DNA from: an uncultured bacterium
GTDB lineage: Bacteria > Hydrothermota > Hydrothermia > LBFQ01
DNA: 60,124 nucleotides
Direction of reading: 5' to 3'
Assembly (NCBI GenBank): GCA_964473735.1
Contig: CAYYQD010000003.1
Location: forward strand, 1 to 60,124
Position numbers and translations under genes: made by a program
Part shown: in pieces, positions 1-60,124 of the stretch
Layout: every line of letters starts with the position of its first letter
How positions within the stretch are numbered: position 1 is the first letter of the stretch
The notes under the pieces: model-generated
The model's database searches: none
Told to the model about the DNA's origin: nothing
The model's input: the letters and a program-made list of their open reading frames with translations, nothing else

Positions 1-2
1 GG

Positions 3-29
3 TGGGGATGTTTATCGCTTACGTTATGA
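3..29 (+). repeat. 27-nt direct repeat, copy 1 (TGGGgAtGTTTATCGcTTACGtTATGA)
   Basis: Matches 91..117 at 23 of 27 positions. It lies in non-coding DNA at the window edge. Confidence 0.45.
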
Positions 30-90
30 TCCGGGGTTCTGGATCTGATAGGCTACGGGCAGGCAAGACCCATTTGGGCAATGAGGAGAA

Positions 91-117
91 TGGGTAAGTT
101 TATCGTTTACGCTATGA
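91..117 (+). repeat. 27-nt direct repeat, copy 2 (TGGGtAaGTTTATCGtTTACGcTATGA)
   Basis: 88-nt period relative to copy 1. Confidence 0.45.
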
Positions 118-511
118 GAGGTTGGTACGTATATGCCCGGAGCGTAGGGCGGTGGGCTCTGGGTACGGCTGTAATGCTGTCTCCCCTGCGCTTTTCTAAG
201 TGGCTCCCATTGAAGCCTCAGGGGTTATACCTCAATGCAGAGGAGGGGGAGCATACATACGAGGAGTATATAAAGTCTGCCTTTTCCATTAAAGCCCATT
301 AAATTGGGTATTGCCGCAATAGCTTGAGTAGTAAATGCAAATTGAGAAACAACTCCAACACAACCGACACAAAAGTCCAGCGGTGTTTTTAATCCCCGAT
401 GACAAACACGAAGCAAAGGTCTTAGTAGCCGATTAAGGGACTTCCGGGAAAGCTTCCGAACGATCCCAATCTCCCACTAAGCCGGAATAATCTGCCTTCT
501 CTTCTCCCCTA

Positions 512-919
512 TCACTCCGGGTGCGTTGTTCCCTTCACAGTGGGGAAGATGGAGCGGAGGCTCTCCGGAGGGCGTATGGGTCTGAGATTTTTGTCGGTAA
601 AGGCGTGGACGGTTCTACCTTCGGCTATCCTCTCCCCGTCCCTGTAGACCACGTAGCTCACGAAGAGACGGGCCCCCTTTATGTGAGCACTCACCTCTAT
701 ATCAAGTAGGTCTTCAAAGCGGGCGGGTTTGAGGAAACGCACCCGGAGTTCAAGGAGTGGGAGGAGGATACCCTTCCTCTCCAGCTCCCCATAAGGCACC
801 CCCACGTGGCGCATGAACTCCACCCGCGCTTCCTCAAAGTACACGGCGTAGACGCTGTGATGGACTATCCCCATCTGGTCCGTCTCGGCGTACCTAACCC
901 TTACCCTGTGTTTGAACAT
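512..919 (-). CDS. acyl-CoA thioesterase, YbgC/4HBT hot-dog family
   Basis: 135-aa ORF. The N-terminus 'RVRYAETDQMGIVHHSVYAVYFEEAR' matches the YbgC/4-hydroxybenzoyl-CoA thioesterase signature. Its start overlaps the bactofilin gene end. Confidence 0.85.
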   Translation of the reverse strand: MFKHRVRVRYAETDQMGIVHHSVYAVYFEEARVEFMRHVGVPYGELERKGILLPLLELRVRFLKPARFEDLLDIEVSAHIKGARLFVSYVVYRDGERIAEGRTVHAFTDKNLRPIRPPESLRSIFPTVKGTTHPE

Positions 920-1268
920 CGTTGCTCTCCAGTGTTATCTTGCCCTCCACCTTTGCGCCCTCCTCAACTACGAGGACCTTGTACTGCAGGTCCCCGGAGA
1001 ACCTGCTCTCCTTCTTAAACTCCACCCTTCCGGCGGTTAGCCTCTCGGTGCGCACCTCCCCGGAGCATACGAAGGATCCAGCGGTTATGGTATCTGACGT
1101 GACCCTACCGTCCCTCTCAACTATGAGCTCCCCCTTTACCTCAACGTTCCCCTTTATCTCCCCTTCCACTATGGCGCTTCCGTTTACGGTTATCTCGCCG
1201 GTTATGGTCGTGCCCTTCCCGACGAACAGTTCAACGGCAGAGAAGTCCTCCTTCTTCTTTCTAAACAT
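894..1268 (-). CDS. bactofilin-type cytoskeletal protein
   Basis: 124 aa with a repetitive beta-helix pattern ('GTTITGEITVNGSAIVEGEIKGNVEVKGELIV...') typical of bactofilin/CcmA. A purine-rich GGGAAGGGG stretch lies directly upstream of the ATG. Confidence 0.85.
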   Translation of the reverse strand: MFRKKKEDFSAVELFVGKGTTITGEITVNGSAIVEGEIKGNVEVKGELIVERDGRVTSDTITAGSFVCSGEVRTERLTAGRVEFKKESRFSGDLQYKVLVVEEGAKVEGKITLESNDVQTQGKG

Positions 1269-1279
1269 ACCCCTTCCCT

Positions 1280-1744
1280 TTAGAGTAGCCCTTTACCACC
1301 GAAGGCGACCACCAGGCTGCCCGCGAAGGAGGAGAGCTTAGAGAGGAGTACGGTCTGCTCAACGGTTAGCCTGAAGGCGGGAACCGACATGGCGGCGTAC
1401 CCTAAGACTCCCGCAAACAGGGAGGACTCAACTAAGGCGAACAGGGCTCCTAAGATGGGGTCCAATCCACTCACGGAGAAGTTGAGCTTAAACATCGCCG
1501 TCAGGAACTGAATACCCTGATGGAGAACGAGGAAGACTATGAGAAAGGCCACCATCTTTCGGACGGAATCATCCTGAAGGAAGGAAAGCGTGGACGCCAC
1601 GGGGGAGGTGAAGAGGATACCACCCCACAGGGCCACTATCAGGGCTACGAGGGCCCAGAACTGTGTCCCGGCCTTTGATCGGAACCCCTGGTAGGTGCTA
1701 TAGAGTACGAAGATTACCACTACGATATCAATTGCCCATACCAT
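1280..1744 (-). CDS. CvpA-family integral membrane protein
   Basis: Multi-TM protein starting 'MVWAIDIVVVIFVLYSTYQGFRSK', which is CvpA-like. I moved the start from 1777 to ATG 1744 because a TAGAAT -10 lies at 1752..1757, 7 nt upstream. Confidence 0.7.
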   Translation of the reverse strand: MVWAIDIVVVIFVLYSTYQGFRSKAGTQFWALVALIVALWGGILFTSPVASTLSFLQDDSVRKMVAFLIVFLVLHQGIQFLTAMFKLNFSVSGLDPILGALFALVESSLFAGVLGYAAMSVPAFRLTVEQTVLLSKLSSFAGSLVVAFGGKGLL

Positions 1745-1751
1745 AGTGTCT

Positions 1752-1757
1752 ATTCTA
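1752..1757 (-). promoter_or_regulatory. -10 box TAGAAT, 7 nt before ATG 1744 (cvpA-like)
   Basis: The + strand reads attcta. There is no room for an SD. Confidence 0.55.
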
Positions 1758-2074
1758 CCCCCGAAACGGTCGCCCACCGTGGGAGATACCTATCCACCGT
1801 ACTTTATCGTGCAGCAACGGTTTGATACCGTACCGTTGAACGCTATGCCGGTTCAGGACTGCCACTTTGAGCATGCTATCTGCGAAATGGCGTGCAGGAG
1901 AAAGGAGTGGGACAATACACTCCCGGCGAGAGGGGTAAGGTTTGACTGGATCCGGGACCCCTGTACTTTGAGATGTCGTCCCTACAACCCCTATAGCGGA
2001 ACGATAAAACGTTGAGGACTATATTTTACATTGATCCGCTTATGGGACTTAAGCATCTGGGCAACCCCCGGGTG

Positions 2075-2080
2075 TATAAT
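2075..2080 (+). promoter_or_regulatory. -10 box TATAAT, 9 nt before ATG 2090
   Basis: gtgTATAATacttacaccATG. Confidence 0.5.
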
Positions 2081-2089
2081 ACTTACACC

Positions 2090-2620
2090 ATGTTGTGGTT
2101 AATGAACGCGATCGGTGGGGTTATACTCTCTCCGGCACCCCCCAAGAGGGCTGAAGAAGTTAAGGACGTCTGGGTCTCCTCACTTTTGCAGGTGAGGAGA
2201 GTTCCCGACTTTACCCTAACGGCGACGGGCGATCCCCACGGGTACGCCGTACATCTGTCCGGGACCTGGTCCGACCCCCAGGACGTACCCTCGGCCTACA
2301 TGCTGATCGGTACGGGGGACAGGTCCGACGTTCGCTCCGTGACCCTGTACGTCAGGGGTAAGGGCAAGTACAGGGTACAGGTGTTCCTCCAGAAGGGAGA
2401 CAGGCTCCACATGACCCAGAAGGTCGTTGAGGCTACGGATACGTGGGCTCCCATCACCATAAACACGACTAAGACGATAGAGGTGTTAGGTGGTCTGGCT
2501 GACCGTCCCGGCGTCTCCTTTCCCTTCAAGGTCGTCATCCTGCCGTACATGAACAAGGAGACCGGCGAGGCCAATAACGCGTTTGACCTTGACGTATCTC
2601 CGGTATTCGTACAGAGGTAG
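2090..2620 (+). CDS. hypothetical protein, probably exported
   Basis: The ORF track starts at TTG 2012. The in-frame ATG 2090 is preceded by TATAAT (2075..2080) at 9 nt. The N-terminus is 'MLWLMNAIGGVILS'. No recognisable domain. Confidence 0.45.
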   Translation: MLWLMNAIGGVILSPAPPKRAEEVKDVWVSSLLQVRRVPDFTLTATGDPHGYAVHLSGTWSDPQDVPSAYMLIGTGDRSDVRSVTLYVRGKGKYRVQVFLQKGDRLHMTQKVVEATDTWAPITINTTKTIEVLGGLADRPGVSFPFKVVILPYMNKETGEANNAFDLDVSPVFVQR

Positions 2621-2630
2621 GAGGTGAGAC

Positions 2631-4103
2631 ATGCTGTGGTTAGCCATACTTAGCGATGCTCCCTTCAACGCCAACGTGAAGGTGAGCAACTGGGACATAT
2701 CCACGGGGAAGGATCAGACCGAGGTCACCATGGCCAGATCCTCCAACTGGGTGGTGGCCAGCTGGATCAATCAGGACGTATCGGGCTACTACACGGTGAA
2801 TCAGCTCGCCGTAAGCGCCGATAAGGGATACACCTGGACACAGGTCGGGTACTACGCTCCGTCTAACTCCTCCTCGTGCTGGGTGGGGGATCCATCTCTG
2901 GCTGCTGACCCTAACAACCCCGACAAGTTCTACTGGGTGGGTATGGTATGGTGCGACTTCGGAAGCGGTGTGAAAGGGGAGGTATACTTCTGCACCAACA
3001 CCGGAACCCCCGACAACATCTCCAACTGGTCCTGCTCCATCCTGCCGCCCAACGACAGCTGGAACCACTTCAAGGACAAGCCGTGGATTCTCGCCCGGGA
3101 CAACGGGGGGAACACCGAGCTTCTGGTGGTCTTCACCGCCGACGGCTACGGCTCTACCTCTTTGAGCACCTACGAGATGCTAAGCGTTAAGAGTACGGAC
3201 GGTGGGGCCACGTGGCAGTCCCCCGTGAGGGTGGACCCCGGATACGCCAGCACGGTCGCCTTCACCTACTACGATGCGGCGAACGGCCTCGTCCATATGT
3301 CCGACAACTGTCTGTACTGCTATTCCGGATACGACGTGGTTATAGAATACACCAAATCTTCGGACTTCGGAAGTACGTGGAACTACGTCACGGGTGTCTT
3401 AGGTACCATACCCTCCGGAAAGTCGGCCAGCTGTCCGAACTTCAGCAGGCCGGTTAAGATCGCCGGTAGCATAGCCGGTGTGGGGAACAACGTAGCCATG
3501 GCGGCTACGGTGGATGCGAGCGGTAGCGGTGGAGACTCCTGCAGCATCCAGATAGCTTACTCCACGGACGGTGGCACTAACTGGAACGCCGTCGCCGATA
3601 CGACGGCCCAGTACATCCTGCCCTTCGTCACTACCGACGGTGCTAACTCCATATACGTCATGGCGCAGGGTAGGGTGGGATCCTCCGCCCCGTGGACCAC
3701 TGTCATGTTCTACTCCAGCGACTGGGGTAGTACGTGGAGCGCCGTAAGGGTATCCGACCACGACTACACGATGAACGAGAACCCCGCCGGACACGACTAC
3801 AACACCATACTCCACGACGGAGGAGACCTATTCGCCATCTGGGGGGACGACTACTACAACGAGGACGCCGGTGCCATCTACTTCGCCACCACGGCGGTTA
3901 TAACTCGCTACGCCGAGCTCCCCACGCTCAAGGAGAGGAAAGTGGCCGTGTATGATGGGGTCGTCTTCCTGAACGAGAAAGGGGACATATACGACGCTTC
4001 GGGTAGGGCTGTGATGCTCGGTGCCAGGGGGCGCGTATCCCTCTCACCCGGAGTGTATTTCATCCGTACCGGCTCTACCGTTAAAAAGGTGGTAGTACGA
4101 TAA
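2631..4103 (+). CDS. Asp-box (BNR) beta-propeller protein with T9SS-type C-terminal sorting domain
   Basis: Five S-x-D-x-G-x-T-W Asp-boxes (SADKGYTW, STDGGATW, SSDFGSTW, STDGGTNW, SSDWGSTW). C-terminal tail '...SLSPGVYFIRTGSTVKKVVVR'. GGAGGTGA Shine-Dalgarno (SD) sequence 5 nt before the ATG. Confidence 0.8.
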   Translation: MLWLAILSDAPFNANVKVSNWDISTGKDQTEVTMARSSNWVVASWINQDVSGYYTVNQLAVSADKGYTWTQVGYYAPSNSSSCWVGDPSLAADPNNPDKFYWVGMVWCDFGSGVKGEVYFCTNTGTPDNISNWSCSILPPNDSWNHFKDKPWILARDNGGNTELLVVFTADGYGSTSLSTYEMLSVKSTDGGATWQSPVRVDPGYASTVAFTYYDAANGLVHMSDNCLYCYSGYDVVIEYTKSSDFGSTWNYVTGVLGTIPSGKSASCPNFSRPVKIAGSIAGVGNNVAMAATVDASGSGGDSCSIQIAYSTDGGTNWNAVADTTAQYILPFVTTDGANSIYVMAQGRVGSSAPWTTVMFYSSDWGSTWSAVRVSDHDYTMNENPAGHDYNTILHDGGDLFAIWGDDYYNEDAGAIYFATTAVITRYAELPTLKERKVAVYDGVVFLNEKGDIYDASGRAVMLGARGRVSLSPGVYFIRTGSTVKKVVVR

Positions 4104-4125
4104 CGCTCTCGCATCGGATAGCGGA

Positions 4126-4150
4126 GGGGGGCGTACGCCCCCCTTTTTTA
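4126..4150 (+). terminator. rho-independent terminator after the 2631..4103 gene
   Basis: Perfect 8-bp GC stem ggggggcg-ta-cgcccccc followed by tttttta. Confidence 0.8.
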
Positions 4151-4318
4151 CTCCCATCGTCGTTTATTGTGTTGATATTTTGTCCGTGATGGGGGGAAGG
4201 ATTGAGTTTGCGATCGGAGGTGGAATCCAGCTTCTACTCCCATCTCCCACTCAGACCGCGGAATACAAACCCTTATCGGTTCTCCTTCCGCACCCCGAAG
4301 GGCCACCTACAGCACTTC

Positions 4319-5431
4319 CTACAGAACCTCCTCTAAGGGCGTGTATTCCAGCCCGAAAGCCTCGGCTACCGCCCTGTACGTTACCTTGCCCGCGACCAGA
4401 TTCACCCCTCGCGCCAGAGCCCTATCGCTCTTTACGGCCTCCTTCCATCCAAGGTCAGCCAGCTTTATGACGTAGGATAGGGTGGAGTTGGTGAGGGCGA
4501 AGGTGCTGGTGCGCGGTACGGCTCCGGGCATGTTAGCCACACAGTAATGTACCACGCCCTCGGCCACGAAGACGGGGTTGTCGTGGGTCGTGGGTCTTGA
4601 AAACTCGGAGATACCTCCCTGATCTATGGAGACGTCTACCAGCACGGCGCCTTCTTTCATATTGGCCAGAATATCTTTGGTTAGAAGTCTGGGGGCCCGG
4701 GCACCGGGGCGCAGAACCGCCCCTATCACTAAGTCGGCGTTCTTCACGGCTTCCCGGAGGGTGTATTCGGTGGAGAAGAGGGTCTTAACGTTGGCGGGTA
4801 TTATCTCCTCCGCGAGACGCATCTTCTGAACGTTTATGTCCATCAGAGTCACGTCCGCACCCATCCCGGCGGCCACCATCGTGGCACTCATCCCCACGGA
4901 CCCTGCCCCTATCACCACCACCTTGGCCGGAGGCACACCGGGAACGCCTCCGAGGAGGACCCCTATCCCACCGAAGGGCTTTTCAAGGTACTTTGCGCCC
5001 TCCTGCGGAGCCATCTTACCCGCTATCTCGCTCATGGGGGCCAGGAGAGGGAGGAAGCCGTCGTCCGTCTCCACCGTCTCGTAGGCGATACCCACTATCT
5101 TCCTCTCAATAAGTGCTTTAGTGAGGTTCTCGTCGGCGGCTAAGTGCAGGTAAGTGAAGAGGACCTGCCCCTCACGTAGTAGAGGGAACTCCTCCGGTTG
5201 GGGCTCCTTAACCTTGACTATCATCTCGGCCCTCTCGTACACCTCCTCAATGCTATCCACCAGCTCCGCCCCCGCACCCGCGTAATCCTCGTCCGTAATG
5301 CCCGCCCCCATACCGGCCGTCCTCTGCACTATCACCCTATGGCCGTGGCGGGTCAGCTCCCTGACCCCAGCCGGTGTCATGGCAACCCTGTACTCTTCCC
5401 TTTTGATCTCCTTCGGAACGCCTATTACCAT
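4319..5431 (-). CDS. ald: alanine dehydrogenase
   Basis: 'MVIGVPKEIKREEYRVAMTPAGV...' and the Rossmann motif 'VVVIGAGSVG' are typical of Ald. The ~370-aa length matches the family. The start is set at ATG 5431 (TAGAAT at 5440..5445, 8 nt upstream) rather than ORF-track 5536. Confidence 0.9.
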   Translation of the reverse strand: MVIGVPKEIKREEYRVAMTPAGVRELTRHGHRVIVQRTAGMGAGITDEDYAGAGAELVDSIEEVYERAEMIVKVKEPQPEEFPLLREGQVLFTYLHLAADENLTKALIERKIVGIAYETVETDDGFLPLLAPMSEIAGKMAPQEGAKYLEKPFGGIGVLLGGVPGVPPAKVVVIGAGSVGMSATMVAAGMGADVTLMDINVQKMRLAEEIIPANVKTLFSTEYTLREAVKNADLVIGAVLRPGARAPRLLTKDILANMKEGAVLVDVSIDQGGISEFSRPTTHDNPVFVAEGVVHYCVANMPGAVPRTSTFALTNSTLSYVIKLADLGWKEAVKSDRALARGVNLVAGKVTYRAVAEAFGLEYTPLEEVL

Positions 5432-5439
5432 AGGGTTCC

Positions 5440-5445
5440 ATTCTA
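5440..5445 (-). promoter_or_regulatory. -10 box TAGAAT, 8 nt before ATG 5431 (ald)
   Basis: The minus strand reads cTTTAGAATggaaccctATG. Confidence 0.6.
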
Positions 5446-5493
5446 AAGGTGGGCGGGTGTTCCTACCGACACTATACGGCCAATTTTGTGGGC

Positions 5494-6996
5494 TTAGACC
5501 ATACCCCTCGTTCTGCGTATCACCCACTCCGCCCACGCAAGGAGCACGACCACGACGAAGAGGGGGAGGATTGAGGACAGGCTGAACCTCCTCCCACCCT
5601 TCTCCCGCATACCCATAACGGCGGCCTCCGTACCGCGAAAAACCTCTCCACCCGATACGGACGCCAGACTTTTCAGGAGCGTCGTATCCGTACCCACGTA
5701 GATCCTCTCCGCCGGTACGCTCCTCAGGTTTATTTTAATAGTCTCGGAGGCGACCTTTACCCCCCTGCGGAATATATCCACGGTGAAGACGGTATCCCCC
5801 GCTTTGAGCCTGTGGGTGTAGGTGTAAAACGACGAGATATTGACGGCCTTACCACCGTTTACGGAGACGGCCATGGGGAAGGGAGGATAGACGTTTATGC
5901 GGAGCATCTCCCCGACGGCGTACACGGGTTTATCGGAGAAGACCTCGTAATCTCTGACTACGAACTCCCTCAGGTAATCCAGAAACCTGTCGTAGGATGT
6001 GGGATCGGCCAACCACACCTTCCAGATGTCCGGCGAGAGTACGAACAGAGCGTTTCCCTTAGAGGCGATAAGTGGGAAGTTCCCCACCCTCTCATAGACC
6101 CTGTCCCACTTAACGTCCGGCAGGTATATCTCCCTGATGGGTGGCACGTCTCCTTTAACGTAGAACGTGCCGCGGGCCACTTTGAGACCGCTCCGGGGAC
6201 CCAGAACGTAGAGGGAGGGGGTACGGGTGTGGAAGGTGTCAAACGGCGGGTCCACGAAGACCGTAAAGGGGTACCTGACCTTTACCTTTACAGTGTCGCG
6301 CACGAGCCTCACGGTGGCATCTGTCAGGAACCACCGTAGAAACCTGACGATCGGGGTCGGGGTCCATACCAGTATCCCCACCCCACCGGCTTCTTTGCCG
6401 AATATCCGAAATTGGAGGGTATCGCTGCGGGTAAGTATCCGTGCCCTCTCCTCTCGTCCGGTCACCTTTACCCTGAACCGAGCTCTGTCCGTGGCGTACG
6501 CGATCTGTCTCTTATCGCCGTAAATGAGCGCGACCGTATCGTTAAGGGGGGCAGAGAACTCCACTATCAGGTCGCTCTCTTTACCTACGGGTGCCGGGTT
6601 TCGCATGCGCACGTGCGTTATCTTGGCGGGAACGGAGCCTTTAGGAGGGAGTAAGACGCTGACCTCCCTGTCGTAGGCGGCGGATAGGGGGTCGCCCCCG
6701 GCGTTGTGCATGCCGTCGGAGACCAGTAATATCGGAGGATTCGCACCTTTGAGAGCGCCGTATATGTCCGTTAAGGTGTCCGAACCGAAGTACGAGACCC
6801 TAAAACCCTCCTTACGGAACCTGCGAGATATGGACTCCAGACGCTTTTCTCCGAATACCATACGGGAGCTGTAGGACCTATCTATCAGGACGGTAGGTCT
6901 TCCGGGAAACCTGAAGCTCACGTTAGCGAGGAGCAGGATAGCCAAGAGCACCCAGAGGAACCTTAAAACATGTACGAGATTCCGCAACCTCCCCAT
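5494..6996 (-). CDS. membrane-anchored vWA-like protein (D-x-S-x-S MIDAS-type motif)
   Basis: N- and C-terminal TM segments. 'VLIDRSYSS' is a MIDAS-like motif, followed by 'ILLVSDGMHN'. ATG 6996 overlaps the -10 hexamer, so in-frame TTG 6987 is an alternative start. Confidence 0.55.
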   Translation of the reverse strand: MGRLRNLVHVLRFLWVLLAILLLANVSFRFPGRPTVLIDRSYSSRMVFGEKRLESISRRFRKEGFRVSYFGSDTLTDIYGALKGANPPILLVSDGMHNAGGDPLSAAYDREVSVLLPPKGSVPAKITHVRMRNPAPVGKESDLIVEFSAPLNDTVALIYGDKRQIAYATDRARFRVKVTGREERARILTRSDTLQFRIFGKEAGGVGILVWTPTPIVRFLRWFLTDATVRLVRDTVKVKVRYPFTVFVDPPFDTFHTRTPSLYVLGPRSGLKVARGTFYVKGDVPPIREIYLPDVKWDRVYERVGNFPLIASKGNALFVLSPDIWKVWLADPTSYDRFLDYLREFVVRDYEVFSDKPVYAVGEMLRINVYPPFPMAVSVNGGKAVNISSFYTYTHRLKAGDTVFTVDIFRRGVKVASETIKINLRSVPAERIYVGTDTTLLKSLASVSGGEVFRGTEAAVMGMREKGGRRFSLSSILPLFVVVVLLAWAEWVIRRTRGMV

Positions 6997-7000
6997 TCTA
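6995..7000 (-). promoter_or_regulatory. -10 box TAGAAT overlapping ATG 6996; 7 nt before TTG 6987
   Basis: The minus strand reads ccgTAGAATGgggaggTTG. Confidence 0.45.
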
Positions 7001-7006
7001 CGGTGG

Positions 7007-7420
7007 CTATACGATGGTCAGGTCCCTCTCCTTCACCCTCTGGTAGGCGAAGGATATTACGGCCACGGCCACCGTGGTGTATAAGGCCTCATGGAGGTCT
7101 ACCCTAACTCCCCAGATCAGGGCACGCAGGAGCAGGTCAAGGCCGTATATGAGAAGGACGGTAGCGGTCAGGATTATCCAGTGGGGCCTCACCCGGTTTA
7201 TCAGTATTACCCCGACGGTCATCAGTAGGGCGGAGTACCACGGTTTGCTCAAAAAGAGGGCATCCCTCACTAAACCTATGGCCACGTAGGTGGCCAGGGC
7301 GAAGGGGCGGTTGGTCTCCCTTGTCAGGACGAAACCTAAATAGGCGAAATCAAGGGGGACTTTTATCGTTGAGTACAGGGCGTTCAGTACGACTAAGAGA
7401 ACGAGGGCAGCGTAGATCAT
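7007..7420 (-). CDS. small polytopic membrane protein (MreD-like topology, uncertain)
   Basis: 137 aa with 4-5 hydrophobic helices. It overlaps the lipA stop by 4 nt. No diagnostic motif. Confidence 0.45.
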
Positions 7421-8292
7421 AGGTTACGGGTTGCACCGGCGAAGACCTTATCCGCCCGATAGGAGGACCTGACCAGAGGTCCGGAGAAGACCTCCTTGAA
7501 ACCCAGAGAGTACCCTATCTCCCTGTATTCGGCGAAGACCTCGGGGCTTACGTACTCATGGACGGGGTAATGGCGGGGTGTCGGTTGAAGGTACTGGCCG
7601 ATCGTCAGGATATCCACCCCCACCTCCCTCAGGTCCTCCATCGTCTCAACGACCTCCTCCTTACGCTCTCCCATACCCACCATTATGCTGGACTTGGTAA
7701 GGACGTCCGGTCGCACCTCCCTGGCGTACTTCAGGACCATCAGGGATAGGTCGTAGGAGGCCCTCCTATCCCTGACGTAGGGTGTCAGGCGGCGGACGGT
7801 CTCAACGTTGTGGGCAAAGACGTCCAGAGGTGAGAGGACCACCTCCTCTATGGCCTCCTCCTTTCCCTGAAAGTCGCCGACCAGAGCCTCTACTTTAACG
7901 TCGGGCCTGATTCCCTTTATACGGCGAACGGTCTCGGCCACGTGAGAGGCCCCACCGTCGGGAAGGTCGTCCCTATCAACCATAGTTAGGACCACGTACC
8001 GCAGGTTTAAGCGTCTGACTGCGGCCGCCACCCTCACCGGCTCTAAGGGGTCCACCTTGCCGCCGGGGTTCCCCGTTTTCACGGCGCAGAACCTACACCC
8101 CCTCGTACATACGTCCCCTAAGATCATTATGGTGGCCGTACCGTGGAACCAGCACTCGTGGAGGTTGGGGCATCTGGCCTCCTCGCATACGGTGTGAAGG
8201 CCGTACTCCCGCAGGGTACCCCTGACCTCCGGGAAGTCCCCCCCACCGGAGAGCCTTATCTTCAACCATTCGGGCTTTCGCTTCAATCTCAC
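7417..8292 (-). CDS. lipA: lipoyl synthase
   Basis: Both LipA Fe-S cluster motifs are present: '[12 protein letters not shown]' and the radical-SAM 'CTRGCRFC'. Confidence 0.95.
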
Positions 8293-9245
8293 TTCACCAT
8301 CTCCCTTATTCTGGCCTTTATACCCTCGTGGTCAAGGCCGTAGTACCTGTAGAGCTCGGCGTACTTACCGGACCTACCGAACCGGTCCCCGACGTTTATG
8401 AAGCGGACGGGCACGGATATACCCCGGCTGGCCAGGAAGGAGGAGACGGCCATACCCAGGCCTCCCCAGAATACGTGGTCCTCTACGATGAGGATCCCGT
8501 ACCTCTTCCGGGCGGCGTCAAGCACGGCCTCCTCGTCAAAAGGTTTCACGCTCAGGAAGTCGTACACCGCAACGGATACCCCCTCCCCCTCTAAGTCAAG
8601 GGCAGCCTTCAGGGCGTGATGGACGGGAAGGCCTGTGGCTATTACGGACACGTCCTCACCGTCCTTCAGGAGGTTGGCCTCGCCGATGGAGTAGGGGAAC
8701 TCCTCGGGATATACGGTGGGGGTCTTGGGACGCACCAGCCTAACGTACGCGTACCCCTCGTACCCGTACACGGCCCGGAGGACGCTCTTCGCCGAGTAGT
8801 AATCGGAGGGAGAGAGGACCTTCATCCCCGGTATGGCCCCCATCAGGGCGAAGTCCTCCGTCATCTGGTGGGAGGCCCCATCCTCACCCGTGGCTATGCC
8901 TCCGTGGGTGGCCACCACCTTTACGTTGAAGTTGGAGTAGGCCACGGATAACCTTATCTGCTCCCACGGCCTTCCGGCGGCGAATATGGCGAAGGTGGAG
9001 GTGAAGGGGATCTTCCCGACGGCGGCGAGGCCGGCGGCCATCCCTATCATGTTCTGCTCCTGAATCCCTATCTCCACGTACCTCTCGGGGTACCTCTCGG
9101 CGAACCTGGCCGCCTTCGTGGAGTGCCCTAAGTCGCAGTCTATGACCACCACCCGCTCGTCCTCCCCGACCTCAAGGAGGAAGTCCCCGTAGGCCTCCCT
9201 TATCGCCCTGGCGGGACCTAATTCTTTGACCTCGTACCTCTTCAT
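8289..9245 (-). CDS. transketolase, C-terminal (pyrimidine-binding) subunit
   Basis: 318 aa. '[41 protein letters not shown]' is typical of split transketolase subunit B. No N-terminal subunit gene is adjacent. Confidence 0.85.
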
Positions 9246-10330
9246 GCTATGGGAAGGGTTAGGTAGAAGTGCCCATCGTTCGTCGTGGGTCCTATCTTTA
9301 CGGGTGTGCTATCCCCCGAGAAGGAGATCCTCACGGAGGGGGCGTCTATGTACTTCAGCATACGGGTTATGTGGCTACCTATGAGGCGCACCTTTATCTC
9401 ACCCATCGTCTCCGCCTTAAGCCTCTCTACGCCTTCACCCTTCGGGGATACGGTTCGCAGGGTTATCTCTCCGTCCTTAACCTCCACGTCCACCTCGTAC
9501 GTGTCGGGGGCCATGGCTATCATACGGTCTATCTTACGGCGGAGGACGTCCGTCTCCACCACGACCTCTGCTACGAACTCTCTGGGTACTATCCCCTCGT
9601 AATCCACGTAGTCGTCGTCTATTCCCCTGACTACCGTAAGAACGTTGATAGGGTCGTCGTCTATTGAGATGTGGAGCACCCTGTCCTTAACGGCTATTAT
9701 CCCCTTACTCTTGGGGAGGGTCTTCAGTATCCCCTGAACGTAGGCGGGGAGTATGATGTCCATATCACCGGAGAAGTCCTTGCGGGCGTAAAAACCTAAG
9801 ACGGAGCCGTCGGAGGCCACGAAACGGATCTCCCCGTCTCTGGTGTGGAGGTATATCCCCGTGAGGAAGGGACGGGGGTCGTCCTTGGAGGCGCACCAGC
9901 CCACCTTCTCAACCCCGTTGAGTATGTCCTCCATATCCACCATCAACCCCTCCTCAACCCCCACTTCCGGTAGGGCGGGGAACTCCTCATCGTTGTGGAG
10001 GTTTATCCTGTACAGGGCGTCTTCACCTATCTTTACCGTCAGGACGGTATCCTCCCTCTCAAGGACGACGGACCCACCGTCGGCCCCCTTCAGGACGTTC
10101 AGCATCTCCTTCACCGGTACGTAGGCCTTTCCCTCTTCCCCTTCGTATATGGGCATCCTCTGTATAACCCAGTTGTCCATGTCCGTGGCATAGACCGTAA
10201 GTGATTCCCCATCAACGCTGAAGAAAACGCCCGGAGGCAGAAAGGCCCCTTTACCAAGGCGGGATACGAGCTTGCTCGCCCGCGATAGGACCTCCCCCAG
10301 GGTCTCTCTATCCAGTACAGCCTTCAACAT
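9242..10330 (-). CDS. dnaN: DNA polymerase III beta sliding clamp
   Basis: 362 aa with clamp-like length and N-terminus ('...SLTVYATDMDNWV...'), consistent with three-domain organisation. The call is by similarity pattern only. Confidence 0.8.
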   Translation of the reverse strand: MLKAVLDRETLGEVLSRASKLVSRLGKGAFLPPGVFFSVDGESLTVYATDMDNWVIQRMPIYEGEEGKAYVPVKEMLNVLKGADGGSVVLEREDTVLTVKIGEDALYRINLHNDEEFPALPEVGVEEGLMVDMEDILNGVEKVGWCASKDDPRPFLTGIYLHTRDGEIRFVASDGSVLGFYARKDFSGDMDIILPAYVQGILKTLPKSKGIIAVKDRVLHISIDDDPINVLTVVRGIDDDYVDYEGIVPREFVAEVVVETDVLRRKIDRMIAMAPDTYEVDVEVKDGEITLRTVSPKGEGVERLKAETMGEIKVRLIGSHITRMLKYIDAPSVRISFSGDSTPVKIGPTTNDGHFYLTLPIA

Positions 10331-11165
10331 AGGTGGCGATTATACCGGCGAACTTACCGGCGAACTCCTCGGGGTCGTAATGTACGACCCTCATACCGGC
10401 CCCCAGCTCAAAACCGGCGAACCTCCCCATCCGTGGGAGTACCTCAAGGTGCCAGTGGTAGTCGTACCCCCTCGGGGCCTGATGCAGGACCAGGTTGTAG
10501 TCCTTTACACCGAAGGCCTCCTTCAGGGTGCGCACCACGGATGATAGAAGCATGCCGAAGGGAGGGGTGGGGTTGAACTCCCTGCGATGCTCCGTCGGGT
10601 ATATCCATACCTCGTAAGGTAGGGTCTGCACCTCCGGTACGACGACGGCGTACCCACCGCACTCAAGTGCCCCGTACCCGTATCTTCCACACAGGAGGCA
10701 GCCCTCTCCGGATAGGGCCGAAACCTCCTTCAATACCACCTCCGGAACCACGTCCATGGCCACAAGCTGGGTGTGAGGATGCACGATAGATGCCCCCGCT
10801 CCGTGGCCGTAGTTCCTGAAGAGGAGGACGTAGTCCCTGTCCCTGTGGGCCTCTACCCTCCTTTTCCACACCTCCATAAGGAGGTTGAGGTGCTCTTCGT
10901 CCAGAGTGTTGAGGTCGGAGTCGTGATTTGCAGAGTCTATTATCACCTCGTGGGTAGGGAGTATTGGGTACCTGTTGGGTACTACCCTGATCCTCCAGCT
11001 TTCCCCATCCGGTACCCTCTCTATCTCCGGAGGCGTAAGGTGTTCGTTCCCCGGACAGAAGGGACATACGAAACCCTTATCCCTACCCTCGTGGGGGCGC
11101 TCCCTTCTCTTGGGTGCCACGGAGACCCATATCCCCCTCAGGGGATCCCGTCGGAGTTCGGACAC
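10308..11165 (-). CDS. galT: galactose-1-phosphate uridylyltransferase family (HIT class) protein
   Basis: Zn motif 'CPFCPGNE' and the HIT-like active site 'HPHTQ'. GTG start, 5 nt after TAGAAT. Confidence 0.8.
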   Translation of the reverse strand: MSELRRDPLRGIWVSVAPKRRERPHEGRDKGFVCPFCPGNEHLTPPEIERVPDGESWRIRVVPNRYPILPTHEVIIDSANHDSDLNTLDEEHLNLLMEVWKRRVEAHRDRDYVLLFRNYGHGAGASIVHPHTQLVAMDVVPEVVLKEVSALSGEGCLLCGRYGYGALECGGYAVVVPEVQTLPYEVWIYPTEHRREFNPTPPFGMLLSSVVRTLKEAFGVKDYNLVLHQAPRGYDYHWHLEVLPRMGRFAGFELGAGMRVVHYDPEEFAGKFAGIIATYVEGCTG

Positions 11166-11170
11166 GGCGG

Positions 11171-11176
11171 ATTCTA
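11171..11176 (-). promoter_or_regulatory. -10 box TAGAAT, 5 nt before GTG 11165 (galT)
   Basis: The minus strand reads cctTAGAATccgccGTG. Confidence 0.55.
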
Positions 11177-11237
11177 AGGATGTACTGCCATGAACGGTTC
11201 CTAACTCCGGCCCGGTAGCGTGGGGGTCGCTCCCCTT

Positions 11238-11243
11238 TATAAT
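11238..11243 (+). promoter_or_regulatory. -10 box TATAAT, 10 nt before the 5' end of tRNA-Val
   Basis: cctttTATAATatccgctcacGGGCGCG. Confidence 0.55.
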
Positions 11244-11253
11244 ATCCGCTCAC

Positions 11254-11327
11254 GGGCGCGTAGCTCAGCAGGTTAGAGCGCCGGTCTCACATACCGGAGG
11301 TCGGAGGTTCGAGTCCTCCCGCGCCCA
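11254..11327 (+). tRNA. tRNA-Val (anticodon CAC)
   Basis: Manual cloverleaf fold. The 7-bp acceptor stem (GGGCGCG/CGCGCCC), D stem (GCTC/GAGC), anticodon stem (CCGGT/ACCGG), loop CTCACAT and T arm (GGAGG-TTCGAGT-CCTCC) all pair. Discriminator is A; no CCA is encoded. Confidence 0.9.
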
Positions 11328-11328
11328 C

Positions 11329-12306
11329 TTGACCGTCCTCTCAAATCCTTACGTACTCTGGGCGATAAAGACCCTAATCATCTTCGGTGGCGTTATGACG
11401 GCGGCGGCCTACATGGTGTGGGTAGAGAGGCGAGTCGCCGCCTGGATGCAGGACCGCATAGGACCCAACGTGGTAGGTCCCTTCGGTCTTCTCCAGCCTA
11501 TCGCCGACGTCCTTAAGCTGGCCTTTAAAGAGGAGGTGATACCCGAGAGGGTGGACAGGCTACTTCACTTCCTCGCCCCCGGCATACTGTTCTCCGCTCC
11601 CATCATCGCCATGGCCGTCATACCTTACGGCCCCGGCCTCTACATAAGCAACCCGGACTTCGGTTTGCTATGGCTCTTAGCGGCCACGTCCATAGCGGGC
11701 TACGGCGTGATCTTAGGGGGTCTCTCCAGCGGTAGCAAGTACTCCGTCTTAGGTGGTCTCCGTTCTACCTCCCAGATCGTATCCTACGAGATACCGATGG
11801 TACTGGCTGCCCTCGGACCCGCCATAGCGGCCGGCTCCCTCTCCCTGGTGGATATAGTTGAGGCGCAGAGGGCCGTATGGTTCGCCGTCCCGCAGTTCAT
11901 AGGGTTCATGGTCTTCCTTATAACCACCTACGCCGAAACCAACCGTCTCCCCTTTGACCTTCCGGAGGCCGAGTCCGAGCTCGTGGGAGGTTATCACACG
12001 GAGTTCTCATCCCTCCGTTTCGCGTGGTTCTTCGCTGGAGAGTACGCGAACATGGTCATAGCCTCCTCCGCGGTCTCGGTCCTCTTCATGGGTGGGTGGT
12101 ACGGCCCCCTTCCGGGGTGGAACCTATGGCCGGGCGTACATTGGATGCTCCTGAAGGTGGCCTTCTTCCTCTTCCTCTTCGTGTGGATCCGCTGGACCCT
12201 TCCCAGATTCAGGTACGACCAGCTGATGAACTTCTCGTGGAAGGTTCTCATACCCCTTGCCCTTCTCAACCTCTTCGTAGCCACCGCCCTTAAAGTGATT
12301 TGGTAA
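11329..12306 (+). CDS. nuoH: NADH-quinone oxidoreductase subunit H
   Basis: 'WVERRVAAWMQDRIGPNVVGPFGLLQPIADVLKLAFKEE' is the NuoH/Nqo8 signature. TTG 11329 is the only start that keeps TM1. Confidence 0.9.
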   Translation: MTVLSNPYVLWAIKTLIIFGGVMTAAAYMVWVERRVAAWMQDRIGPNVVGPFGLLQPIADVLKLAFKEEVIPERVDRLLHFLAPGILFSAPIIAMAVIPYGPGLYISNPDFGLLWLLAATSIAGYGVILGGLSSGSKYSVLGGLRSTSQIVSYEIPMVLAALGPAIAAGSLSLVDIVEAQRAVWFAVPQFIGFMVFLITTYAETNRLPFDLPEAESELVGGYHTEFSSLRFAWFFAGEYANMVIASSAVSVLFMGGWYGPLPGWNLWPGVHWMLLKVAFFLFLFVWIRWTLPRFRYDQLMNFSWKVLIPLALLNLFVATALKVIW

Positions 12307-12674
12307 GGGGCGTAGGTATAGACGTCGTAGATGTAAGGGACTTTGAGGGGAGGATCAGAAGGACCCCTGCGTTGAAGGACAGGATCTTTACGGAGCGGGA
12401 AGTCTCCCTGTCCTACTCCATAGAGAGTTTGGCGGGGAGGTTCGCCGTCAAGGAGGCCGTGCTTAAAGCTTTAGGTGTGGGCCTCACCGGAGGCGTGAGA
12501 TGGAGGGACGTTGAGGTGGTCGGGGGTAGGGGAGAGCCCCCTAAGGTCGTACTCCACGGAAGGGTTAGGGACTTAGCTAAGGGTACGGAACTGCACGTAT
12601 CGGTGTCGCACGCTGGAGGGTTCGCGGTAGGGATATGTGTGGCAACCTTTACAGGTACATCCGCTCCATCCTAA
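12300..12674 (+). CDS. acpS: holo-[acyl-carrier-protein] synthase
   Basis: 'GVGIDVVDV...', 'SLAGRFAVKEAVLKALG' and 'VSVSHAGGFA' are AcpS motifs. The TTG start overlaps the nuoH stop. Confidence 0.85.
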   Translation: MVRGVGIDVVDVRDFEGRIRRTPALKDRIFTEREVSLSYSIESLAGRFAVKEAVLKALGVGLTGGVRWRDVEVVGGRGEPPKVVLHGRVRDLAKGTELHVSVSHAGGFAVGICVATFTGTSAPS

Positions 12675-13081
12675 CGCCATCACCTTCGGAGGTTAAGGGG
12701 GCATTGCTCTTCGTCGCGCTCGCTCTGGCTGGCATCGGGTACGCCCTCTATAAGGGACGGAGGCCTCCACCTATGAGGTACAGGACCTACAGAGCCGAGA
12801 AGGTGAGAGAGGAACCTCCCGAACCCGACGTTGATACGGGGTACTACCTTTACGAGAGGAGATTGTACGTGCGCCGTAAATCACGACCCCGTCCGGTGAA
12901 TGTAAATCGCGCCGGAATACGGGAGCTGGTTAGTCTCCCCGGGGTAGGACCGGTTCTGGCACGTAGGATAATGGAGTACAGGAAGAAGTACGGTCCGTTT
13001 AAGGGACCGAAGGACCTACTTGAGGTGAGGGGGATAGGCCCCAGGAAGCTCCAGAAGATGCGACCTTACTTACGTTTTTAG
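12635..13081 (+). CDS. comEA: ComEA-family helix-hairpin-helix DNA-binding protein
   Basis: N-terminal TM segment, then 'VNVNRAGIRELVSLPGVGPVLARRIMEYRKKYGPFKGPKDLLEVRGIGPRKL' (tandem HhH). Confidence 0.8.
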   Translation: MCGNLYRYIRSILTPSPSEVKGALLFVALALAGIGYALYKGRRPPPMRYRTYRAEKVREEPPEPDVDTGYYLYERRLYVRRKSRPRPVNVNRAGIRELVSLPGVGPVLARRIMEYRKKYGPFKGPKDLLEVRGIGPRKLQKMRPYLRF

Positions 13082-13261
13082 GTTTAACACCTCGTCTCCT
13101 CAATCTCAAGCACTGCATCTGGCGTTGTAATTTACCCCTGAAAATAGACCTGTTGGGGGAGAGAACATTGCGGAAGGGTCTTGCGATTTTGAGCATTATG
13201 CCGCCACGTACCTTTTGCCCGATAATCCGACCGGAGAAGGGGCCTCTATCTTCAGGTACCA

Positions 13262-13292
13262 CTTTGGGTATAAAATCGGCAGAAGTAGTACC
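13262..13292 (+). repeat. 31-nt element, copy A (CTtTGGGTAtAAAATCGGcAgAAGTAGTACC)
   Basis: Matches 13581..13611 at 27 of 31 positions. It lies in a 595-bp gap with no supported gene. Confidence 0.6.
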
Positions 13293-13580
13293 GGAGACGG
13301 ATAGCACCGTACCTTTGGATGGTGGTGCTGTACTGTCGGACTTCTCTTACAGCTGCGGCAATTCCCTCTTACCGTTAAGCCGGCTATGGAAACGTGGAGC
13401 CGTTGGGGCTAAAAAGTTCCCCGCAGTCCGATAAAAAAGAGCGTACCCACCTTTACCGGCTCCAGCAATGGTGGGCTTCTCTCCTACTCTGAGGTTTTAA
13501 TACCACGACCTCTACGGATCATATTCGCCGGCAACTATCCCTCATTTACGGTAGAAGAAAGCAAAAGGGCGACGGTATCA

Positions 13581-13611
13581 CTCTGGGTACAAAATCGGGA
13601 AAAGTAGTACC
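13581..13611 (+). repeat. 31-nt element, copy B (CTcTGGGTAcAAAATCGGgAaAAGTAGTACC)
   Basis: Second copy, 319 nt downstream of copy A. It contains the self-complementary ends GGGTAC...GTACCC. Confidence 0.6.
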
Positions 13612-13676
13612 CACCTCCTACGTCCTATCCGCTGGACGCGACTTTATGTCGGAATTAGCTTCGGTCTCCGGAGGGG

Positions 13677-15062
13677 CTACTCTACCTTCAGCCTCTTGGG
13701 TTTGAACTTGGTGGTGTCGGCCACTATCAGGAGGACGTACCTGTCCGTGTTCAGGTACTTCCGGGCCGCTCCGTTGACCCTATCAAGGGTCAGATTCCTT
13801 ATCTCCTCAACGTCCTTTATCCAGAACATGTCCGGAAGGCCGTACTCGTACTGGGTGGACAGGAGACCGGCCACCTGACTGTAGGTCTCCGACGTACGGG
13901 CTATGTATCCGTTATAAAAACTCTTTGCCGCCTCCAACTCCTCCTCCGTGAATCCCTTTTCTTTTGCTTCCTTTATGAGGTCAAGGAGGGTGAGGACGGC
14001 ATCTTCGGCGGCCTCCGTTCGGGTCTCAAGGCCGGCTATGAATATGGAAGGTAGTTTCTCCGACTTCCACGGTATGTTGGGGATGACGTAGGAGTAGGCC
14101 GAGTACGCGTAACCCTTCTCCACCCTTATCTTCCGCAGTATCCTGCTGGAGAAACCGGACCCTCCGAGGATGTAGTTGGCCACCCTCAGGGCGTTCCAGT
14201 CGGGCGAGCTCCTCTGTATATCAACGGGCGCGGCCATCCTGACGTAGGCCTGGTTCAGGCCGGCCATGTGGTAGACCTCAACCTTCCTCCTCTTCTTTAT
14301 AGGCGGGATGTCCGGGAGCTCTACCTTTCCCTTTTCCCATCCGGAGAAGTACCTCTCCACCTTCGCTATGGCCTCGTCGGGATTCAGGGAGGATACCACC
14401 ACCACGTAGGAGATGTTGGGCCTCCAGTACTCTTTATGGAACCTGATGAGGTCCTCGCGGGTTATCCTGTCTACGGACTCAACGTACCCTTCCGTGGGAT
14501 GGGCGAGGCGGGTGCCCTCGTAGGTCAGCTCGTAAAGCCGCACGCTCGCCACGTAGTTGGGATTACTCATGTTGTTCTGTATGGAGGCCTTCTGCCTTCT
14601 CTTCTCCCTCTGAAACTCCTTCTCCGGGAAGGTGGGGTTGAGTACGACGTCGGATGCTATGGCCAGCATGCTGTCGGCGTCGTCCGTTAAGGACCTCACG
14701 GTTATCTCCGTGTGGGTTCTGCCGACGTTTACGCTGAAGGACCCTCCGATGTTCTCTATGGCTGAGGCTATCTCCTCGGAGGTTCTGTCCTTTGTACCCT
14801 CATCCACCATTACCCCTACTAAGTTGGCAAGACCCTCCTTACCTTCGGGGTCAAGGAGGGACCCCACCCTCATCGTAAGCTGCATGTGGAATATGGGGAG
14901 CTTGTCCTTCTTTACGGCGATAACGTGCAGGCCGTTGGGTAGGGTCTTCTCCTTCTTTATAAGGGGTTTGACGGTTATCTTTCTCTCCATGCTCTTAACC
15001 GTCCCCGTTGAGGAGCATCCGGCTACAACAAAAACCGTCAGTATGGGAATTAACTTCCTCAT
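13677..15062 (-). CDS. M16-family (pitrilysin-like) lipoprotein, non-catalytic variant
   Basis: Lipobox 'VVAGCSS'. M16 two-domain layout. At the HxxEH position the sequence reads 'GLANLVGVMVDEGT', so the zinc ligands are missing. Confidence 0.8.
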   Translation of the reverse strand: MRKLIPILTVFVVAGCSSTGTVKSMERKITVKPLIKKEKTLPNGLHVIAVKKDKLPIFHMQLTMRVGSLLDPEGKEGLANLVGVMVDEGTKDRTSEEIASAIENIGGSFSVNVGRTHTEITVRSLTDDADSMLAIASDVVLNPTFPEKEFQREKRRQKASIQNNMSNPNYVASVRLYELTYEGTRLAHPTEGYVESVDRITREDLIRFHKEYWRPNISYVVVVSSLNPDEAIAKVERYFSGWEKGKVELPDIPPIKKRRKVEVYHMAGLNQAYVRMAAPVDIQRSSPDWNALRVANYILGGSGFSSRILRKIRVEKGYAYSAYSYVIPNIPWKSEKLPSIFIAGLETRTEAAEDAVLTLLDLIKEAKEKGFTEEELEAAKSFYNGYIARTSETYSQVAGLLSTQYEYGLPDMFWIKDVEEIRNLTLDRVNGAARKYLNTDRYVLLIVADTTKFKPKRLKVE

Positions 15063-15070
15063 GGTAGGGG

Positions 15071-15076
15071 ATTCTA
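15071..15076 (-). promoter_or_regulatory. -10 box TAGAAT, 8 nt before ATG 15062 (M16 lipoprotein)
   Basis: The minus strand reads ccgTAGAATcccctaccATG. Confidence 0.55.
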
Positions 15077-15082
15077 CGGACG

Positions 15083-15622
15083 TTAGTCCCTCTCAAACGG
15101 GAACCCCAACGCCTCCAAGAGGCGGTAAGCCATCTCGTCGTTGTCCGCGCTGGTGACGATGTTGATGTCCATCCCGAAGACCCTCTGCACCTTGTCTATC
15201 TCCACCTCCGGGAAGGCCGTGTGCTCGTCCAAGCCGAAGTTGTAGCTCCCCCTACCGTCAAACCTATCCTTGGGCAACCCTCTGAAATCCCTCACACGGG
15301 GAAGGGCGAAGTTTATGAGCCTCTCAAGGAAGTCGTACGCCCTCTTTCCCCTCAAGGTGACCTTCAGACCTATGGGGGTACCCTTGCGGAGTTTGAACTG
15401 GGCCACGTGCTTTCTCGCTCTCGTTATGACGGGCTTCTGACCGGTTATCATCGCGAGGTCCTTCGCCACCACCTCAAGGGACTTGGGATCCTCAAGGGCC
15501 TCCCTTCCCCATCCCACGTGCACCACCACCTTCTCTATACGCGGCACCTCCATGATGTTCAGATTCAGTTCCTCGGCCAGTTTGGGCCTAATCTCCTTTT
15601 TATACCTCTCGTAAAGGGCCAT
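15083..15622 (-). CDS. rplE: 50S ribosomal protein L5
   Basis: 179 aa. 'YNFGLDEHTAFPEVEIDKVQRVFGMDINIVTSA' and the N-terminal 'RPKLAEELNLNIMEVPRIEKVVV' are classic uL5. Confidence 0.95.
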   Translation of the reverse strand: MALYERYKKEIRPKLAEELNLNIMEVPRIEKVVVHVGWGREALEDPKSLEVVAKDLAMITGQKPVITRARKHVAQFKLRKGTPIGLKVTLRGKRAYDFLERLINFALPRVRDFRGLPKDRFDGRGSYNFGLDEHTAFPEVEIDKVQRVFGMDINIVTSADNDEMAYRLLEALGFPFERD

Positions 15623-15630
15623 AGCCGGCT

Positions 15631-15636
15631 ATTCTA
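15631..15636 (-). promoter_or_regulatory. -10 box TAGAAT, 8 nt before ATG 15622 (rplE)
   Basis: The minus strand reads gtTTAGAATagccggctATG. Confidence 0.55.
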
Positions 15637-15656
15637 AACCTGAAGACGGATGAGTG

Positions 15657-17177
15657 TTATCTTACCACTACCTTTGCGGTCTTACCCCCGTACTTAAGGA
15701 TGTAAGTCCCGGGCTTCAGGGGGACGTTCCTGTATCCGTCAATCTGGCCCCCGGCGACGATCCTGCCGTCGGCGGTTAGAACGGAGAACCTCCCTCTCCC
15801 CTTGAGGTTCAGAACTCGCCCCTTGAGGTTGAACTCCACACCGTTCCTTACGGCTTCGGATACGGCGGTGGGGTCGTCGTAGGATGTGCGGCAGGTCCCG
15901 TAAATGCTGGAAGTATAGACGGCAAGCTTGGGGGAATCCGCCTCCCCGCGCAGTACGAAGTCTATACAGGTGTCACCGTTCACGTCGGCGAGGACCGAGT
16001 AGCCTGAGCCGAAAGGACCGCTGCCGTAGGTGTGGTACCACAGCAGGGTTCCGCTCCGGGCATCAATTACGTTGAGGCGACCGGAATGGTCGTTGTAGAG
16101 GATCTCGTATCCGGGGTTGGAGGTTTCAAACTCACCTACCGTTATTGGGGCACTCCCGTGGGTCTCCACGAGCGAGGAGTTGGCCCAGATCTGGCTTCCG
16201 TCGGATCCGCTTATGGCTTTTAACTTGGTGGAGCTCCCCGAATAGGCACTCTGGAAGATGTCCTTCACCCCGTCGCCGTCTATATCCCACCCGACCACCG
16301 GAGATTCGTGGGCGTCGCTGGAAAAGTCCATGCTTATGTTCCGGGACCAGATCAAGCTCCCGTCCTCCCCTAACCTCGCCATGCGCTCCTCGTTGCTGAC
16401 TACGACGTCGTAGTGGCCGTCGCCGTCCAGGTCCTCAACTACGGGCGAGGAAGGGTAGTACCCCGAGAGGTGATAGCTCCAGATGACCGACCCGGTAGGG
16501 CCACTGAGTGCCACGACGTCGTTCGTCTGGTCCGAATAGGCCACCACATCCGGAAAGCCGTCGTGGTTCAGATCCCCTACGGCGGGAACCGTACTTCTAC
16601 CCCTGCCGGATCCGGTGCTCCAGAGGAGGGAGCCGTCGCTTCCGTTAAAGGCGCACACGTAGGAAGAGGTGGAAACCACCACGTCCTGTAAGCCGTCCCC
16701 GTTCAAATCCACTATGCGGGGAGAACCGTTGTAGGTATAACCACTGCACGAGGACGTCCATAGGGTGCTACCGTCGGCCCCCCTGACGGCACGGACGTTG
16801 CTACCATAAGTGAAGACCACCTCCATGGTTGCCGGATTCCCGTCCAGATCCCCGACCGCCGGTGTGGAGTATATGGAATTGCTTACGCTTATGCTCCAGA
16901 GTACGGTTCCGTCGGGGCCGTTGAAACACCGGAGAGTGCCGTCGTCGTCACCCACCACTATGTCGGGTATTCCGTCCCCGGTTACGTCTATAACGGACGG
17001 CCCGGAGTATATGCCTGTCGCTGCCGAGAGACCGGTTTGCCATAGAGGTGTTAGGGAGGATACCCCGGAAAATAGGGCTGTAACCAGAGCCCTACCGTTC
17101 CCCGAATTATCCCTCTTAAAGCCGCACCATGCGCTGGAAGGGCACGCTTGCCCAACGACCAAAATAATTCCCATCAT
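15657..17177 (-). CDS. seven-repeat FG-GAP/VCBS beta-propeller protein with T9SS-type CTD
   Basis: Seven Ca-binding-type D-x-(D/N)-x-D-G loops (DVTGDGIPD, DLDGNPATM, DLNGDGLQD, DLNHDGFPD, DLDGDGHYD, DIDGDGVKD, DVNGDTCID). Tail '...PGTYILKYGGKTAKVVVR'. Confidence 0.8.
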   Translation of the reverse strand: MMGIILVVGQACPSSAWCGFKRDNSGNGRALVTALFSGVSSLTPLWQTGLSAATGIYSGPSVIDVTGDGIPDIVVGDDDGTLRCFNGPDGTVLWSISVSNSIYSTPAVGDLDGNPATMEVVFTYGSNVRAVRGADGSTLWTSSCSGYTYNGSPRIVDLNGDGLQDVVVSTSSYVCAFNGSDGSLLWSTGSGRGRSTVPAVGDLNHDGFPDVVAYSDQTNDVVALSGPTGSVIWSYHLSGYYPSSPVVEDLDGDGHYDVVVSNEERMARLGEDGSLIWSRNISMDFSSDAHESPVVGWDIDGDGVKDIFQSAYSGSSTKLKAISGSDGSQIWANSSLVETHGSAPITVGEFETSNPGYEILYNDHSGRLNVIDARSGTLLWYHTYGSGPFGSGYSVLADVNGDTCIDFVLRGEADSPKLAVYTSSIYGTCRTSYDDPTAVSEAVRNGVEFNLKGRVLNLKGRGRFSVLTADGRIVAGGQIDGYRNVPLKPGTYILKYGGKTAKVVVR

Positions 17178-17186
17178 GATGGGAAT

Positions 17187-17192
17187 ATTATA
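17187..17192 (-). promoter_or_regulatory. -10 box TATAAT, 9 nt before ATG 17177 (FG-GAP protein)
   Basis: The minus strand reads cagTATAATattcccatcATG. Confidence 0.55.
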
Positions 17193-17197
17193 CTGCC

Positions 17198-17262
17198 GGA
17201 ATATTTGCTTGTTTCAAAATACCTCTGAAAATGAACAATAATTCAGAAACGTGAAATATTCC
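17198..17262. promoter_or_regulatory. interrupted inverted repeat GGAATATTT-n4-GTTTC ... GAAAC-n3-AAATATTCC just upstream of the FG-GAP gene promoter
   Basis: 9-bp and 5-bp complementary arms read directly at 17198..17206/17254..17262 and 17211..17215/17246..17250. Confidence 0.35.
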
Positions 17263-17447
17263 CTTACGCCGAAAAGTTCTGTCGGAAGCTTGGCCTCGCC
17301 CGTTGCGAACCGTACTATTTGGGATGTTCGTTCGTTTATTGTTCCGCCTTAAACCGGAAACGTTCGGGTCAGGTGCAGCAAGGGGATGGATCCCTTAGTA
17401 GGCATCGCTTTATACCCGAAACGATACCGTCGGCAGGACACTGTGAT

Positions 17448-18098
17448 CTACCGCGGGCCCTCGGGCACGACCCTGAACCCTTTTACCTTGAAACGTACGG
17501 GTTTCCCTAACATCGCCGTGAGCAGGTTCCCCATAACCTTCTCCATCCGCTCCGAAAGCTTTGAACTCCAGGAGGGCAGCTCCTCCTTCATGCGCTTTCG
17601 CGCGATCCCCTTTATGTAGCTGAACACCGGTGAGGCCTCGTAGGACCGCATAGGGGTCCCGAATATCCCCACCTCTTCGGATACCACCCACCACCTGTCC
17701 ACGGACACCATAACCTCCGGCTCCGGAAGTATCACCTCAACCGACACCGTATCTCCATCGCTGGAGAGGGAGACGTCCCGGGGTCTTATCTTGGAGACAT
17801 CAAAGGCCAGCCGAAAGGTGACGACGAACTTGAGGACGGTCTTTCTCCCTCCTAACTTCACAGGGCCGCTCAAAATGGGGGACACCGTATCCTGCACCTC
17901 GTACTCCCTCTGCACTTCCAACACCACCAGCTTGGCCACCTCCCTTATTGAGCGTGTGAGTCCCTCCTTAGTTAAGCTGAACGTGAGCCTCCTATCCCTG
18001 AAAAGGGCTAGTATTCCGATCCGTCCGATGTACAACCCCCCTATCAGGGTCCATATTACGGCCCACACCGTCAAAAACGCACATACCTTACGGAGCAT
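17448..18098 (-). CDS. DUF4230-like membrane-anchored protein
   Basis: The ORF track extends to 18413, but that part is antisense to tig. ATG 18098 is preceded by TAAAAT (18107..18112) at 8 nt and yields an N-terminal TM segment 'MLRKVCAFLTVWAVIWTLIGGLYI'. Confidence 0.55.
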   Translation of the reverse strand: MLRKVCAFLTVWAVIWTLIGGLYIGRIGILALFRDRRLTFSLTKEGLTRSIREVAKLVVLEVQREYEVQDTVSPILSGPVKLGGRKTVLKFVVTFRLAFDVSKIRPRDVSLSSDGDTVSVEVILPEPEVMVSVDRWWVVSEEVGIFGTPMRSYEASPVFSYIKGIARKRMKEELPSWSSKLSERMEKVMGNLLTAMLGKPVRFKVKGFRVVPEGPR

Positions 18099-18106
18099 GA
18101 AGGTGT

Positions 18107-18112
18107 ATTTTA
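18107..18112 (-). promoter_or_regulatory. -10 box TAAAAT, 8 nt before ATG 18098 (DUF4230-like)
   Basis: The minus strand reads cgtTAAAATacaccttcATG. It is divergent from the tig promoter. Confidence 0.5.
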
Positions 18113-18142
18113 ACGTTGGAGGTAAAGGCCTCGTTTCTCCAG

Positions 18143-18148
18143 TAGAAT
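18143..18148 (+). promoter_or_regulatory. -10 box TAGAAT, 8 nt before ATG 18157 (tig)
   Basis: cagTAGAATagccgcttATG. Confidence 0.55.
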
Positions 18149-18156
18149 AGCCGCTT

Positions 18157-19326
18157 ATGGAAGAGAGGAAGTCTCTAAAGGAGGAAAAGATAGTCGTACC
18201 GAAGGAGGATTTAGAGAAGTACGTGGATAAGGCAGCCCGCAGGATAGCACGCAGGGTTAGGATACCCGGCTTCCGTCCGGGCAAGGCACCCCTCTCCATA
18301 GTTAAGCAGAGGTTCGCGAAGGAGATAAGGGAGGAGGCCGTATCGGAGGCTCTCAACGAGAGGGTGAAGGCCCTGATTGAGGAGAGGGGATGGAGGCTCA
18401 TATCATCACCCAAGGTAAAAGCGGAGAGTGAAAACGAGGACTCCTACGAGTTTACGGTTGAGTTTGAGATCTACCCCGAGATCTTTCTTCCGGACCTCTC
18501 CCAGATAAAGGTTAAGAAGAGAATAAAGCAGATAAGCGACGCGGACGTGGAGGAGAGGATTCAGGAGTTCAAGGAGGAAAACGCCAGCCTCCAGTCCGTT
18601 GACCGGGAGGTAAGGGAGGGGGACGTGGTCTTGGCCGAGTTCTTCGTGAGAAAGGACGGAGAGGAAGGGGAGAGAAAGAGGGCCCGCATATACGTGAAGG
18701 CCGACGAGCTGGACGAAGACCTTTACAACGCTATTTTAGGGAAGAGGGTAGGGGACGAGGTCGTTCTACCCGGCGAGGAGGAGGGTGAGGAGGAGGTGTA
18801 CGTCATAAAGAAGGTGTTTGAGATGCTCTACCCCTCGGACGAGGAAGTGGCCGAGCTGTTGGGGTACCCACCGGATAGGCTCCGGGATAAGATAAGGGAG
18901 GAGCTCGTTGAGGAAGCGCAGAAGGAGGCGGAGTTTGAGCTGGAGAACAGCATAATACAGGAGATCCTGCGTCTCGCTCCCTTTGATCCACCCCCCTCCC
19001 TCGTCTATCAGGTCTATAAGGACATAAAGCCCCAGATAGCAAAACAGGTTCCCCCGGAGGAGGTTGAGGAGGCCGCCCTCCAGAACGCCGCCTTCATAGT
19101 GGCCCGGGATCTCATCATTCTGAAGCTGATAGAGGAGAAGGACCTTGACATTACGGACGAGGAGATCGTACAGTACCTGAAGGAGGAGGGGAAACCGGAC
19201 CCCGAGAAGTTCCTTGAAGAGGCCCGGAAGAGGGGGAAGTACGACGAGCTCCGGAACCGCTACCTGATAAGAAAGGCCTACGACTACCTGAAGCAGAACG
19301 TTCAGATAGAACCGGAGTTCGTATAA
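18157..19326 (+). CDS. tig: trigger factor
   Basis: Ribosome-binding signature 'IPGFRPGKAP' near the N-terminus. The protein is acidic with a C-terminal helical arm domain. At 389 aa it is shorter than typical. Confidence 0.8.
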   Translation: MEERKSLKEEKIVVPKEDLEKYVDKAARRIARRVRIPGFRPGKAPLSIVKQRFAKEIREEAVSEALNERVKALIEERGWRLISSPKVKAESENEDSYEFTVEFEIYPEIFLPDLSQIKVKKRIKQISDADVEERIQEFKEENASLQSVDREVREGDVVLAEFFVRKDGEEGERKRARIYVKADELDEDLYNAILGKRVGDEVVLPGEEEGEEEVYVIKKVFEMLYPSDEEVAELLGYPPDRLRDKIREELVEEAQKEAEFELENSIIQEILRLAPFDPPPSLVYQVYKDIKPQIAKQVPPEEVEEAALQNAAFIVARDLIILKLIEEKDLDITDEEIVQYLKEEGKPDPEKFLEEARKRGKYDELRNRYLIRKAYDYLKQNVQIEPEFV

Positions 19327-19383
19327 GGAATACCGTTCGGGATCGGGAAGTGAAGGGGTAAGTGGTATTTTGGTATCCCACCG

Positions 19384-19389
19384 TAGAAT
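19384..19389 (+). promoter_or_regulatory. -10 box TAGAAT, 6 nt before GTG 19396
   Basis: ccgTAGAATcttgagGTG. Confidence 0.5.
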
Positions 19390-19395
19390 CTTGAG

Positions 19396-20169
19396 GTGTT
19401 TAAACGACCTTACCTTTTGCCCATAACGGTGGCCGTACTCCTCTCCTGCGGGAGGGTGGGGGAGGGTGAGGGGAAGGTGAAGGCAAAGAGGGTCCTCTTA
19501 TCCTTTGAGGCGGACAGTGGGTGGGGAGCCATGACGCCGGAGGGAAAGGTACTCTTCTTTATAAGAGGTGCGAAGTATCTGGGTAAGTTCTCGGAGGGGC
19601 TGGCCCCCTTCTCCCCGGACGGCATGCGCTACGGATACGTGGATACGCTCGGGAAAGTGGTTGTCCCTCCACGCCTCATCTGGACCGGGGAGTTCAAGGA
19701 GGGCATGGCTACGGTAAAGGATAGGCGGAATAGACGGTACGGGGTTATAGGGAAGGACGGGGAGTACAGGATACCTCCGAAGTACCTCCACGTTGAGAGG
19801 GCGGGGTACGGGCTATTTTGGGGCAGGACGGAGGAGGGGTGGATACTGTTGGACACCTCCGGACGTCGCCTTACGGACTCCTACGTTGAAGAGGTCTACC
19901 CTTTTACCGGAGCAGGATGGACAAAGGTGAAAACGGGGGACGGGTGGGGCATTATAGACACCTCTGGCAGGTGGCTGGTTAAACCGAAGTACAGATACGT
20001 GGACCTATACACGGAGGACGTTTTTCTGGTTAGGGACAGCACCGGTTGGGGGTACGTTAGGGCGGGGAAGGTCATCTATTGGCGTAATCTTCCAGAGGTG
20101 CCATCGGTGGAGAGCTTGAAGGTCGCCCCCGAAGTTAAGATAGAGATAACACCACCTAAGTTAAAGTAA
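19396..20169 (+). CDS. WG-repeat lipoprotein
   Basis: Lipobox-like 'LLSCG'. Repeated 'GYVD..GKVVVPP', 'YGVIGKDGEYRIPPKY' and 'WGIIDTSGRWLVKPKY' (KWG/WG repeat family). Confidence 0.7.
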   Translation: MFKRPYLLPITVAVLLSCGRVGEGEGKVKAKRVLLSFEADSGWGAMTPEGKVLFFIRGAKYLGKFSEGLAPFSPDGMRYGYVDTLGKVVVPPRLIWTGEFKEGMATVKDRRNRRYGVIGKDGEYRIPPKYLHVERAGYGLFWGRTEEGWILLDTSGRRLTDSYVEEVYPFTGAGWTKVKTGDGWGIIDTSGRWLVKPKYRYVDLYTEDVFLVRDSTGWGYVRAGKVIYWRNLPEVPSVESLKVAPEVKIEITPPKLK

Positions 20170-20178
20170 GGGCGGGGG

Positions 20179-20184
20179 TAGAAT
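20179..20184 (+). promoter_or_regulatory. -10 box TAGAAT, 6 nt before TTG 20191
   Basis: gggTAGAATtccggcTTG. Confidence 0.5.
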
Positions 20185-20190
20185 TCCGGC

Positions 20191-21033
20191 TTGAAAAAGG
20201 TACTCCGGTACTCCGTAGCCGTTCTGGGTGTCCTGTTCGCCCTCTACCCCCTCCTGAGGGACTTCCACAGGATAAGGGATATAGAGTTTAACCCGCCCCT
20301 CTTCCTACTTTCTACGGCCCTGATGGTGGCCTCGTACTCCCTTCTGCCCGTGGTATGGTTCTTCGTGGGTAGGGCCTTCGGGGTACCTTTAAAACCGAGA
20401 GAGGCCGTAAACTCGTGGTTCGTGTCTGCTGTGGGCAGGTACATACCGGGTAAGGTATGGCAGTTCGTGGGGCGGGCCTCTCTCCTCCCCTATCCGGCCT
20501 CCGTGGTCGTATCGGCCATGTTCTACGAACATCTCGTCCTGATGGTGGGGGCTTCCCTCTTCTCGTTCGTAAGGCCCAGCTTTCCCACGCTTCAAACCTC
20601 AATAACGGTTGTTCTGATAGTCTTACTCTTTCTCTGGAAGTACGCCATCCTGATAACTAAAAGGTGGCTTCCCAAAGTTAGGCATTACCCCAAACGGTGG
20701 GACTTCGTACTACTGGCGGTCCTGTTCGCCACCCTCTACTGGGCCTTCTCCGGGTACGCCGCCTACCTCGTAGCGCGTAGTATCCGCTGGGGGAAAGGCT
20801 ATCCCGAGATAGCCTTCGTGTATTCCTTCTCTTTCGTGGCCTCCTACGTCCTTCCCCTTACCCCGGCCGGCTTGGGTATAAGGGAGGCTATAATCTCCAG
20901 CGTAATGGGGTACGACGTCCGATCCTCCGTCTTCGCCCTCCTCACCCGTCTGGTGATTCTGGCCACCGACCTCCTCACCCTCGGCGTGGGGGTCGTGGCG
21001 GGACTCACAGGAAGTAAGAGAGAAGGGCCTTAG
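20191..21033 (+). CDS. UPF0104 / lysylphosphatidylglycerol-synthase-TM-like (flippase-like) membrane protein
   Basis: Polytopic membrane protein. 'RYIPGKVWQFVGR' and 'LTPAGLGIREA' resemble the UPF0104 family. Confidence 0.6.
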   Translation: MKKVLRYSVAVLGVLFALYPLLRDFHRIRDIEFNPPLFLLSTALMVASYSLLPVVWFFVGRAFGVPLKPREAVNSWFVSAVGRYIPGKVWQFVGRASLLPYPASVVVSAMFYEHLVLMVGASLFSFVRPSFPTLQTSITVVLIVLLFLWKYAILITKRWLPKVRHYPKRWDFVLLAVLFATLYWAFSGYAAYLVARSIRWGKGYPEIAFVYSFSFVASYVLPLTPAGLGIREAIISSVMGYDVRSSVFALLTRLVILATDLLTLGVGVVAGLTGSKREGP

Positions 21034-21736
21034 GGAGACCGTTCTCCTCTATCTCCCTCTTCAGGGGTGAGATGTCGTACTCCACCCTGTACCACGTGAA
21101 GGAGGGTTCGGACGGATCGTATATGCCGAAGGATGCTCCCCCGAGGCCGTCCCTCGGTTGCCCTACAGAGCCGGGGTTTATTATGTAGCGCACGGAGGGG
21201 AGTAGCCTCATCTTAACGTGGTCGCTAACCACCTGCCCCCCCACAACCACGTTCTTGTAGCGGGCGAAGTAAGAGGGTACGTGGGTGTGCCCCACGAATA
21301 TCACCTGTGCGTTGGTGTTCCTGAAAGCCTGGGAGGCCTCATCAACGTTGAAGATGTACTGCCATATAGGATCCCCCGGAGCCGCGTGCACGTAAAGTAC
21401 GGAGTCTTCTCTGAATATGGGCCTTAGGGAGCCGATGAACCTACGGTTTTCCTCCTTTATCACCCTCTCCGTCCATAGACTGCATGCGCTGGCAAGGTCC
21501 GAAAAGTACCTCCTCTCCCTCCCGTCCAGTAGGGCGGCGTCGTGGTTCCCTAAGAGACAAAGGTCGCAGTTCTCCCTGAACCACTCTATCACCTCGTTGG
21601 GACGGGTGCCGTAATCAACGTAGTCCCCCAGAGATACAACGCGGTCGTACCCGATACCCTTTTCTTTTAGAAAGTTCAGGACCGCCTCCAACGCGAACAG
21701 ATTAGCATGTACGTCGGATAGCACCAGGGTCCTCAC
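21005..21736 (-). CDS. metallophosphoesterase (YfcE/MJ0936-type)
   Basis: Calcineurin-like motifs 'LSDVHAN', 'GDYVDYG', 'GNHD' and 'GHTH'. GGAGGGG SD 6 nt before the GTG. Confidence 0.85.
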   Translation of the reverse strand: MRTLVLSDVHANLFALEAVLNFLKEKGIGYDRVVSLGDYVDYGTRPNEVIEWFRENCDLCLLGNHDAALLDGRERRYFSDLASACSLWTERVIKEENRRFIGSLRPIFREDSVLYVHAAPGDPIWQYIFNVDEASQAFRNTNAQVIFVGHTHVPSYFARYKNVVVGGQVVSDHVKMRLLPSVRYIINPGSVGQPRDGLGGASFGIYDPSEPSFTWYRVEYDISPLKREIEENGLPKALLSYFL

Positions 21737-21750
21737 ATCTTGCCCCTCCG

Positions 21751-22044
21751 TCAGGACAGGTAGGTCTCCAGCCTATCTAAGAGCTCATCCACCTTCCTCC
21801 GTAGGGTTTCAAACCGTTCGGCGGCTTCCCCCTTCAGCTTTCCGGACCTCTCGTTAAACTCCCTCTCTATCTGCGCTCTCAGCTCCTTCAGTCTCTCCCG
21901 GGCTTCCCTGCTCCTGTCCATGAGCTTTCCCCTTACCTCCCTTCCGGTATAGGGGGTAGTCAGGAGCGTTGCCAGGGCCCCTATCGTAATACCCGTAAGA
22001 AGACCCATTACGAACAAAAGAGTATCTTCACCTTTCCTGTTCAT
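21751..22044 (-). CDS. YtxH-domain protein
   Basis: 97 aa with an N-terminal TM segment, then a charged coiled region ('GREVRGKLMDRSREARERLKELRAQIEREF'). Confidence 0.65.
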   Translation of the reverse strand: MNRKGEDTLLFVMGLLTGITIGALATLLTTPYTGREVRGKLMDRSREARERLKELRAQIEREFNERSGKLKGEAAERFETLRRKVDELLDRLETYLS

Positions 22045-22052
22045 AGGGTATA

Positions 22053-22058
22053 ATTCTA
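22053..22058 (-). promoter_or_regulatory. -10 box TAGAAT, 8 nt before ATG 22044 (ytxH-like)
   Basis: The minus strand reads cctTAGAATtataccctATG. Confidence 0.55.
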
Positions 22059-22085
22059 AGGGAGAACGGGATGTCCTTCCACGGT

Positions 22086-22091
22086 TAAAAT
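22086..22091 (+). promoter_or_regulatory. -10 box TAAAAT, 6 nt before TTG 22098
   Basis: ggtTAAAATagggacTTG. Confidence 0.45.
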
Positions 22092-22097
22092 AGGGAC

Positions 22098-22745
22098 TTG
22101 GGAATAGGCGATACCTTACTCGTGCTGTACCTTCTGGGTGTCGGAGACGGTAAAGCGGCCCAGATTGAAGCCCTTAGGGTGGGATCCACCTACCTCTACG
22201 CCCGGGCTCTGGCACTCTCCGGGGATACCCTATCGGCTATAAACGTCCTCTCCCGAGAGGGGGGGTGTAAGGCCAAAAGGTACCGCCTCGTCCTGATGTT
22301 GGGGAAGTTCTACCTTGATGGGGCGAGGGAGCTACTCAAGGATACGGTGTGCTTCACCCACAGGGACGTGGTTCTGTACAACGCGTACCTTCTGAACTTC
22401 CTTCCCCACCCACTCGCGGACTCCCTGCGCGAGGAGGTGCCTCCTCTCCTTGATCCCAAGAGGGCCATCCTGTTCAACATAGTTCCCGGAATGGGGCTCG
22501 TATATGCGGGCAGGCCGTGGCAGGGCGTGAAGACCCTTCTGGCCGTCTCCCTCGGTTTCGCTGGCATGACCTACGCTATAAGGAAACGCCACTACGCCGA
22601 CGCCGTCGTCTGGTACGTCTTCTGGGAGAACAGGTTCCTGACGGGCAGCTTCCAGAACTCCCTCAGGGCCGTCTGGGACGAGAACCGCAGACGTCTCAAA
22701 CCTTACTTTCGGAAGGTCCTGCGGATGATAGAGGAGGGTAAGTAA
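22098..22745 (+). CDS. hypothetical membrane protein
   Basis: TTG start 6 nt after TAAAAT. Two hydrophobic helices around 'FNIVPGMGLVYAGRPWQGVKTLLAVSLGFAGMTYA'. No confident family assignment. Confidence 0.45.
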   Translation: MGIGDTLLVLYLLGVGDGKAAQIEALRVGSTYLYARALALSGDTLSAINVLSREGGCKAKRYRLVLMLGKFYLDGARELLKDTVCFTHRDVVLYNAYLLNFLPHPLADSLREEVPPLLDPKRAILFNIVPGMGLVYAGRPWQGVKTLLAVSLGFAGMTYAIRKRHYADAVVWYVFWENRFLTGSFQNSLRAVWDENRRRLKPYFRKVLRMIEEGK

Positions 22746-22787
22746 GCTTACTACTGGCACTCGCGCTCCTCCGAGCGGATGGTGCCA

Positions 22788-24212
22788 CTATCTGACGACG
22801 ACCTTTGTGGCTCTCCCTTCCCCGGTTATGATGAAATACACGCCGGGAGGGAGAGAAAAGTTGCCACCGTTTCCTCTCCCTATCAGATGACCGCTGGCCG
22901 AGTAAAGGGCATAGGATCCGAAGATCTTCAGAGTCCTGCCTCTGATCTCAAATGACTTCGCTCTCTGCTTTTCCCCTTCAGAAGAACCGAGATCTCCTCC
23001 CGCGACCAGGGGTATAAAACGACTGCAATAGATCTCGTAGTTCCCGGGAGTGTTATCCTGCCAGCATACTATACCGTATCCGAAACCCCTTGAGTAACCT
23101 ACCATAGGCCATAGGGAACGTCCCGGGGTGTTGGAGACACGTTGAACGGGGTACCACGCGGAATCCGGACCCGCTTTACACGTGGAGAATACCTCAAAGT
23201 TTCCACCGCTTCGGGAGGATTTCTCAAACCAGGTGATATACACCACACCCAAACGGTTTGCCACCGTAGCACCGGCAGCCGTATCGGCAGGAGCGCTCAA
23301 AGAAGTTATATTCTCCCTGGGCCTCCACGTAAGGCCCCCATCCACCGACTCCCTGTAGAAGACGTTTATGGCACTTCCCACTTTATCAAACCATACGACG
23401 CTAACGTAATTTCCGGACGATGCTATGTGGCAGGAGTTATAGTGGAGGTTGGTAGATAAAGTTCCAACGGGTACCGGTGAGGTCCAGGTGGCTCCGTAAT
23501 CCGTGGAGTGCGTGACCATGATGTAGGGAAAATCCGTATAGCACACCGAAAATCGGTTTCCTCCATTATGGGTTATCTGGGGATGCCTCTCGTGGGAAGA
23601 GGAGGGTGCAGCCACGGGTATGCCCCCGGAAGGTCCCCATGTATCTCCGCCATCAAAGGTACGTTTGACCCTTACACCGTGGGAGTACGCATCCACCACG
23701 AGAAGTACGGTATCCGGAGAGCGAGATGCTTCCATTACGGGAGCATCAAGGTTCCTCGGTCCCCCCCCGTACTCATCGGCAGAAAACACGTTCCTTCCAC
23801 TGGGGGTATAATCCCACGTACTTCCGTTATCAAAGGACCTGTTAAAGGGTACGTAGGAGGAAGGGGAACAGTCCCAGCAGTACGCTATGGAATATACCAC
23901 CGAGTCCCTTGCCAATATTGAGGATTCCCATCCGTAGTTGAGTACCCGGATTCCCAGGCAGTCCGACCCCGAGCACCACTCCCAGCTGGAGCCGCGATCA
24001 CTGGATCTGTTGTACCGGTTTCCTGCGCCGGCTCTGGTCCAGAGAATATGGACGGTGTCACCTACCAGGTATAGGCTCTGAGGAGTCCTCTCATTGAAGA
24101 ATTGGGGCCACACTATTCCGTCCGCTCCGAAGTAATCGTGCGCGGGATTATCCGTAATTCTCCAAACCCCGCTAAAGCTCAAACAACTCTGTGAAATAAG
24201 GATTACGAACAT
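22788..24212 (-). CDS. Asp-box (BNR) beta-propeller protein with T9SS-type CTD
   Basis: Asp-boxes SSDRGSSW, SFDNGSTW, TFDGGDTW, STDYGATW and SVDGGLTW. Tail '...LPPGVYFIITGEGRATKVVVR'. Confidence 0.8.
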   Translation of the reverse strand: MFVILISQSCLSFSGVWRITDNPAHDYFGADGIVWPQFFNERTPQSLYLVGDTVHILWTRAGAGNRYNRSSDRGSSWEWCSGSDCLGIRVLNYGWESSILARDSVVYSIAYCWDCSPSSYVPFNRSFDNGSTWDYTPSGRNVFSADEYGGGPRNLDAPVMEASRSPDTVLLVVDAYSHGVRVKRTFDGGDTWGPSGGIPVAAPSSSHERHPQITHNGGNRFSVCYTDFPYIMVTHSTDYGATWTSPVPVGTLSTNLHYNSCHIASSGNYVSVVWFDKVGSAINVFYRESVDGGLTWRPRENITSLSAPADTAAGATVANRLGVVYITWFEKSSRSGGNFEVFSTCKAGPDSAWYPVQRVSNTPGRSLWPMVGYSRGFGYGIVCWQDNTPGNYEIYCSRFIPLVAGGDLGSSEGEKQRAKSFEIRGRTLKIFGSYALYSASGHLIGRGNGGNFSLPPGVYFIITGEGRATKVVVR

Positions 24213-24220
24213 AAGTGTGT

Positions 24221-24226
24221 ATTATA
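24221..24226 (-). promoter_or_regulatory. -10 box TATAAT, 8 nt before ATG 24212 (Asp-box CTD protein)
   Basis: The minus strand reads ctgTATAATacacacttATG. Confidence 0.55.
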
Positions 24227-24375
24227 CAGATGATGCAGCTCCCTGTATGCATATAGCATTACGGCTATAAAATAATCTACTTTAAGCCGCTTATTATTTA
24301 GATTATGGCTACTCCGTAAATTGCCGACCACTTACCTGTTTCACGTACAAGATTCTACCTTTACCTTCCGCGTTA

Positions 24376-24966
24376 TCAGATCTCAACCTTCACCCTGACC
24401 TGCCACGTTCTCTTCCTGCTGTCCATAAGGATGACGCCCGTAAAGGCACGGTGCCCGAACCTCTTTAAGAGGTCGTAGGCTAAGTCGTAGTCCTTCCCCT
24501 TCACCTCGGTCTTACCTATAAGGGCCTCGTACTTACCGGCCGGTATGGGTTTCCGTTTGACCTGCACCTCCCTCCACTCAAGGGTTATCCTCCTGGGTTT
24601 CACCTCCCCCTTACAGGGAGCCCGCATCAGAGACGTGAATACGGACTTCAGGAAGGGTTGGGCGTCGGGGGGACCGTAAGTTTCAACCTCCTTCAGCATG
24701 TCCCCGTACCTGTACCTGAAGTGGTACGTGGGGAGGTTCGCCCCCTGAAACATGGCGTACTTATCCTTCAGCCTCTTCCACCTCTCCGGATCCAGCAGGG
24801 AGTCCGGCACGTCTATGCGACAGTAAAGGGTCTGGATGTTCATCGTCCGCAGGGATACCCCACTCTTTCCTTCAACCTTCGCTAACGGTATCTTCGCACC
24901 CCAATGCTCCTCGTAGACGTAAAGACTAACCGGCACCCTGGGCGATAGCGCTATCAGAACGAACAT
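24376..24966 (-). CDS. hypothetical protein, probably exported
   Basis: ORF-track ATG 24975 lies inside the TAGAAT hexamer (24974..24979). The next in-frame ATG, 24966, is 7 nt downstream. N-terminus 'MFVLIALSP'. No domain recognised. Confidence 0.4.
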   Translation of the reverse strand: MFVLIALSPRVPVSLYVYEEHWGAKIPLAKVEGKSGVSLRTMNIQTLYCRIDVPDSLLDPERWKRLKDKYAMFQGANLPTYHFRYRYGDMLKEVETYGPPDAQPFLKSVFTSLMRAPCKGEVKPRRITLEWREVQVKRKPIPAGKYEALIGKTEVKGKDYDLAYDLLKRFGHRAFTGVILMDSRKRTWQVRVKVEI

Positions 24967-24973
24967 GAAGGGC

Positions 24974-24979
24974 ATTCTA
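24974..24979 (-). promoter_or_regulatory. -10 box TAGAAT overlapping ATG 24975; 7 nt before ATG 24966
   Basis: The minus strand reads cctTAGAATGcccttcATG. Confidence 0.45.
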
Positions 24980-24985
24980 AGGGGG

Positions 24986-26440
24986 CTAACTACCCTCCCA
25001 CTTCACCTTCAGCTGCTTCGCCGCCCTCACCTCATCAAGCCGCCTTACGGGGGTGCCGTGGGGTGCCTCCTTCACCAGCTCGGGATTTTCGTAGGCCTCC
25101 CTCTTTATCCTTATTAAAGCGTCGGCGAAGGCCTCAAGGCTCTCCTTGGTCTCCGTCTCCGTGGGCTCTATCATGAGGGCCTCCGGTACTATGAGGGGGA
25201 AATACACCGTAGGAGCGTGGAAGCCGTAGTCAAGGAGCCTCTTGGCTATGTCGTACGTGCGCACCCCAGTATCCCGTTTTATAGGGGAGGCTGTAGCCAC
25301 GAACTCGTGCATGTTCCGGGTTGGATAGGCTATCCTGTACTCTCCCTCAACTAAGTGGCGGAGGTAGTTGGCGTTGAGAACGGCGTCGGCGGCCGCCTGC
25401 TTTAGACCCTCTCCGCCCATGGACAGGATGTACGCGTAGGCCCTAACCATCACTAAAAAGTGCCCGTAAAAGGCGTGTACCTTACCTATGCTCAGGGGCC
25501 TTTCCCAGTCCAGATAGTACCTATCCTCCTTCTCATCGTACTCAACTACGGGGACGGGTAGGAAGTCCTTGAGGTGCTCCCTGACGAGTACAGCACCGGC
25601 ACCCGGTCCCCCTCCACCGTGGGGTGTGGAGAAGGTCTTGTGGAGGTTGAGATGTACGACGTCTATACCTAAGTCGGCCAGACTGACCCACCCCATCAGG
25701 GCGTTGAAGTTCGCCCCGTCCATATACACCTGCCCCCCGGCCCTATGAACCAAATCCGTTATCCGCCTTATGTCCCTCTCAAACAGGCCTAAGGTGTTGG
25801 GGTTGGTGATCATCAGGCCCACCGTCCTGTCGGATAGCTTGGACTTTAGGTCCTCAACGTCAAGGGTTCCCCTATCGTTGGACTTAACCTCAACGGCCTT
25901 AAAACCCGCCATTGAGGATGTGGCCGGGTTGGTTCCGTGGGCGGAGTCCGGTATGAGGACCTCGTCCCTGTGGGCCTCCCCCCTGTGCTTCAGGTAGGCC
26001 TTTATTACGAATATGCCCGTCAGCTCCCCGCTGGCGCCGGCAACCGGCTGAAGGGTGACCCCGTCCATCCCCGTGAGCCTCTTCAGGTACTCCTGAAGGT
26101 CGTGCATGAGCTTCAAGGCTCCCTGTACCAGATGGGTAGGGGAGTGGGGGTGCAGGTGGGTAAAGCCGGGGAGACGGGAAACGTCCTCGTTAAACTTGGG
26201 GTTGTATTTCATCGTGCATGATCCGAGTGGGTAGAAACCTATATCCACACCCCAGTTCTTCTGGGAGAGCCTGACGTAGTGCCGGATCACCTCGTTCTCC
26301 GGAACCTCCGGAAGATCCAGAGGGACGGTGCGCCTTAGCTCCGGGGGAATGCCGTACTCGGCGGGAAAGTCGGGAACCGGGAAACGGGCCGTTCCTTCCC
26401 TGTGTTTTTCAAAGATAACCTTATCGTCCCTGATGAGCAT
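24986..26440 (-). CDS. gcvPB: glycine dehydrogenase (decarboxylating) subunit 2
   Basis: 484 aa. 'GSCTMKYNPK', the PLP-lysine context 'NLHKTFSTPHGGGGPG' and 'FHAPTVYFPLIVPEALMIEPTE' are diagnostic. Confidence 0.95.
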   Translation of the reverse strand: MLIRDDKVIFEKHREGTARFPVPDFPAEYGIPPELRRTVPLDLPEVPENEVIRHYVRLSQKNWGVDIGFYPLGSCTMKYNPKFNEDVSRLPGFTHLHPHSPTHLVQGALKLMHDLQEYLKRLTGMDGVTLQPVAGASGELTGIFVIKAYLKHRGEAHRDEVLIPDSAHGTNPATSSMAGFKAVEVKSNDRGTLDVEDLKSKLSDRTVGLMITNPNTLGLFERDIRRITDLVHRAGGQVYMDGANFNALMGWVSLADLGIDVVHLNLHKTFSTPHGGGGPGAGAVLVREHLKDFLPVPVVEYDEKEDRYYLDWERPLSIGKVHAFYGHFLVMVRAYAYILSMGGEGLKQAAADAVLNANYLRHLVEGEYRIAYPTRNMHEFVATASPIKRDTGVRTYDIAKRLLDYGFHAPTVYFPLIVPEALMIEPTETETKESLEAFADALIRIKREAYENPELVKEAPHGTPVRRLDEVRAAKQLKVKWEGS

Positions 26441-26448
26441 GGAAGACG

Positions 26449-26454
26449 ATTCTA
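26449..26454 (-). promoter_or_regulatory. -10 box TAGAAT, 8 nt before ATG 26440 (gcvPB)
   Basis: The minus strand reads gggTAGAATcgtcttccATG. Confidence 0.55.
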
Positions 26455-26501
26455 CCCCCGAGAGGAGGTGTCGTTCTCACCGAAGGTGGTACTCTCTTCC
26501 G

Positions 26502-26720
26502 CTACTCTTCCTCTTTGATCTCCACTAACTCGTACCCCACCCCCTGTATCACCTCCGCCACCTCTTCAAAGAAGACCTCCTCCTCGCTCTTAAAACGCGC
26601 CTCCCCCTTTTCAAGGGAGACCTGTACGTCGGAGTATCCGACCCCTTCAAGGGCCTTCTTTACCTTCATCGCGCAATGGGGGCAGGTCATACCCTGCACC
26701 TTAGCAACGTAGATTTTCAT
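26502..26720 (-). CDS. copZ: heavy-metal-associated (CopZ-like) metallochaperone
   Basis: 72 aa with an 'MTCPHC' metal-binding loop in a ferredoxin-like HMA layout. Confidence 0.8.
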   Translation of the reverse strand: MKIYVAKVQGMTCPHCAMKVKKALEGVGYSDVQVSLEKGEARFKSEEEVFFEEVAEVIQGVGYELVEIKEEE

Positions 26721-26729
26721 GGGGGAGAG

Positions 26730-26735
26730 ATTTTA
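26730..26735 (-). promoter_or_regulatory. -10 box TAAAAT, 9 nt before ATG 26720 (copZ)
   Basis: The minus strand reads ctgTAAAATctctcccccATG. Confidence 0.5.
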
Positions 26736-26822
26736 CAGTTGAACATTTTTATGTAAAAAAGCTTAACGTTTCGCATTCTTAAGTATTGCAACCTCATAGT
26801 ACATTCCTATTTCCCCTCCCCA

Positions 26823-26828
26823 TAGAAT
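26823..26828 (+). promoter_or_regulatory. -10 box TAGAAT, 6 nt before ATG 26835 (CofE-like)
   Basis: ccaTAGAATacgctcATG. Confidence 0.55.
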
Positions 26829-26834
26829 ACGCTC

Positions 26835-27530
26835 ATGGAACTGCAACCCAACCCGGGAAAGAGCCTGACGATTCGGGTGGGAGATGAGGTGTGGGCACGC
26901 TATCCGGTGCGCACTCACGTCATAAAACCGGGGGAAGACATAGTCTCCGTAGTTGAGAGGTACGTCCGTCCCCACCTAAAGCGAGGGGACGTAGTCTTCG
27001 TATCCGAGAAGGTTGTTGCCATAGCGCAGGGTAGAGCTTACCCCATAGACGAAATAAAGCCCTCCCTATGGGCCCGTCTCCTCTCCCGCTTCGTTACCAA
27101 GAGCCCCCACGGTATAGGCCTCGGGAGCCCCTGGACCATGGAGCTGGCCATAAGGGAGGCCGGCCTCCCGAGGATCCTCTTAGCCGCCTCCGTGGCCGCA
27201 CTGACCAGACCCTTAGGTATTCGCGGCCTCTTCTACAGGATAGCCGGGAAGAACGTCTCGGCCATAGACGGCCCCACCCCCTACACCCTCCCCCCTTACA
27301 ACCGCTACGCCAAACTGCCACCTAAGGATCCGGACGGCGTAGCCCGTAAAATATCGGATAGGATAGGCGCCCCCGTCGTGGTAGTGGATGCGAACGACTT
27401 AGGTGTTGAAGCTCTGGGCATATCCCATCCCGACATAACCCCCGACTTCGTCAAGGCCGTCTTCAGGGACAATCCCTTAGGTCAGGCCTCACAGCAGACC
27501 CCCCTCTGCATAGTGAGGCGGGTAGGGTAG
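26835..27530 (+). CDS. F420-0:gamma-glutamyl ligase (CofE)-like family protein
   Basis: 'GDVVFVSEKVVAIAQGR', 'LPPKDPDGVARKISDRIGAPVVVVDAND' and the C-terminal 'PLCIVRR' parallel CofE-family blocks as I remember them. Confidence 0.6.
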   Translation: MELQPNPGKSLTIRVGDEVWARYPVRTHVIKPGEDIVSVVERYVRPHLKRGDVVFVSEKVVAIAQGRAYPIDEIKPSLWARLLSRFVTKSPHGIGLGSPWTMELAIREAGLPRILLAASVAALTRPLGIRGLFYRIAGKNVSAIDGPTPYTLPPYNRYAKLPPKDPDGVARKISDRIGAPVVVVDANDLGVEALGISHPDITPDFVKAVFRDNPLGQASQQTPLCIVRRVG

Positions 27531-27554
27531 CCCCTACGTGGTCGGGTACAGGCG

Positions 27555-27560
27555 TATAAT
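27555..27560 (+). promoter_or_regulatory. -10 box TATAAT, 9 nt before ATG 27570 (exbB; head of the 14.5-kb operon)
   Basis: gcgTATAATaccaacatcATG. Confidence 0.55.
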
Positions 27561-27569
27561 ACCAACATC

Positions 27570-28205
27570 ATGGTAGAGACCCTGAGAGACCTGTTCGTGC
27601 GTGGCGGCGTGATGATGTGGTTCATCCTCTTCGTCGCCATAATAGCTACGGCCATTTCCATAGAGAGGTTCTACTCCCTATTCTGGAAGATCCGCGTCAA
27701 CCCCATAAGGCTCGTGGAACACGTGATCAAGATAATAGAGGAGAAGGGCGTCAACGAGGCCATAGAGTTCCTCGCCAACCAGAAGAACCCCGTAGCCAAA
27801 GTCTTAGCCGCCGGCCTTGAGAAGGTGGGCAAGTCCAAGGTCGTCGTGGAGGAGGCCATGACCCGCAGGGCCATCCGCGAGCTGGCTTTCTTGGACAGGG
27901 GGATGATATACATAGCCGCGTCCGTTACCCTCGCCCCCATCTTAGGGTTCTTGGGAACCGTCTCCGGAATGATAAACGCCTTTGACGCTATAGCCAAGGC
28001 CGGGGAGGTTGAGCCTACCGTCGTGGCCGCGGGTATATCCGAGGCCCTGATAACCACCGCCTTCGGTCTGATCGTAGCCGCCCCATTCTCGCTCCTTTAC
28101 GCTATATTCATGGACAGGATAAACTCCTATCAGAGGCAGATAGAAGAGGCGGCCAACTTCCTCCTTGAGTACCTCGCCGAGGCGGGTATAGTCAGGGAGG
28201 CTTAG
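27570..28205 (+). CDS. exbB: MotA/TolQ/ExbB proton-channel protein
   Basis: 211 aa with three TM segments. 'LGFLGTVSGMINAF' and 'GISEALITTAFGLIVAAP' are signature blocks. Confidence 0.9.
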   Translation: MVETLRDLFVRGGVMMWFILFVAIIATAISIERFYSLFWKIRVNPIRLVEHVIKIIEEKGVNEAIEFLANQKNPVAKVLAAGLEKVGKSKVVVEEAMTRRAIRELAFLDRGMIYIAASVTLAPILGFLGTVSGMINAFDAIAKAGEVEPTVVAAGISEALITTAFGLIVAAPFSLLYAIFMDRINSYQRQIEEAANFLLEYLAEAGIVREA

Positions 28206-28206
28206 G

Positions 28207-28632
28207 ATGGCCATCGTACAGAGGAAGAAGATGGAGGAGGAGGCGGAGATCCCGACCGCCTCCATGGCCGACATAGCCTTCCTCCTCATCATATTCTTCA
28301 TGACCACGACCAACTTCGCCCGGGAGAAGGGGCTCAAGTTCTTACTTCCGGAGAAGAAGGATAAACCGCAGGAGCTGAAGATAGCGAGCAAGAACCTGCT
28401 GAAGATTTCCATAAACGACAGGGGGGAGGTCTTCCTTAACGACCAGCAGATAGATCCCAACCGCCTTGAAGAGGAAGTGAAACGACGGTTAGAGGAGAAC
28501 AAGAAGCTCATTATACTCATCCGTACGCACGAAAACGCCCCCTACGGTATGATGATAAAGGCCTTTGATGCCGTTAAGGCCGCCGGGGGTAAGAAGGTGG
28601 GCTTAGGCGTAATAAAGGAGGAGGGATCATGA
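28207..28632 (+). CDS. exbD: ExbD/TolR biopolymer transport protein
   Basis: 'EIPTASMADIAFLLIIFFM' N-terminal TM segment with the conserved Asp. 1-nt gap after exbB. Confidence 0.9.
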   Translation: MAIVQRKKMEEEAEIPTASMADIAFLLIIFFMTTTNFAREKGLKFLLPEKKDKPQELKIASKNLLKISINDRGEVFLNDQQIDPNRLEEEVKRRLEENKKLIILIRTHENAPYGMMIKAFDAVKAAGGKKVGLGVIKEEGS

Positions 28633-29036
28633 GGCTAAAGCGTAAAAAGGAGATGAAGGCCCAGATCCCCACGGCCTCCATGTCCGATATAGCTTTCCTC
28701 CTTATAATATTCTTCATGACCGTGACCGTGTTCCGTAAGGCTCAGGGTCTCCCCGTCCAGCTCCCCTTTGCCAAGACCACGGAGCGTATCCTCAAGCAGC
28801 GCGACTTAGCCTTCGTCTGGATAGGCCGGAACGGTAAGGTAAGCGTAGATGACAACATCGTCCCTCCGGAGAAGATCGCCGTTATCTTCCGGACCAAGAT
28901 GGCCGACAACCCCGCCCTGATAGTGGATATAAAGGCGGATCAGAACGTGCGCTACAGGTACGTGTATAAGGTTATGGAGGCTTTGAGGGAGGCCAACGCC
29001 CTCAGGGTCGTATTTGCCACGAGGAAAGGACAATGA
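28629..29036 (+). CDS. exbD: ExbD/TolR biopolymer transport protein (second paralogue)
   Basis: 'QIPTASMSDIAFLLIIFFM'. 4-nt ATGA-type overlap with the preceding gene. Confidence 0.9.
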   Translation: MRLKRKKEMKAQIPTASMSDIAFLLIIFFMTVTVFRKAQGLPVQLPFAKTTERILKQRDLAFVWIGRNGKVSVDDNIVPPEKIAVIFRTKMADNPALIVDIKADQNVRYRYVYKVMEALREANALRVVFATRKGQ

Positions 29037-29692
29037 GGGAGAAGGATAAGAAGAGCCTCGTAAAGAGGATCTTCCTTGAGAGCGAATTGGAAACGGAATA
29101 CACGAGGGACTTAAACCTCGCCTTTACTCTGTCCCTCATCGTCGTGATCGGCGCCTTTCTCTTCGGTAAAGGATGCAAGATTGAAAATTACAAGCCAAAG
29201 AAGGCGCAAGAGACGGCCCTTGAACAGATAGACATCCAGACGGAGTTTGAGGAGCCTCCTCCTCCACCCCCTAAACCCAAGGTGGCCTTACCGGAGGAGG
29301 TTGAGGAGGTTGAGAGCGAGGCCGAGCAGGACACCATAAACATAGCCGAGACGGTTGAATTCAACGAAGAGGACGTACCCCCTCCTCCCCCTCCATCTCA
29401 GGTCTTTCAGGTGTACGAGGTGGATGAACCTCCGGAGCCGGTCGTGAACGTACAGCCGGAGTACCCCGAGATAGCCCGTCAGGCCGGCCTTGAGGGTAAG
29501 GTGCTGGTTGAAGCCGTTATAGACGAGAACGGGAACGTCATAGACGCCCGTGTAAAGTACTCCGACAACGAGATCTTCAACCAGGCAGCCCTCGCAGCCA
29601 TGAGGAAGATGAAGTTCAAACCGGCCAAGCAGAAGGGTATCCCCGTGAAGGTTAAGATAATACAGCCCTTCATCTTCAAGCTGAGGAGGTGA
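29033..29692 (+). CDS. tonB: TonB energy transducer
   Basis: N-terminal TM segment, Pro/Glu-rich spacer (EEPPPPPPKPK ... PPPPPPS), and a C-terminal TonB domain 'PEYPEIARQAGLEGKVLVEAVIDENGNV...KFKPA'. Confidence 0.85.
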   Translation: MREKDKKSLVKRIFLESELETEYTRDLNLAFTLSLIVVIGAFLFGKGCKIENYKPKKAQETALEQIDIQTEFEEPPPPPPKPKVALPEEVEEVESEAEQDTINIAETVEFNEEDVPPPPPPSQVFQVYEVDEPPEPVVNVQPEYPEIARQAGLEGKVLVEAVIDENGNVIDARVKYSDNEIFNQAALAAMRKMKFKPAKQKGIPVKVKIIQPFIFKLRR

Positions 29693-29758
29693 GGTATGGG
29701 GTTCTTCAGGGTGAGGAAGGGGGAGAGTTATAACAGCACCTTTAAAAAGGAGGTGAAT

Positions 29759-32700
29759 ATGAAACGCTTCTTAGTGGGACTTTTCGCCCTTCTTGTAGCC
29801 CTCCCGCTCTTCGGACAGTACGGTAAGATAGCGGGTAGGGTCGTTAGCGCAGAAAACGGCGAGCCTATACCGGCCGCGATCGTCAAGATCGTGAGCGGTC
29901 CCGCCAAGGGTGGGACCTACGCCGACGAGAACGGGTACTACGTTCTCCTGAGGCTTCCTCCCGGGACCTACACCCTTGAGGCCCGGGCCATAGGATACAA
30001 GCCCCAGATAGTTAAAAACGTCGTGGTGGATGCCGACCACACTACGGAGATCAACTTCCATCTCCCCTCCAAGGCCATCAAAGTCAAGGCCGTGGTCGTA
30101 GAGGCCAAGGAGAAGGTTATAAAGAAGGACGAGACCGAGAGTAAGTCCGTGGTGAAGGGAGAGAACATACAGAACATACCCGTCGCATCGCTGGAGCAGG
30201 CCATATCGCTCTCCTCCGGTGTCAGGGTGAGTGGCGGTGTGATACAGGTGCGCGGTGGTCGTCCCGGTGAGGTATCTTACGTCGTAGACGGCGTAGAGGT
30301 GACGGATCCCTACACAGGGTATCAGAGCGTGGACCTGCCCCTGAACGCCATACAGGAGGCCTCCGTAAGTAAGGGTGGCTTCGGTGCGGAGTACGGCTCC
30401 GCCTCCTCCGGTGTGGTGCAGGTGGCCACCCGTGAAGGTACCGACAAGTACGAGTTCTCATTCCAGACCTTCTCCAGCATCGGTATGGGGGGATTCTTCA
30501 ACACCAACGTTGGGGACCCCTACATGAAGTACTTCCAGCCCCCCTACTTCTACGGTGGGGATAAGTACAGGCTGGGGAACGGTAAGAGCGGCTCGGAGTA
30601 CTGGAACGACCTCATGAGCTTTGATAGGGAGCGCGCTGACATCTACAGCAAAAACCTCGCGGAGTTCGGTAAGAAGGATCCGTACTTTACGGACTTCGCT
30701 ACCTACTTCATAGGCAAGGACTACTTTAAGTACCCGTGGAGAGAGAACTACTTCCGTCCGATAATCGGTATAGGTGGCCCGGTCCTTCCTTTCTACGATG
30801 CCCTCCGCTTTTACCTCTCTTACGACTACACCACCACTCAGGGTACCTACCAGAACGGCATGAGGAGGGAAGGCTCCTATCAGTTTAAGCTCTCGTGGTT
30901 CGTCACCCCCAAGGTCAAGCTGTTCTTCGGGAGCGTAGGAACGGACGGAGAGTACGCCTTCGGTTTCTACCCCAACTGGAGGCTACTTCTGGCCCGCATG
31001 CCCGTAATAGAGTCCAAGAACAGGCAGTTCGCCGCCGGAGTGAACTACGCTCCCTCCCCCAAGTCCTATCTGGAGTTCAGGGTAGGGTACTTCAACACCT
31101 ATCGCCTTTATCTACCCTTCATAGACATAGACAAGGACGGGGTAGCCGACTTTACGGATCGCGACGGCGACCTCTTGGTTGAGGTGGACCCCGACATGCT
31201 GAAGCTCATAGGTCGCGCCCTTGACCCCAACCTCGTCCACGAGGATAACGGGAACTGGGTGGAGCTCCGTACCTTCTGGTGGGAGACCCCTCCGCAGGGA
31301 TACTATCCCACCTTTGTAAAGAGTACCAAGCGCCAGAACTACTACTTAGGTGTGGTTAAGGGTACGAACGACACCGTCCTCATAGCCTACGGCGACACCC
31401 TCTACGACAGCAGTGGCAACCCCGTGGAGGTTGATACCGTCTATCGGATCAAGAACTGTTACGTTCCCGTAGACGGGAAGGTGGAGGCGTGCACCACCAA
31501 GATGGTGTTCTCAAACATCTACACGCCCGAGCCTTATACGTGGCCGAAGCGGGTTTTCTACACCCGTAATACGAAGACGTGGAGCACCCGTCTGGACTTC
31601 CTATCTCAGGACCCCTTCGGTCTTAAGGGGCACGAGTTTAAGACGGGCTTTGAGTTCTACAGGTACGACATAAAGCAGACGGACGTGTATTACGCCTCCG
31701 GTGGGAACATCTACATAGACTTAGTGGATGCCCAGCCGTACAAGGGGGCGTACTACATCCGCGATAAGATGGAGTTTGAGGGCTTCATAGCCAACGTCGG
31801 ATTCAGGTTTGACTACTACAACCCCAACGCGTGGGTACCGGGCGATCTCCTGAACCCTGTAAAAGATATAACGCTCGCCCAGATAGGACCCATATTCAAC
31901 AGGGATTCCTCCTGGTGGTACAACGACAGAACGACGAGGGACACCTTCTTCCTCCGGGACCCCAAGAGGGTCAGCCCCACGTTCTACGTAAGCCCCCGTA
32001 TAGGTATCTCTCACCCCATATCCGAGAACGACGTCCTCCACTTCACCTACGGCCACTACTTCCAGATACCGAGGTTGAGGTGGCTGTTCGCAAACCAGTA
32101 CTGGTTCTTCACGGGCGCCTTCAACATAATGGGTAACCCCTCCCTCAAGCCCGAAAAGACCATATCCTACGAGGTCGGTATAAAGCACGCCTTCACCCCC
32201 TACACGGTCATAGACATAACCGCCTTCTACAAGGACATAGCGGACCTGGTACAGAGCAAGTGGATATACATAGGGAACACCGGGTGGCAATACACCACCT
32301 TCGTGAACCAGGACTTCGGTTCCGTGAGAGGAGTTGAGATAGACTTCACGAAGACCCCCGGTGGAAGCAACCCCTACCTCCGCTTCCTCACCCTGAATCT
32401 GGCATATACCCTGCAGTTCGCCAAGGCGAGCTTCGCCAACCAGTACGCCCTATATGCCCTCACGTGGTCGGGTATAGCGCCGGAGTACGCCGAGGAGCAC
32501 TACGTAGACTGGGACCAGAGGCACGTTGTGAATGCCGTGGTCTCCTACGATATACCCCTGATCCGTAAGACCCTATCTCTCCAGTTCATGACGGGGTACG
32601 GTGTGTCTCTGATTTACACCTTCGGTACCGGTACCCCATGGTCTCCTCCTCTGCGTAGCCCCCGCGACGTCCTTGAGAGGATGAACAGCCTCCGTCTCCC

Positions 32701-32938
32701 CGCTACCCATAACGTAGATTTCCGTATCTACAAGAGCTTCGGCCTACCCTTCGGTGCTAACCTTCGTCTGTTCGCGGACATATACAACCTCCTGAACGAC
32801 CGTACCGTCGTCTCCTACGCCGACCAGAACTACTTCTACTACTTCGGAGACCCCGAGGGGCCGACCAAGGATCCGACGGTGTATAAGAGGGGCAGGCTTA
32901 CGAGGTACGGCCTGCAGATCACGTGGAAGCAGAGGTAA
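29759..32938 (+). CDS. TonB-dependent outer-membrane receptor with N-terminal carboxypeptidase-regulatory-like domain (Oar/SusC size class)
   Basis: AAGGAGGTGA SD 4 nt before ATG 29759. Signal peptide 'MKRFLVGLFALLVALPLFGQ'. CarboxypepD_reg block 'GRVVSAENGEPIPAAIVKIV...GTYTLEARAIGY'. Plug domain 'VVEAKEKV...IQVRGGRPGEVSYVVDGVEV', followed by a long beta-barrel. Confidence 0.9.
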   Translation: MKRFLVGLFALLVALPLFGQYGKIAGRVVSAENGEPIPAAIVKIVSGPAKGGTYADENGYYVLLRLPPGTYTLEARAIGYKPQIVKNVVVDADHTTEINFHLPSKAIKVKAVVVEAKEKVIKKDETESKSVVKGENIQNIPVASLEQAISLSSGVRVSGGVIQVRGGRPGEVSYVVDGVEVTDPYTGYQSVDLPLNAIQEASVSKGGFGAEYGSASSGVVQVATREGTDKYEFSFQTFSSIGMGGFFNTNVGDPYMKYFQPPYFYGGDKYRLGNGKSGSEYWNDLMSFDRERADIYSKNLAEFGKKDPYFTDFATYFIGKDYFKYPWRENYFRPIIGIGGPVLPFYDALRFYLSYDYTTTQGTYQNGMRREGSYQFKLSWFVTPKVKLFFGSVGTDGEYAFGFYPNWRLLLARMPVIESKNRQFAAGVNYAPSPKSYLEFRVGYFNTYRLYLPFIDIDKDGVADFTDRDGDLLVEVDPDMLKLIGRALDPNLVHEDNGNWVELRTFWWETPPQGYYPTFVKSTKRQNYYLGVVKGTNDTVLIAYGDTLYDSSGNPVEVDTVYRIKNCYVPVDGKVEACTTKMVFSNIYTPEPYTWPKRVFYTRNTKTWSTRLDFLSQDPFGLKGHEFKTGFEFYRYDIKQTDVYYASGGNIYIDLVDAQPYKGAYYIRDKMEFEGFIANVGFRFDYYNPNAWVPGDLLNPVKDITLAQIGPIFNRDSSWWYNDRTTRDTFFLRDPKRVSPTFYVSPRIGISHPISENDVLHFTYGHYFQIPRLRWLFANQYWFFTGAFNIMGNPSLKPEKTISYEVGIKHAFTPYTVIDITAFYKDIADLVQSKWIYIGNTGWQYTTFVNQDFGSVRGVEIDFTKTPGGSNPYLRFLTLNLAYTLQFAKASFANQYALYALTWSGIAPEYAEEHYVDWDQRHVVNAVVSYDIPLIRKTLSLQFMTGYGVSLIYTFGTGTPWSPPLRSPRDVLERMNSLRLPATHNVDFRIYKSFGLPFGANLRLFADIYNLLNDRTVVSYADQNYFYYFGDPEGPTKDPTVYKRGRLTRYGLQITWKQR

Positions 32939-32949
32939 GGAGGTAGGAA

Positions 32950-35283
32950 ATGAAGAGGTACGCATTACTCTTATCGTTGACGGCCTTAGCCCTTCCCCTA
33001 TGGGGTAGGGATAGGGTTCCCAAAGGCAACGCGGGAGACTTCCGTGTACTTGCCACTTCGGACAAACAGTACGTGCTCTCCGTGGGAGACGTATGGACCA
33101 CCTTTACCAACTTCGGGGAGCACGGGGACGCCAACCTCATCCTTCCGGGGTACAGCAGACCCGGAAACACCCCCGGGCAGAACGTGTATTACCTGTGGGA
33201 CGGAAGGGTCTGGATAGCGGCCTTCTTCCAGGGGAACAAGTACGTGACGACGTACGACTACGGACTCAGAGAATGGTCCCCCAGTCCCGATAACGGCCCT
33301 ACGGGTTTCGCCTTCATAGGTGCCGACAAATCCTTCCTTGACGTTGAGGCCCGCTATCAGGATTTCAAGAACGACACGAGGAACAGCGGGCGACACACCG
33401 GTCTTAAGGTCATAGAGAGGATACTCTCGTGGCCCCACGACCCCTACAACCAGTTCTTCGCGTACGAGATAGGTGTCACCTTCGTCAAGGACTCCTTTGA
33501 CATATCCGACAACAAGCCCGACTCCCTGCAGATATACGTCGCATGGAACTACGATGCCGACGTATGCGGTGCCGACGCTACGGAGCCGCACATAGACGAC
33601 CTGGTCTATTACGACGGCGCTCCCGAGGACTGTAATATCTCCCTCATGGCCCATCCGATGGGGTGGGAGGACAGCGTGTCCGTCCTTATAGACACGACCA
33701 TCCACACGCCCGACGATATACCCGACGGCTACACCATCTGGGGGGACGATCCCAAGGAGAAGGAGATAACCATCGCTTACTACGAGGCCCACTTCGGTGC
33801 CGGTGCTCGTCCCGACTCCTTCATGCTGGTGCGTCCCAGTAGGGACAACCCGGATCAACTGGACACGGTGTATTACTACTACCTGATACCTCGCAACACT
33901 TCTATGATCTACGACTGGGACAACCCCTCCGAGACCGGCGAGGACATCGGAGATAACGGGATGTGTAAGGGATACATCGGCATGAGGCTCGTATACGCCC
34001 CTCCGAGCGATAACGACCTAACCGCCACGAACGGACAGAGCGTCGGCTCTCTCTGCCGTCCTATAACGCTGGCCAAAAGCACGGGTTCCGGAGACAACGT
34101 GCGCATAATATACCCTCACGCCCACCAGTGGTGGAACTGGGAGAACGACCCCGGAGACGACAACGCCCGCTACGACTACATCGTGGGGGATCACCCGGCG
34201 ACCAGACCTTACAAGTTCGCCCCTCATCCCTTTGACTTCGGTGCCACGCAGTTTGACTACAGGTTCCTCCTATCCACCGGTCCTTACTGGATACACGATG
34301 GGGATACCCTATGGTTCGTGGTTGTCGGTGGTGTTGGTGAGGGGATGGACGGAGATACGGACAACTACTGGTACGGTGGGGCTTACAAGCTGGGCCTCCG
34401 TCAGCTGATGGATCAGGCCTTACTGGCCTACTACACCGGTTCCAACGGTCTATGCGATCCCGCCCACCCTTGCGGACCCAACGAGGCCCCTCACTGGAAG
34501 ATCCCCATACCGCCCATTACCCCTTCCTTGAGCTACGGTCCATCGGGAGATTCCGTGATCCTGATATGGGACAAGCGGGCCGAATACACCATAGACCCCA
34601 TAAAGAAAGAGATAGACTTCATGGGGTACGCCATATACCGTGCCAAGTTCGGGCCCAAGTTCAACAACCCTCCGGTTAAGATACTCATTGACGCCGATAA
34701 GGACCCGGCCCTTAAGGACTCCGTCAGACAGTACTGGATAAACTACTGGCAGACGGTTGCCGGCGTTGACGTGAGCGATAGGATAGAGGAGAAGTCCTTC
34801 AGAGGGCAGAATACGTACATAGACAGAGATCCTCCGAAGGGTTATCCTCTGTACTACGCCGTTACGGCCTTTGACTGGGAGCCGGCCATACGTGCCAGCC
34901 TTGAGTCCTCCGCCAACAACTATCTGAAGAGTGCGGACGGTTCCCCCAAGCCCATTTACGTCGGTGGCCCCTCCGGAGGGTCCGACTGGACCAAACGGGT
35001 CGTGATAGCACCCAACCCCGTCTACGGATCCTCCAAGTGGGCGGCGACGAGTATAACCCCCGAGATCAAGTTCTTCAACGTCCCAGCCTCCGCCCGTATA
35101 GACATATACTCCTTCACGGGAGACCACATCAAGACGCTGTATAACAACCTACCCACCACCGGTGCCGTCTCCTGGAACCTCCTAACCCCTCAGGGTCGTA
35201 TGGTCTCGCCCGGTATATACTTCGTGCGCATCGTGGATAAGGACGGGAAGACGTACTACGGTAAGTTCGTAGTACTTAGATAG
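32950..35283 (+). CDS. 777-aa secreted protein of unknown function with T9SS/FlgD-Ig-like CTD
   Basis: AAGGAGGTAG SD. Signal peptide 'MKRYALLLSLTALALPLWG'. Tail '...RIDIYSFTGDHIKTLYNN...PGIYFVRIVDKDGKTYYGKFVVLR'. No catalytic motif recognised. Confidence 0.7.
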   Translation: MKRYALLLSLTALALPLWGRDRVPKGNAGDFRVLATSDKQYVLSVGDVWTTFTNFGEHGDANLILPGYSRPGNTPGQNVYYLWDGRVWIAAFFQGNKYVTTYDYGLREWSPSPDNGPTGFAFIGADKSFLDVEARYQDFKNDTRNSGRHTGLKVIERILSWPHDPYNQFFAYEIGVTFVKDSFDISDNKPDSLQIYVAWNYDADVCGADATEPHIDDLVYYDGAPEDCNISLMAHPMGWEDSVSVLIDTTIHTPDDIPDGYTIWGDDPKEKEITIAYYEAHFGAGARPDSFMLVRPSRDNPDQLDTVYYYYLIPRNTSMIYDWDNPSETGEDIGDNGMCKGYIGMRLVYAPPSDNDLTATNGQSVGSLCRPITLAKSTGSGDNVRIIYPHAHQWWNWENDPGDDNARYDYIVGDHPATRPYKFAPHPFDFGATQFDYRFLLSTGPYWIHDGDTLWFVVVGGVGEGMDGDTDNYWYGGAYKLGLRQLMDQALLAYYTGSNGLCDPAHPCGPNEAPHWKIPIPPITPSLSYGPSGDSVILIWDKRAEYTIDPIKKEIDFMGYAIYRAKFGPKFNNPPVKILIDADKDPALKDSVRQYWINYWQTVAGVDVSDRIEEKSFRGQNTYIDRDPPKGYPLYYAVTAFDWEPAIRASLESSANNYLKSADGSPKPIYVGGPSGGSDWTKRVVIAPNPVYGSSKWAATSITPEIKFFNVPASARIDIYSFTGDHIKTLYNNLPTTGAVSWNLLTPQGRMVSPGIYFVRIVDKDGKTYYGKFVVLR

Positions 35284-35293
35284 GAGGTAGAAA

Positions 35294-36280
35294 ATGATCC
35301 TGTGGATGCTTGTCGTTCAGTACGGTGAAAGGGACTACAACCCTTTCGCCAAGGTCGGAGTTGCGGGGAGTAAGTTCCTCCAGCTCTATACCTCCCCCAA
35401 GGTGGGAGCCATGGGAGAGGCCTCGGTTAGCTACTTTACCGACGACCCCCTACTCATGGTTGATAACCCAGCGTCCGCCATGTTCATGAGCAGTAAGGCG
35501 GTGGGGGTGGGTTTCATGCCCTACTGGGTCCAGACCTACGTTACCGACGTCGCGTACATACACCCCTACGGTAGGTTCAAGTTCGGTGGGTACGTACACG
35601 CCGCCACATCCCTTAACTTCAAACACACAGTCGTTACGGATAACGGGTACGAGGAGAAAGGTACGTTCAACTACACCGGTATGGCCGTCGCCTTCGTTAT
35701 GGGGGCACGCCTCACGGACAAGTTCTCCGCCGCCCTTGCTCCCAAGCTCATATACGAAGGCTTTGGGTCCTTTACGAGCACCTACGCCTTCGCCGTTGAT
35801 GTCGGTACGGTGTTTGAGACCGGGTGGCACGGCGTGAATATCGGTATGACCGTACAGAACTTCGGTACGGATCCGAGGCTCTCCGGCAACTACGTGATAT
35901 ACAACTTCACCGGAAACGAGGTGGTTGAGGACACGCTGCCCTACAAGGCCTACAACCTTCCCCTTACCTTCCGTGCCGGTCTCTCCTTTGACGTATTCCG
36001 CAGGTCCTACCACGCCCTGATAGGGGTACTGGAGGTAAATCACCCCAACGATAACGCCGAGTCCTACAACTTGGGATTTCAGTACTCCTACGCCGACATG
36101 TTTTTCTTCCGCTTTGGCAAGAAGTTCCGCGGTGGGTTCCAGTGGACCTCCGACTCCCACGACGAGGTGTTGAACTTCGGCTTCGGTCTCAAGTTCGCCA
36201 GTATGTCCTTTGACTACGCCTATACCGTGAACTACCGCATGCCCGACATCAGCAGGTTTGGGCTGGTATATACCTTTTAA
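35294..36280 (+). CDS. PorV/PorQ-family (FadL-like) outer-membrane beta-barrel
   Basis: N-terminal block 'AGSKFLQLYTSPKVGAMGEASVSYFTDDPLLMVDNPASAMF' matches the PorV/PorQ consensus (FL.I...aRa.gMG.A.v......a...NPA). Alternating beta-strand pattern. Ends in an aromatic residue, '...FGLVYTF'. Confidence 0.65.
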   Translation: MILWMLVVQYGERDYNPFAKVGVAGSKFLQLYTSPKVGAMGEASVSYFTDDPLLMVDNPASAMFMSSKAVGVGFMPYWVQTYVTDVAYIHPYGRFKFGGYVHAATSLNFKHTVVTDNGYEEKGTFNYTGMAVAFVMGARLTDKFSAALAPKLIYEGFGSFTSTYAFAVDVGTVFETGWHGVNIGMTVQNFGTDPRLSGNYVIYNFTGNEVVEDTLPYKAYNLPLTFRAGLSFDVFRRSYHALIGVLEVNHPNDNAESYNLGFQYSYADMFFFRFGKKFRGGFQWTSDSHDEVLNFGFGLKFASMSFDYAYTVNYRMPDISRFGLVYTF

Positions 36281-36292
36281 GGAGGTTTTGAA

Positions 36293-39088
36293 ATGAAACG
36301 GTTTGCGATAGCGTTGAGCCTCTTAACGGCTGTTCCCCTTATGGGGGTGGACAGCGTTGAGGTCTATCTACCCACCCTCAAGCTCATATTCTCCGTGGAT
36401 GAAACGCCCACCAAGGTCCCCGTACTTGACTCAACGGAGTACGCGTACATCGCCCTTCTGAAGAAGAACATCTATCCGATGAACATCGTGGAGGTTGCCT
36501 CCTTCAGAGACTTCCCTCCCGTCGGGTGGTCCGCCGATCCCGAGTGGGGTATGACCTACGAGCTCGTGGGAAGTTCTTACTACTATCCCGCCGTGGTCTA
36601 TACGGCTACGCCTTCCACAGGATCCTACGCCTTAACTTCGGCCGTGCTTGACCTATCCGTTACGGACGTACCCGTTCCCGACACCCTGACCTTCACCTAC
36701 AAGCTAACCGGTATGGAGAACGGGGATACCCTGTACGTTGAGGTCATAGGGAACGGAGACGACACGACCACGTGCTGGACCCCTATAGGTACCATAACCG
36801 CCGCCGACGCAGTCCCGGACATGACGGTTAAACGGCTTCAGGTACTCCCTTCCTCCTACCCCTGCGGCACCTTGAACGACAACACGCCCGTGCAGATAAG
36901 GTTCCGCTTCAAGGACAACAGCAGTCCCACTATGGACAGCACCAGGTTCTTCGCCCTGTACAGCGTGTATATCGGTGGGTACTGGTACAGGCCCACGGCC
37001 GACGACACCATACCCGACTCTCTGGTGAATTACTACGTGGGTACGGTCAAAGCGGCCTTTGAAGGTGTTCCGAACGGGATACTGAATTTCCTCGGACTGA
37101 ACAAGGACGACCTCAAAACCAGAAGCCCCGACAAGAAGGTGGTTATCCTGATAGCCCCCTTCAACATGTCCGACGTAACCCAGGATCAGCGCTACTTGGG
37201 GTACTGGGACGTGTACGACACCCTGAACTCCTACGACCTCATCTACATAAACTACGCCAAGCAGACGGCACAGGGTACCTTCGGCGGTGTGTATTGGGAT
37301 ACCACCAAGGTGCGCAGGTACTTAGCCTTCCAGTACGCCCGCCTCGCTGCCTACTCCCTTGACACCACCGAAGCCTACAACTTCTACCCGGTGTGGTTCA
37401 ACCAGTTCCAGATAGCCGCCAAGGCCTCCTGGATAGCCCACAAGGTTCTCCGCAGGGACTTCGGCGATCCCTTGGGACTGGCCGGCGGTATAAAGGGTGG
37501 AACACCCGAAAAGAGCAGCGTGTCTCTCATAGTTCCGTCTTTCACCTACGACGGTAAGGTGTACGTGGATGCGCAGATAACGAAGGTCCTTCCGTGGATA
37601 GCCCACCTTGAGGACGTAGGGGGAGAGGGTGCCATTAAGGACGCCCTCACCGAGAACGACGTACCGTTCTTCTGGTACCCCTTCCTTCCCAACTCCCTGA
37701 ACAACGTGATACTTTCCTCCGGCTCCAACTTCTACAAGGAGGTGGAGACCTTCTACCTCAAAGAGCTGGGGGCCGCCCAGACGTGGGACGATGCCCTCTC
37801 AGACTACCCCCACTTTACCAGCGACGACGTCTTCAACACTCTGGACTACACCGCCACCAGTGCCGCCAACGTGGTGAATAAGGTGGCCTTCCCGCTGGTA
37901 GCCTACAGGTACAGCGTTAACCAGCCCGGTCGTAAGTACCTGAGGTTTGACGGAGCGGATTACAACTCCGTAGTCACGTACGTGGGTGGGAACCTTGATA
38001 CCTTACCGGGTTTCGTTCTGTACAAGGTGAATCTAAACGACAACACCTGGGAGAGGGTGAGCCTTGACGAGCGGTACAGGTGGTCCTTCAGGGACGACGC
38101 AGGGCTCCGGGGGAACTACTACTTCCTCTTCATAAACGTCGGTGCTACGGCCCTTTACTCCTTTAGCGCCGACTTCAGGGATACCCTTCCGCCCACGGTA
38201 GCGGACCTGGGTATCCTTCCGGATGCCGCAGCCCCGGAGTTCATAGACGTGTATCTCTACTCCGATAGCAGGATATACTTTGACGCCGGGCAGGAAGGGG
38301 CTCTCGTACAGTTCTGGCCCAAGAACGACTCGGCCAACTATCAGGTCTACAACCTGTACCTTGACTACGCCGGCATGTCCGATACGACCTACCTGGTCTA
38401 TACGAAACAGGTCAGGCTCTCCTTCACGGACATCTTCGGGAACGAGTACTTCGGTCCCATTAAGTACCGTCTCGCCCTGGCCCAGAACGCTGCCGGCGTG
38501 GATTACGTGACGACCATAAGCGACACCGCCGGTGAGTTCTATAAGGTGAAGCTGGATACCCGTATGGCTAACATCATACCCGGAGTGCTCTCTATGGCAT
38601 CCACGGCCGGTGAGCAGAGGTTCTACCTGTTCCCCAACGGTAAGGAGTACGTCTTCAGCGCGCCGATACACGCACAGGTCAAGGTGGCAGCGCAGGAGGG
38701 AGACAGGGTCTTCTACTTCAACGGCTACGAGTGGAGGGAGGCCCGCTCCTACTACTACCCTGAGGAGGGGAAGGTTGAAGCCTTCGTGAGCGGCGCCTAC
38801 CGTATATATGTCGGTAAGGACAAGCCCTCCACGGCACCCGTCACGGCCTTCAACCTCAGGAGCGAGGTCAATAAGGTCGTAGTCTCCGTCCCCGAGAAGG
38901 GACAGGTCACCCTTAAGATATACAATCCGATGGGCCGCCTCGTTCGCACTGTAATCCACGACGTAAAAGGTGCCGGGAACTACGCCTTCAGGATTGACGA
39001 CCTACCCCGCGGCGTGTATCTCGTACGTGTCAAAGCCGGTAAGTACTCCGGTACCGTTAAGGTCCTTGTACTCGGAGGTGTAAGATGA
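36293..39088 (+). CDS. 931-aa secreted protein of unknown function with T9SS-type CTD
   Basis: AAGGAGG SD. Signal peptide 'MKRFAIALSLLTAVPLMG'. 'FRDFPPVGWS' resembles the FPP.GW motif of choice-of-anchor-J / cleaved-adhesin-type domains (from memory). Tail '...GVYLVRVKAGKYSGTVKVLVLGGVR'. Confidence 0.7.
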   Translation: MKRFAIALSLLTAVPLMGVDSVEVYLPTLKLIFSVDETPTKVPVLDSTEYAYIALLKKNIYPMNIVEVASFRDFPPVGWSADPEWGMTYELVGSSYYYPAVVYTATPSTGSYALTSAVLDLSVTDVPVPDTLTFTYKLTGMENGDTLYVEVIGNGDDTTTCWTPIGTITAADAVPDMTVKRLQVLPSSYPCGTLNDNTPVQIRFRFKDNSSPTMDSTRFFALYSVYIGGYWYRPTADDTIPDSLVNYYVGTVKAAFEGVPNGILNFLGLNKDDLKTRSPDKKVVILIAPFNMSDVTQDQRYLGYWDVYDTLNSYDLIYINYAKQTAQGTFGGVYWDTTKVRRYLAFQYARLAAYSLDTTEAYNFYPVWFNQFQIAAKASWIAHKVLRRDFGDPLGLAGGIKGGTPEKSSVSLIVPSFTYDGKVYVDAQITKVLPWIAHLEDVGGEGAIKDALTENDVPFFWYPFLPNSLNNVILSSGSNFYKEVETFYLKELGAAQTWDDALSDYPHFTSDDVFNTLDYTATSAANVVNKVAFPLVAYRYSVNQPGRKYLRFDGADYNSVVTYVGGNLDTLPGFVLYKVNLNDNTWERVSLDERYRWSFRDDAGLRGNYYFLFINVGATALYSFSADFRDTLPPTVADLGILPDAAAPEFIDVYLYSDSRIYFDAGQEGALVQFWPKNDSANYQVYNLYLDYAGMSDTTYLVYTKQVRLSFTDIFGNEYFGPIKYRLALAQNAAGVDYVTTISDTAGEFYKVKLDTRMANIIPGVLSMASTAGEQRFYLFPNGKEYVFSAPIHAQVKVAAQEGDRVFYFNGYEWREARSYYYPEEGKVEAFVSGAYRIYVGKDKPSTAPVTAFNLRSEVNKVVVSVPEKGQVTLKIYNPMGRLVRTVIHDVKGAGNYAFRIDDLPRGVYLVRVKAGKYSGTVKVLVLGGVR

Positions 39089-40368
39089 AAAGGTTTATAG
39101 CTGTCCTGCTGCTGTCCGGTGCGATGGTCTGGGGGGTCGGTGGGTGTAAGCTGTTCCACGCGCAGGACACCACCCCGGAGGCCGCCGAGATGGGTAAGCT
39201 TCTGAAGGAGGGGTGGCAGTACTACAAGGAGGGGAAGTTTGACTCGGCCTTAGCCAAGTTTGATACGGCGGCCATCATAGTGGACCCCTCTAACATGGAG
39301 GCCCACTTGGGTAGGGGGCTGACCCTCATGAGGAAGGGTCTGTACCCCGATGCCCATCAGGAGTTCGCCCTTATATACACCCCTTACATACAGGAGAACG
39401 TGTGGATTCTGGACCTATACGTTCCGGGGAACAGGGAGGGGGTGTTTGATACCATCGTGATAGACACGGTGACCCCGCCAGATACGGTAGCCTTCGGTAT
39501 AGACAGCAACGACCTCCTCCGGGCGGATGGGAACGGCAGGCTCATCAGCTCCCCCAACTACATGATTCTGGCTTCGTGGAAGTTAGGACCTCTGTTCGCC
39601 TCCAACGGTATCTCCTTTGAGGACGCGGACTACGTCTATCTACCCGTGGACCTCAAGAAGATAGTGGTAAAGCCCGATACGGCCGTGGCGCCAAAGGATA
39701 TTGACCCCGTCGCTTTCACGACCGCCTTCACCCCCACCACGGCTCCCCTCAACGTCACCTCCTCCTCCATCTCCTACGTTGATGCGGACGGTCCCGTGGT
39801 CTTCCTGACCAGTACCAAGAGCGGTACGGACAGGGAGCCGGAGCTACCCCTGCTGTTTGACTGGCTGTACGATTCTACCTCATCCGGTCCCGTGGGAGAT
39901 ACCCTTAAGCTAACCATGGTGGTCCTGAAGATAGCCAAGAGCGGGTTGGGAGACAGGCCGGATATAGTCTGGATGGCTCTGGCGGCCGACGCCCACACCT
40001 ACTATATGGAGGCCATAGACAACAAGAAGGCCGCCTACCTCGCCTTCGCCGCCTATCTCCTATTCCCCATGAGGGGGAGCATCCCGGACGGAGCGAACTA
40101 CTCCGGAATCCCCGGCCTGACCACCGACGACGCGTCCGTCCTGAAGGGCCTCGCCGGAGTCGCCGCCTTAGGCTACCACAAGGCCGGCTGGGTGGGGAAC
40201 TCCGTATCCGTCATCCGTTTCTTCGGTGATAACACCTACCCCAACTCCCTGTGGAACTACCTACCCGACACCTACGAGGAGATGGTGAATACGGTGGGCT
40301 TCACCAAGGACCCGAGCATCAACTACTCGGTGTATAAGAAGGCGAACGAGCTTTTCTTCGGTATGTAA
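39085..40368 (+). CDS. TPR-containing lipoprotein of unknown function
   Basis: Lipobox 'VGGC'. N-terminal TPR-like helices ('EGWQYYKEGKFDSALAKFDTAAIIVDPSNMEAHLGRGLTLMRKGLYPDAHQEF'). 4-nt overlap with the preceding gene. Confidence 0.65.
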   Translation: MKRFIAVLLLSGAMVWGVGGCKLFHAQDTTPEAAEMGKLLKEGWQYYKEGKFDSALAKFDTAAIIVDPSNMEAHLGRGLTLMRKGLYPDAHQEFALIYTPYIQENVWILDLYVPGNREGVFDTIVIDTVTPPDTVAFGIDSNDLLRADGNGRLISSPNYMILASWKLGPLFASNGISFEDADYVYLPVDLKKIVVKPDTAVAPKDIDPVAFTTAFTPTTAPLNVTSSSISYVDADGPVVFLTSTKSGTDREPELPLLFDWLYDSTSSGPVGDTLKLTMVVLKIAKSGLGDRPDIVWMALAADAHTYYMEAIDNKKAAYLAFAAYLLFPMRGSIPDGANYSGIPGLTTDDASVLKGLAGVAALGYHKAGWVGNSVSVIRFFGDNTYPNSLWNYLPDTYEEMVNTVGFTKDPSINYSVYKKANELFFGM

Positions 40369-40378
40369 AAAAGGAGGT

Positions 40379-42031
40379 ATGAGTATGATTTGGGTAATTG
40401 CAGCTTTACCTAACCTTAAGGCGGAGCATCTTTACAACGCTCCCCGTATGAGGGTGGCGGAGGGCCTCATGGAGCAGGTAGAGGCCCGTAAGAGGATAGA
40501 CACGAGGGTGCCCAAGACCGTGGGCTCCTCGTCCTTCTCCCCCTTCGCCCTGAGCGAAGTCTTCAGCGATACCGCCCCCAACCAGTACACTCTGGTGGGC
40601 CAAGGCCACCGCTCTCTCTACAGGAACGGCGACTCAATATGCGTGATCTACAGGCGCATAGACAGCCGCGGGAGCGGCTACCTCTCGGTGGCCTTCTCCT
40701 TTGACGGTGGTGCCACCTGGACGGTCCGTGAGGACGTAAACGAGGCGGCCGGTCTTCTGGACGCCGGTGGCCGCTATCCCAACTGCGTGGGCTTCTACAA
40801 CGGGGACCCCGTAATAAGCTGGCCGGAGCTCACGACCGGTCCGGCCTGGGGTGCCGCCTGTATAGCCGTCGCCTCCACCTCCCCGTACGGCTTCTGCACG
40901 GATCCCTCCTACGCCGTCTATCACACCTTCGCCTGGCCCATAGACGCCAACACTTACGCCGTCATTGGCTTTACGACCAACGACGACATAATCTACTACA
41001 CCTACGACCTCTCCACCGCCACGGCCAGCCCCGTTCAGGTGATCCGCAACTCCGGTACCGGTCAGGCGTTCAGACTCTACGACGTAGGTAGGTACAACGA
41101 CAGGGCTCTCGTGTACGGCTACGATTACGAAACGGCTCAGGACGCCTACATCTTCGTGAACGCCGACGGTACCGTATCCACCTCCATGCCCGTAACCTAC
41201 TTCGGCTTCGCCACGAGCGTGGATACCATAATGAGCATCGTGGACGCAGGTGTAGACGTAGACCCCAGCGGGAACGTGTGGGTCGCGTATATCCTCAAGG
41301 ACACCCTCAGCAACCCCGGAGCCGGTATAGGGCACGTTCTGGCCCTGAACCGCGCCGACGACACCACGGGCGCCACGGCCATGATGTTCTACACCCCCAG
41401 CCCCTCCAACCCCGACAGCGCCTTCCGTAAGAACCCGGTATACAGGCCCACTCTTGCCTTCGGTCCCGACGGCAACAACATGCTGGCCACTACCCTGATG
41501 TTCTCTGACTCCGCCAACTACGGATGCCCGACCGTCACGGGTAGCACCTCTCCCCCCACGGAGCTCGTGGCCTTCGCCTCCACGGACGGCGGTGCCAACT
41601 GGTTCCTGGCCGACGGTGACCTCATAGGGGACGGCACCCCCGACATGATGGAGGACTTGTACCTCCTGAACTTCTACCCCACCAACGGGTACCTCCTCTT
41701 CCCCGGCGGGGATATATGCGTCGTCTACCTGACCCCCCTTGACGGCTCCACCCAGCTCTACTGTAACTATCGGGAGGAGAACGATGCAACCCAGGCCCTC
41801 GTGCACGTCTCGTGCGGTCAGGCCGTCGGCGTGGCCGAGAAGCCCGCTAAGAAGGGCGCCGTTGCCACCGTCAACGTCCTCAAGGGTGGCGTTGAGGTCA
41901 GCGGTCCCGCCTCCATATACGACGCCAGGGGATCTCTGGTCACCACGACCGAGGGTGGCTTCGTCTCCCTTGACAGGGGCATCTACTTCGTCAAGACCGG
42001 AAACCGCGTGAGCAAGGTGGTGGTCAGGTAA
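40379..42031 (+). CDS. Asp-box-containing secreted protein with T9SS-type CTD
   Basis: Asp-boxes SFDGGATW and STDGGANW. Tail '...RGIYFVKTGNRVSKVVVR'. The GGAGG SD fits the second ATG (40385) better than 40379. Confidence 0.75.
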   Translation: MSMIWVIAALPNLKAEHLYNAPRMRVAEGLMEQVEARKRIDTRVPKTVGSSSFSPFALSEVFSDTAPNQYTLVGQGHRSLYRNGDSICVIYRRIDSRGSGYLSVAFSFDGGATWTVREDVNEAAGLLDAGGRYPNCVGFYNGDPVISWPELTTGPAWGAACIAVASTSPYGFCTDPSYAVYHTFAWPIDANTYAVIGFTTNDDIIYYTYDLSTATASPVQVIRNSGTGQAFRLYDVGRYNDRALVYGYDYETAQDAYIFVNADGTVSTSMPVTYFGFATSVDTIMSIVDAGVDVDPSGNVWVAYILKDTLSNPGAGIGHVLALNRADDTTGATAMMFYTPSPSNPDSAFRKNPVYRPTLAFGPDGNNMLATTLMFSDSANYGCPTVTGSTSPPTELVAFASTDGGANWFLADGDLIGDGTPDMMEDLYLLNFYPTNGYLLFPGGDICVVYLTPLDGSTQLYCNYREENDATQALVHVSCGQAVGVAEKPAKKGAVATVNVLKGGVEVSGPASIYDARGSLVTTTEGGFVSLDRGIYFVKTGNRVSKVVVR

Positions 42032-42043
42032 GGACCTGACCCC

Positions 42044-42712
42044 TCATTTGCGCCCCGCCGTACGGCGGGGCGTTTTTTCGTATACGGCCATCACGTTGCC
42101 GAAGGCCGTGGTGCTGAGATAGACCTTCCGCATACCGCCCACTTCCTCCATGAGTCTGGCGACGTCCTCCTCCGTATACAGGCACACCTCACCGCTTATA
42201 TCGTACCTGCGACCCACATCGGGGGGCAGGGGGGACCACCGCTCCTCAACGGGCAGATCCCTGTCCGGGTACCCCTCACCTATTGGGGAGTTCAGACCGG
42301 AGAAGGAGAGGAAGAACCTCCCTCCGGGGAGGGTGCGGTTCCGAAGGACCTTAAGGATCCTCACGGCCTCTCTGAACCTGACGTGGTGGAGTACCCTCTC
42401 GGCCACGACCAACCCCACACCCTCGGGCAGGTCCCCGTACCCCATATCCCGGACGTCCATGAGGTGGAACTTTATATCCCCGTACTCCCCCAGACAGGCG
42501 TTTATGCGGGCGTAGTGGGGAGCCAGAGAGGGGTCGGAGTCGTAAAGATAACACCGGAAACCCAGTAGGGCGAGTACGATAGCCAGCCGCCCCCTCCCCG
42601 GTCCCAGCTCAACGCACACCTTAGAAGGGGCTTCCCCCGAGAGGGCGAACCTTATGACCCTCTTTCCTAAGGAGCTGACCCTCCGCTGCCCTACGTCTAT
42701 ACCCTTTCCCAT
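42044..42712 (-). CDS. class I SAM-dependent methyltransferase
   Basis: Motif I-like 'VELGPGRGRLAIVLALLG' followed by an acidic 'LYDSD'. ATG 42712 is the second codon of the ORF-track TTG 42715. Confidence 0.7.
   Translation of the reverse strand: MGKGIDVGQRRVSSLGKRVIRFALSGEAPSKVCVELGPGRGRLAIVLALLGFRCYLYDSDPSLAPHYARINACLGEYGDIKFHLMDVRDMGYGDLPEGVGLVVAERVLHHVRFREAVRILKVLRNRTLPGGRFFLSFSGLNSPIGEGYPDRDLPVEERWSPLPPDVGRRYDISGEVCLYTEEDVARLMEEVGGMRKVYLSTTAFGNVMAVYEKTPRRTAGRK
42051..42078 (+). terminator. rho-independent terminator closing the exbB...40379 operon
   Basis: cgccccgccg-ta-cggcggggcg stem (9-10 bp) followed by T6. It lies inside the 3' end of the convergent methyltransferase ORF. Confidence 0.8.
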
Positions 42713-42738
42713 CAAAAGAGGGGGCCGGGAGGCCCCCC
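42711..42738 (-). terminator. rho-independent terminator after nuoC
   Basis: The minus strand reads gggggcc-tccc-ggccccc followed by tcttttga. Confidence 0.6.
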
Positions 42739-42742
42739 GACC

Positions 42743-43231
42743 TCACCTGTTGGGCGGCAGGTTATCCCAGCGGCGCAGGGCGTAGTCCTTTCGCAGCGGG
42801 TGGCCGTTGAACCCCTCCCAGAGCAGTATCCTCTCAAGGTTGGGATGTCCGGCGAACTTTATGCCGAACATGTCGTACACCTCCCGCTCGTGCCAGTTCG
42901 CCCCCTTGTAGATGTGGGAGACGGAGGGTACGGCCTCCCCGTCGTCCACGGCCACCTTGAAGCGTATCCTGTCCCGGTGGTGGGTGGAGTAGAGGTGATA
43001 CACCACCTCAAACCTCTTTTTGTGGGGTAGGGGGGTGGCCCTCCACCCCAGATAGTCCACGGCCGTTATATACACGAAGAGGTCAAAGCCCAAGACGTCC
43101 CGGGCGAACTTGAGGACGTCCCCTATAACCTCCTTGGCCACGTACACGGTCGTGAAGTCCTTACTCTCCACCTCGGGGCCCACCTTGTCCCCGAAGTTGG
43201 CGTGGAGGGTGGGAAAGAGGTTCCTACTCAT
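42743..43231 (-). CDS. nuoC: NADH-quinone oxidoreductase subunit C
   Basis: 'FEVVYHLYS', 'ANWHEREVYDMFGIKFAGHPNLERILL' is the 30-kDa subunit signature. Confidence 0.9.
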   Translation of the reverse strand: MSRNLFPTLHANFGDKVGPEVESKDFTTVYVAKEVIGDVLKFARDVLGFDLFVYITAVDYLGWRATPLPHKKRFEVVYHLYSTHHRDRIRFKVAVDDGEAVPSVSHIYKGANWHEREVYDMFGIKFAGHPNLERILLWEGFNGHPLRKDYALRRWDNLPPNR

Positions 43232-44564
43232 AGTCGTTTCCCTCCGTTTCGTCGTAATCTCCAGCCTTTATATCCTCCCCCTTAAGGGCGCGGTTTATGA
43301 AGGTAAAGGACTTCTTAAGCCTCACGTACAGCCACGTGCTGTGGAGCCCGGGGAAGAGCTCCGCGGGGTAGCCTATGGCTCCGTCAAACTCCACATATAC
43401 GAGGTTATCCCTCGGAAAACCTTTGTCCAACAGAGCCTGCTTAAAGCCCCTGTTGTGGGAGAGTAGGGTTAGCTCGTCCTTCTTACCCACGTCTATATAC
43501 ACCTTGGTGTTCCTGAAGGCGGCGGCGTCCCTGACCAGGGCGGTGTCTATGAGGGTCTGGGGGTCGTGGTAGGCCTTCCATACGCAGTAGGTCTCCGTGA
43601 GGGCCCTCTTGGTGAAGTTGTCGGGGAGGGCGGGGTCAACGCAGGAAGCCAGCGGTTTGCCGGCGGTGTCGTACGTGAAGGGGAACCTGACACCCACGCA
43701 CAGCTTCATGCTCATGGCGGTCAGGGTGTCAAGGAGGACCTCTCCGTTCGTGGAGTCAAGGCCGTTGGGGGAATAAAAGCAGTTATCAATCACCCTCCAA
43801 TCGGTGGGGTCCTGATAGGCGACTATGCGGGGGCTGAAGGCCGCGGAGAGACCGTTGCCCAGTGTGGCCCATATCCTCTCCCTGCCCAAGTAGTCCTTTA
43901 TCCAGAGGGGTAGCCTGCGGTTGCTGAAGTCGGAGAGCATACTGTCAATGATATTAACGTCTATGAGGGAATCAAAGGCCAGAGGTCCGGAGTGGAGAGC
44001 GACGGCCTTGAACTTACCCGGGTACTTGAGCCATAGCTTGGCGGAACCGTAGGAGCCCATGGACAGACCCATAATGGCCCTCTTGGTGGTGTCTATGGGG
44101 TACCGCCGCTCTATCTGGGGCATGAGGCTGTCCATTACGTAGGTCTCGTAGAGACCAAATACGGGGAATGGGGCGTAGGAGTTGGAGGAGGGGTCGTAGA
44201 GGAGGCTGTTGGTGTAGAAGGAGCCTCCGACGAGGTTGCGGCCGTCCGGCATCACCACTATCACGGGGTCCATCTGTCCGGTGGAGATCATGTGATCCAG
44301 AATCTCATGAACGCCGTTGAAGTAAATGTAGGTGCGGTAATCCCCTCCGAAGCCGTGGAGCATGTAAATGACGGGATACTTCTTGTTGGGGTCGTAGTTG
44401 GGTGGAAGATAGACCAGGACCTTAGTATTCACTATGCCCATCGTGGGGTCAACGTTTATGCTCACCTCCTCGTAGGTTCCGTGATTGACGGTTATCTCTT
44501 CGGTCTTCTTACATCCCTGCAGGATGAGGAAACCCCCTAAAAAGTACAGGACCACTTTACGCAT
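43224..44564 (-). CDS. lipoprotein esterase (esterase D / 'putative esterase' alpha/beta-hydrolase family)
   Basis: Lipobox 'ILQGCKK'. 'YPVIYMLHGFGGDYRTY', 'VVMPDG', and the nucleophile elbow 'GLSMGSYG'. Confidence 0.8.
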   Translation of the reverse strand: MRKVVLYFLGGFLILQGCKKTEEITVNHGTYEEVSINVDPTMGIVNTKVLVYLPPNYDPNKKYPVIYMLHGFGGDYRTYIYFNGVHEILDHMISTGQMDPVIVVMPDGRNLVGGSFYTNSLLYDPSSNSYAPFPVFGLYETYVMDSLMPQIERRYPIDTTKRAIMGLSMGSYGSAKLWLKYPGKFKAVALHSGPLAFDSLIDVNIIDSMLSDFSNRRLPLWIKDYLGRERIWATLGNGLSAAFSPRIVAYQDPTDWRVIDNCFYSPNGLDSTNGEVLLDTLTAMSMKLCVGVRFPFTYDTAGKPLASCVDPALPDNFTKRALTETYCVWKAYHDPQTLIDTALVRDAAAFRNTKVYIDVGKKDELTLLSHNRGFKQALLDKGFPRDNLVYVEFDGAIGYPAELFPGLHSTWLYVRLKKSFTFINRALKGEDIKAGDYDETEGNDYE

Positions 44565-44572
44565 AGGCTGGG

Positions 44573-44578
44573 ATTATA
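44573..44578 (-). promoter_or_regulatory. -10 box TATAAT, 8 nt before ATG 44564 (esterase-nuoC unit)
   Basis: The minus strand reads cagTATAATcccagcctATG. Confidence 0.55.
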
Positions 44579-44736
44579 CTGGTGAAGGGTTGAGGTACGT
44601 CCTCCACCCCGGGGAACGTTGGCCGTCGGGAGCTCCGGGAGGCAACGCTCGCGTATAAATCGTACAATACTGGTGCGAATTTCAACGTCCGTCCATGCCC
44701 TTGGAAACGTATCCCGGGATTTTCATATAGTATTCA

Positions 44737-44757
44737 AATTTATGACGAATTTATGAC
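44737..44757 (+). promoter_or_regulatory. tandem AATTTATGAC-g-AATTTATGAC direct repeat upstream of the peroxiredoxin promoter
   Basis: Two identical 10-mers with an 11-nt period, about 55-75 nt upstream of the -10 at 44812. Candidate operator. Confidence 0.35.
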
Positions 44758-44811
44758 ACATACACCGTATAAATCTCCCAAAAACCGACCTTAGGGGTCG
44801 GGATTCGGCCT

Positions 44812-44817
44812 TAGAAT
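44812..44817 (+). promoter_or_regulatory. -10 box TAGAAT with a conventional leader (AGGAGG at 44831..44836, ATG 44844; peroxiredoxin)
   Basis: cctTAGAATatcctcttcaaaaAGGAGGtaagaagATG. This is the only promoter-proximal gene here with an SD-bearing leader. Confidence 0.5.
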
Positions 44818-44843
44818 ATCCTCTTCAAAAAGGAGGTAAGAAG

Positions 44844-45488
44844 ATGAAGCTGATAGGCGATAGGTTTCCGGAGCTTGAGGTGGATACCACCCACGGCAGG
44901 ATAAAGCTCCCGGAGCACTTCTCCGGGAAGTGGTTCATCCTCTTTAGCCATCCCGCCGACTTCACTCCCGTCTGTACGACGGAGTTCTACTCCTTCCAGA
45001 AACACTACGACGAGTTCCGCTCCTTGGGTGCCGAGCTGATAGGCCTCTCCGTGGATCAGGTCTTCTCCCACATCAAGTGGGCGGAGTGGATAGAGGAGAA
45101 GCTCGGTCTGAAGATAGAGTTCCCCATAATCGCGGACCACACCCTTGACGTGTCCAGGGAGCTGGGTCTGATACATCCCAACAAGGATACGACCACCGTG
45201 CGGGCCGTCTTCTTCGTGGACCCCAACGCCATAATCCGCGCCATCATATACTACCCGCAGGAGATAGGTCGGAGCATCCCCGAGATAGTGCGCGTCCTCA
45301 AGGCCCTGAAGACCTTTGATGAGAAGAAGCTGGCCGTGCCCGCCAACTGGCCACAGAACGAGCTCATAGGGGACGGTCTCATAGTGCCACCGGCCAAGAG
45401 CGTAGAGGACGCTAAGAAGAGGTTGGAGGCCGCCCAGAAGGGCGAGTACGAGTGCTACGACTGGTGGTTCTGCCACAAGAAAGTCTGA
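44844..45488 (+). CDS. peroxiredoxin (1-Cys / Prx6-type)
   Basis: '[18 protein letters not shown]' is the peroxidatic-Cys motif. 214-aa length. AGGAGG SD. Confidence 0.95.
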
Positions 45489-45509
45489 GGTAGAGGTATC
45501 CGAGGCTAC

Positions 45510-45538
45510 GGGGGGCCACGGCCCCCCGTTTTCTTTTT
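45510..45538 (+). terminator. rho-independent terminator after the peroxiredoxin gene
   Basis: ggggggcc-ac-ggcccccc followed by gttttcttttt. Confidence 0.8.
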
Positions 45539-45560
45539 GACTTTGCGGCACCATCACCTT

Positions 45561-45566
45561 TAAAAT
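45561..45566 (+). promoter_or_regulatory. -10 box TAAAAT, 9 nt before ATG 45576
   Basis: cttTAAAATtcccttaccATG. Confidence 0.5.
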
Positions 45567-45575
45567 TCCCTTACC

Positions 45576-46373
45576 ATGCGTAGGATACTTTTGACTCTCG
45601 CTGTGCTGGGTCTCGTGGCGTCCTGTAAGAAGAGCCCCACGGGGCCGGAGCCGGGACCCGGGCCTTCCCCATCTCCCACCCCCACGCCGGAGAGTACGGT
45701 CGTCTACTTCGGTCTGGACAGTACCTTTATCTACAGGGACAGCACCTATATATTCAGCTCGGACAGCTCCTCCGTAGACACGCTCAAGCGCACCTTCTTT
45801 GATGCCATAACTTCGGGTACGTTCCTTATGGTTCCCTTCAGGGATTCCACCTACTCCAGCGGTCAGGTCAGGGACGACACCTTCAAAGTCAGCGGCGACT
45901 CCCTGTACCTCCGCATAAGGTTCAGTATGGACACCATAAGCCTGGGTGTGGTTCTGGACTACCTGGTGGGCGTTAAGCCCCTTGAGGTGGGTCAGACGTG
46001 GTCGCCTCTAAGGACGACCACCTACCCCCTGACGGACTCCCTGATAAGCCCCCAGACCGGATGTACCCTGTTCGTCTATTTTGACTCCCTGAAGATAGAC
46101 TCCTCCCGGGCCCACGTGCAGGATACCCTCACCGTTACCACGCCCCTTGACACCTACACGGGCGCCTACAGGGTGATATACGAGAACTACCTCAACCTAT
46201 TCTTCCACACGCAGGGGTGTTTAACCCTTAACGGTTCGGCCAGCATAACCATGAAGGACACCTCCTACTACAAGACGTACTACGGTCTCGTACGGTCGGA
46301 CGTCTTTACGAAGGTCGTATCGCTGGTCAGTACGGACTCCACGAAGGTACACAGGGTGCTGGTGGGGAGGTGA
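45576..46373 (+). CDS. lipoprotein of unknown function
   Basis: 'LAVLGLVASCKK' lipobox, then a Pro-rich linker (GPEPGPGPSPSPTPTPE). No domain recognised. Confidence 0.5.
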   Translation: MRRILLTLAVLGLVASCKKSPTGPEPGPGPSPSPTPTPESTVVYFGLDSTFIYRDSTYIFSSDSSSVDTLKRTFFDAITSGTFLMVPFRDSTYSSGQVRDDTFKVSGDSLYLRIRFSMDTISLGVVLDYLVGVKPLEVGQTWSPLRTTTYPLTDSLISPQTGCTLFVYFDSLKIDSSRAHVQDTLTVTTPLDTYTGAYRVIYENYLNLFFHTQGCLTLNGSASITMKDTSYYKTYYGLVRSDVFTKVVSLVSTDSTKVHRVLVGR

Positions 46374-46615
46374 GCATGGAGATCACGGCCGACACGACGG
46401 TTGAGGAGGTCGTCCTGCGGTACCCTGACTCCGTGGATATCTTCTTTAAGTACGGTATCCCCGCCATAGCCTGTGGCTCCCCCATCTGGGGTACGATAGG
46501 GGAGAACGCCGAGAAGTACGGGGTTGAGGACCTGGAGGGTCTCCTCAGGGAGCTGAACGAGTTGGCCCGTAGTAAGGGAGGTAAGATAGACATCAGGCTG
46601 ACGCCCGGTACGTGA
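46370..46615 (+). CDS. DUF1858-type small redox-associated protein
   Basis: 81 aa. 'ITADTTVEEVVLRYPDSVDIFFKYGIPAIACG...' resembles the hybrid-cluster-protein-associated DUF1858 domain. Confidence 0.65.
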   Translation: MSMEITADTTVEEVVLRYPDSVDIFFKYGIPAIACGSPIWGTIGENAEKYGVEDLEGLLRELNELARSKGGKIDIRLTPGT

Positions 46616-47088
46616 TGGAGGACCTGCGGTGCCTTAAGAGGGTGATGGTGGGTGAGGGCCTTACGGTTGCGACGGCCGAGTCCTGTACGGGTGGGGCCCT
46701 CGCCCATACCCTGACCTCAATTCCCGGTTCCTCGGACTACTTCCGGGGTGGGGTGGTGGCTTACTCCACGGACGTAAAGGTCAGGCTCCTCGGGGTCAGA
46801 GAGGAGACCGTGAGAGAGTTCTCCGTATACTCCGTTCAGACGGTCAGGGAAATGGCCTACGGGGTAAGGGACCTTATGGGTACGGACGTTGCCATAGCCA
46901 CGAGCGGTGAGTTCAACGGTAGGGGGTACTTCTTCTACTGCATCATCACACCGGAGGGTGAGGAGACGGGCAGGGTAGAGGTGGAAGGGGATAGGGTCGC
47001 CATGAAGGAGGAGGCCGTCAGGTTCCTGTTGAGGAGGTTACTCCTACTACTCCTCAGGTCCCGACCTTATAGTACTTCGGGTCCTTAG
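46612..47088 (+). CDS. pncC: CinA C-terminal-domain protein (nicotinamide-nucleotide amidohydrolase PncC-like)
   Basis: 'LTVATAESCTGGALAHTLTSIPGSSDYFRGGVVAYS' is the CinA/PncC signature. Confidence 0.85.
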   Translation: MMEDLRCLKRVMVGEGLTVATAESCTGGALAHTLTSIPGSSDYFRGGVVAYSTDVKVRLLGVREETVREFSVYSVQTVREMAYGVRDLMGTDVAIATSGEFNGRGYFFYCIITPEGEETGRVEVEGDRVAMKEEAVRFLLRRLLLLLLRSRPYSTSGP

Positions 47089-47986
47089 GCTCGGCCACTA
47101 TCCGGTCCGTTATCTGGGAGACTAAACCTGTCAGGACCCTCCCCGGACCTACCTCCCACATCCTCCCCACTCCCATCCCCACGGCCTCCTTAACCATATC
47201 CACGAATCGCACCGGGGAGGATAGCTGACGGGAAACGGCCCGTTTTACCTCCTCGGCCGTCGTGGCCACCTTCCCGGTGGTGTTCATGATGATGGGGACG
47301 ACGGGGTCCCGGAACTTTATCCCATCCAGCACCTTTGCCAGCCTCTCCGAGGCGTCCTTAACTAAGGGAGAGTGGGAGGCGAAGCTTATCTTCAGTCTTA
47401 CGGCCCTGACGCGGGCCCTCATCCTTCTGGCCTGTTTCTCTACGAACTCCACCACCTTCTCCAGATCCACCCTGTACCCCGATAGCACGACCTGTTTGGG
47501 GGAGTTGTAGTTAGAGATGACCACCTTACCGGGGGATAACCTGCGGAGTATATCCTCCACCATCCGCAGGACGTTCTCCCCTAAGAGCGCCACCATACCC
47601 CCCTCGCCACCGGAGTTCTCCACTATTATCCTGCCTCTCTCAAGGACGAGGCTCAGGGCCGTTTCAAAGTCTATAACCCCTGCAGCGTACAGTGCGGCGA
47701 GCTCTCCAAGGCTGTGCCCCATAACCACGTCCGGACCCCTACCGACGGACAGGGTGTCGTACAGGGCAGCCTCGTACAGGAAGAGGGCCGGGTGGGTGTT
47801 CTCCGTGCGTTTCAGGTCCTCCTCCGTGGCCTCGGTCAGGAGCGGAAGTAGGGAGCGACCCGTTATTCTCTCGGCGCGTCTCACCGTGCTGAGGGCGTCC
47901 GGGTAGGCCTGAAAGAGAAACCTCCCCATCCCCGCGTACTGACTTCCCTGTCCGGGGAAGGCAAAAAGCAGTCTTCCCTCTCTCAT
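47054..47986 (-). CDS. fabD: malonyl-CoA:ACP transacylase
   Basis: 'FAFPGQGSQYAGMG' and the active-site 'GHSLGE'. Confidence 0.95.
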   Translation of the reverse strand: MREGRLLFAFPGQGSQYAGMGRFLFQAYPDALSTVRRAERITGRSLLPLLTEATEEDLKRTENTHPALFLYEAALYDTLSVGRGPDVVMGHSLGELAALYAAGVIDFETALSLVLERGRIIVENSGGEGGMVALLGENVLRMVEDILRRLSPGKVVISNYNSPKQVVLSGYRVDLEKVVEFVEKQARRMRARVRAVRLKISFASHSPLVKDASERLAKVLDGIKFRDPVVPIIMNTTGKVATTAEEVKRAVSRQLSSPVRFVDMVKEAVGMGVGRMWEVGPGRVLTGLVSQITDRIVAEPKDPKYYKVGT

Positions 47987-50121
47987 TGCGTCTCCTCCGG
48001 GGCCTCTTCGGTTAGGGTCCGTGGCCTCTCCACCCTCGTATATATCTCAAACACGTCCCCCGGCTTGAACTTGTTGAAGCTCTCTAACCTTACACCGCAC
48101 TCGTACCCCTCCTGTACCTCCCTGACGTCGTCTTTGTACCTCTTGAGGGAGGCTATCCGACTCTGGGCTATTACTTCACCGTCCCTGACGACCTTCACAA
48201 GGGCATCACGGGTTATCTTGCCGGACCTGACGAAGCAACCGGCCACCGTCCCGGCCTTGGTGCTGAAGGTGGCCTTTACCTCGGCCTCCCCTATCTTGAC
48301 CTCCTCAACCTCGGGCTCAAGGTTGCTGGCCAGAATGTTCTTGAGGTCGTCCAGCAGGTGGTATATCACCTTGTGGGTCCGGATGGGTACCCCTCTCTCC
48401 TCGGCGCGCTGGCGGGCGTTCCCGTTCACCTTGGTGTTGAAACCCAATATGACGCCCTCGGAGGCCGTGGCGAGGTCCACGTCCGTCTCGGTTATGGGGC
48501 CAACCGCCGCGTGTATGACCTGAGGCTCTATCTCCCTGTACCTCATCCTCTGGATGGCCTGTACCAGCGCCTCAACGGACCCCTGGGTGTCGGCCTTGAC
48601 TATCACGGGTACCTTCAGCTTCTCGCCGGCCTTCAGCTTCTCCTGTATGCGGCGCATTATCTTCACGTCTATCCTCTTCTCTATCTGGTACTTCATCGTC
48701 TTGCGGTACTCCTCCGCCCTCTCCTTCGCCTCCTGAATAGACGGCAACACTATGAGGAAATCGCCGGCCCTCGGTACCTCTTCAAACCCCTGCACCACGA
48801 CCGGAGTGGCAGGGGTGGCCTCCTCTACCCTGCGGTTGGCCTCGTCGTACATGGCCCGGACCTTCCCGTAAGTGGGGCCACACCAGAAGGCATCCCCCAC
48901 CTTGAGGGTACCCTTCTGCACTATAACGCTGCCGAGGGGCCCCCTGCCCTTGGTGTCCATGCGGGACTCTATCACTACGGCCTTAGCCGGTCCCTTGTAA
49001 GGGGCCTTGATCTCCAGCTCCTCCGCCTTCAGGATTATGGCATCCAGCAGGTCCTCTATCCCTATCTTCTTCAGCGCGGAGACCTCAACCGTTATGGTGT
49101 CCCCTCCGTACTCCTCCGGTACCAGGCCGTACTTCATCAGCTGGTTCTTTACCATCATGGGATCGGCCCCCGGCACGTCTATCTTGTTTATGGCGACGAT
49201 TATCGGGACTCCTGCCGTCTTGGCGTGGTTTATGGCCTCAACCGTCTGGGGTTTCACACCCTCGTTGGCGGCCACCACCAAGACCACCATGTCCGTCACC
49301 TGCGCGCCTCTGGCCCTCATCTCCGTAAAGGCCTCATGTCCGGGCGTGTCTATGAAGATTATCTCGTAGTCTCCCTTCCTTACCCTCCACGCCCCTATGC
49401 TCTGGGTGATACCTCCGGCCTCCTGAGCTGCCACACTCGTACCCCTTATGGCGTCAAGGAGGGTGGTCTTACCGTGGTCCACGTGTCCCATCACGGTGAC
49501 TATTGGGGGTCTCGGTCTCCAGTCGGAGTAAAGGTCCTCGTCCTCTTCCACCAGCTCCTCGGCAGCTTCGGAGTACTCCACCTCAACCCCGAACTCGTGG
49601 GCTAAGACCTCTATCATCTCCGGATCAAGGATGTGGTTTATGGTCAGTAAGGTCCCCATCTCAAAGGCCTTCTTTATCACCTCCTCCGGGTCCCTACCTA
49701 AGGCGTCCGCGAACTCCCTCAGGGCCATTGGCCCCGTTACGATTATCCTATCAACCTGTTTCCTCGGCTCCGTCCTCCTCTCCTTCGGCTTGGGTTTGGT
49801 GCGGCTCTTGGTTAGCTTCTTGGTGTGGCGAGGCCCCCTCTCGTACCTCCTGCGCTCGTCCTTCTTCTTCTCCCTCCTCTGCTGTTGGGTTGCGGGTGAA
49901 GGTTTGTATATCTGCTTCTTAACGTGCAGCTCTTTGGAGATCTGGCGGCGCTGCTCCTCTATCTTCCTTCGCACCAGCATCTCCATCTCTCTGTTCAGGT
50001 TGTGGGTCCTACTGCGTACGTGCTTGTAGCCGTTCTCCCGCAGTATCTGTATTATAACCTTCGGGTCCACCTTGAGCTCTTCCGCCAGCTCGTACAGTGG
50101 AACCGGTCCCTTCCTACGCAT
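47983..50121 (-). CDS. infB: translation initiation factor IF-2
   Basis: GTPase motifs 'GHVDHGKTT', 'DTPGH' and 'NKID'. K/R-rich N-terminal region. 712 aa. Confidence 0.95.
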
Positions 50122-51358
50122 TATCCGAACTCTCCTTCTTTTCCTCTTCTACCGTGATTTTCCTTGACTCCTTCTCCCTTAGCGCATCCTCTATGGTATC
50201 AAGGACACGTATGGCCGTAGCCTCATCCACATCTAAGAGGCGCTGGACGTGGACGAGAGGGGGGAGCTTCCTGAAATACACCAGAGCGGCCCTCTTCATC
50301 TTCTCGTATATCTGGGGCGTAAGTCTATCCTTCAGGTCGTAGAGGGTAACACCCTCCTCCGGAGGGACGTACTCGGATACGGGCAGGGCCATTATCCTCT
50401 TACCGACCAGACGGGAGGCGAGGATCACGTTTAAGCCCTCCTTGCCCTTAGCCCGGCCTAAGTCGTCCTCGTCCTCGTAGAACACCCTTATCTCGTCTTC
50501 CGTCTCGTAGGCCGCCACGGCGTTCTCCGCCGGCGATAGGGCCAATACGGCGAACCTCACCTTATCGGGGTCGTACTCCACCACCTCCACGTTCTCGTTC
50601 CGGGGCAACCTCCTCTTGAGGTCTCTGAGCCTGAGCCCCTTCTTACCGACCAGACTCGTTACGGGATTCACGAAGGGATCGGTGGTGGATACGGCGACCT
50701 TCGTCATTATGCCGGCCTCACGGGCTATGGCCCTGATCTGGACCGTCCCATCCGCCACCTCCGGTATCTTCTCAAGGAGGGCCCTGACGTAGCTGGGGTG
50801 GGCCCGGGACAGCACGAGGGGGTAAGCGCTCTTCTCCTCTATACTCAAGACTACGGCGTCCAAATCCTGACCGGGGCGGTATATCTCGTCTTTCACCATC
50901 CCGGAGGGCTCTATGCGACCTTCAACGCTCACGTCGTCTACGGTGACGCCCAGGAGTACTCCCTTTCGCTTATCCACCTTCTGTACCTTGCCGGTAACTA
51001 TCTTCCCTATGTAGGGTGTCAGCTTGGCCAGCTTGGACTTCTGGATGTCGTACTTTATCATCTGCACGAAGTAGTTCTTCAGGGTATGCACGTCGTCTAT
51101 GCTCAAGTCCGTCGGGTATATGACCTCGGCCTTCTTATCGTCGTCCGGATACTTCAGGATGACCTTTATGTCCCCTCTGTCAAGGTCTACGTGGGCCTCA
51201 ACCTCCGGTTTGGGATGGGCGTACCTGTACTTGTGCTCAAAGGTGCGCTTCAGGGCCCCCTCCAAGACCTTGGCGACCCGTTTGGAATCCACGCCGTGCC
51301 TGTTGGCGAACTCCTCCAGTGCCAACCGCAGTTCGTCAAACCTTATTCTGGTTTCCAT
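50114..51358 (-). CDS. nusA: transcription termination/antitermination factor NusA
   Basis: N-terminal domain, S1 and KH layout ('GKIVTGKVQKVDKRKGVLLGV', 'RAIAREAGIMTKVAV...VGKKGLRLRDL'). Confidence 0.9.
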   Translation of the reverse strand: METRIRFDELRLALEEFANRHGVDSKRVAKVLEGALKRTFEHKYRYAHPKPEVEAHVDLDRGDIKVILKYPDDDKKAEVIYPTDLSIDDVHTLKNYFVQMIKYDIQKSKLAKLTPYIGKIVTGKVQKVDKRKGVLLGVTVDDVSVEGRIEPSGMVKDEIYRPGQDLDAVVLSIEEKSAYPLVLSRAHPSYVRALLEKIPEVADGTVQIRAIAREAGIMTKVAVSTTDPFVNPVTSLVGKKGLRLRDLKRRLPRNENVEVVEYDPDKVRFAVLALSPAENAVAAYETEDEIRVFYEDEDDLGRAKGKEGLNVILASRLVGKRIMALPVSEYVPPEEGVTLYDLKDRLTPQIYEKMKRAALVYFRKLPPLVHVQRLLDVDEATAIRVLDTIEDALREKESRKITVEEEKKESSDNA

Positions 51359-51371
51359 CCTAACCTCCTTT

Positions 51372-51818
51372 TTAAACCTCGTCCAGCCTGAGGAGGGCCA
51401 CCTCTCCGAGGTTGAAGAACTTTCCGCTAACCCCTACGGTGTTCTCCTCCTCGTTGTAGTAGTCAAGGACCCCTCTGTAGGTCCTCCCGTCCTTCAGCAC
51501 GACCACCACCCTCTTACCCAGGGCCCAGTTTATCTCCCTCGGTTTGGAAAGCCTCCTGTCCAGCCCGGGAGACGACACCTCAAGGACGTAGGACTGCTCT
51601 ATGAAATCCTCGGCGTCCAGCATGTCGGAGTAGGCCCTTGAGAACCTCTCCACGTCCCTTATGGTTATACCCCCTTCCTTGTCCAGAAAGATGCGCAGGG
51701 TACCCTTTTTACCCTCCCTCCACTCCACATCCACGAGGGTAAACCTCATCTCGTTCGCCAGCTTCTCCGCCATCTCCTCCGCCCTCTTCTCTATCTCCCT
51801 TCCTTTCTCTTCGCTCAT
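51372..51818 (-). CDS. rimP: ribosome maturation factor RimP
   Basis: 148 aa. 'LEVSSPGLDRRL' is the RimP motif, and the gene sits directly upstream of nusA. Confidence 0.9.
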   Translation of the reverse strand: MSEEKGREIEKRAEEMAEKLANEMRFTLVDVEWREGKKGTLRIFLDKEGGITIRDVERFSRAYSDMLDAEDFIEQSYVLEVSSPGLDRRLSKPREINWALGKRVVVVLKDGRTYRGVLDYYNEEENTVGVSGKFFNLGEVALLRLDEV

Positions 51819-51829
51819 AATAACTGCGT

Positions 51830-51835
51830 ATTATA
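51830..51835 (-). promoter_or_regulatory. -10 box TATAAT, 11 nt before ATG 51818 (rimP-nusA-infB-fabD)
   Basis: The minus strand reads cgTATAATacgcagttattATG. Confidence 0.5.
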
Positions 51836-51889
51836 CGACGGATACGGAGGACGAATGGATAGAATGAAAATACGGCCCACTTTCAGCCG

Positions 51890-51895
51890 TATAAA
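51890..51895 (+). promoter_or_regulatory. -10-like TATAAA, 6 nt before GTG 51902 (DUF92)
   Basis: cgTATAAAggcaccGTG. Confidence 0.4.
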
Positions 51896-51901
51896 GGCAC
51901 C

Positions 51902-52549
51902 GTGGGGATTCTACTTGCTCTCTCGGTCAGCCTCGCCGTCTCCATAGGGGCGTGGGCTTTCGGATGGATAACCCCGGGGGCCGCTCTGATGGTCTTTTTT
52001 ATGGGTACGGTCGTCATCCTCCGTCTCGGCTGGTTCTGGACGCTCCCTCCCGTACTTTTCTTGGCCGTCGGCTCTCTGTTGTCGGGCGGTAGGAGGGCGA
52101 GGAGGGACGCCCTTCAGGTGTTGGCGAACGGGGGGATGGCCACCCTCTGGGCCCTGTTGGCGGAGCCGGGAGCGTATCTGACGGCCCTCACAGTCGGCTT
52201 CGCCGATACTGTGGCGACGGAGGTGGGTACCCGCCTCTCCCCCCGGGCCTACCTGATAACCGACCTACGAAAGGTGCCTCCGGGTACCTCCGGTGGTGTG
52301 AGTCTTCCCGGGACCTTAGCCGGTTTGGGTGCCGCTCTCCTCATGCTTACCTTCCTTATCCTGTCCGGTGTGGGGCATCCGATTCCCTTCCTTCTCTCCG
52401 CGACGGTGGGACTGTTCTCCGACAGCCTCATAGGGGCCACCCTTGAGAGCAGGGGGCTCTTCGGGAACAACGCGACCAACTTTCTATCTACGGCCACGGG
52501 GAGCTTTCTCTACTTCCTCCTTACCCGTCTCCTCCACACTCCTCTTTGA
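51902..52549 (+). CDS. DUF92/TMEM19-family integral membrane protein
   Basis: Polytopic membrane protein. 'ADTVATEVG' and 'PGTSGGVSLPGTLAGLGAA' resemble DUF92 conserved blocks. Confidence 0.65.
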   Translation: MGILLALSVSLAVSIGAWAFGWITPGAALMVFFMGTVVILRLGWFWTLPPVLFLAVGSLLSGGRRARRDALQVLANGGMATLWALLAEPGAYLTALTVGFADTVATEVGTRLSPRAYLITDLRKVPPGTSGGVSLPGTLAGLGAALLMLTFLILSGVGHPIPFLLSATVGLFSDSLIGATLESRGLFGNNATNFLSTATGSFLYFLLTRLLHTPL

Positions 52550-53234
52550 GCTTCGGATAGATCCGTCGCATCCCGACGGTCGCCTTCTCCCTTATCACCT
52601 CGTGGGCTATAGAGGATATGGGGGTCTCCTCGGGGTTTATCTCCACGACGTGGGCCCCGGAATCTCTGGCGACGTAGGGGAGCTGGGCGGCCGGATATAC
52701 TAAACCCGAAGTCCCTACAACTACGAAGATACGTGCCTCTCTGGATAGATCCCATGCCCTCTCCAAAGCATCGGTGGGCAACGGCTCCCCGAACCACACG
52801 ACGTCGGGTCTGAGCATCCCTCCACACTCCTTGCACTTAGGTGGATACTCCGGAAGGGGGGTTCTGAACTCGTAGTACGTAGCACCGCACTTCAGACACC
52901 TCACCCTCCAGATGTTGCCGTGGAGCTCTATCACGTTCCTGCTCCCGGCCCTGCGGTGAAGCCCATCCACGTTCTGGGTTATGATCCATACGTCCGGGCA
53001 CTCACTCTCTAAGAGGGCCATCAACCTGTGGGCGTCGTTGGGTTGAGCTTCGGCTATGGCCCTCCTCCGCATATCGTACCACTCCCACACCCTAACCGGG
53101 TCCCGGAAGAAGCCCTCCGGTGTGGCCAGATCCTCCACCCTGAACCTCTCCCATAGTCCCCCCTTGCCCCTAAAGGTCGGGATGCCGCTCTCGGCCGATA
53201 CCCCGGCACCGGTGAAGAAGACTATCCGGGCCAT
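52521..53234 (-). CDS. cobB: NAD-dependent protein deacylase (sirtuin, CobB-type)
   Basis: 'FTGAGVSAESGIPTFRG', 'QNVDGLH', the catalytic 'ELHG', and a Zn ribbon 'CLKCG...CKECGG'. Confidence 0.9.
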   Translation of the reverse strand: MARIVFFTGAGVSAESGIPTFRGKGGLWERFRVEDLATPEGFFRDPVRVWEWYDMRRRAIAEAQPNDAHRLMALLESECPDVWIITQNVDGLHRRAGSRNVIELHGNIWRVRCLKCGATYYEFRTPLPEYPPKCKECGGMLRPDVVWFGEPLPTDALERAWDLSREARIFVVVGTSGLVYPAAQLPYVARDSGAHVVEINPEETPISSIAHEVIREKATVGMRRIYPKLKEECGGDG

Positions 53235-53241
53235 GGACGGT

Positions 53242-53247
53242 ATTTTA
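53242..53247 (-). promoter_or_regulatory. -10 box TAAAAT, 7 nt before ATG 53234 (cobB); overlaps the stop of the upstream gene
   Basis: The minus strand reads cCTAAAATaccgtccATG. Confidence 0.45.
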
Positions 53248-53865
53248 GGTCTGCTCCTTCCATCCCTCTATCCAATCCCACCCATCCCTTCCCAGTATCT
53301 CCGCCATCCTCACCACGTTGAAGCCAAGGGCCCGGGCGTCGTCGTAGGCCTCACGTTTGCGAACGTCGTCCCACCTCCTTAGTAGATAGACGGCCCCCAC
53401 TGGAGGTATTACGAAGCCCATCTCCGTAAGGGTTATAAGGAGGGAGGAGGCCGTCTGAGCGGCCCCCCCTTCCTCCCCGACCACTATAACACCGGCCACC
53501 TTCCCCCTCATCATAAAAGCCCCCATGTTCTCAAGGGAGGTCATCCTCTCAAGCAGGGTCTTGAGCAGGGCCGACGGGGAGTACCAGTACACGGGTGTCC
53601 CGAATATAACAGCATCGGCCTCAAGGAGGTCCCACACGATACTACCGAAGGCGTCCCCGACCTTACCCTTTATGCAGGCCTCAAGGTGGCACAGGGAGGG
53701 GTCCTCGCTGTAGCTGCCGGTACAGGGGGCAACGTTGAGCATGGAAAGGTGCAGGAGCTTTACTTCGGCCCCGGCCTTTCTGGACCACTTTAGAGCCTCC
53801 TTCAGTAAGGAGACTGTCCAACCGTCGGTTCGGGCGGAGCCGTTTATTCCCACTACCTTGATCAC
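53245..53865 (-). CDS. NADPH-dependent FMN reductase / iron-sulfur-flavoprotein-like protein
   Basis: 'KVVGINGSARTDGWT' flavodoxin-like N-terminus and 'DAVIFGTPVYW'. Confidence 0.7.
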   Translation of the reverse strand: MIKVVGINGSARTDGWTVSLLKEALKWSRKAGAEVKLLHLSMLNVAPCTGSYSEDPSLCHLEACIKGKVGDAFGSIVWDLLEADAVIFGTPVYWYSPSALLKTLLERMTSLENMGAFMMRGKVAGVIVVGEEGGAAQTASSLLITLTEMGFVIPPVGAVYLLRRWDDVRKREAYDDARALGFNVVRMAEILGRDGWDWIEGWKEQT

Positions 53866-53873
53866 GTTCGGCG

Positions 53874-53879
53874 ATTCTA
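53874..53879 (-). promoter_or_regulatory. -10 box TAGAAT, 8 nt before GTG 53865 (flavoprotein)
   Basis: The minus strand reads ccgTAGAATcgccgaacGTG. Confidence 0.55.
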
Positions 53880-53895
53880 CGGACGCAAGCGGGCT

Positions 53896-53901
53896 TAGAA
53901 T
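53896..53901 (+). promoter_or_regulatory. -10 box TAGAAT, 6 nt before GTG 53908 (DUF2207)
   Basis: gcTTAGAATatagcaGTG. Confidence 0.55.
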
Positions 53902-53907
53902 ATAGCA

Positions 53908-55752
53908 GTGTTCTTCCTGCTGCTATCCTCAACCTGTCCGGCCGGATGGCAGGAGTGTATCCTCTCCTACGACCAGTACGTTAGCGTTGGAAGGGACGCC
54001 TCTCTTCTGGTCAGGGAGAACATAAAGGTAAAGGCGGCCGGAGAGAGAATAAAGCACGGCATAACCCGGGAGTTTCCCACCTCCTACAGGTGGAAAGGCT
54101 ATAACTTCAAGGTGGGGTTCAAGGTCCTGAAGGTGCTCAGGGACGGGAAACCGGAAGGTTGGTTCGTAAAGCGCCTCCCCAACGGTGTCAGGATATACGT
54201 GGGCAAGAAGGACGTCCTGCTCTCTCCGGGGGTTCATACCTACATCCTCGTCTATAGGACGGACAGACAGCTGGGGTTCTTCAAGGACCACGACGAGCTC
54301 TACTGGAACGTAAACGGCACGGGGGGAAGCTTTCCCATAAACAGGCTTGAGGCCGTGGTATCCCTCCCGGAGGGGGTACCCCGGGACAGTATCCGGTACG
54401 AGGCCTATACGGGGAGGTACGGCGAGAGGGGGAGGGACTACGAGGCGTGGATAGATGGGAAGGGTAGGGTGCATTTCAGAACGACCCGCGTTCTTATGCC
54501 CGGGGAGAACCTGACCGTCGTAGTCGGATGGCCTAAGGGGTACGTAAGGGAGCCGGGTACGGTGCAGAGGGTCCTGTGGTTCCTTGGGGATAACCTGCAC
54601 GTCTTAGTTCTCTTTCTGACGCTGGTCGTGGTGTTCCTTTACTACCTGTGGGCGTGGGCCCGCGTGGGTAAGGATCCGCCTAAGGGGACGATAATGCCGG
54701 AGTTCCATCCTCCGGACGGTATGTCTCCGGCGGCCGTGAGGTACGCCATGAGGATGGGGTACGACGACACCTGCTTTGCGGCCAACCTCATAGACATGGC
54801 CGTGAAGGGAACCCTTAAGATTCGCGAAGGTAAAGGAGGGAGGTACGAACTGGAGAAGCTGGCCAAAGATAGGGCGGCCCTGACGGGGGACGAGGAGGTA
54901 CTGTACTCCTCTTTACCTGACAGATTACACCTGCGTAGGGGATCCTACTCCGCCCCTTTGCGGAGGGCGGTAGAGCGCCTTAAGATGGCCCTTGCCCGGA
55001 CGTACGGGCACCTCTTCAGACTGAACAGTGACTACGTTACCCTCGGGGTACTCCTATCTATCGCCGGAGTTGTTGTCTCCCTGTTCTTGGGGGGTGGGGG
55101 AACCGTGGCCAGGGGAGCGGTCCTGGCGGTGTTCGTCGGTATGCTCTTTTCCGTCCTCTCCATCTCCTCCAGAGTAGCGAAGGTGGTCGTACTGTTTCTG
55201 GTGCTACTGTTCTTCTTCCCGTTCTTCGCCCTCTTCTTCGGCAGTGGGAACCTCCTGTGGGATGCCCTCGTGATACTCCCCATCCTGCTGCTTATAGCCG
55301 TAAACCTCTTCTTCGGTAAGTACATGGCCGCTCCCACCCGTGAGGGGAGGAGAGTGATGGACAGGATTGAGGGGTTCAGGATGTTTCTGCGGACGGCGGA
55401 GAAGGAGCGCCTGAAGACCCTGTTCCCGGAGGATAGCCTGCCACGGATATTTGAGCGGTTCCTACCCTACGCCTTAGCTCTGGACGTTGTAGATACCTGG
55501 GCTAACAAGTTCGCCGAGGACCTGAAAGCTATGGACTACCGTCCGGAGTGGTACGAGGGTCCGTACTACATGCGCTTTACGACCTCCCACGGTTATGCCA
55601 CCTTCTTTAACGACGTGGGTCGCGGTATATCTTCAACCGTCGCTTCTTCCATTAAACCACCGGGAAGCTCCTCGGGTTTCTCGGGTAGTGGTGGCGGTGG
55701 TGGTGGGTTCTCCGGTGGTGGAGGAGGTGGAGGTGGGGTAGGTGGATGGTAA
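53908..55752 (+). CDS. DUF2207-family membrane protein with poly-Gly C-terminal tail
   Basis: N-terminal DUF2207-like block ('...LLVRENIKVKAAGERIKHGITREFPT'), central TM cluster, and tail 'GSSSGFSGSGGGGGGFSGGGGGGGGVGGW' (nt 55663..55749). Confidence 0.75.
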   Translation: MFFLLLSSTCPAGWQECILSYDQYVSVGRDASLLVRENIKVKAAGERIKHGITREFPTSYRWKGYNFKVGFKVLKVLRDGKPEGWFVKRLPNGVRIYVGKKDVLLSPGVHTYILVYRTDRQLGFFKDHDELYWNVNGTGGSFPINRLEAVVSLPEGVPRDSIRYEAYTGRYGERGRDYEAWIDGKGRVHFRTTRVLMPGENLTVVVGWPKGYVREPGTVQRVLWFLGDNLHVLVLFLTLVVVFLYYLWAWARVGKDPPKGTIMPEFHPPDGMSPAAVRYAMRMGYDDTCFAANLIDMAVKGTLKIREGKGGRYELEKLAKDRAALTGDEEVLYSSLPDRLHLRRGSYSAPLRRAVERLKMALARTYGHLFRLNSDYVTLGVLLSIAGVVVSLFLGGGGTVARGAVLAVFVGMLFSVLSISSRVAKVVVLFLVLLFFFPFFALFFGSGNLLWDALVILPILLLIAVNLFFGKYMAAPTREGRRVMDRIEGFRMFLRTAEKERLKTLFPEDSLPRIFERFLPYALALDVVDTWANKFAEDLKAMDYRPEWYEGPYYMRFTTSHGYATFFNDVGRGISSTVASSIKPPGSSSGFSGSGGGGGGFSGGGGGGGGVGGW

Positions 55753-55760
55753 AGCGCCCT

Positions 55761-55766
55761 TAGAAT
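55761..55766 (+). promoter_or_regulatory. -10 box TAGAAT, 7 nt before ATG 55774
   Basis: ccTTAGAATcggagagATG. Confidence 0.55.
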
Positions 55767-55773
55767 CGGAGAG

Positions 55774-56985
55774 ATGCTCCTCCTCCTCTCATACCTCCTG
55801 ATACCCATGGACGAGTCCCAGACGGACCACCTTAAGGCCTACGGGGTGGTATATTGGGCCATCTCAAGAGGGTACGAGGTGGATTGGCTCCTGAACTACA
55901 GGGGGGGATCCTTCCTGATTCTGGCGGACGCCCCCGACGTCATGAGGAGGGCGACGGGCAGAGGGGTTTATTACGAGAGGATAGGGGAGAGCGACAGGGC
56001 GGAGATAGAGGGGGAGATAGAGAGGAGCAACATGGCCAAGGTCCGACTCCTGACCCTACCCAAGCTGGCCGTCTACGCTCCGAAGTACGCCGAGCCGTGG
56101 GACGACGCCGTTCGCATGGCGCTGGACTACGCCGAGATCCCCTACGACCTCATCTGGGACGACGATATCCTCAGGGGGGCCCTGAAGAGGTACGACTGGG
56201 TACACCTTCACCACGAGGACTTTACGGGGATGTACGGTAAGTTCTGGCCCACCTACGCCAACACCGACTGGTACAGGCGGATGGTCGCGGCGTCGGAGAG
56301 GGTGGCAAAGGAGTTCGGGTTTCGGAGCGTTAGGGACCTGAAATTGGCCGTTGCCAAACGGATAAAACGCTTCGTGGCGGACGGGGGTTATCTCTTCGCC
56401 ATGTGCTCCGCTCCTCTGACCCTTGACGCGGCGTTGGCCTCCGAAGGGCTGGACATTCTGGATACACCCTACGACGGGGACCCGCCCGACCCGGACGTCA
56501 ATTCCAAACTGGACTACTCCAAGACCCTCTTCGCCACCAATTTCAAGATAATCACCAACCCCTACATATACGAACACACGGACGCCGACGCCACGAGGGA
56601 CATAGCACTGTTAGGTCCAAACGCCAAGTTCAAGCTCTACGAGTTCGCCGCCAAGATAGACGAGATACCCACCATGCTAACCCAGAACCACACCCACGCC
56701 ATAAAGGAGTTCTTAGGGCAGGACTCCGGTGTGTATCTGGACAAGCTCAAGAAGTACGTCGTCGTCTTAGCAGTTCAACCGAAGGCTAACGCCGCAAAGT
56801 ACGTGTATGCCCAGTACGGTAGAGGGTTCTTCAGCTACTACTTCGGCCACGACCCCGAAGATTACCAGCACTTCGTGGGGGAGAAACCTACGGACCTCTC
56901 CAAACATAAACACTCTCCCGGATACCGTCTGATCCTGAACAACATCTTCCTCCCTTCGGCTAAGAAAAAGAGGAAGAAGACCTAA
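55774..56985 (+). CDS. conserved hypothetical protein (possible GATase1/ThuA-like fold; uncertain)
   Basis: 403 aa. Blocks 'TDHLKAYG', 'YDWVHLHHEDFTG' and 'DGGYLFAMCSAP'. Lys-rich tail 'SAKKKRKKT'. No confident family. Confidence 0.45.
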   Translation: MLLLLSYLLIPMDESQTDHLKAYGVVYWAISRGYEVDWLLNYRGGSFLILADAPDVMRRATGRGVYYERIGESDRAEIEGEIERSNMAKVRLLTLPKLAVYAPKYAEPWDDAVRMALDYAEIPYDLIWDDDILRGALKRYDWVHLHHEDFTGMYGKFWPTYANTDWYRRMVAASERVAKEFGFRSVRDLKLAVAKRIKRFVADGGYLFAMCSAPLTLDAALASEGLDILDTPYDGDPPDPDVNSKLDYSKTLFATNFKIITNPYIYEHTDADATRDIALLGPNAKFKLYEFAAKIDEIPTMLTQNHTHAIKEFLGQDSGVYLDKLKKYVVVLAVQPKANAAKYVYAQYGRGFFSYYFGHDPEDYQHFVGEKPTDLSKHKHSPGYRLILNNIFLPSAKKKRKKT

Positions 56986-56997
56986 AACGGGCGACCT

Positions 56998-57003
56998 TAG
57001 AAT
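56998..57003 (+). promoter_or_regulatory. -10 box TAGAAT, 5 nt before GTG 57009 (amidohydrolase)
   Basis: ccTTAGAATagggggGTG... (read directly from 56996..57011). Confidence 0.5.
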
Positions 57004-57008
57004 AGGGG

Positions 57009-58379
57009 GTGTTGATCTTCTCTAAGGCCTTAGTGGGGAGGTACATATACGATAACGTCTCCGTTGAGGTCTCGGGGGACACCATAACGGGTGTGAGGGT
57101 AGGCCTTGACAGGTACGACGTCTCCGCCCTGCTGGTTCCGGGCTTCGTTGATACCCACTCCCACTTTACGGCTTACGCCCTGAGTCTCAATCGGCCGAGG
57201 TTGGACGGTGTAGGGGACGTTGATGAGGCCCTAAACTTCGTGGCCAGAAAGGTGGGGGAGGTTGAGGGGGAGGTGGTGGTCATGGAGGGATACGACGACA
57301 CGCAGTGGAGCAGACCCTTCAACCGGCGGGACCTTGACCGGATAACGGATAGGCCCCTGATCCTCCGTAGGGTATGTGGCCACAAGGCCGTCCTGAACTC
57401 CGCCGCCATAAGGTGGCTGAAGGAGAGGTACGGCGAGATAGAGGGGCTGGACGAGGAAACAGGCTTGGCCGTAGAGCACCTTCCCCTTAACCTTAGCGAC
57501 TACGTCCGCCCCACGGACGGGGAGGTTGAGGGGGCCGTAAGGAGGGCGGAGGACCTCGCCCGAAAGATGGGCATCGTGGCCGTGGGGGAGAACACGAAGG
57601 CCTTTTATGTGAGAAAACTGGCGGAGATGGATCGTGAAGGGAAACTAACCTTGAGGTGGAGGGTAGCGGTGTATTATCGGGAACTGGGGGAGGTTGAGGA
57701 CCTGATTTCCTACAGGACGGAGCACTTCCGCGTAGTTGGGGTGAAGGAGTTCTTAGACGGCTCCGTAGGGGCGAGGACGGCCGCCTTCTCCTTCCCTTAC
57801 GGAGACACGGGGGAGAAAGGTCTCCTGCTCCACGGAGACGATTACCTTAAGGAGGTGCTTCTATCGGCCGAAAGGAGGGGGTTGGGGGTCTGGTTCCACG
57901 CCATAGGGGACAGGGCGATAGAGCAGGCCCTTCGGGTGATAGCCTCCTCCTCCAACCCGGAGAGGCACCGGATAGAGCACTTCCTGTTCCCCCGGAACGA
58001 GCACTACAGGATGGCGGCGTCCTTAGGTGTGGGGGTATCTATCCAACCTAACTTCACCCGGAGGTGGGGGAGGATGGGGGGACTGTACCATCGGGTGATA
58101 GGGGACGCCGTATATTGGCACAACCGGTACCGAACCATGGAGAACTTAGGCGTGCGGTACGCCTTCGGGTCGGATACGATGCCCCCCGGACCCATATACG
58201 GGATAGCCGGAGCGATCTATCACCCCATAAAAGAGGAGCGTCTAAATCTGGAAGAGGCCCTCTACAGATACACCGCGGCAGGCGCTCAGCTCCTTGGAGA
58301 CGACAGCTACGGCGAAATAGAGGTGGGTAAGCTGGCCCTTCTAAGCACCTTCTGTCCGGAATGCCTCGGAAGAGCGTAA
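57009..58379 (+). CDS. amidohydrolase-family metal-dependent hydrolase
   Basis: 'VPGFVDTHSHF' (HxH metal ligands), 'FHAIGD', 'IEHF' and 'FGSD' fit the amidohydrolase_3-type layout. Confidence 0.85.
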   Translation: MLIFSKALVGRYIYDNVSVEVSGDTITGVRVGLDRYDVSALLVPGFVDTHSHFTAYALSLNRPRLDGVGDVDEALNFVARKVGEVEGEVVVMEGYDDTQWSRPFNRRDLDRITDRPLILRRVCGHKAVLNSAAIRWLKERYGEIEGLDEETGLAVEHLPLNLSDYVRPTDGEVEGAVRRAEDLARKMGIVAVGENTKAFYVRKLAEMDREGKLTLRWRVAVYYRELGEVEDLISYRTEHFRVVGVKEFLDGSVGARTAAFSFPYGDTGEKGLLLHGDDYLKEVLLSAERRGLGVWFHAIGDRAIEQALRVIASSSNPERHRIEHFLFPRNEHYRMAASLGVGVSIQPNFTRRWGRMGGLYHRVIGDAVYWHNRYRTMENLGVRYAFGSDTMPPGPIYGIAGAIYHPIKEERLNLEEALYRYTAAGAQLLGDDSYGEIEVGKLALLSTFCPECLGRA

Positions 58380-60013
58380 GGGATCACGTAGCCCGGAAGT
58401 ACCTTGCCCGACGTCTGGCCGTCTTTCGCTTCGTAATACTGGCCGTGATTATAAGCGTGGCCCTGCAGATAGGCTACTTCGTGGTCCTGAGGCCGGAACC
58501 TTACAGGTCCCTCGCCGAGCATCAGCACATCATAGAGGTGAAGGTGCCCGGTCGTAGGGGTACCATATACGACCGCCACGGAAAGCCTCTGGCCTTTACG
58601 GGTGAGGGGCTGACGGTTGAGGTGGTGGATACGGTGAGCGTTAAGGACTCCGTACGCCTGTCCCGATGGGGGATAAACGTGAAACGCACGGCTCTACACC
58701 GTCGTATTGAGGGGCTATCCCCCTTCCTGTGGGATTCCCTCCGCAACATCAGGAGCATCTTCCGTACCCTCCGCTACAACCGGAGGTATTACCCGTGCGG
58801 TGATGCCTGTTCGGACATCGTGGGAAAGGTGAGGGGGCTCCACGGGGTATCCGGCATGGAGTACGGGTACGACAGCGTACTGGCCCCGGGCTATACCGTA
58901 AGGAGGTACCTGAGGGACGCCTCCGGGAAGGTTTACCCTATGCCCGTATCCCTTTTCTCCGCCCTAAGGGAGTACCTATTTCACAGGGAGGCGGCCGACG
59001 GGAGAGACCTCCACACCACCATAGACATGGACCTGCAGAGGCTGTCCTACCGTCTCCTCAAGGAGAGGGTGGAGCAGGTGGACGCCAGGGGGGGGATGGT
59101 GGTCGTGGCCGATGCTAAGACCGGGGACATACTGGTCTATTCCTCCGTGGGTTCCCTGCGGAGGAACCACATATTCAACTACGAGCCCGGGTCAAACTTC
59201 AAAGTGGTGGTATATACGGAGGGTCTGGAGCGGGGGATAAGGCCAGAGGACACGTGCGGCATAACGGACGGCCTCCTCTCTCTGGGCAAAGGGGTGCAGA
59301 TAAGGGATCTATCTCCCCTCAAGGATAAGAGTACGTGGTACTGGGCCCTGGTCAAATCCTCCAACGCCTGCGCCTCTAAGCTGGCCCTCATGATGGACAG
59401 TATCAGAAAGAACGGGCTCTACCGTAGGGCCCTGCTTTACGGTTTTGGTGAGCCGGCAAACATAGGATTGCCGGAGGATCCGGTTCGTCTGGAGAAGTTA
59501 TCCAGATACAGGACGTGGAGGAAGGTCAAGATAGCCAACATGGCCATAGGGCAGGGGATATACGTGAATCCGATCCAGATGGTGAGGGCCTACATAACCA
59601 TAGCCAACGACGGCAGATTCATCTTCCCCAAGCTGGTTCAGGGGCCCGTCAGGTACTACCCGATAAGGACGGTGGCGAGTAAGGAGACCTTCAGGACGTT
59701 GAAGGAGATGTTGGTGGGGGTGGTAGATAGCGGTACGGGTAGGTGGGCTAAGATAAGGGGCATAAAGGTGGCGGGTAAAACTGGAACGGCGCAGAAGTAC
59801 GACAGGCGGGCCCGAAGGTACAGTATGGCTAAGTCCCTGACCTCCTTCATAGGGTTCTTCCCGGCGGAAGATCCGAAGTACGTTATATACGTCCTGATAG
59901 ACGAGCCGAAGAAGGTGCGCACCGGTGGTACAGCCGCTGCCCCCCTGTTCAAAAAGATAGCCAAAGGTATCGTTAAACTGGACAGTTTGAAAAACGGGTA
60001 CAGTCCGAGATAA
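58361..60013 (+). CDS. penicillin-binding protein, class B transpeptidase (PBP2/FtsI type)
   Basis: N-terminal TM anchor. Transpeptidase triad 'SNFK' (SxxK), 'SSN' and 'KTGT'. Confidence 0.9.
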   Translation: MPRKSVRDHVARKYLARRLAVFRFVILAVIISVALQIGYFVVLRPEPYRSLAEHQHIIEVKVPGRRGTIYDRHGKPLAFTGEGLTVEVVDTVSVKDSVRLSRWGINVKRTALHRRIEGLSPFLWDSLRNIRSIFRTLRYNRRYYPCGDACSDIVGKVRGLHGVSGMEYGYDSVLAPGYTVRRYLRDASGKVYPMPVSLFSALREYLFHREAADGRDLHTTIDMDLQRLSYRLLKERVEQVDARGGMVVVADAKTGDILVYSSVGSLRRNHIFNYEPGSNFKVVVYTEGLERGIRPEDTCGITDGLLSLGKGVQIRDLSPLKDKSTWYWALVKSSNACASKLALMMDSIRKNGLYRRALLYGFGEPANIGLPEDPVRLEKLSRYRTWRKVKIANMAIGQGIYVNPIQMVRAYITIANDGRFIFPKLVQGPVRYYPIRTVASKETFRTLKEMLVGVVDSGTGRWAKIRGIKVAGKTGTAQKYDRRARRYSMAKSLTSFIGFFPAEDPKYVIYVLIDEPKKVRTGGTAAAPLFKKIAKGIVKLDSLKNGYSPR

Positions 60014-60124
60014 AATTACCTCTTGCTATCGTTCTTCGTTGCGGATATTTTTTTGGTCCATCGTGGTAGGGACTTTCTACGAGGGTACGAGTACTACTAC
60101 TATGGTGGCCACCCCCTAACGTGG

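Follow-up and report, generated by a model that had tools for sequence, protein, structure and literature searches.

The punctuation of mitochondrial transcripts by tRNAs is said to have been described by Ojala, Montoya, and Attardi in 1981. In human mitochondria, tRNA-Leu(UUR) lies 2 nt before MT-ND1, the homolog of the complex I subunit NuoH, and tRNA punctuation is regarded as a mitochondrial hallmark. In Escherichia coli, the thrU-tyrU-glyT-thrT-tufB operon places tRNAs and a protein gene under one promoter, and the products are parted by RNA processing. The t-elements of plant mitochondria and MALAT1/mascRNA illustrate how a tRNA shape can recruit RNase P or RNase Z and set the end of a neighboring RNA. 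Leaderless translation in bacteria has, as far as we know, been studied only on primary transcripts that start with A/GUG. Primary leaderless mRNAs occur in Actinobacteria, Deinococcus-Thermus, and archaea (PMC4633059, PMC3848588, PMC3160421). MazF, according to the mention that PMC3848588 makes of its ref. 96, generates leaderless mRNAs in E. coli. The literature searched yielded no account of bacterial leaderless genes that abut a tRNA.

Here, we analyze a bacterial locus with such an arrangement. In the window (the whole 60,124-nt stretch of DNA under analysis), a tRNA-Val gene ends a single nucleotide before the TTG start codon of nuoH.

RESULTS

Anatomy of the tRNA-Val/nuoH junction

The junction and its neighborhood contain the following features.

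11171 to 11176, minus strand: TAGAAT, the -10 box of a divergent leaderless galT-like gene, 5 nt before its GTG start at 11165
11238 to 11243, plus strand: TATAAT, the -10 promoter box of the tRNA-Val/nuoH unit, kept in 11 of 11 aligned sequences
11244 to 11253, plus strand: spacer from the -10 box to the tRNA 5' end, predicted to contain a pre-tRNA leader of 2 to 4 nt as a target of RNase P
11254 to 11327, plus strand: tRNA-Val, anticodon CAC, 74 nt, discriminator A11327, without an encoded CCA (ARAGORN; Rfam RF00005; 7 of 7 acceptor pairs)
11328 to 11328, plus strand: single spacer base, C (T in some relatives, by alignment), predicted to be base 1 of the mRNA after processing
11329 to 11331, plus strand: TTG start codon of nuoH, invariant in all sequences, with homology to Nqo8 from residue 6 and third-position variation from codon 2
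11329 to 12306, plus strand: nuoH (complex I subunit H/ND1 family), 325 aa (Pfam, PDB chains, 8000 homologs)
12300 to 12674, plus strand: acpS (holo-ACP synthase), with a TTG start overlapping the nuoH stop (ATTTGGTAA) (Pfam ACPS)
12635 to 13081, plus strand: comEA-like helix-hairpin-helix protein, encoded at the end of the unit (Pfam HHH_3)

The tRNA acceptor starts at G11254, and the bases that follow A11327 read C-TTG-ACC. The Rfam tRNA model (RF00005) matched 11254-11327 with 74.2 bits (E value of 2e-14; threshold, 29), and ARAGORN called tRNA-Val(CAC) at 11254-11328. The first-pass annotation had placed TATAAT at 11238 to 11243, 10 nt before the tRNA, and had ended the tRNA on discriminator A at 11327, without an encoded CCA and with a 1-nt gap to the TTG; all of these positions hold, and both tRNA searches support the tRNA.

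The 88-nt intergenic region contains two back-to-back promoters, TAGAAT on the minus strand and TATAAT on the plus strand, and the product of the divergent galT-like gene matched Pfam DUF4931_N/GalP_UDP_transf. A strict sigma-70 scan of positions 10000-14000 found no promoter because the lineage shows no conserved -35 element; none was found before the TATAAT at 11238 in the alignment of relatives. The pattern of a -10 box alone came to light when gene starts were analyzed. Across these relatives, the -10 box lies 9-13 nt from the tRNA 5' end, versus 5-9 nt at leaderless starts, so transcription should begin a few nucleotides before G11254.

It had also been claimed that no terminator, promoter, or Shine-Dalgarno (SD) sequence fits between the tRNA and the TTG. 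The 1-nt gap bears this out, as does the 3' part of the tRNA, which holds no -10-like box. Specifically, no TANAAT-like hexamer occurs 5-9 nt before the nuoH TTG (11314-11323); the hexamers at these positions, TCCTCC through CCCGCG, fall inside the invariant T and acceptor stems of the tRNA-Val. GGAGG occurs twice within the tRNA (11296-11307), the nearest copy being 21 nt from the TTG and base paired in the T stem. This motif was rejected as the SD sequence of nuoH on account of its spacing (at least 21 nt) and its pairing in the T stem. Folding of the tRNA and the mRNA together revealed no special structure (z = +1.0).

The start codon of nuoH

NuoH matched the Pfam family NADHdh (PF00146) with an E value of 2.8e-119 over profile positions 2-297 of 298, the domain starting at residue 14, and matched PDB NuoH/ND1 chains (including 4he8_H and 7nyh_H) down to an E value of 1e-84. 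The alignment to Thermus thermophilus Nqo8 (4he8_H) begins at NuoH residue 6, opposite Nqo8 residue 8, and with E. coli NuoH the aligned part starts at residue 10 of the window protein. Neither the tRNA nor the stretch between codon 2 and codon 22 contains an in-frame ATG, GTG, or TTG. Coding constraint in relatives is evident immediately past the TTG. Over codons 2-30, the counts of variable sites at codon positions 1/2/3 are 11/6/25 (window's clade) and 6/6/23 (Caldipriscus clade), indels at this place measure 3 nt or 15 nt and so keep the frame, and an L-S-N-[PE]-Y-x-x-W-x-x-K motif is kept from NuoH residue 4 or 5 on. TTG 11329 is, by these alignments, the sole credible start of nuoH. The earlier claim that only this codon preserves TM1 of NuoH is in line with where the Pfam and PDB alignments start and with the codon-position bias.

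Conservation among WOR-3 relatives

A scan of genome collections assigned the window to candidate division WOR-3, among Caldipriscus-related thermophiles. The nearest MAGs retrieved originate from hydrothermal samples, and two of these carry the label Thermotogota. The tRNA-Val gene lies directly upstream of nuoH in 10 of 10 loci (L001-L010) with 73-93% NuoH identity, and a metagenome scan recovered six more independent copies of the tRNA-Val/nuoH block (L081, L084, L087, L118, L147, and L191). A check of this synteny in relatives, which the first-pass annotation had proposed, therefore shows the block to be kept: TATAAT, tRNA, one pyrimidine, and TTG follow one another without change in at least 16 independent assemblies, which represent two WOR-3 clades.

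The sequences around and within the block are less uniform. The anticodon and the anticodon stem differ between the clades (CAC versus GAC), and the DNA upstream of TATAAT is unalignable between them (11 aligned sequences). The upstream neighbor is the divergent galT-like gene in the window versus a co-directional 811-aa gene in Caldipriscus, which ends about 7 nt before TATAAT. Among the sequences that keep the block, NuoH identity goes as low as 73%. Remoter WOR-3/Hydrothermia relatives, with 55-59% NuoH identity, have no tRNA before nuoH. Judged from its sequence, which is arranged identically in L001-L010 and the six metagenome loci, the junction is far beyond what chance would produce. 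Downstream, the gene order nuoH-acpS-comEA also occurs in the Caldipriscus locus L081, and the overlap of nuoH and acpS (ATTTGGTAA) suggests translational coupling.

A second junction at ahcY

The metagenome scan also uncovered nine loci in which TATAAT is followed, after 11-12 nt, by five tRNAs, one T, and the TTG of ahcY, which encodes a 413-aa S-adenosylhomocysteine hydrolase. The tRNAs of this array are ordered Ile(GAT), Pro(CGG), Pro(TGG), Pro(GGG), and Val(CAC), with spacers of 2-10 nt. Gene callers have extended AhcY to up to 452 aa, running through the tRNAs. The ahcY TTG occupies exactly the alignment position of the ATG in the window-clade orthologs (L-P/S-R-I-K-D versus M-P-H-V-K-D). 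These orthologs have no tRNAs, and a conserved TAACAT occurs 7-8 nt before their ATG, which indicates that they are leaderless. One tRNA-free ahcY ortholog comes from the same MAG as L005. Judged from this comparison, one start codon can apparently be presented either by a leaderless promoter or by a tRNA, and each seems able to replace the other.

tRNA trailers and 3' processing

All 38 lineage tRNA genes examined have discriminator A and no CCA, and the trailer begins with Y-U-U or a near variant in nearly all of them. A TTATAATAT box precedes the first tRNA of every lineage tRNA unit examined by 9-13 nt. In the stand-alone tRNA-Val(GAC) genes of L115 and L132, the discriminator A is followed by CTTG and then by a terminator hairpin. 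At nuoH as well as at ahcY, the spacer consists without exception of a single pyrimidine, and the two U's of the nuoH TTG complete the Y-U-U trailer of the lineage. We attribute the invariance of this TTG to its being the sole start codon that fits both the 1-nt spacer and the Y-U-U trailer, which is probably a signal for the 3' endonuclease.

This trailer provides a lead to the 3' enzyme. In Bacillus subtilis, RNase Z is reported to be activated by uracils past the cut (Pellegrini et al. 2012, Structure 20:1769, cited by PMC11649783 and PMC8943300); the lineage tRNAs examined have no CCA after the discriminator, and nearly all of them have uracils in the trailer. Neither an RNase Z nor a CCA-adding enzyme gene was detected in the 60-kb window by Pfam searches of most ORFs, and tblastn with a B. 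subtilis Rnz probe gave no match in the loci examined here. The supplement of the paper on the WOR-3 strain sy37 (PMC12285271) contains no relevant RNase Z/CCA-enzyme entry.

Predicted leaderless genes across the window

The junction lies in a genome with numerous leaderless candidates. A TANAAT box occurs 5-11 nt before an in-frame start, with a mode of 8 nt, in 27 of the 55 long ORFs of the window, which contains only 54 TANAAT hexamers on both strands. The box-linked starts comprise 19 ATG, 5 GTG, and 3 TTG codons. Genes located within operons (e.g., 28207-42031) have GGAGG 5-10 nt upstream in place of the box. Protein domains support several of the box-linked starts: the GTG of an FMN reductase coincides with Pfam profile position 1, the Pfam domain of an alanine dehydrogenase begins 4 residues past the ATG, and a Pfam boundary supports the box-linked start of a membrane protein with TTG.

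Box-to-start gaps of 5-9 nt imply that the usual mRNA leaders here measure about 0-2 nt. About half of the organism's mRNAs are predicted to be leaderless, with ATG, GTG, and TTG starts, the three leaderless TTG starts being predictions as well. If leaders of about 0-2 nt are common, an RNA that begins with C-UUG is what ribosomes of this organism routinely meet.

RNA evidence from relatives

A search for RNA runs that contain the window sequence returned none. Assembled hot-spring metatranscriptome contigs of Caldipriscus relatives, which carry no strand or end information, provide the RNA evidence. Four of them span the tRNA/nuoH junction, continuing unbroken from upstream sequence across the tRNA and into nuoH.

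X8, L009 3867-4140: contig across tRNA/nuoH, depth 566 (upstream gene, 73; nuoH, 770-3300)
X9, L009 3751-4140: contig across tRNA/nuoH, depth 321
X11, L009 3899-4135: contig across tRNA/nuoH, depth 179
X12, L009 3600-4137: contig across tRNA/nuoH, depth 29

At the ahcY locus, a 1474-nt X8 contig with a depth of 123 runs from tRNA-Pro through tRNA-Val into ahcY, and similar contigs from X9 and X13 cross the junction between the tRNA array and ahcY. Molecules that join tRNA and mRNA exist in the relatives, DNA carry-over being not fully excluded as their source; the big depth contrasts between neighboring segments argue against it. The contigs agree with the co-transcription of tRNA and mRNA put forward in the first-pass annotation, within the limits of strandless data in which DNA carry-over is possible. 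A processed 5' end at the TTG was not observed. The high depth of the junction contigs could mean that much precursor is perhaps left uncut.

The start of the adapter-joined X11 contig at L009:3899 was considered as a transcript 5' end and dropped, as like starts occur at arbitrary ahcY positions. The adapter orientation at L009:3899 fits a plus-strand RNA, which is weak evidence. A depth dip of X13 at the junction was set aside because it coincides with a contig-breaking 15-nt strain indel. Raw-read hot-spring runs X36-X38 gave essentially no matches to L008.

DISCUSSION

A proposed transcript cut at the 3' end of a tRNA

The reading that we favor, and consider reasonably probable, is that of one transcript, a precise cut, and leaderless-type translation of nuoH; we infer where the cut falls, which enzyme makes it, that it leaves a 5'-monophosphate end, and that the product is translated. 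The tRNA-Val gene and nuoH-acpS-comEA would form a single transcription unit driven from TATAAT 11238. RNase P would take off a leader a few nucleotides long. The cut directly 3' of A11327 would be made by an RNase Z-type endonuclease, proposed because the gene encodes no CCA, and CCA would be added to the tRNA-Val after the cut. The downstream product, 5'-P-C-UUG-ACC..., would be an mRNA with a 1-nt leader, translated via the leaderless route. With about half of the mRNAs predicted to be leaderless, ribosomes of this organism should be able to translate the processed nuoH RNA in this manner. Translation of acpS would follow through coupling at ATTTGGTAA. The main biological caveat is that leaderless initiation from UUG works poorly in mycobacteria and E. 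coli (PMC4633059); this codon accounts for only 3% of leaderless starts in Propionibacterium acnes (PMC3848588).

Other readings of the junction differ in what happens to the transcript or in where it begins. The tRNA and the mRNA could be competing fates of one co-transcript, with nuoH translated from the uncut precursor or the tRNA kept as a protective 5' structure. Junction contigs near gene-body depth (566 for X8; 141 versus 123 at the ahcY locus) and the two GGAGG motifs in the tRNA (11296-11307) speak for such a scheme, which we nonetheless regard as unlikely. The real SD sequences of the window lie 5-10 nt from the start, whereas these motifs are at least 21 nt away and paired in the T stem. 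With a GC-rich tRNA folded only 1 nt ahead of the start codon, the mRNA channel of the ribosome would be blocked, and a precise cut is indicated by the strict spacing of 1 nt and by the Y-U-U trailer, as found in tRNA-tRNA spacers. In many bacteria, exonucleases mature the 3' ends of tRNAs, which makes it conceivable that an endonuclease cuts inside nuoH and that exonucleases trim back, each transcript yielding either a tRNA or an mRNA. The fact that no RNase Z was found in the lineage (tblastn with the B. subtilis probe against the examined loci) points the same way. However, the CCA-less tRNAs of the five-tRNA array are only 2-10 nt apart and need precise endonucleolytic separation, and trimming leaves the strict 1-nt spacer at two unrelated genes unexplained; we consider this scheme very unlikely.

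The two remaining readings concern where the nuoH transcript or its coding region starts. Primary leaderless transcripts are normal in this genome, so nuoH might be transcribed from a start site of its own, within the tRNA gene or at its end, the abutment being a product of genome compaction. The X13 junction k-mers, with a depth of 3-5 versus 44-540 in nuoH, seem to agree with such a primary transcript, but the dip coincides with the strain indel that breaks the contig. Every other leaderless candidate has a box, whereas no TANAAT-like hexamer is present 5-9 nt before the nuoH TTG. The sequence that would have to serve as promoter is constrained as tRNA and invariant, and T is disfavored as a transcription start. 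An internal start site is, for these reasons, quite improbable. We give even less credence to nuoH truly starting at a downstream ATG (11395 or 11413), with the 66-84 nt after the tRNA as a 5' UTR. Gene callers did give products of 281-292 aa for NuoH in some relatives, the 292-aa forms being P0004-P0007. Against these calls, the codon-position bias and the SN[PE]Y..W.K conservation begin right past the TTG, and homology to solved NuoH structures extends from residue 6. M23, the next ATG (11395), is missing in Caldipriscus, which has CTG, CTT, or CTA there, and M29 is a conserved residue within TM1 with no SD sequence ahead of it.

Precise cleavage at the tRNA 3' end, our preferred reading, may also apply more broadly. 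We tentatively propose that tRNA excision is a regular, selected route of mRNA making in WOR-3 (Caldipriscota/Pyropristinus). Under this proposal, genes that are leaderless in one clade sit behind tRNAs in another, UUG doubles as a U-rich trailer signal, and ribosomes initiate efficiently on 5'-monophosphate UUG mRNAs with a 1-nt leader. mRNAs of this type are handled poorly by model bacteria.

The first-pass annotation had presented the junction as unusual for a bacterial respiratory gene. This view stands as far as the literature searched goes, where no bacterial description was found, but not within the lineage, since the arrangement fits a leaderless genome and recurs at ahcY. Leaderless genes dominate the genome, so the junction is better seen as an extension of the usual expression mode of the lineage than as an isolated oddity.

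If tRNA 3' processing creates the start of nuoH, punctuation and leaderless translation combine in a free-living, deep-branching bacterium. Such a junction would offer a naturally occurring way to test if UUG mRNAs with a processed 5'-monophosphate end get translated. It would also explain systematic annotation errors, i.e., NuoH of 292 aa and AhcY of up to 452 aa through the tRNAs. A WOR-3 isolate exists, strain sy37 (PMC12285271), and Caldipriscus is among the most transcriptionally active populations in Yellowstone metatranscriptomes (PMC11696919), which makes the question directly testable.

Comparison with known systems

The closest likeness is to mitochondrial punctuation. In both cases a tRNA flanks the coding region, at 0-3 nt in the mitochondrial type and at 1 nt in the window and all relatives, and its excision by RNase P and RNase Z sets the mRNA ends, as we infer for the bacterial junction. 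An mRNA leader of 0-3 nt, the lack of an SD sequence, and the possibility of a non-AUG start are shared as well, as is a multi-tRNA array before a gene, here ahcY. In contrast to mitochondria, the host is a free-living bacterium of about 2 Mb genome size, with ordinary promoters and operons and with putative bacterial enzymes, and only some of its genes are arranged in this manner. The parallel between ND1 and NuoH is a coincidence and implies no evolutionary link.

Operons of the tufB type similarly combine tRNA and protein genes on a shared promoter and rely on RNA processing. Their last tRNA and the coding sequence are, however, separated by a spacer of about 100 nt with an SD sequence, and CCA is part of the tRNA genes. 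At nuoH, only 1 nt intervenes, SD and CCA are both lacking, and the translation start would come about through the cut itself. Like the predicted processed nuoH RNA, primary leaderless mRNAs have neither a 5' UTR nor an SD sequence, and a -10 box precedes the start at 27 of 55 genes in the window. Their ends arise from transcription initiation, bear a triphosphate, and have a purine as the first base (A/GUG), whereas nuoH, which lacks both an SD sequence and a -10 box 5-9 nt upstream, is predicted to yield a processed, monophosphorylated Y-UUG end.

Cleavage by MazF likewise occurs just before a start codon and makes a leaderless mRNA. It is stress induced and toxin dependent and leaves a 5'-OH, whereas cleavage at nuoH would be constitutive, hard-wired, and tied to tRNA maturation. 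Finally, the t-elements and MALAT1/mascRNA usually involve nonfunctional tRNA mimics, in contrast to the junction described here, which is built on a bona fide and probably essential tRNA-Val gene.

Gene starts and gene order in the window

A TA[N]AAT box stands 5 to 11 nt before the start codon of 27 of the 55 long ORFs in the whole window (ATG, 19; GTG, 5; TTG, 3), and operon-internal genes carry GGAGG in its place. By these motifs, leaderless-type gene starts dominate this genome, which makes several longest-ORF starts wrong. Examples of the leaderless type are as follows.
10331-10344, minus strand, leaderless-type start
15070-15080, minus strand, leaderless-type start
18140-18156, plus strand, leaderless-type start
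20177-20190, plus strand, leaderless-type start
53890-53907, plus strand, leaderless-type start

On the same pattern, the longest-ORF start TTG 2012 was dropped in favor of ATG 2090, and the alanine dehydrogenase start GTG 5536 gave way to ATG 5431 (minus strand).

Complex I genes are scattered in the window, with 30 kb separating nuoC from nuoH. The rplE gene lies outside any ribosomal-protein cluster.
11329-12306, plus strand, nuoH, its downstream neighbors being acpS and comEA instead of nuoI/J
42743-43231, minus strand, nuoC (Complex1_30kDa), isolated, with an esterase gene on one side and a methyltransferase gene on the other
15083-15622, minus strand, rplE (ribosomal protein L5), alone between peptidase M16 and FG-GAP repeat protein genes, a TAGAAT of its own standing 8 nt ahead of the ATG

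DNA preceding the predicted tRNA-Val/nuoH promoter

Directly upstream of the nuoH-unit TATAAT lies a GC-rich element flagged as terminator-like.
11222-11235, plus strand, hairpin GGGGGTCGCTCCCC, directly preceding TTTATAAT

This hairpin may insulate the two divergent promoters from each other, or it may itself belong to a promoter; conservation of the CCCCTT ahead of TATAAT is limited to the window clade. At the Caldipriscus nuoH locus L009, a contig from the hot-spring metatranscriptome run X11 starts at L009:3899, where an Illumina adapter is fused to it exactly 3 nt ahead of TATAAT. The upstream 811-aa gene has its stop codon 5 nt before this site, and transcription may read through out of that gene. 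Since comparable adapter-joined starts fall at arbitrary sites in ahcY, the S-adenosylhomocysteine hydrolase gene (L182:3793 and L182:4151), the L009:3899 start is probably only a fragment end.

tRNA-Val isoacceptors at the nuoH locus

In the window clade (window, L001-L005, and L010) the tRNA-Val linked to nuoH reads CAC as its anticodon; in the Caldipriscus clade (L006-L009, L081, L084, L118, L147, and L191) it reads GAC. Because acceptor and T arms are identical between the two and the anticodon stem carries compensating changes, this fixed locus has undergone a swap or conversion of its isoacceptor. Stand-alone tRNA-Val(GAC) genes, each with its own TATAAT 11 to 12 nt upstream, were found in the sample series of L087, a locus equal to the window.
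L115:601-675, minus strand, stand-alone tRNA-Val(GAC)
L132:3077-3151, stand-alone tRNA-Val(GAC)

Both continue 3' as A|CTTG GGCCGAAAGGCCC TTTTTTT, a terminator hairpin beginning directly behind the CTTG trailer that they share with the nuoH junction; thus, a YTTG trailer also occurs without coding sequence behind it.

Junctions at ahcY and in other thermophiles

In Caldipriscus-like hot-spring bacteria, ahcY is a second gene with the nuoH-type tRNA/TTG junction, in the order TATAAT, tRNA-Ile, three tRNA-Pro, tRNA-Val(CAC), T, and ahcY TTG, with tRNA spacers of 2 to 10 nt.
L100:6342-6760, minus strand, tRNA-array/ahcY junction
L182:3155-3575, tRNA-array/ahcY junction
L204:225-645, tRNA-array/ahcY junction
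L108, L119, L120, L162, L169, L185, and L190, further loci with this junction

Window-clade orthologues (L200, L203, and L205) are instead leaderless, with TAACAT 7 to 8 nt before ATG.

The tRNA/TTG junction explains conflicting public calls for both genes (NuoH P0004-P0007, 281 to 292 aa; AhcY P0122-P0127, 387 to 452 aa), some cut back to an internal ATG and others extended upstream across tRNA genes; the JGI calls P0003 and P0121 start at TTG. Contigs X8, X9, and X11 of the hot-spring metatranscriptomes differ from the MAG by the in-frame loss of 15 nt (five codons) right after the nuoH TTG (L009:3997-4015), which argues that NuoH tolerates length changes over its first few residues.

An unrelated low-GC (34%) hot-spring lineage has tRNAs nearly contiguous with ATG starts: gyrA about 6 to 7 nt behind tRNA-Val(GAC), a 506-aa ORF about 1 to 2 nt behind tRNA-Ser(CGA), and a 139-aa ORF 4 nt behind tRNA-Val(CAC).
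L134:909-981, minus strand, locus of the low-GC lineage
L134:5730-5817, plus strand, locus of the low-GC lineage
L138:4972-5044, locus of the low-GC lineage
L193, locus of the low-GC lineage
L198:6471-6543, locus of the low-GC lineage

Near-abutment of tRNAs and start codons may be wider among thermophiles.

Follow-up and report, generated by a model that had tools for sequence, protein, structure and literature searches.

Large TonB-dependent barrels with an N-terminal extension of the carboxypeptidase-regulatory type are a hallmark of the SusCD/RagAB utilisomes of Bacteroidota, in which the barrel gene is directly followed by a conserved surface-partner gene and then by genes for fast-evolving surface binding proteins. 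SusD is a TPR-rich lipoprotein, and RagAB imports peptides. The locus described here shares with these systems the type of barrel, the order of genes and the presence of several cassettes per genome, and the ligand proposed for it parallels that of RagAB. It also recalls the T9SS, in which barrels of the PorV family occur beside CTD proteins, as in the PorQ-PorZ and PorV-PorU pairs and in the type B CTD proteins with their PorP/SprF partners. In each known pair the barrel binds a CTD that stays on its protein, which is thereby tethered at the surface (PMC10202324, PMC12618676), the CTDs of PorZ and PorU being the two known to stay uncleaved, bound to PorQ and PorV (PMC10202324). A 14-strand FadL/PorV-like barrel likewise serves as a fixed scaffold for a surface-exposed protein in the BamG-BamH pair of the Bacteroidota BAM. 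Finally, the ton(oar)-oar locus of Myxococcus xanthus (PMC6434023) is a known case of a Ton cluster beside a barrel whose N-terminal extension is of the carboxypeptidase-regulatory type: Oar, composed of a CarboxypepD_reg extension, plug and barrel, is encoded there next to exbB, exbD and tonB.

Here we describe a cassette of six genes that shares features with these systems, in a window of 60,124 nucleotides from an uncultured bacterium of the Hydrothermia (contig CAYYQD010000003.1). The cassette is undescribed, a literature search having found no paper that describes it, and it is conserved across many uncultured bacterial phyla.

Organization of the locus

Ten tightly packed genes on the + strand, on which all features given below lie, occupy positions 27570-42031, each open reading frame being located where a preliminary description of this DNA had placed it. 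The intergenic distances are, in gene order, +1, -4, -4, +66, +11, +10, +12, -4 and +10 nt. The first four genes encode Ton proteins: exbB (27570..28205; 211 aa) specifies the proton-channel subunit of the Ton motor (PF01618 MotA_ExbB, E=8e-29), two exbD copies (28207..28632, 141 aa, PF02472, E=2e-29; and 28629..29036, 135 aa, PF02472, E=3e-25) overlap by 4 nt, and tonB (29033..29692; 219 aa) matches PF03544 TonB_C (E=4e-22) and TIGR01352 (68 bits, cut-off 27). An alternative in-frame start codon, the ATG at 29696, would leave no 66-nt gap before the barrel gene; the ATG at 29759 is nevertheless the better start because it has an AAGGAGG SD site and gives a normal signal peptide (MKRFLVGLFALLVA). 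As noted before, the genes at 29759, 32950, 35294, 36293, 39085 and 40379 have GGAGG-type SD sites; both exbD genes, which had been left off that list, have them as well, but none is present before the start of exbB.

Transcription likely begins at a -10 box, TATAAT (27555..27560), located 9 nt before the exbB ATG, which would produce a leaderless or nearly leaderless message. In a comparison of upstream regions, eight related loci all keep this hexamer although the rest of their upstream DNA does not align, a much stronger support for a promoter than the earlier single-sequence match. The sole strong terminator of the operon is intrinsic (42050..42079) and consists of a 10-bp stem with 9 GC pairs and a 4-nt loop (42050-42073) followed by TTTTTT. 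Internal matches that look like promoters (9 observed, 7.1 expected) or terminators (17 observed, 12.1 expected), which might have split the locus, are at chance level. The ten genes are a real operon, as had been claimed from their coordinates, their spacing, the -10 box and the one strong terminator.

Conservation of a six-gene cassette

The preliminary description had treated all ten genes as one functional unit. Gene order is indeed kept in dozens of genomes from several phyla, but conservation as a unit is restricted to the last six genes, which encode the TonB-dependent barrel, a CTD protein (X), a PorV-like barrel, a second CTD protein (Y), a TPR lipoprotein and a third CTD protein (Z). 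Relatives of X occur at 294 places in species-representative genomes, and the counts of neighbouring genes given here rest on 80 X loci that were fetched, with the testable loci as denominators. X has the barrel gene immediately before it in 56 of 60 loci and the PorV-like gene immediately after it in 70 of 73, and an M30-like protein follows the PorV-like gene in 49 of 57. This order is found in WOR-3, TA06, LCP-89, Calditrichota, KSB1, Marinimicrobia (Neomarinimicrobiota), Zixibacteria and Cloacimonadota, and is maintained from 93% down to ~27% X identity; cassettes stand in tandem at some loci, and some genomes have two. Because the order is conserved over such a range of genomes and phyla, the arrangement is, on genomic grounds, not a product of chance. 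Divergence within it is fast for Y, the TPR lipoprotein and Z, in contrast to the conserved genes for the barrel, X and the PorV-like protein.

The Ton genes behave differently. The set exbB-exbD-exbD-tonB is found upstream in 29 of 54 testable loci and is absent from the other 25; nearly all Ton-linked loci are labelled WOR-3 or one of its sublineages (Hydrothermia, Caldipriscus), and in other lineages most cassettes come without the set. This pattern lends no support to a self-contained export machine of which the Ton motor would be an essential component. Like ordinary TonB-dependent importers, the cassette would therefore rely on a Ton system whose genes lie elsewhere.

The proteins of the cassette

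The TonB-dependent barrel protein (29759..32938; 1059 aa; PF13620, PF13715, PF07715, PF00593) comprises a signal peptide, a CarboxypepD_reg N-terminal extension (aa 24-102), a plug (aa 122-219) and the barrel. Between extension and plug lies a TonB-box-like motif, KAVVVEAKE (aa 110-118, nt 30086-30112), which is conserved among cassette barrels, as are the plug residues. A profile of 29 barrel orthologues matches the CirA plug, the SusC homologue 8aa4 (N-terminal part) and 9gbc. The score against the SusC/RagA model TIGR04056 is 70 bits (E=1e-19), below the cut-off of 368.

X (32950..35283; 777 aa) has a signal peptide, an all-beta N-domain of ~460 aa (aa 40-500) that matches no Pfam family, an FN3-like domain (aa 527-660) and a T9SS-type CTD (aa 705-777). 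With its AlphaFold2 model (pLDDT 84.5, pTM 0.80) Foldseek retrieved FN3/Ig matches plus PorZ and PorU only. The CTD is most similar to those of PorZ and PorU of the T9SS attachment complex (E=1e-4 and 9e-4 with the X family profile); in this genome it scores 21.1 bits on TIGR04183 (T9SS type A CTD), just below the cut-off of 23, and PF18962 is matched by 13 of 39 X family members.

The protein encoded next (35294..36280; 328 aa) is an outer-membrane barrel of the PorV/PorQ family (NF033709, 128 bits, cut-off 90). A profile built from 36 cassette PorV-like barrels finds PorV of F. johnsoniae (6h3i_F) with E=1.5e-31 and FadL/TodX with ~2e-3, and by these profile matches the cassette barrel is a true PorV homologue. 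Orthology with PorV or PorQ was considered and rejected, the protein being below the cut-offs of both equivalog models.

Y (36293..39088; 931 aa; TIGR04183, 32.4 bits, cut-off 23) consists of a signal peptide, a jelly-roll N-domain (aa 41-230), an M30/lugdulysin-like domain (aa 241-505), Ig-like domains and a CTD (aa 850-928). Its AlphaFold2 model is of medium quality (pLDDT 72.5); for the N-domain the structural resemblance is to MAM, ephrin-receptor ligand-binding and CBM11 domains (target TM-score ~0.6). The middle domain, which every Y has, is related to lugdulysin and hyicolysin, both of peptidase family M30, and its profile aligns to the catalytic domain of lugdulysin (7bb8/7bb9) over ~245 residues (E=6e-31), across the helix that bears HExxH in the peptidase and the WLNE region. 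In this genome, however, HExxH is replaced by the degenerate FQYAR (37328..37342), and WFNQFQ (37394-37411) stands downstream at the WLNE-type third-ligand position. Aligned by hmmalign to HEYQH of lugdulysin, 58 Y copies keep the first His in 9 cases and the Glu in 4, have Arg (27) or Lys (12) instead of the second His, and in no case retain an intact HExxH; nor is the residue aligned to Tyr315, mutated (Y315F) in PDB entry 7bb9, conserved in any of them. Judged by these residues, the domain is a pseudoprotease whose zinc site has been destroyed. The initial statement that the locus holds no peptidase motif thus stands as regards active catalytic domains in X, Y and Z, but it missed this inactivated domain. 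In 21 representative proteins the dead M30 domain, the X N-domain and a CTD are fused in one chain, and it can be argued from these natural fusions that X and Y act together.

The TPR lipoprotein (39085..40368; 427 aa; TPR_16, TPR_11, TPR_2) has TPR repeats at aa 40-99, a variable C-terminal part and a lipobox Cys21 (nt 39145-39147) that is invariant in all 45 orthologues. It measures ~310-430 aa in most cassettes, and its conservation is limited to the N-terminal canonical TPR repeats. Z (40379..42031; 550 aa) is probably a BNR beta-propeller (BNR, E=2e-4; two Asp-boxes, at aa 107 and 401), with a weak CTD (aa 500-549) that in this genome reaches 17.2 bits on TIGR04183, just below the cut-off of 23. 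The window holds one further BNR protein with a weak CTD. Across cassette loci, CTDs are present in 88 of 90 X and 62 of 72 Y proteins and, as PF18962, in 28 of 37 proteins at the sixth position, that of Z. Searches of 39 diverse X, 36 Y and 37 Z-position proteins found no active enzyme family, and the only folds recognized in the cassette CTD proteins are of the binding type (FN3, MAM/CBM-like jelly-roll, BNR, Ig).

A proposed role in capture and import

Two alternatives had been put forward for this locus, a module that exports its own CTD proteins and a capture/import machine with CTD-anchored binding proteins, and the evidence favours the second. We propose, with about even confidence, that the locus encodes a PUL-like TonB-dependent machine for capture and import of a peptide or protein, whose CTD capture proteins sit on a dedicated PorV-like barrel. 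The TonB-dependent barrel, with its extension, TonB box, plug and large barrel, would be the gated import channel, and the Sec-exported X, Y and Z would serve it in place of SusD and other surface lipoproteins. To this assembly X would contribute a large beta-sandwich and an FN3-like domain, Y a jelly-roll, the catalytically dead M30 domain and Ig-like domains, and Z a BNR propeller. By analogy with PorQ holding PorZ and PorV holding PorU, the PorV/PorQ-family barrel would hold the uncleaved CTDs and so tether the three proteins at the surface beside the transporter, with the TPR lipoprotein as a scaffold or assembly factor. In the WOR-3 lineage, where the cassette shares an operon with exbB-exbD-exbD-tonB, transcription would start from the conserved -10 box as a leaderless message, and the Ton proteins would energise removal of the plug. 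The dead protease of Y may act as a binding module, and the ligand would therefore most likely be a peptide or protein, possibly a glycoprotein; the dead protease domain and the BNR repeats are the two features that hint at its identity. The physical complex, the direction of transport and the retention of CTDs by the barrel are likewise what we infer from these features. The only cultured WOR-3 strain grows on yeast extract only and has few ABC transporters (PMC12285271). In contrast to classical PULs, the cassette has no consistent neighbour among inner-membrane transporters, regulators or active hydrolases.

The same proteins could instead form a surface coat or adhesion module. The PorV-like barrel would then hold X, Y and Z as adhesins or coat proteins with which the bacterium attaches to particles or cells, and the TonB-dependent barrel would be mainly an anchor or sensor. 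The exclusive use of binding-type folds and the fast evolution of Y and Z would suit such a role, for which type B CTD adhesins with cognate PorP/SprF barrels (PMC12618676) and the FadL-like scaffold BamG (PMC12578637) are precedents. We consider it unlikely, however, given the conserved plug and TonB box, the operon that the WOR-3 barrel gene shares with Ton motor genes, an arrangement sensible for gated transport, and the place of X directly after the barrel gene, which is that of SusD.

Quite improbable is the self-contained export/display module, in which an Oar-like barrel energised by Ton moves X, Y and Z outwards and the PorV-like barrel receives and displays them with no need for a T9SS. 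CTD proteins require a route across the outer membrane, in the import reading too, and no T9SS core gene (SprA/Sov, PorKLMN, PorU) lies in the ~68 kb of contig examined; the Caldipriscus bin reported for Conch Spring has a small size of 1.5 Mb (estimated completeness 78.9%); and the genes of the three CTD proteins always occur together with those of the two barrels. Oar, which shares the architecture and the Ton-cluster linkage, is required for secretion of PopC (PMC6434023). Against this stand the many loci without Ton genes and the size of the cargo, folded proteins of 550-1700 aa that would have to traverse a 22-strand barrel, for which Oar is to our knowledge the only precedent. Moreover, CTD proteins are encoded outside the cassettes in the same loci and, together with the further weak-CTD BNR protein of the window, they indicate that a general CTD export route probably exists in cassette genomes; one of these genomes has a PorP/SprF gene near its cassette, and the T9SS is described as present across the FCB superphylum (PMC11205867).

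Very unlikely, in turn, is a paralogous T9SS attachment complex of the PorU-PorV-PorQ-PorZ type, with a PorU-like Y, that processes or anchors other T9SS cargo. The X CTD is indeed nearest to those of PorZ and PorU, the PorV-like barrel scores better on the PorQ model (1e-20) than on the PorV model (1.6e-11), and PorU is the top Foldseek match of Y (E=2.7e-8). This last match, however, is limited to the Ig-like and CTD parts, with a TM-score of 0.09, NCBIfam PorU, M36 and M6i matches of Y-position proteins are confined to the CTD, Y has a dead M30-like protease domain rather than a C25 sortase, and the invariant link to a TonB-dependent barrel would be left unexplained. An ordinary SusC/SusD PUL with the TPR lipoprotein as a diverged SusD is hardly credible and largely refuted at sequence level, since, for all the SusC-like extension and plug of the barrel and the invariant lipobox of the lipoprotein, the barrel misses the SusC/RagA cut-off, the lipoprotein gene lies three genes from that of the barrel, its product is conserved in the canonical TPR repeats alone, no carbohydrate-active enzyme, hybrid two-component or ECF regulator was seen, and no SusD was recognisable, in agreement with the first reading, by Pfam (0/45) or among the 60 PDB profile matches listed.

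Comparison with known systems

The cassette differs from each of the known systems. Lugdulysin is the relative of a single domain, which in Y has lost its zinc ligands and catalytic Glu and forms part of a multidomain CTD protein. The cargo of Oar, PopC, lacks a CTD; no PorV-like barrel or CTD proteins are mentioned in the description of the Oar locus consulted (PMC6434023), and, unlike at that locus, the Ton linkage of the cassette is limited to some lineages. BamG is absent among the PDB matches of the cassette PorV-like barrel profile, with no sequence relationship detected, and its pair has BamA as partner where the cassette has a TonB-dependent transporter. As to the T9SS pairs, the cassette PorV-like barrel is the orthologue of neither PorV nor PorQ, has no sortase beside it, and is encoded in an operon with a TonB-dependent transporter and three type-A-like CTD proteins. 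With respect to SusCD/RagAB, which is found in Bacteroidota, the cassette occurs in WOR-3, Calditrichota, Marinimicrobia and related phyla, has no linked carbohydrate-active enzymes or regulators, and replaces SusD/RagB and other lipoprotein partners with Sec-exported CTD proteins and a dedicated PorV-family barrel. If the import reading is true, a utilisome-like function would have been built here from parts other than SusCD/RagAB.

Conservation of the cassette in related genomes

The conserved unit of the locus is the cassette formed by the last six genes of the operon, which encode the TonB-dependent barrel, protein X, the PorV-like barrel, protein Y, the TPR lipoprotein and protein Z; the Ton motor upstream (exbB-exbD-exbD-tonB) is a lineage-specific addition. 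Homologues of X (777 aa) in a word index were only 47, the named ones belonging to candidate division WOR-3 and Fidelibacterota, and a scan of one genome per species (GTDB) with the X family alignment located relatives encoded at 294 places. The best 80 of these 294 places are found in WOR-3 (including Caldipriscus, Hydrothermia and Stahlbacteria), TA06, LCP-89, Calditrichota, KSB1, Neomarinimicrobiota, Zixibacteria and Cloacimonadota. Within these 80, with ORFs labelled by phmmer and counts made only where the flanks permit, the barrel gene lies immediately upstream of X in 56 of 60 testable loci, the PorV-like gene immediately downstream of X in 70 of 73, and the gene of a protein with an M30-like domain (the lugdulysin/hyicolysin peptidase family) next after the PorV-like gene in 49 of 57. 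The gene-order conservation that the preliminary description had put forward for checking is therefore found in relatives. This does not extend to the Ton motor, which had been taken as an integral part of the unit: exbB occurs 4-7 kb upstream of X in only 29 of 54 testable loci, almost all of them labelled WOR-3 or its sublineages, and for this reason the core is limited to six genes. The nearest relative of the window, a WOR-3 genome bin, has an X protein of 93% identity. On contigs of X homologues the gene order is kept at 47%, 38% and 31% X identity, the last in Tara Oceans assemblies and without exbBD-tonB, and a relative with 27% X identity retains, besides X itself, the barrel and a FadL/PorV-like barrel.

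Some genomes contain two cassettes (the relative loci L010 and L054; L011 and L012), and tandem or partial cassettes, in which barrel, X and PorV-like genes are repeated, occur within L034, L035 and L074. Between cassettes these three products remain recognisable, while Y, the TPR lipoprotein and Z diverge fast. An exhaustive HMMER search with the X profile yielded 1334 representative proteins at E<=1e-30, and at least 21 of the matches listed are fusions of the dead M30 domain with the X N-domain and a CTD, 1000-1700 aa in length (P0073-P0191; L085 4705-9024). Such single-chain fusions are Rosetta-stone evidence that X and Y act together. No barrel or PorV-like gene lies close to the fusion gene of L085, which is solitary, and the same genome has a full cassette (L036). 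Several cassette-bearing bins go under the names Thermotogota, Lentisphaeria, Actinomycetota, Woesearchaeota archaeon or Cytophagia (L010-L012, L054, L066, L069, L076 and L083); since the loci closely resemble those of WOR-3 and the FCB group, these names would seem to result from misclassification or from contamination of the bins. The X-like gene at L006 (5479-11657) is solitary, and its neighbours encode an M28/M20 peptidase, an M19 dipeptidase and an MFS transporter, a context that gives a weak hint of peptide metabolism.

Operon organization and expression signals

The ORF map places ten consecutive ORFs on the + strand at 27570-42031, with intergenic gaps, in gene order, of +1, -4, -4, +66, +11, +10, +12, -4 and +10 nt, which agrees with the tight same-strand packing and single 66-nt gap described initially. 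An alternative in-frame ATG at 29696 would close this gap, located before the barrel gene; the gap is taken as real because the ATG at 29759 is preceded by AAGGAGG and followed by a typical signal peptide. Ribosome-binding sites of the GGAGG type precede all ten genes except exbB and tonB, and thus include the six starts for which they had been read at first and also both exbD genes, for which they had not. The TATAAT at 27555-27560, 9 nt 5' of the exbB start, had been interpreted as a leaderless-type -10, and comparison of the exbB upstream regions bears this out. In eight related loci, all from WOR-3 genomes (window 27546-27572 and L008, L009, L010, L013, L014, L018 and L019), the hexamer and the next three bases are invariant, the spacing to the exbB ATG is 9-10 nt, and the DNA further upstream is unalignable. 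These features speak for a genuine, conserved -10 element and indicate that the unit begins at exbB; together with the lack of a Shine-Dalgarno sequence before exbB, they suggest a leaderless or near-leaderless exbB message. The sole strong intrinsic terminator (42050-42073, followed by T6) comes after the tenth gene, as had been noted, and the internal promoter-like and terminator-like matches that might have split the locus are not above shuffled expectation. Rfam and ARAGORN detect no riboswitch, leader RNA or RNA gene in the locus, also in keeping with the initial reading.

The genes flanking the operon in the window are unrelated housekeeping genes (F420-ligase-like, glycine cleavage P protein, methyltransferase and nuoC), and a tRNA-Val gene is present at 11254-11328. 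The window lies on contig k141_348421 (81,085 bp) of ENA assembly ERZ27262668. It has a GC content of ~57% and uses AGG and ATA codons heavily, and the genome bins most closely related to it are of hot-spring and hydrothermal origin, all of which is consistent with a thermophilic WOR-3 as source organism.

The Ton motor and the TonB-dependent barrel

TonB-dependent transporters are characterized by a plug domain and a 22-strand barrel, and those with a plug and a TonB box are gated importers powered by ExbB-ExbD-TonB. Pfam and NCBIfam identify operon genes 1-4 as ExbB, two ExbD and TonB, with MotA_ExbB, ExbD and TonB_C domains in adjacent genes all over the Pfam cut-offs, and the 1059-aa barrel protein as a CarboxypepD_reg extension followed by plug and barrel domains, confirming the gene products first assigned. 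The plug (PF07715, 45.3 bits, cut-off 23.9) and barrel (PF00593, 81.8 bits, cut-off 27) place this protein among the TonB-dependent transporters. A motif-level match to a TonB box, KAVVVEAKE, is located at aa 110-118 between the N-terminal extension and the plug, where the orthologue consensus reads VVVxAKRP. By the cut-off of TIGR04056 (368.25 bits), the barrel is outside the SusC/RagA subfamily, as it scores 70.3 bits and matches only the N-terminal 343 model positions. It does present the features by which the Oar subclass is defined, a PF13620 extension (68.8 bits) located before the plug and linked Ton genes, here exbB-exbD-exbD-tonB directly upstream (PMC6434023). A pure adhesion or surface-coat role of the cassette would leave the conserved plug, the putative TonB box and the co-transcription with Ton genes unaccounted for, and we consider such a role unlikely.

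The PorV-like barrel, the CTDs and the T9SS question

PorV-family barrels bind T9SS C-terminal domains (CTDs). The 328-aa cassette protein belongs to the PorV/PorQ family (NF033709, 128.2 bits, cut-off 90), and a profile built from 36 cassette barrels matches Flavobacterium johnsoniae PorV (6h3i_F) at E=1.5e-31, compared with only ~2e-3 for FadL-type channels. Against the equivalog models (NF033710, NF033711), the window's protein scores 44 bits for PorV (cut-off 250) and 74 bits for PorQ (cut-off 220); the cassette barrel is orthologous to neither. Of the three CTD-tailed proteins announced in the preliminary description, Y carries a T9SS type A CTD over the TIGR04183 cut-off of 23 (32.4 bits), while X (21.1 bits) and Z (17.2 bits) score just under it. 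In the families, TIGR04183 matches 33 of 36 Y-position proteins and PF18962 matches 13 of the 39 members of the X family and 28 of the 37 proteins at the Z position, and the X family profile matches the CTDs of PorZ and PorU. The CTDs of the latter two proteins are uncleaved and kept on PorQ and PorV, respectively, by which the proteins are tethered (PMC10202324). Genes of type B CTD cargo adjoin those of the cognate PorP/SprF barrels (PMC12618676), and the Bacteroidota BAM complex contains a FadL-like barrel as a fixed scaffold for a surface protein (PMC12578637).

Elsewhere in the window, an HMM built from the CTDs of X, Y and Z finds no further CTD protein, and an NCBIfam scan gives one weak match only, in a 490-aa BNR/Asp-box protein far from the cassette (2631-4103, + strand; TIGR04183, 17.7 bits). 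This sub-threshold CTD hints that CTD proteins in the host genome are not confined to the cassette. A 506-aa FG-GAP/PQQ-like beta-propeller protein (15657-17177, - strand), in which the same HMM detects no CTD, is weakly similar to the NCBIfam family 'T9SS-dependent M6-like inactivated metalloprotease'. The PorV-like protein (35294-35340) and Z (40379-40425) start with very short, uncharged, hydrophobic N-termini (MILWMLVVQYG... and MSMIWVIAAL..., respectively), and such non-classical N-termini are also present in L008, L009, L013, L014 and L018, of a thermophilic clade; neither gene has space for an earlier start codon, and distant orthologues of both have normal signal peptides.

The CTDs could also be read in terms of export, in a self-contained, T9SS-independent route in which X, Y and Z cross the outer membrane with the Ton-energised Oar-like barrel as translocon, and the PorV-like barrel of the cassette then receives their CTDs from it. 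The cassette would then be a minimal, possibly ancestral system of CTD-dependent secretion and display in small-genome thermophiles such as WOR-3. Oar shares the architecture and Ton linkage and is required for secretion of PopC (PMC6434023), and ~68 kb of the 81-kb contig contain no T9SS core gene: SprA/Sov, PorK/L/M/N and PorU are missing from the window and ~7.4 kb beyond its start, and the large unlabelled ORFs of 87 relative loci include no T9SS core genes either. However, Ton genes are absent from about half of the testable loci, CTD proteins are encoded outside cassettes too, a PorP/SprF gene is located near one cassette, and reviews put the T9SS across the FCB superphylum (PMC11205867), which together make this route quite improbable. 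The PorP/SprF-family gene (559 aa) forms, with a MotA/ExbB-family gene (302 aa), what may be a T9SS-related or gliding-related pair (L088 291-2960, - strand), 4-9 kb upstream of the cassette of that genome and on the opposite strand.

The putative surface proteins X, Y and Z and the TPR lipoprotein

The AlphaFold2 model of X is confident (pLDDT 84.5, pTM 0.80) and consists of a signal peptide, an all-beta N-domain of ~460 residues, an FN3-like domain and, at the CTD, a confidently modelled C-terminal beta-sandwich. Foldseek was run on whole models, with matches dominated by FN3, Ig and CTD domains, and for X it returned from the PDB FN3/Ig proteins together with PorZ and PorU. This CTD and Ig similarity is what speaks for the cassette being a paralogue of the T9SS attachment complex; it is also the sole basis of that reading, to which we give very little credence. 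The X N-domain weakly resembles the beta-sandwiches of GH94 and dextran dextrinase; because the query TM-score is only 0.20-0.26, no family is given to it. Besides the CTD models, no Pfam family is detected in 39 X members, even at E=0.1.

The model of Y (931 aa) is of medium quality (pLDDT 72.5). Its N-domain is a jelly-roll similar to MAM, ephrin-receptor ligand-binding and CBM11 domains; the middle domain is helical and is followed by several Ig-like domains and then by the CTD. Single-sequence PDB searches were uninformative for Y, Z, the TPR lipoprotein, the PorV-like protein and the TonB-dependent barrel, the informative ones being those with family profiles. A profile of the Y middle domain matches, at E=6e-31, the Staphylococcus lugdunensis enzyme lugdulysin (7bb8/7bb9), a neutral metalloprotease of family M30, and the match spans profile positions 3-247 of 260 (~245 residues). 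In an alignment of 36 Y-position proteins, this helical domain shows a pattern recalling HExxH...WxxEG with key residues altered. When 58 M30-like Y domains are aligned to lugdulysin, the zinc-binding/catalytic motif HExxH is found in none: the first His is kept in 9/58 and the catalytic Glu in 4/58, and Arg takes the place of the second His in 27 and Lys in 12 (39 together). The motif position reads FQYAR in the window's Y, and HExxH does not occur anywhere in Y proteins. Because none of the 58 domains has HExxH, this domain, which is restricted to the protein at cassette position four, is ancient and uniformly inactivated, and Y is not an active M30 member. The statement that the operon encodes no peptidase catalytic motif is thus upheld, with the qualification that the Y domain is homologous to M30 peptidases. 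NCBIfam matches of Y-position proteins to the T9SS-dependent M36 and M6-like inactivated metalloproteases and to PorU were rejected because they are confined to the CTD.

In family-wide Pfam and NCBIfam scans, the matches of Y- and Z-position proteins are limited to CTD, FlgD-Ig and repeats of the BNR/Sortilin type, with no enzyme family among them, and with X members matching only CTD models the reported absence of hydrolase motifs holds for all three. Of the hallmarks of a sialidase or BNR glycosidase, an Asp-box propeller with catalytic residues, Z (550 aa) has two Asp-boxes; its PDB matches span just one 23-residue Asp-box, and its BNR_2 matches are sub-threshold or weak. The TPR lipoprotein has a lipobox Cys invariant in 45/45 orthologues, and its matches are confined to the canonical TPR families and to TPR proteins of artificial design. 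Its identification as a SusD is rejected at the sequence level, as the SusD Pfam family is found in 0/45 members, and no SusD is among the PDB profile matches listed. The gene adjoining the barrel is that of X, with a signal peptide, a CTD and no Pfam family, in accordance with the lack of SusD/RagB noted before. The locus therefore does not appear to have the SusD/RagB lipoprotein gene next to the barrel that typifies a polysaccharide utilisation locus (PUL) of the SusCD type, and an ordinary SusCD PUL, refuted at this same level, is scarcely conceivable.

Proposed mechanism and significance

The most economical model, in which the physical complex, the retention of the CTDs, the direction of transport and the ligand are what we infer, is that of a surface capture and import complex. 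The TonB-dependent barrel would be the import channel and X, encoded at the SusD position, its constant partner; the variable binding proteins would be Y and Z; the PorV-like barrel of the cassette would tether X, Y and Z through their CTDs, and the TPR lipoprotein would serve as scaffold. Because the protease domain of Y is dead, a peptide or protein ligand is suggested, and the BNR repeats make a glycoprotein or glycan possible.

If this mechanism is true, the utilisome idea reaches beyond Bacteroidota, with capture proteins tethered by T9SS-type CTDs in a private PorV-like barrel instead of by lipid anchors and SusD, and a function is provided for a 'hypothetical' gene block encoded at 294 places in phyla that are for the most part uncultured. 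The cassette could explain complex-nutrient uptake in these organisms; yeast extract is the only substrate on which the one WOR-3 strain in culture grows, and its ABC transporters are few (PMC12285271); in this first cultured strain the cassette may now be testable. The universally inactivated M30 protease would clearly exemplify how an enzyme that has lost its activity can be put to use as a receptor. Widespread, wholly unannotated and with a distinctive pseudoenzyme, the cassette is relevant to specialists in outer-membrane transport and the T9SS and offers a simple synteny signature for metagenome annotation.

Comparison with known systems

The claim that the gene set lacks a described counterpart agrees with the literature, in which we found no description of the cassette and no paper that links WOR-3 to the T9SS or type IX secretion; neither TonB nor a secretion system is mentioned in two recent papers on WOR-3 genomes (one of them PMC12285271). 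We rate the cassette as a putative TonB-dependent nutrient-capture locus combined with the known principle of CTD-barrel tethering. In function it would be closest to the SusCD/RagAB utilisomes, although it has neither of the two features that define them: the barrel scores below the cut-off of the SusC model, and no SusD adjoins it. For the logic of tethering, the closest parallels are the PorQ-PorZ, PorV-PorU and type B CTD-PorP pairs, but the PorV-like barrel is not orthologous to PorV or to PorQ. Y has a core domain that is homologous to M30 peptidases but fails the catalytic-motif test, and the Ton-barrel linkage in the window's operon matches that of ton(oar)-oar.
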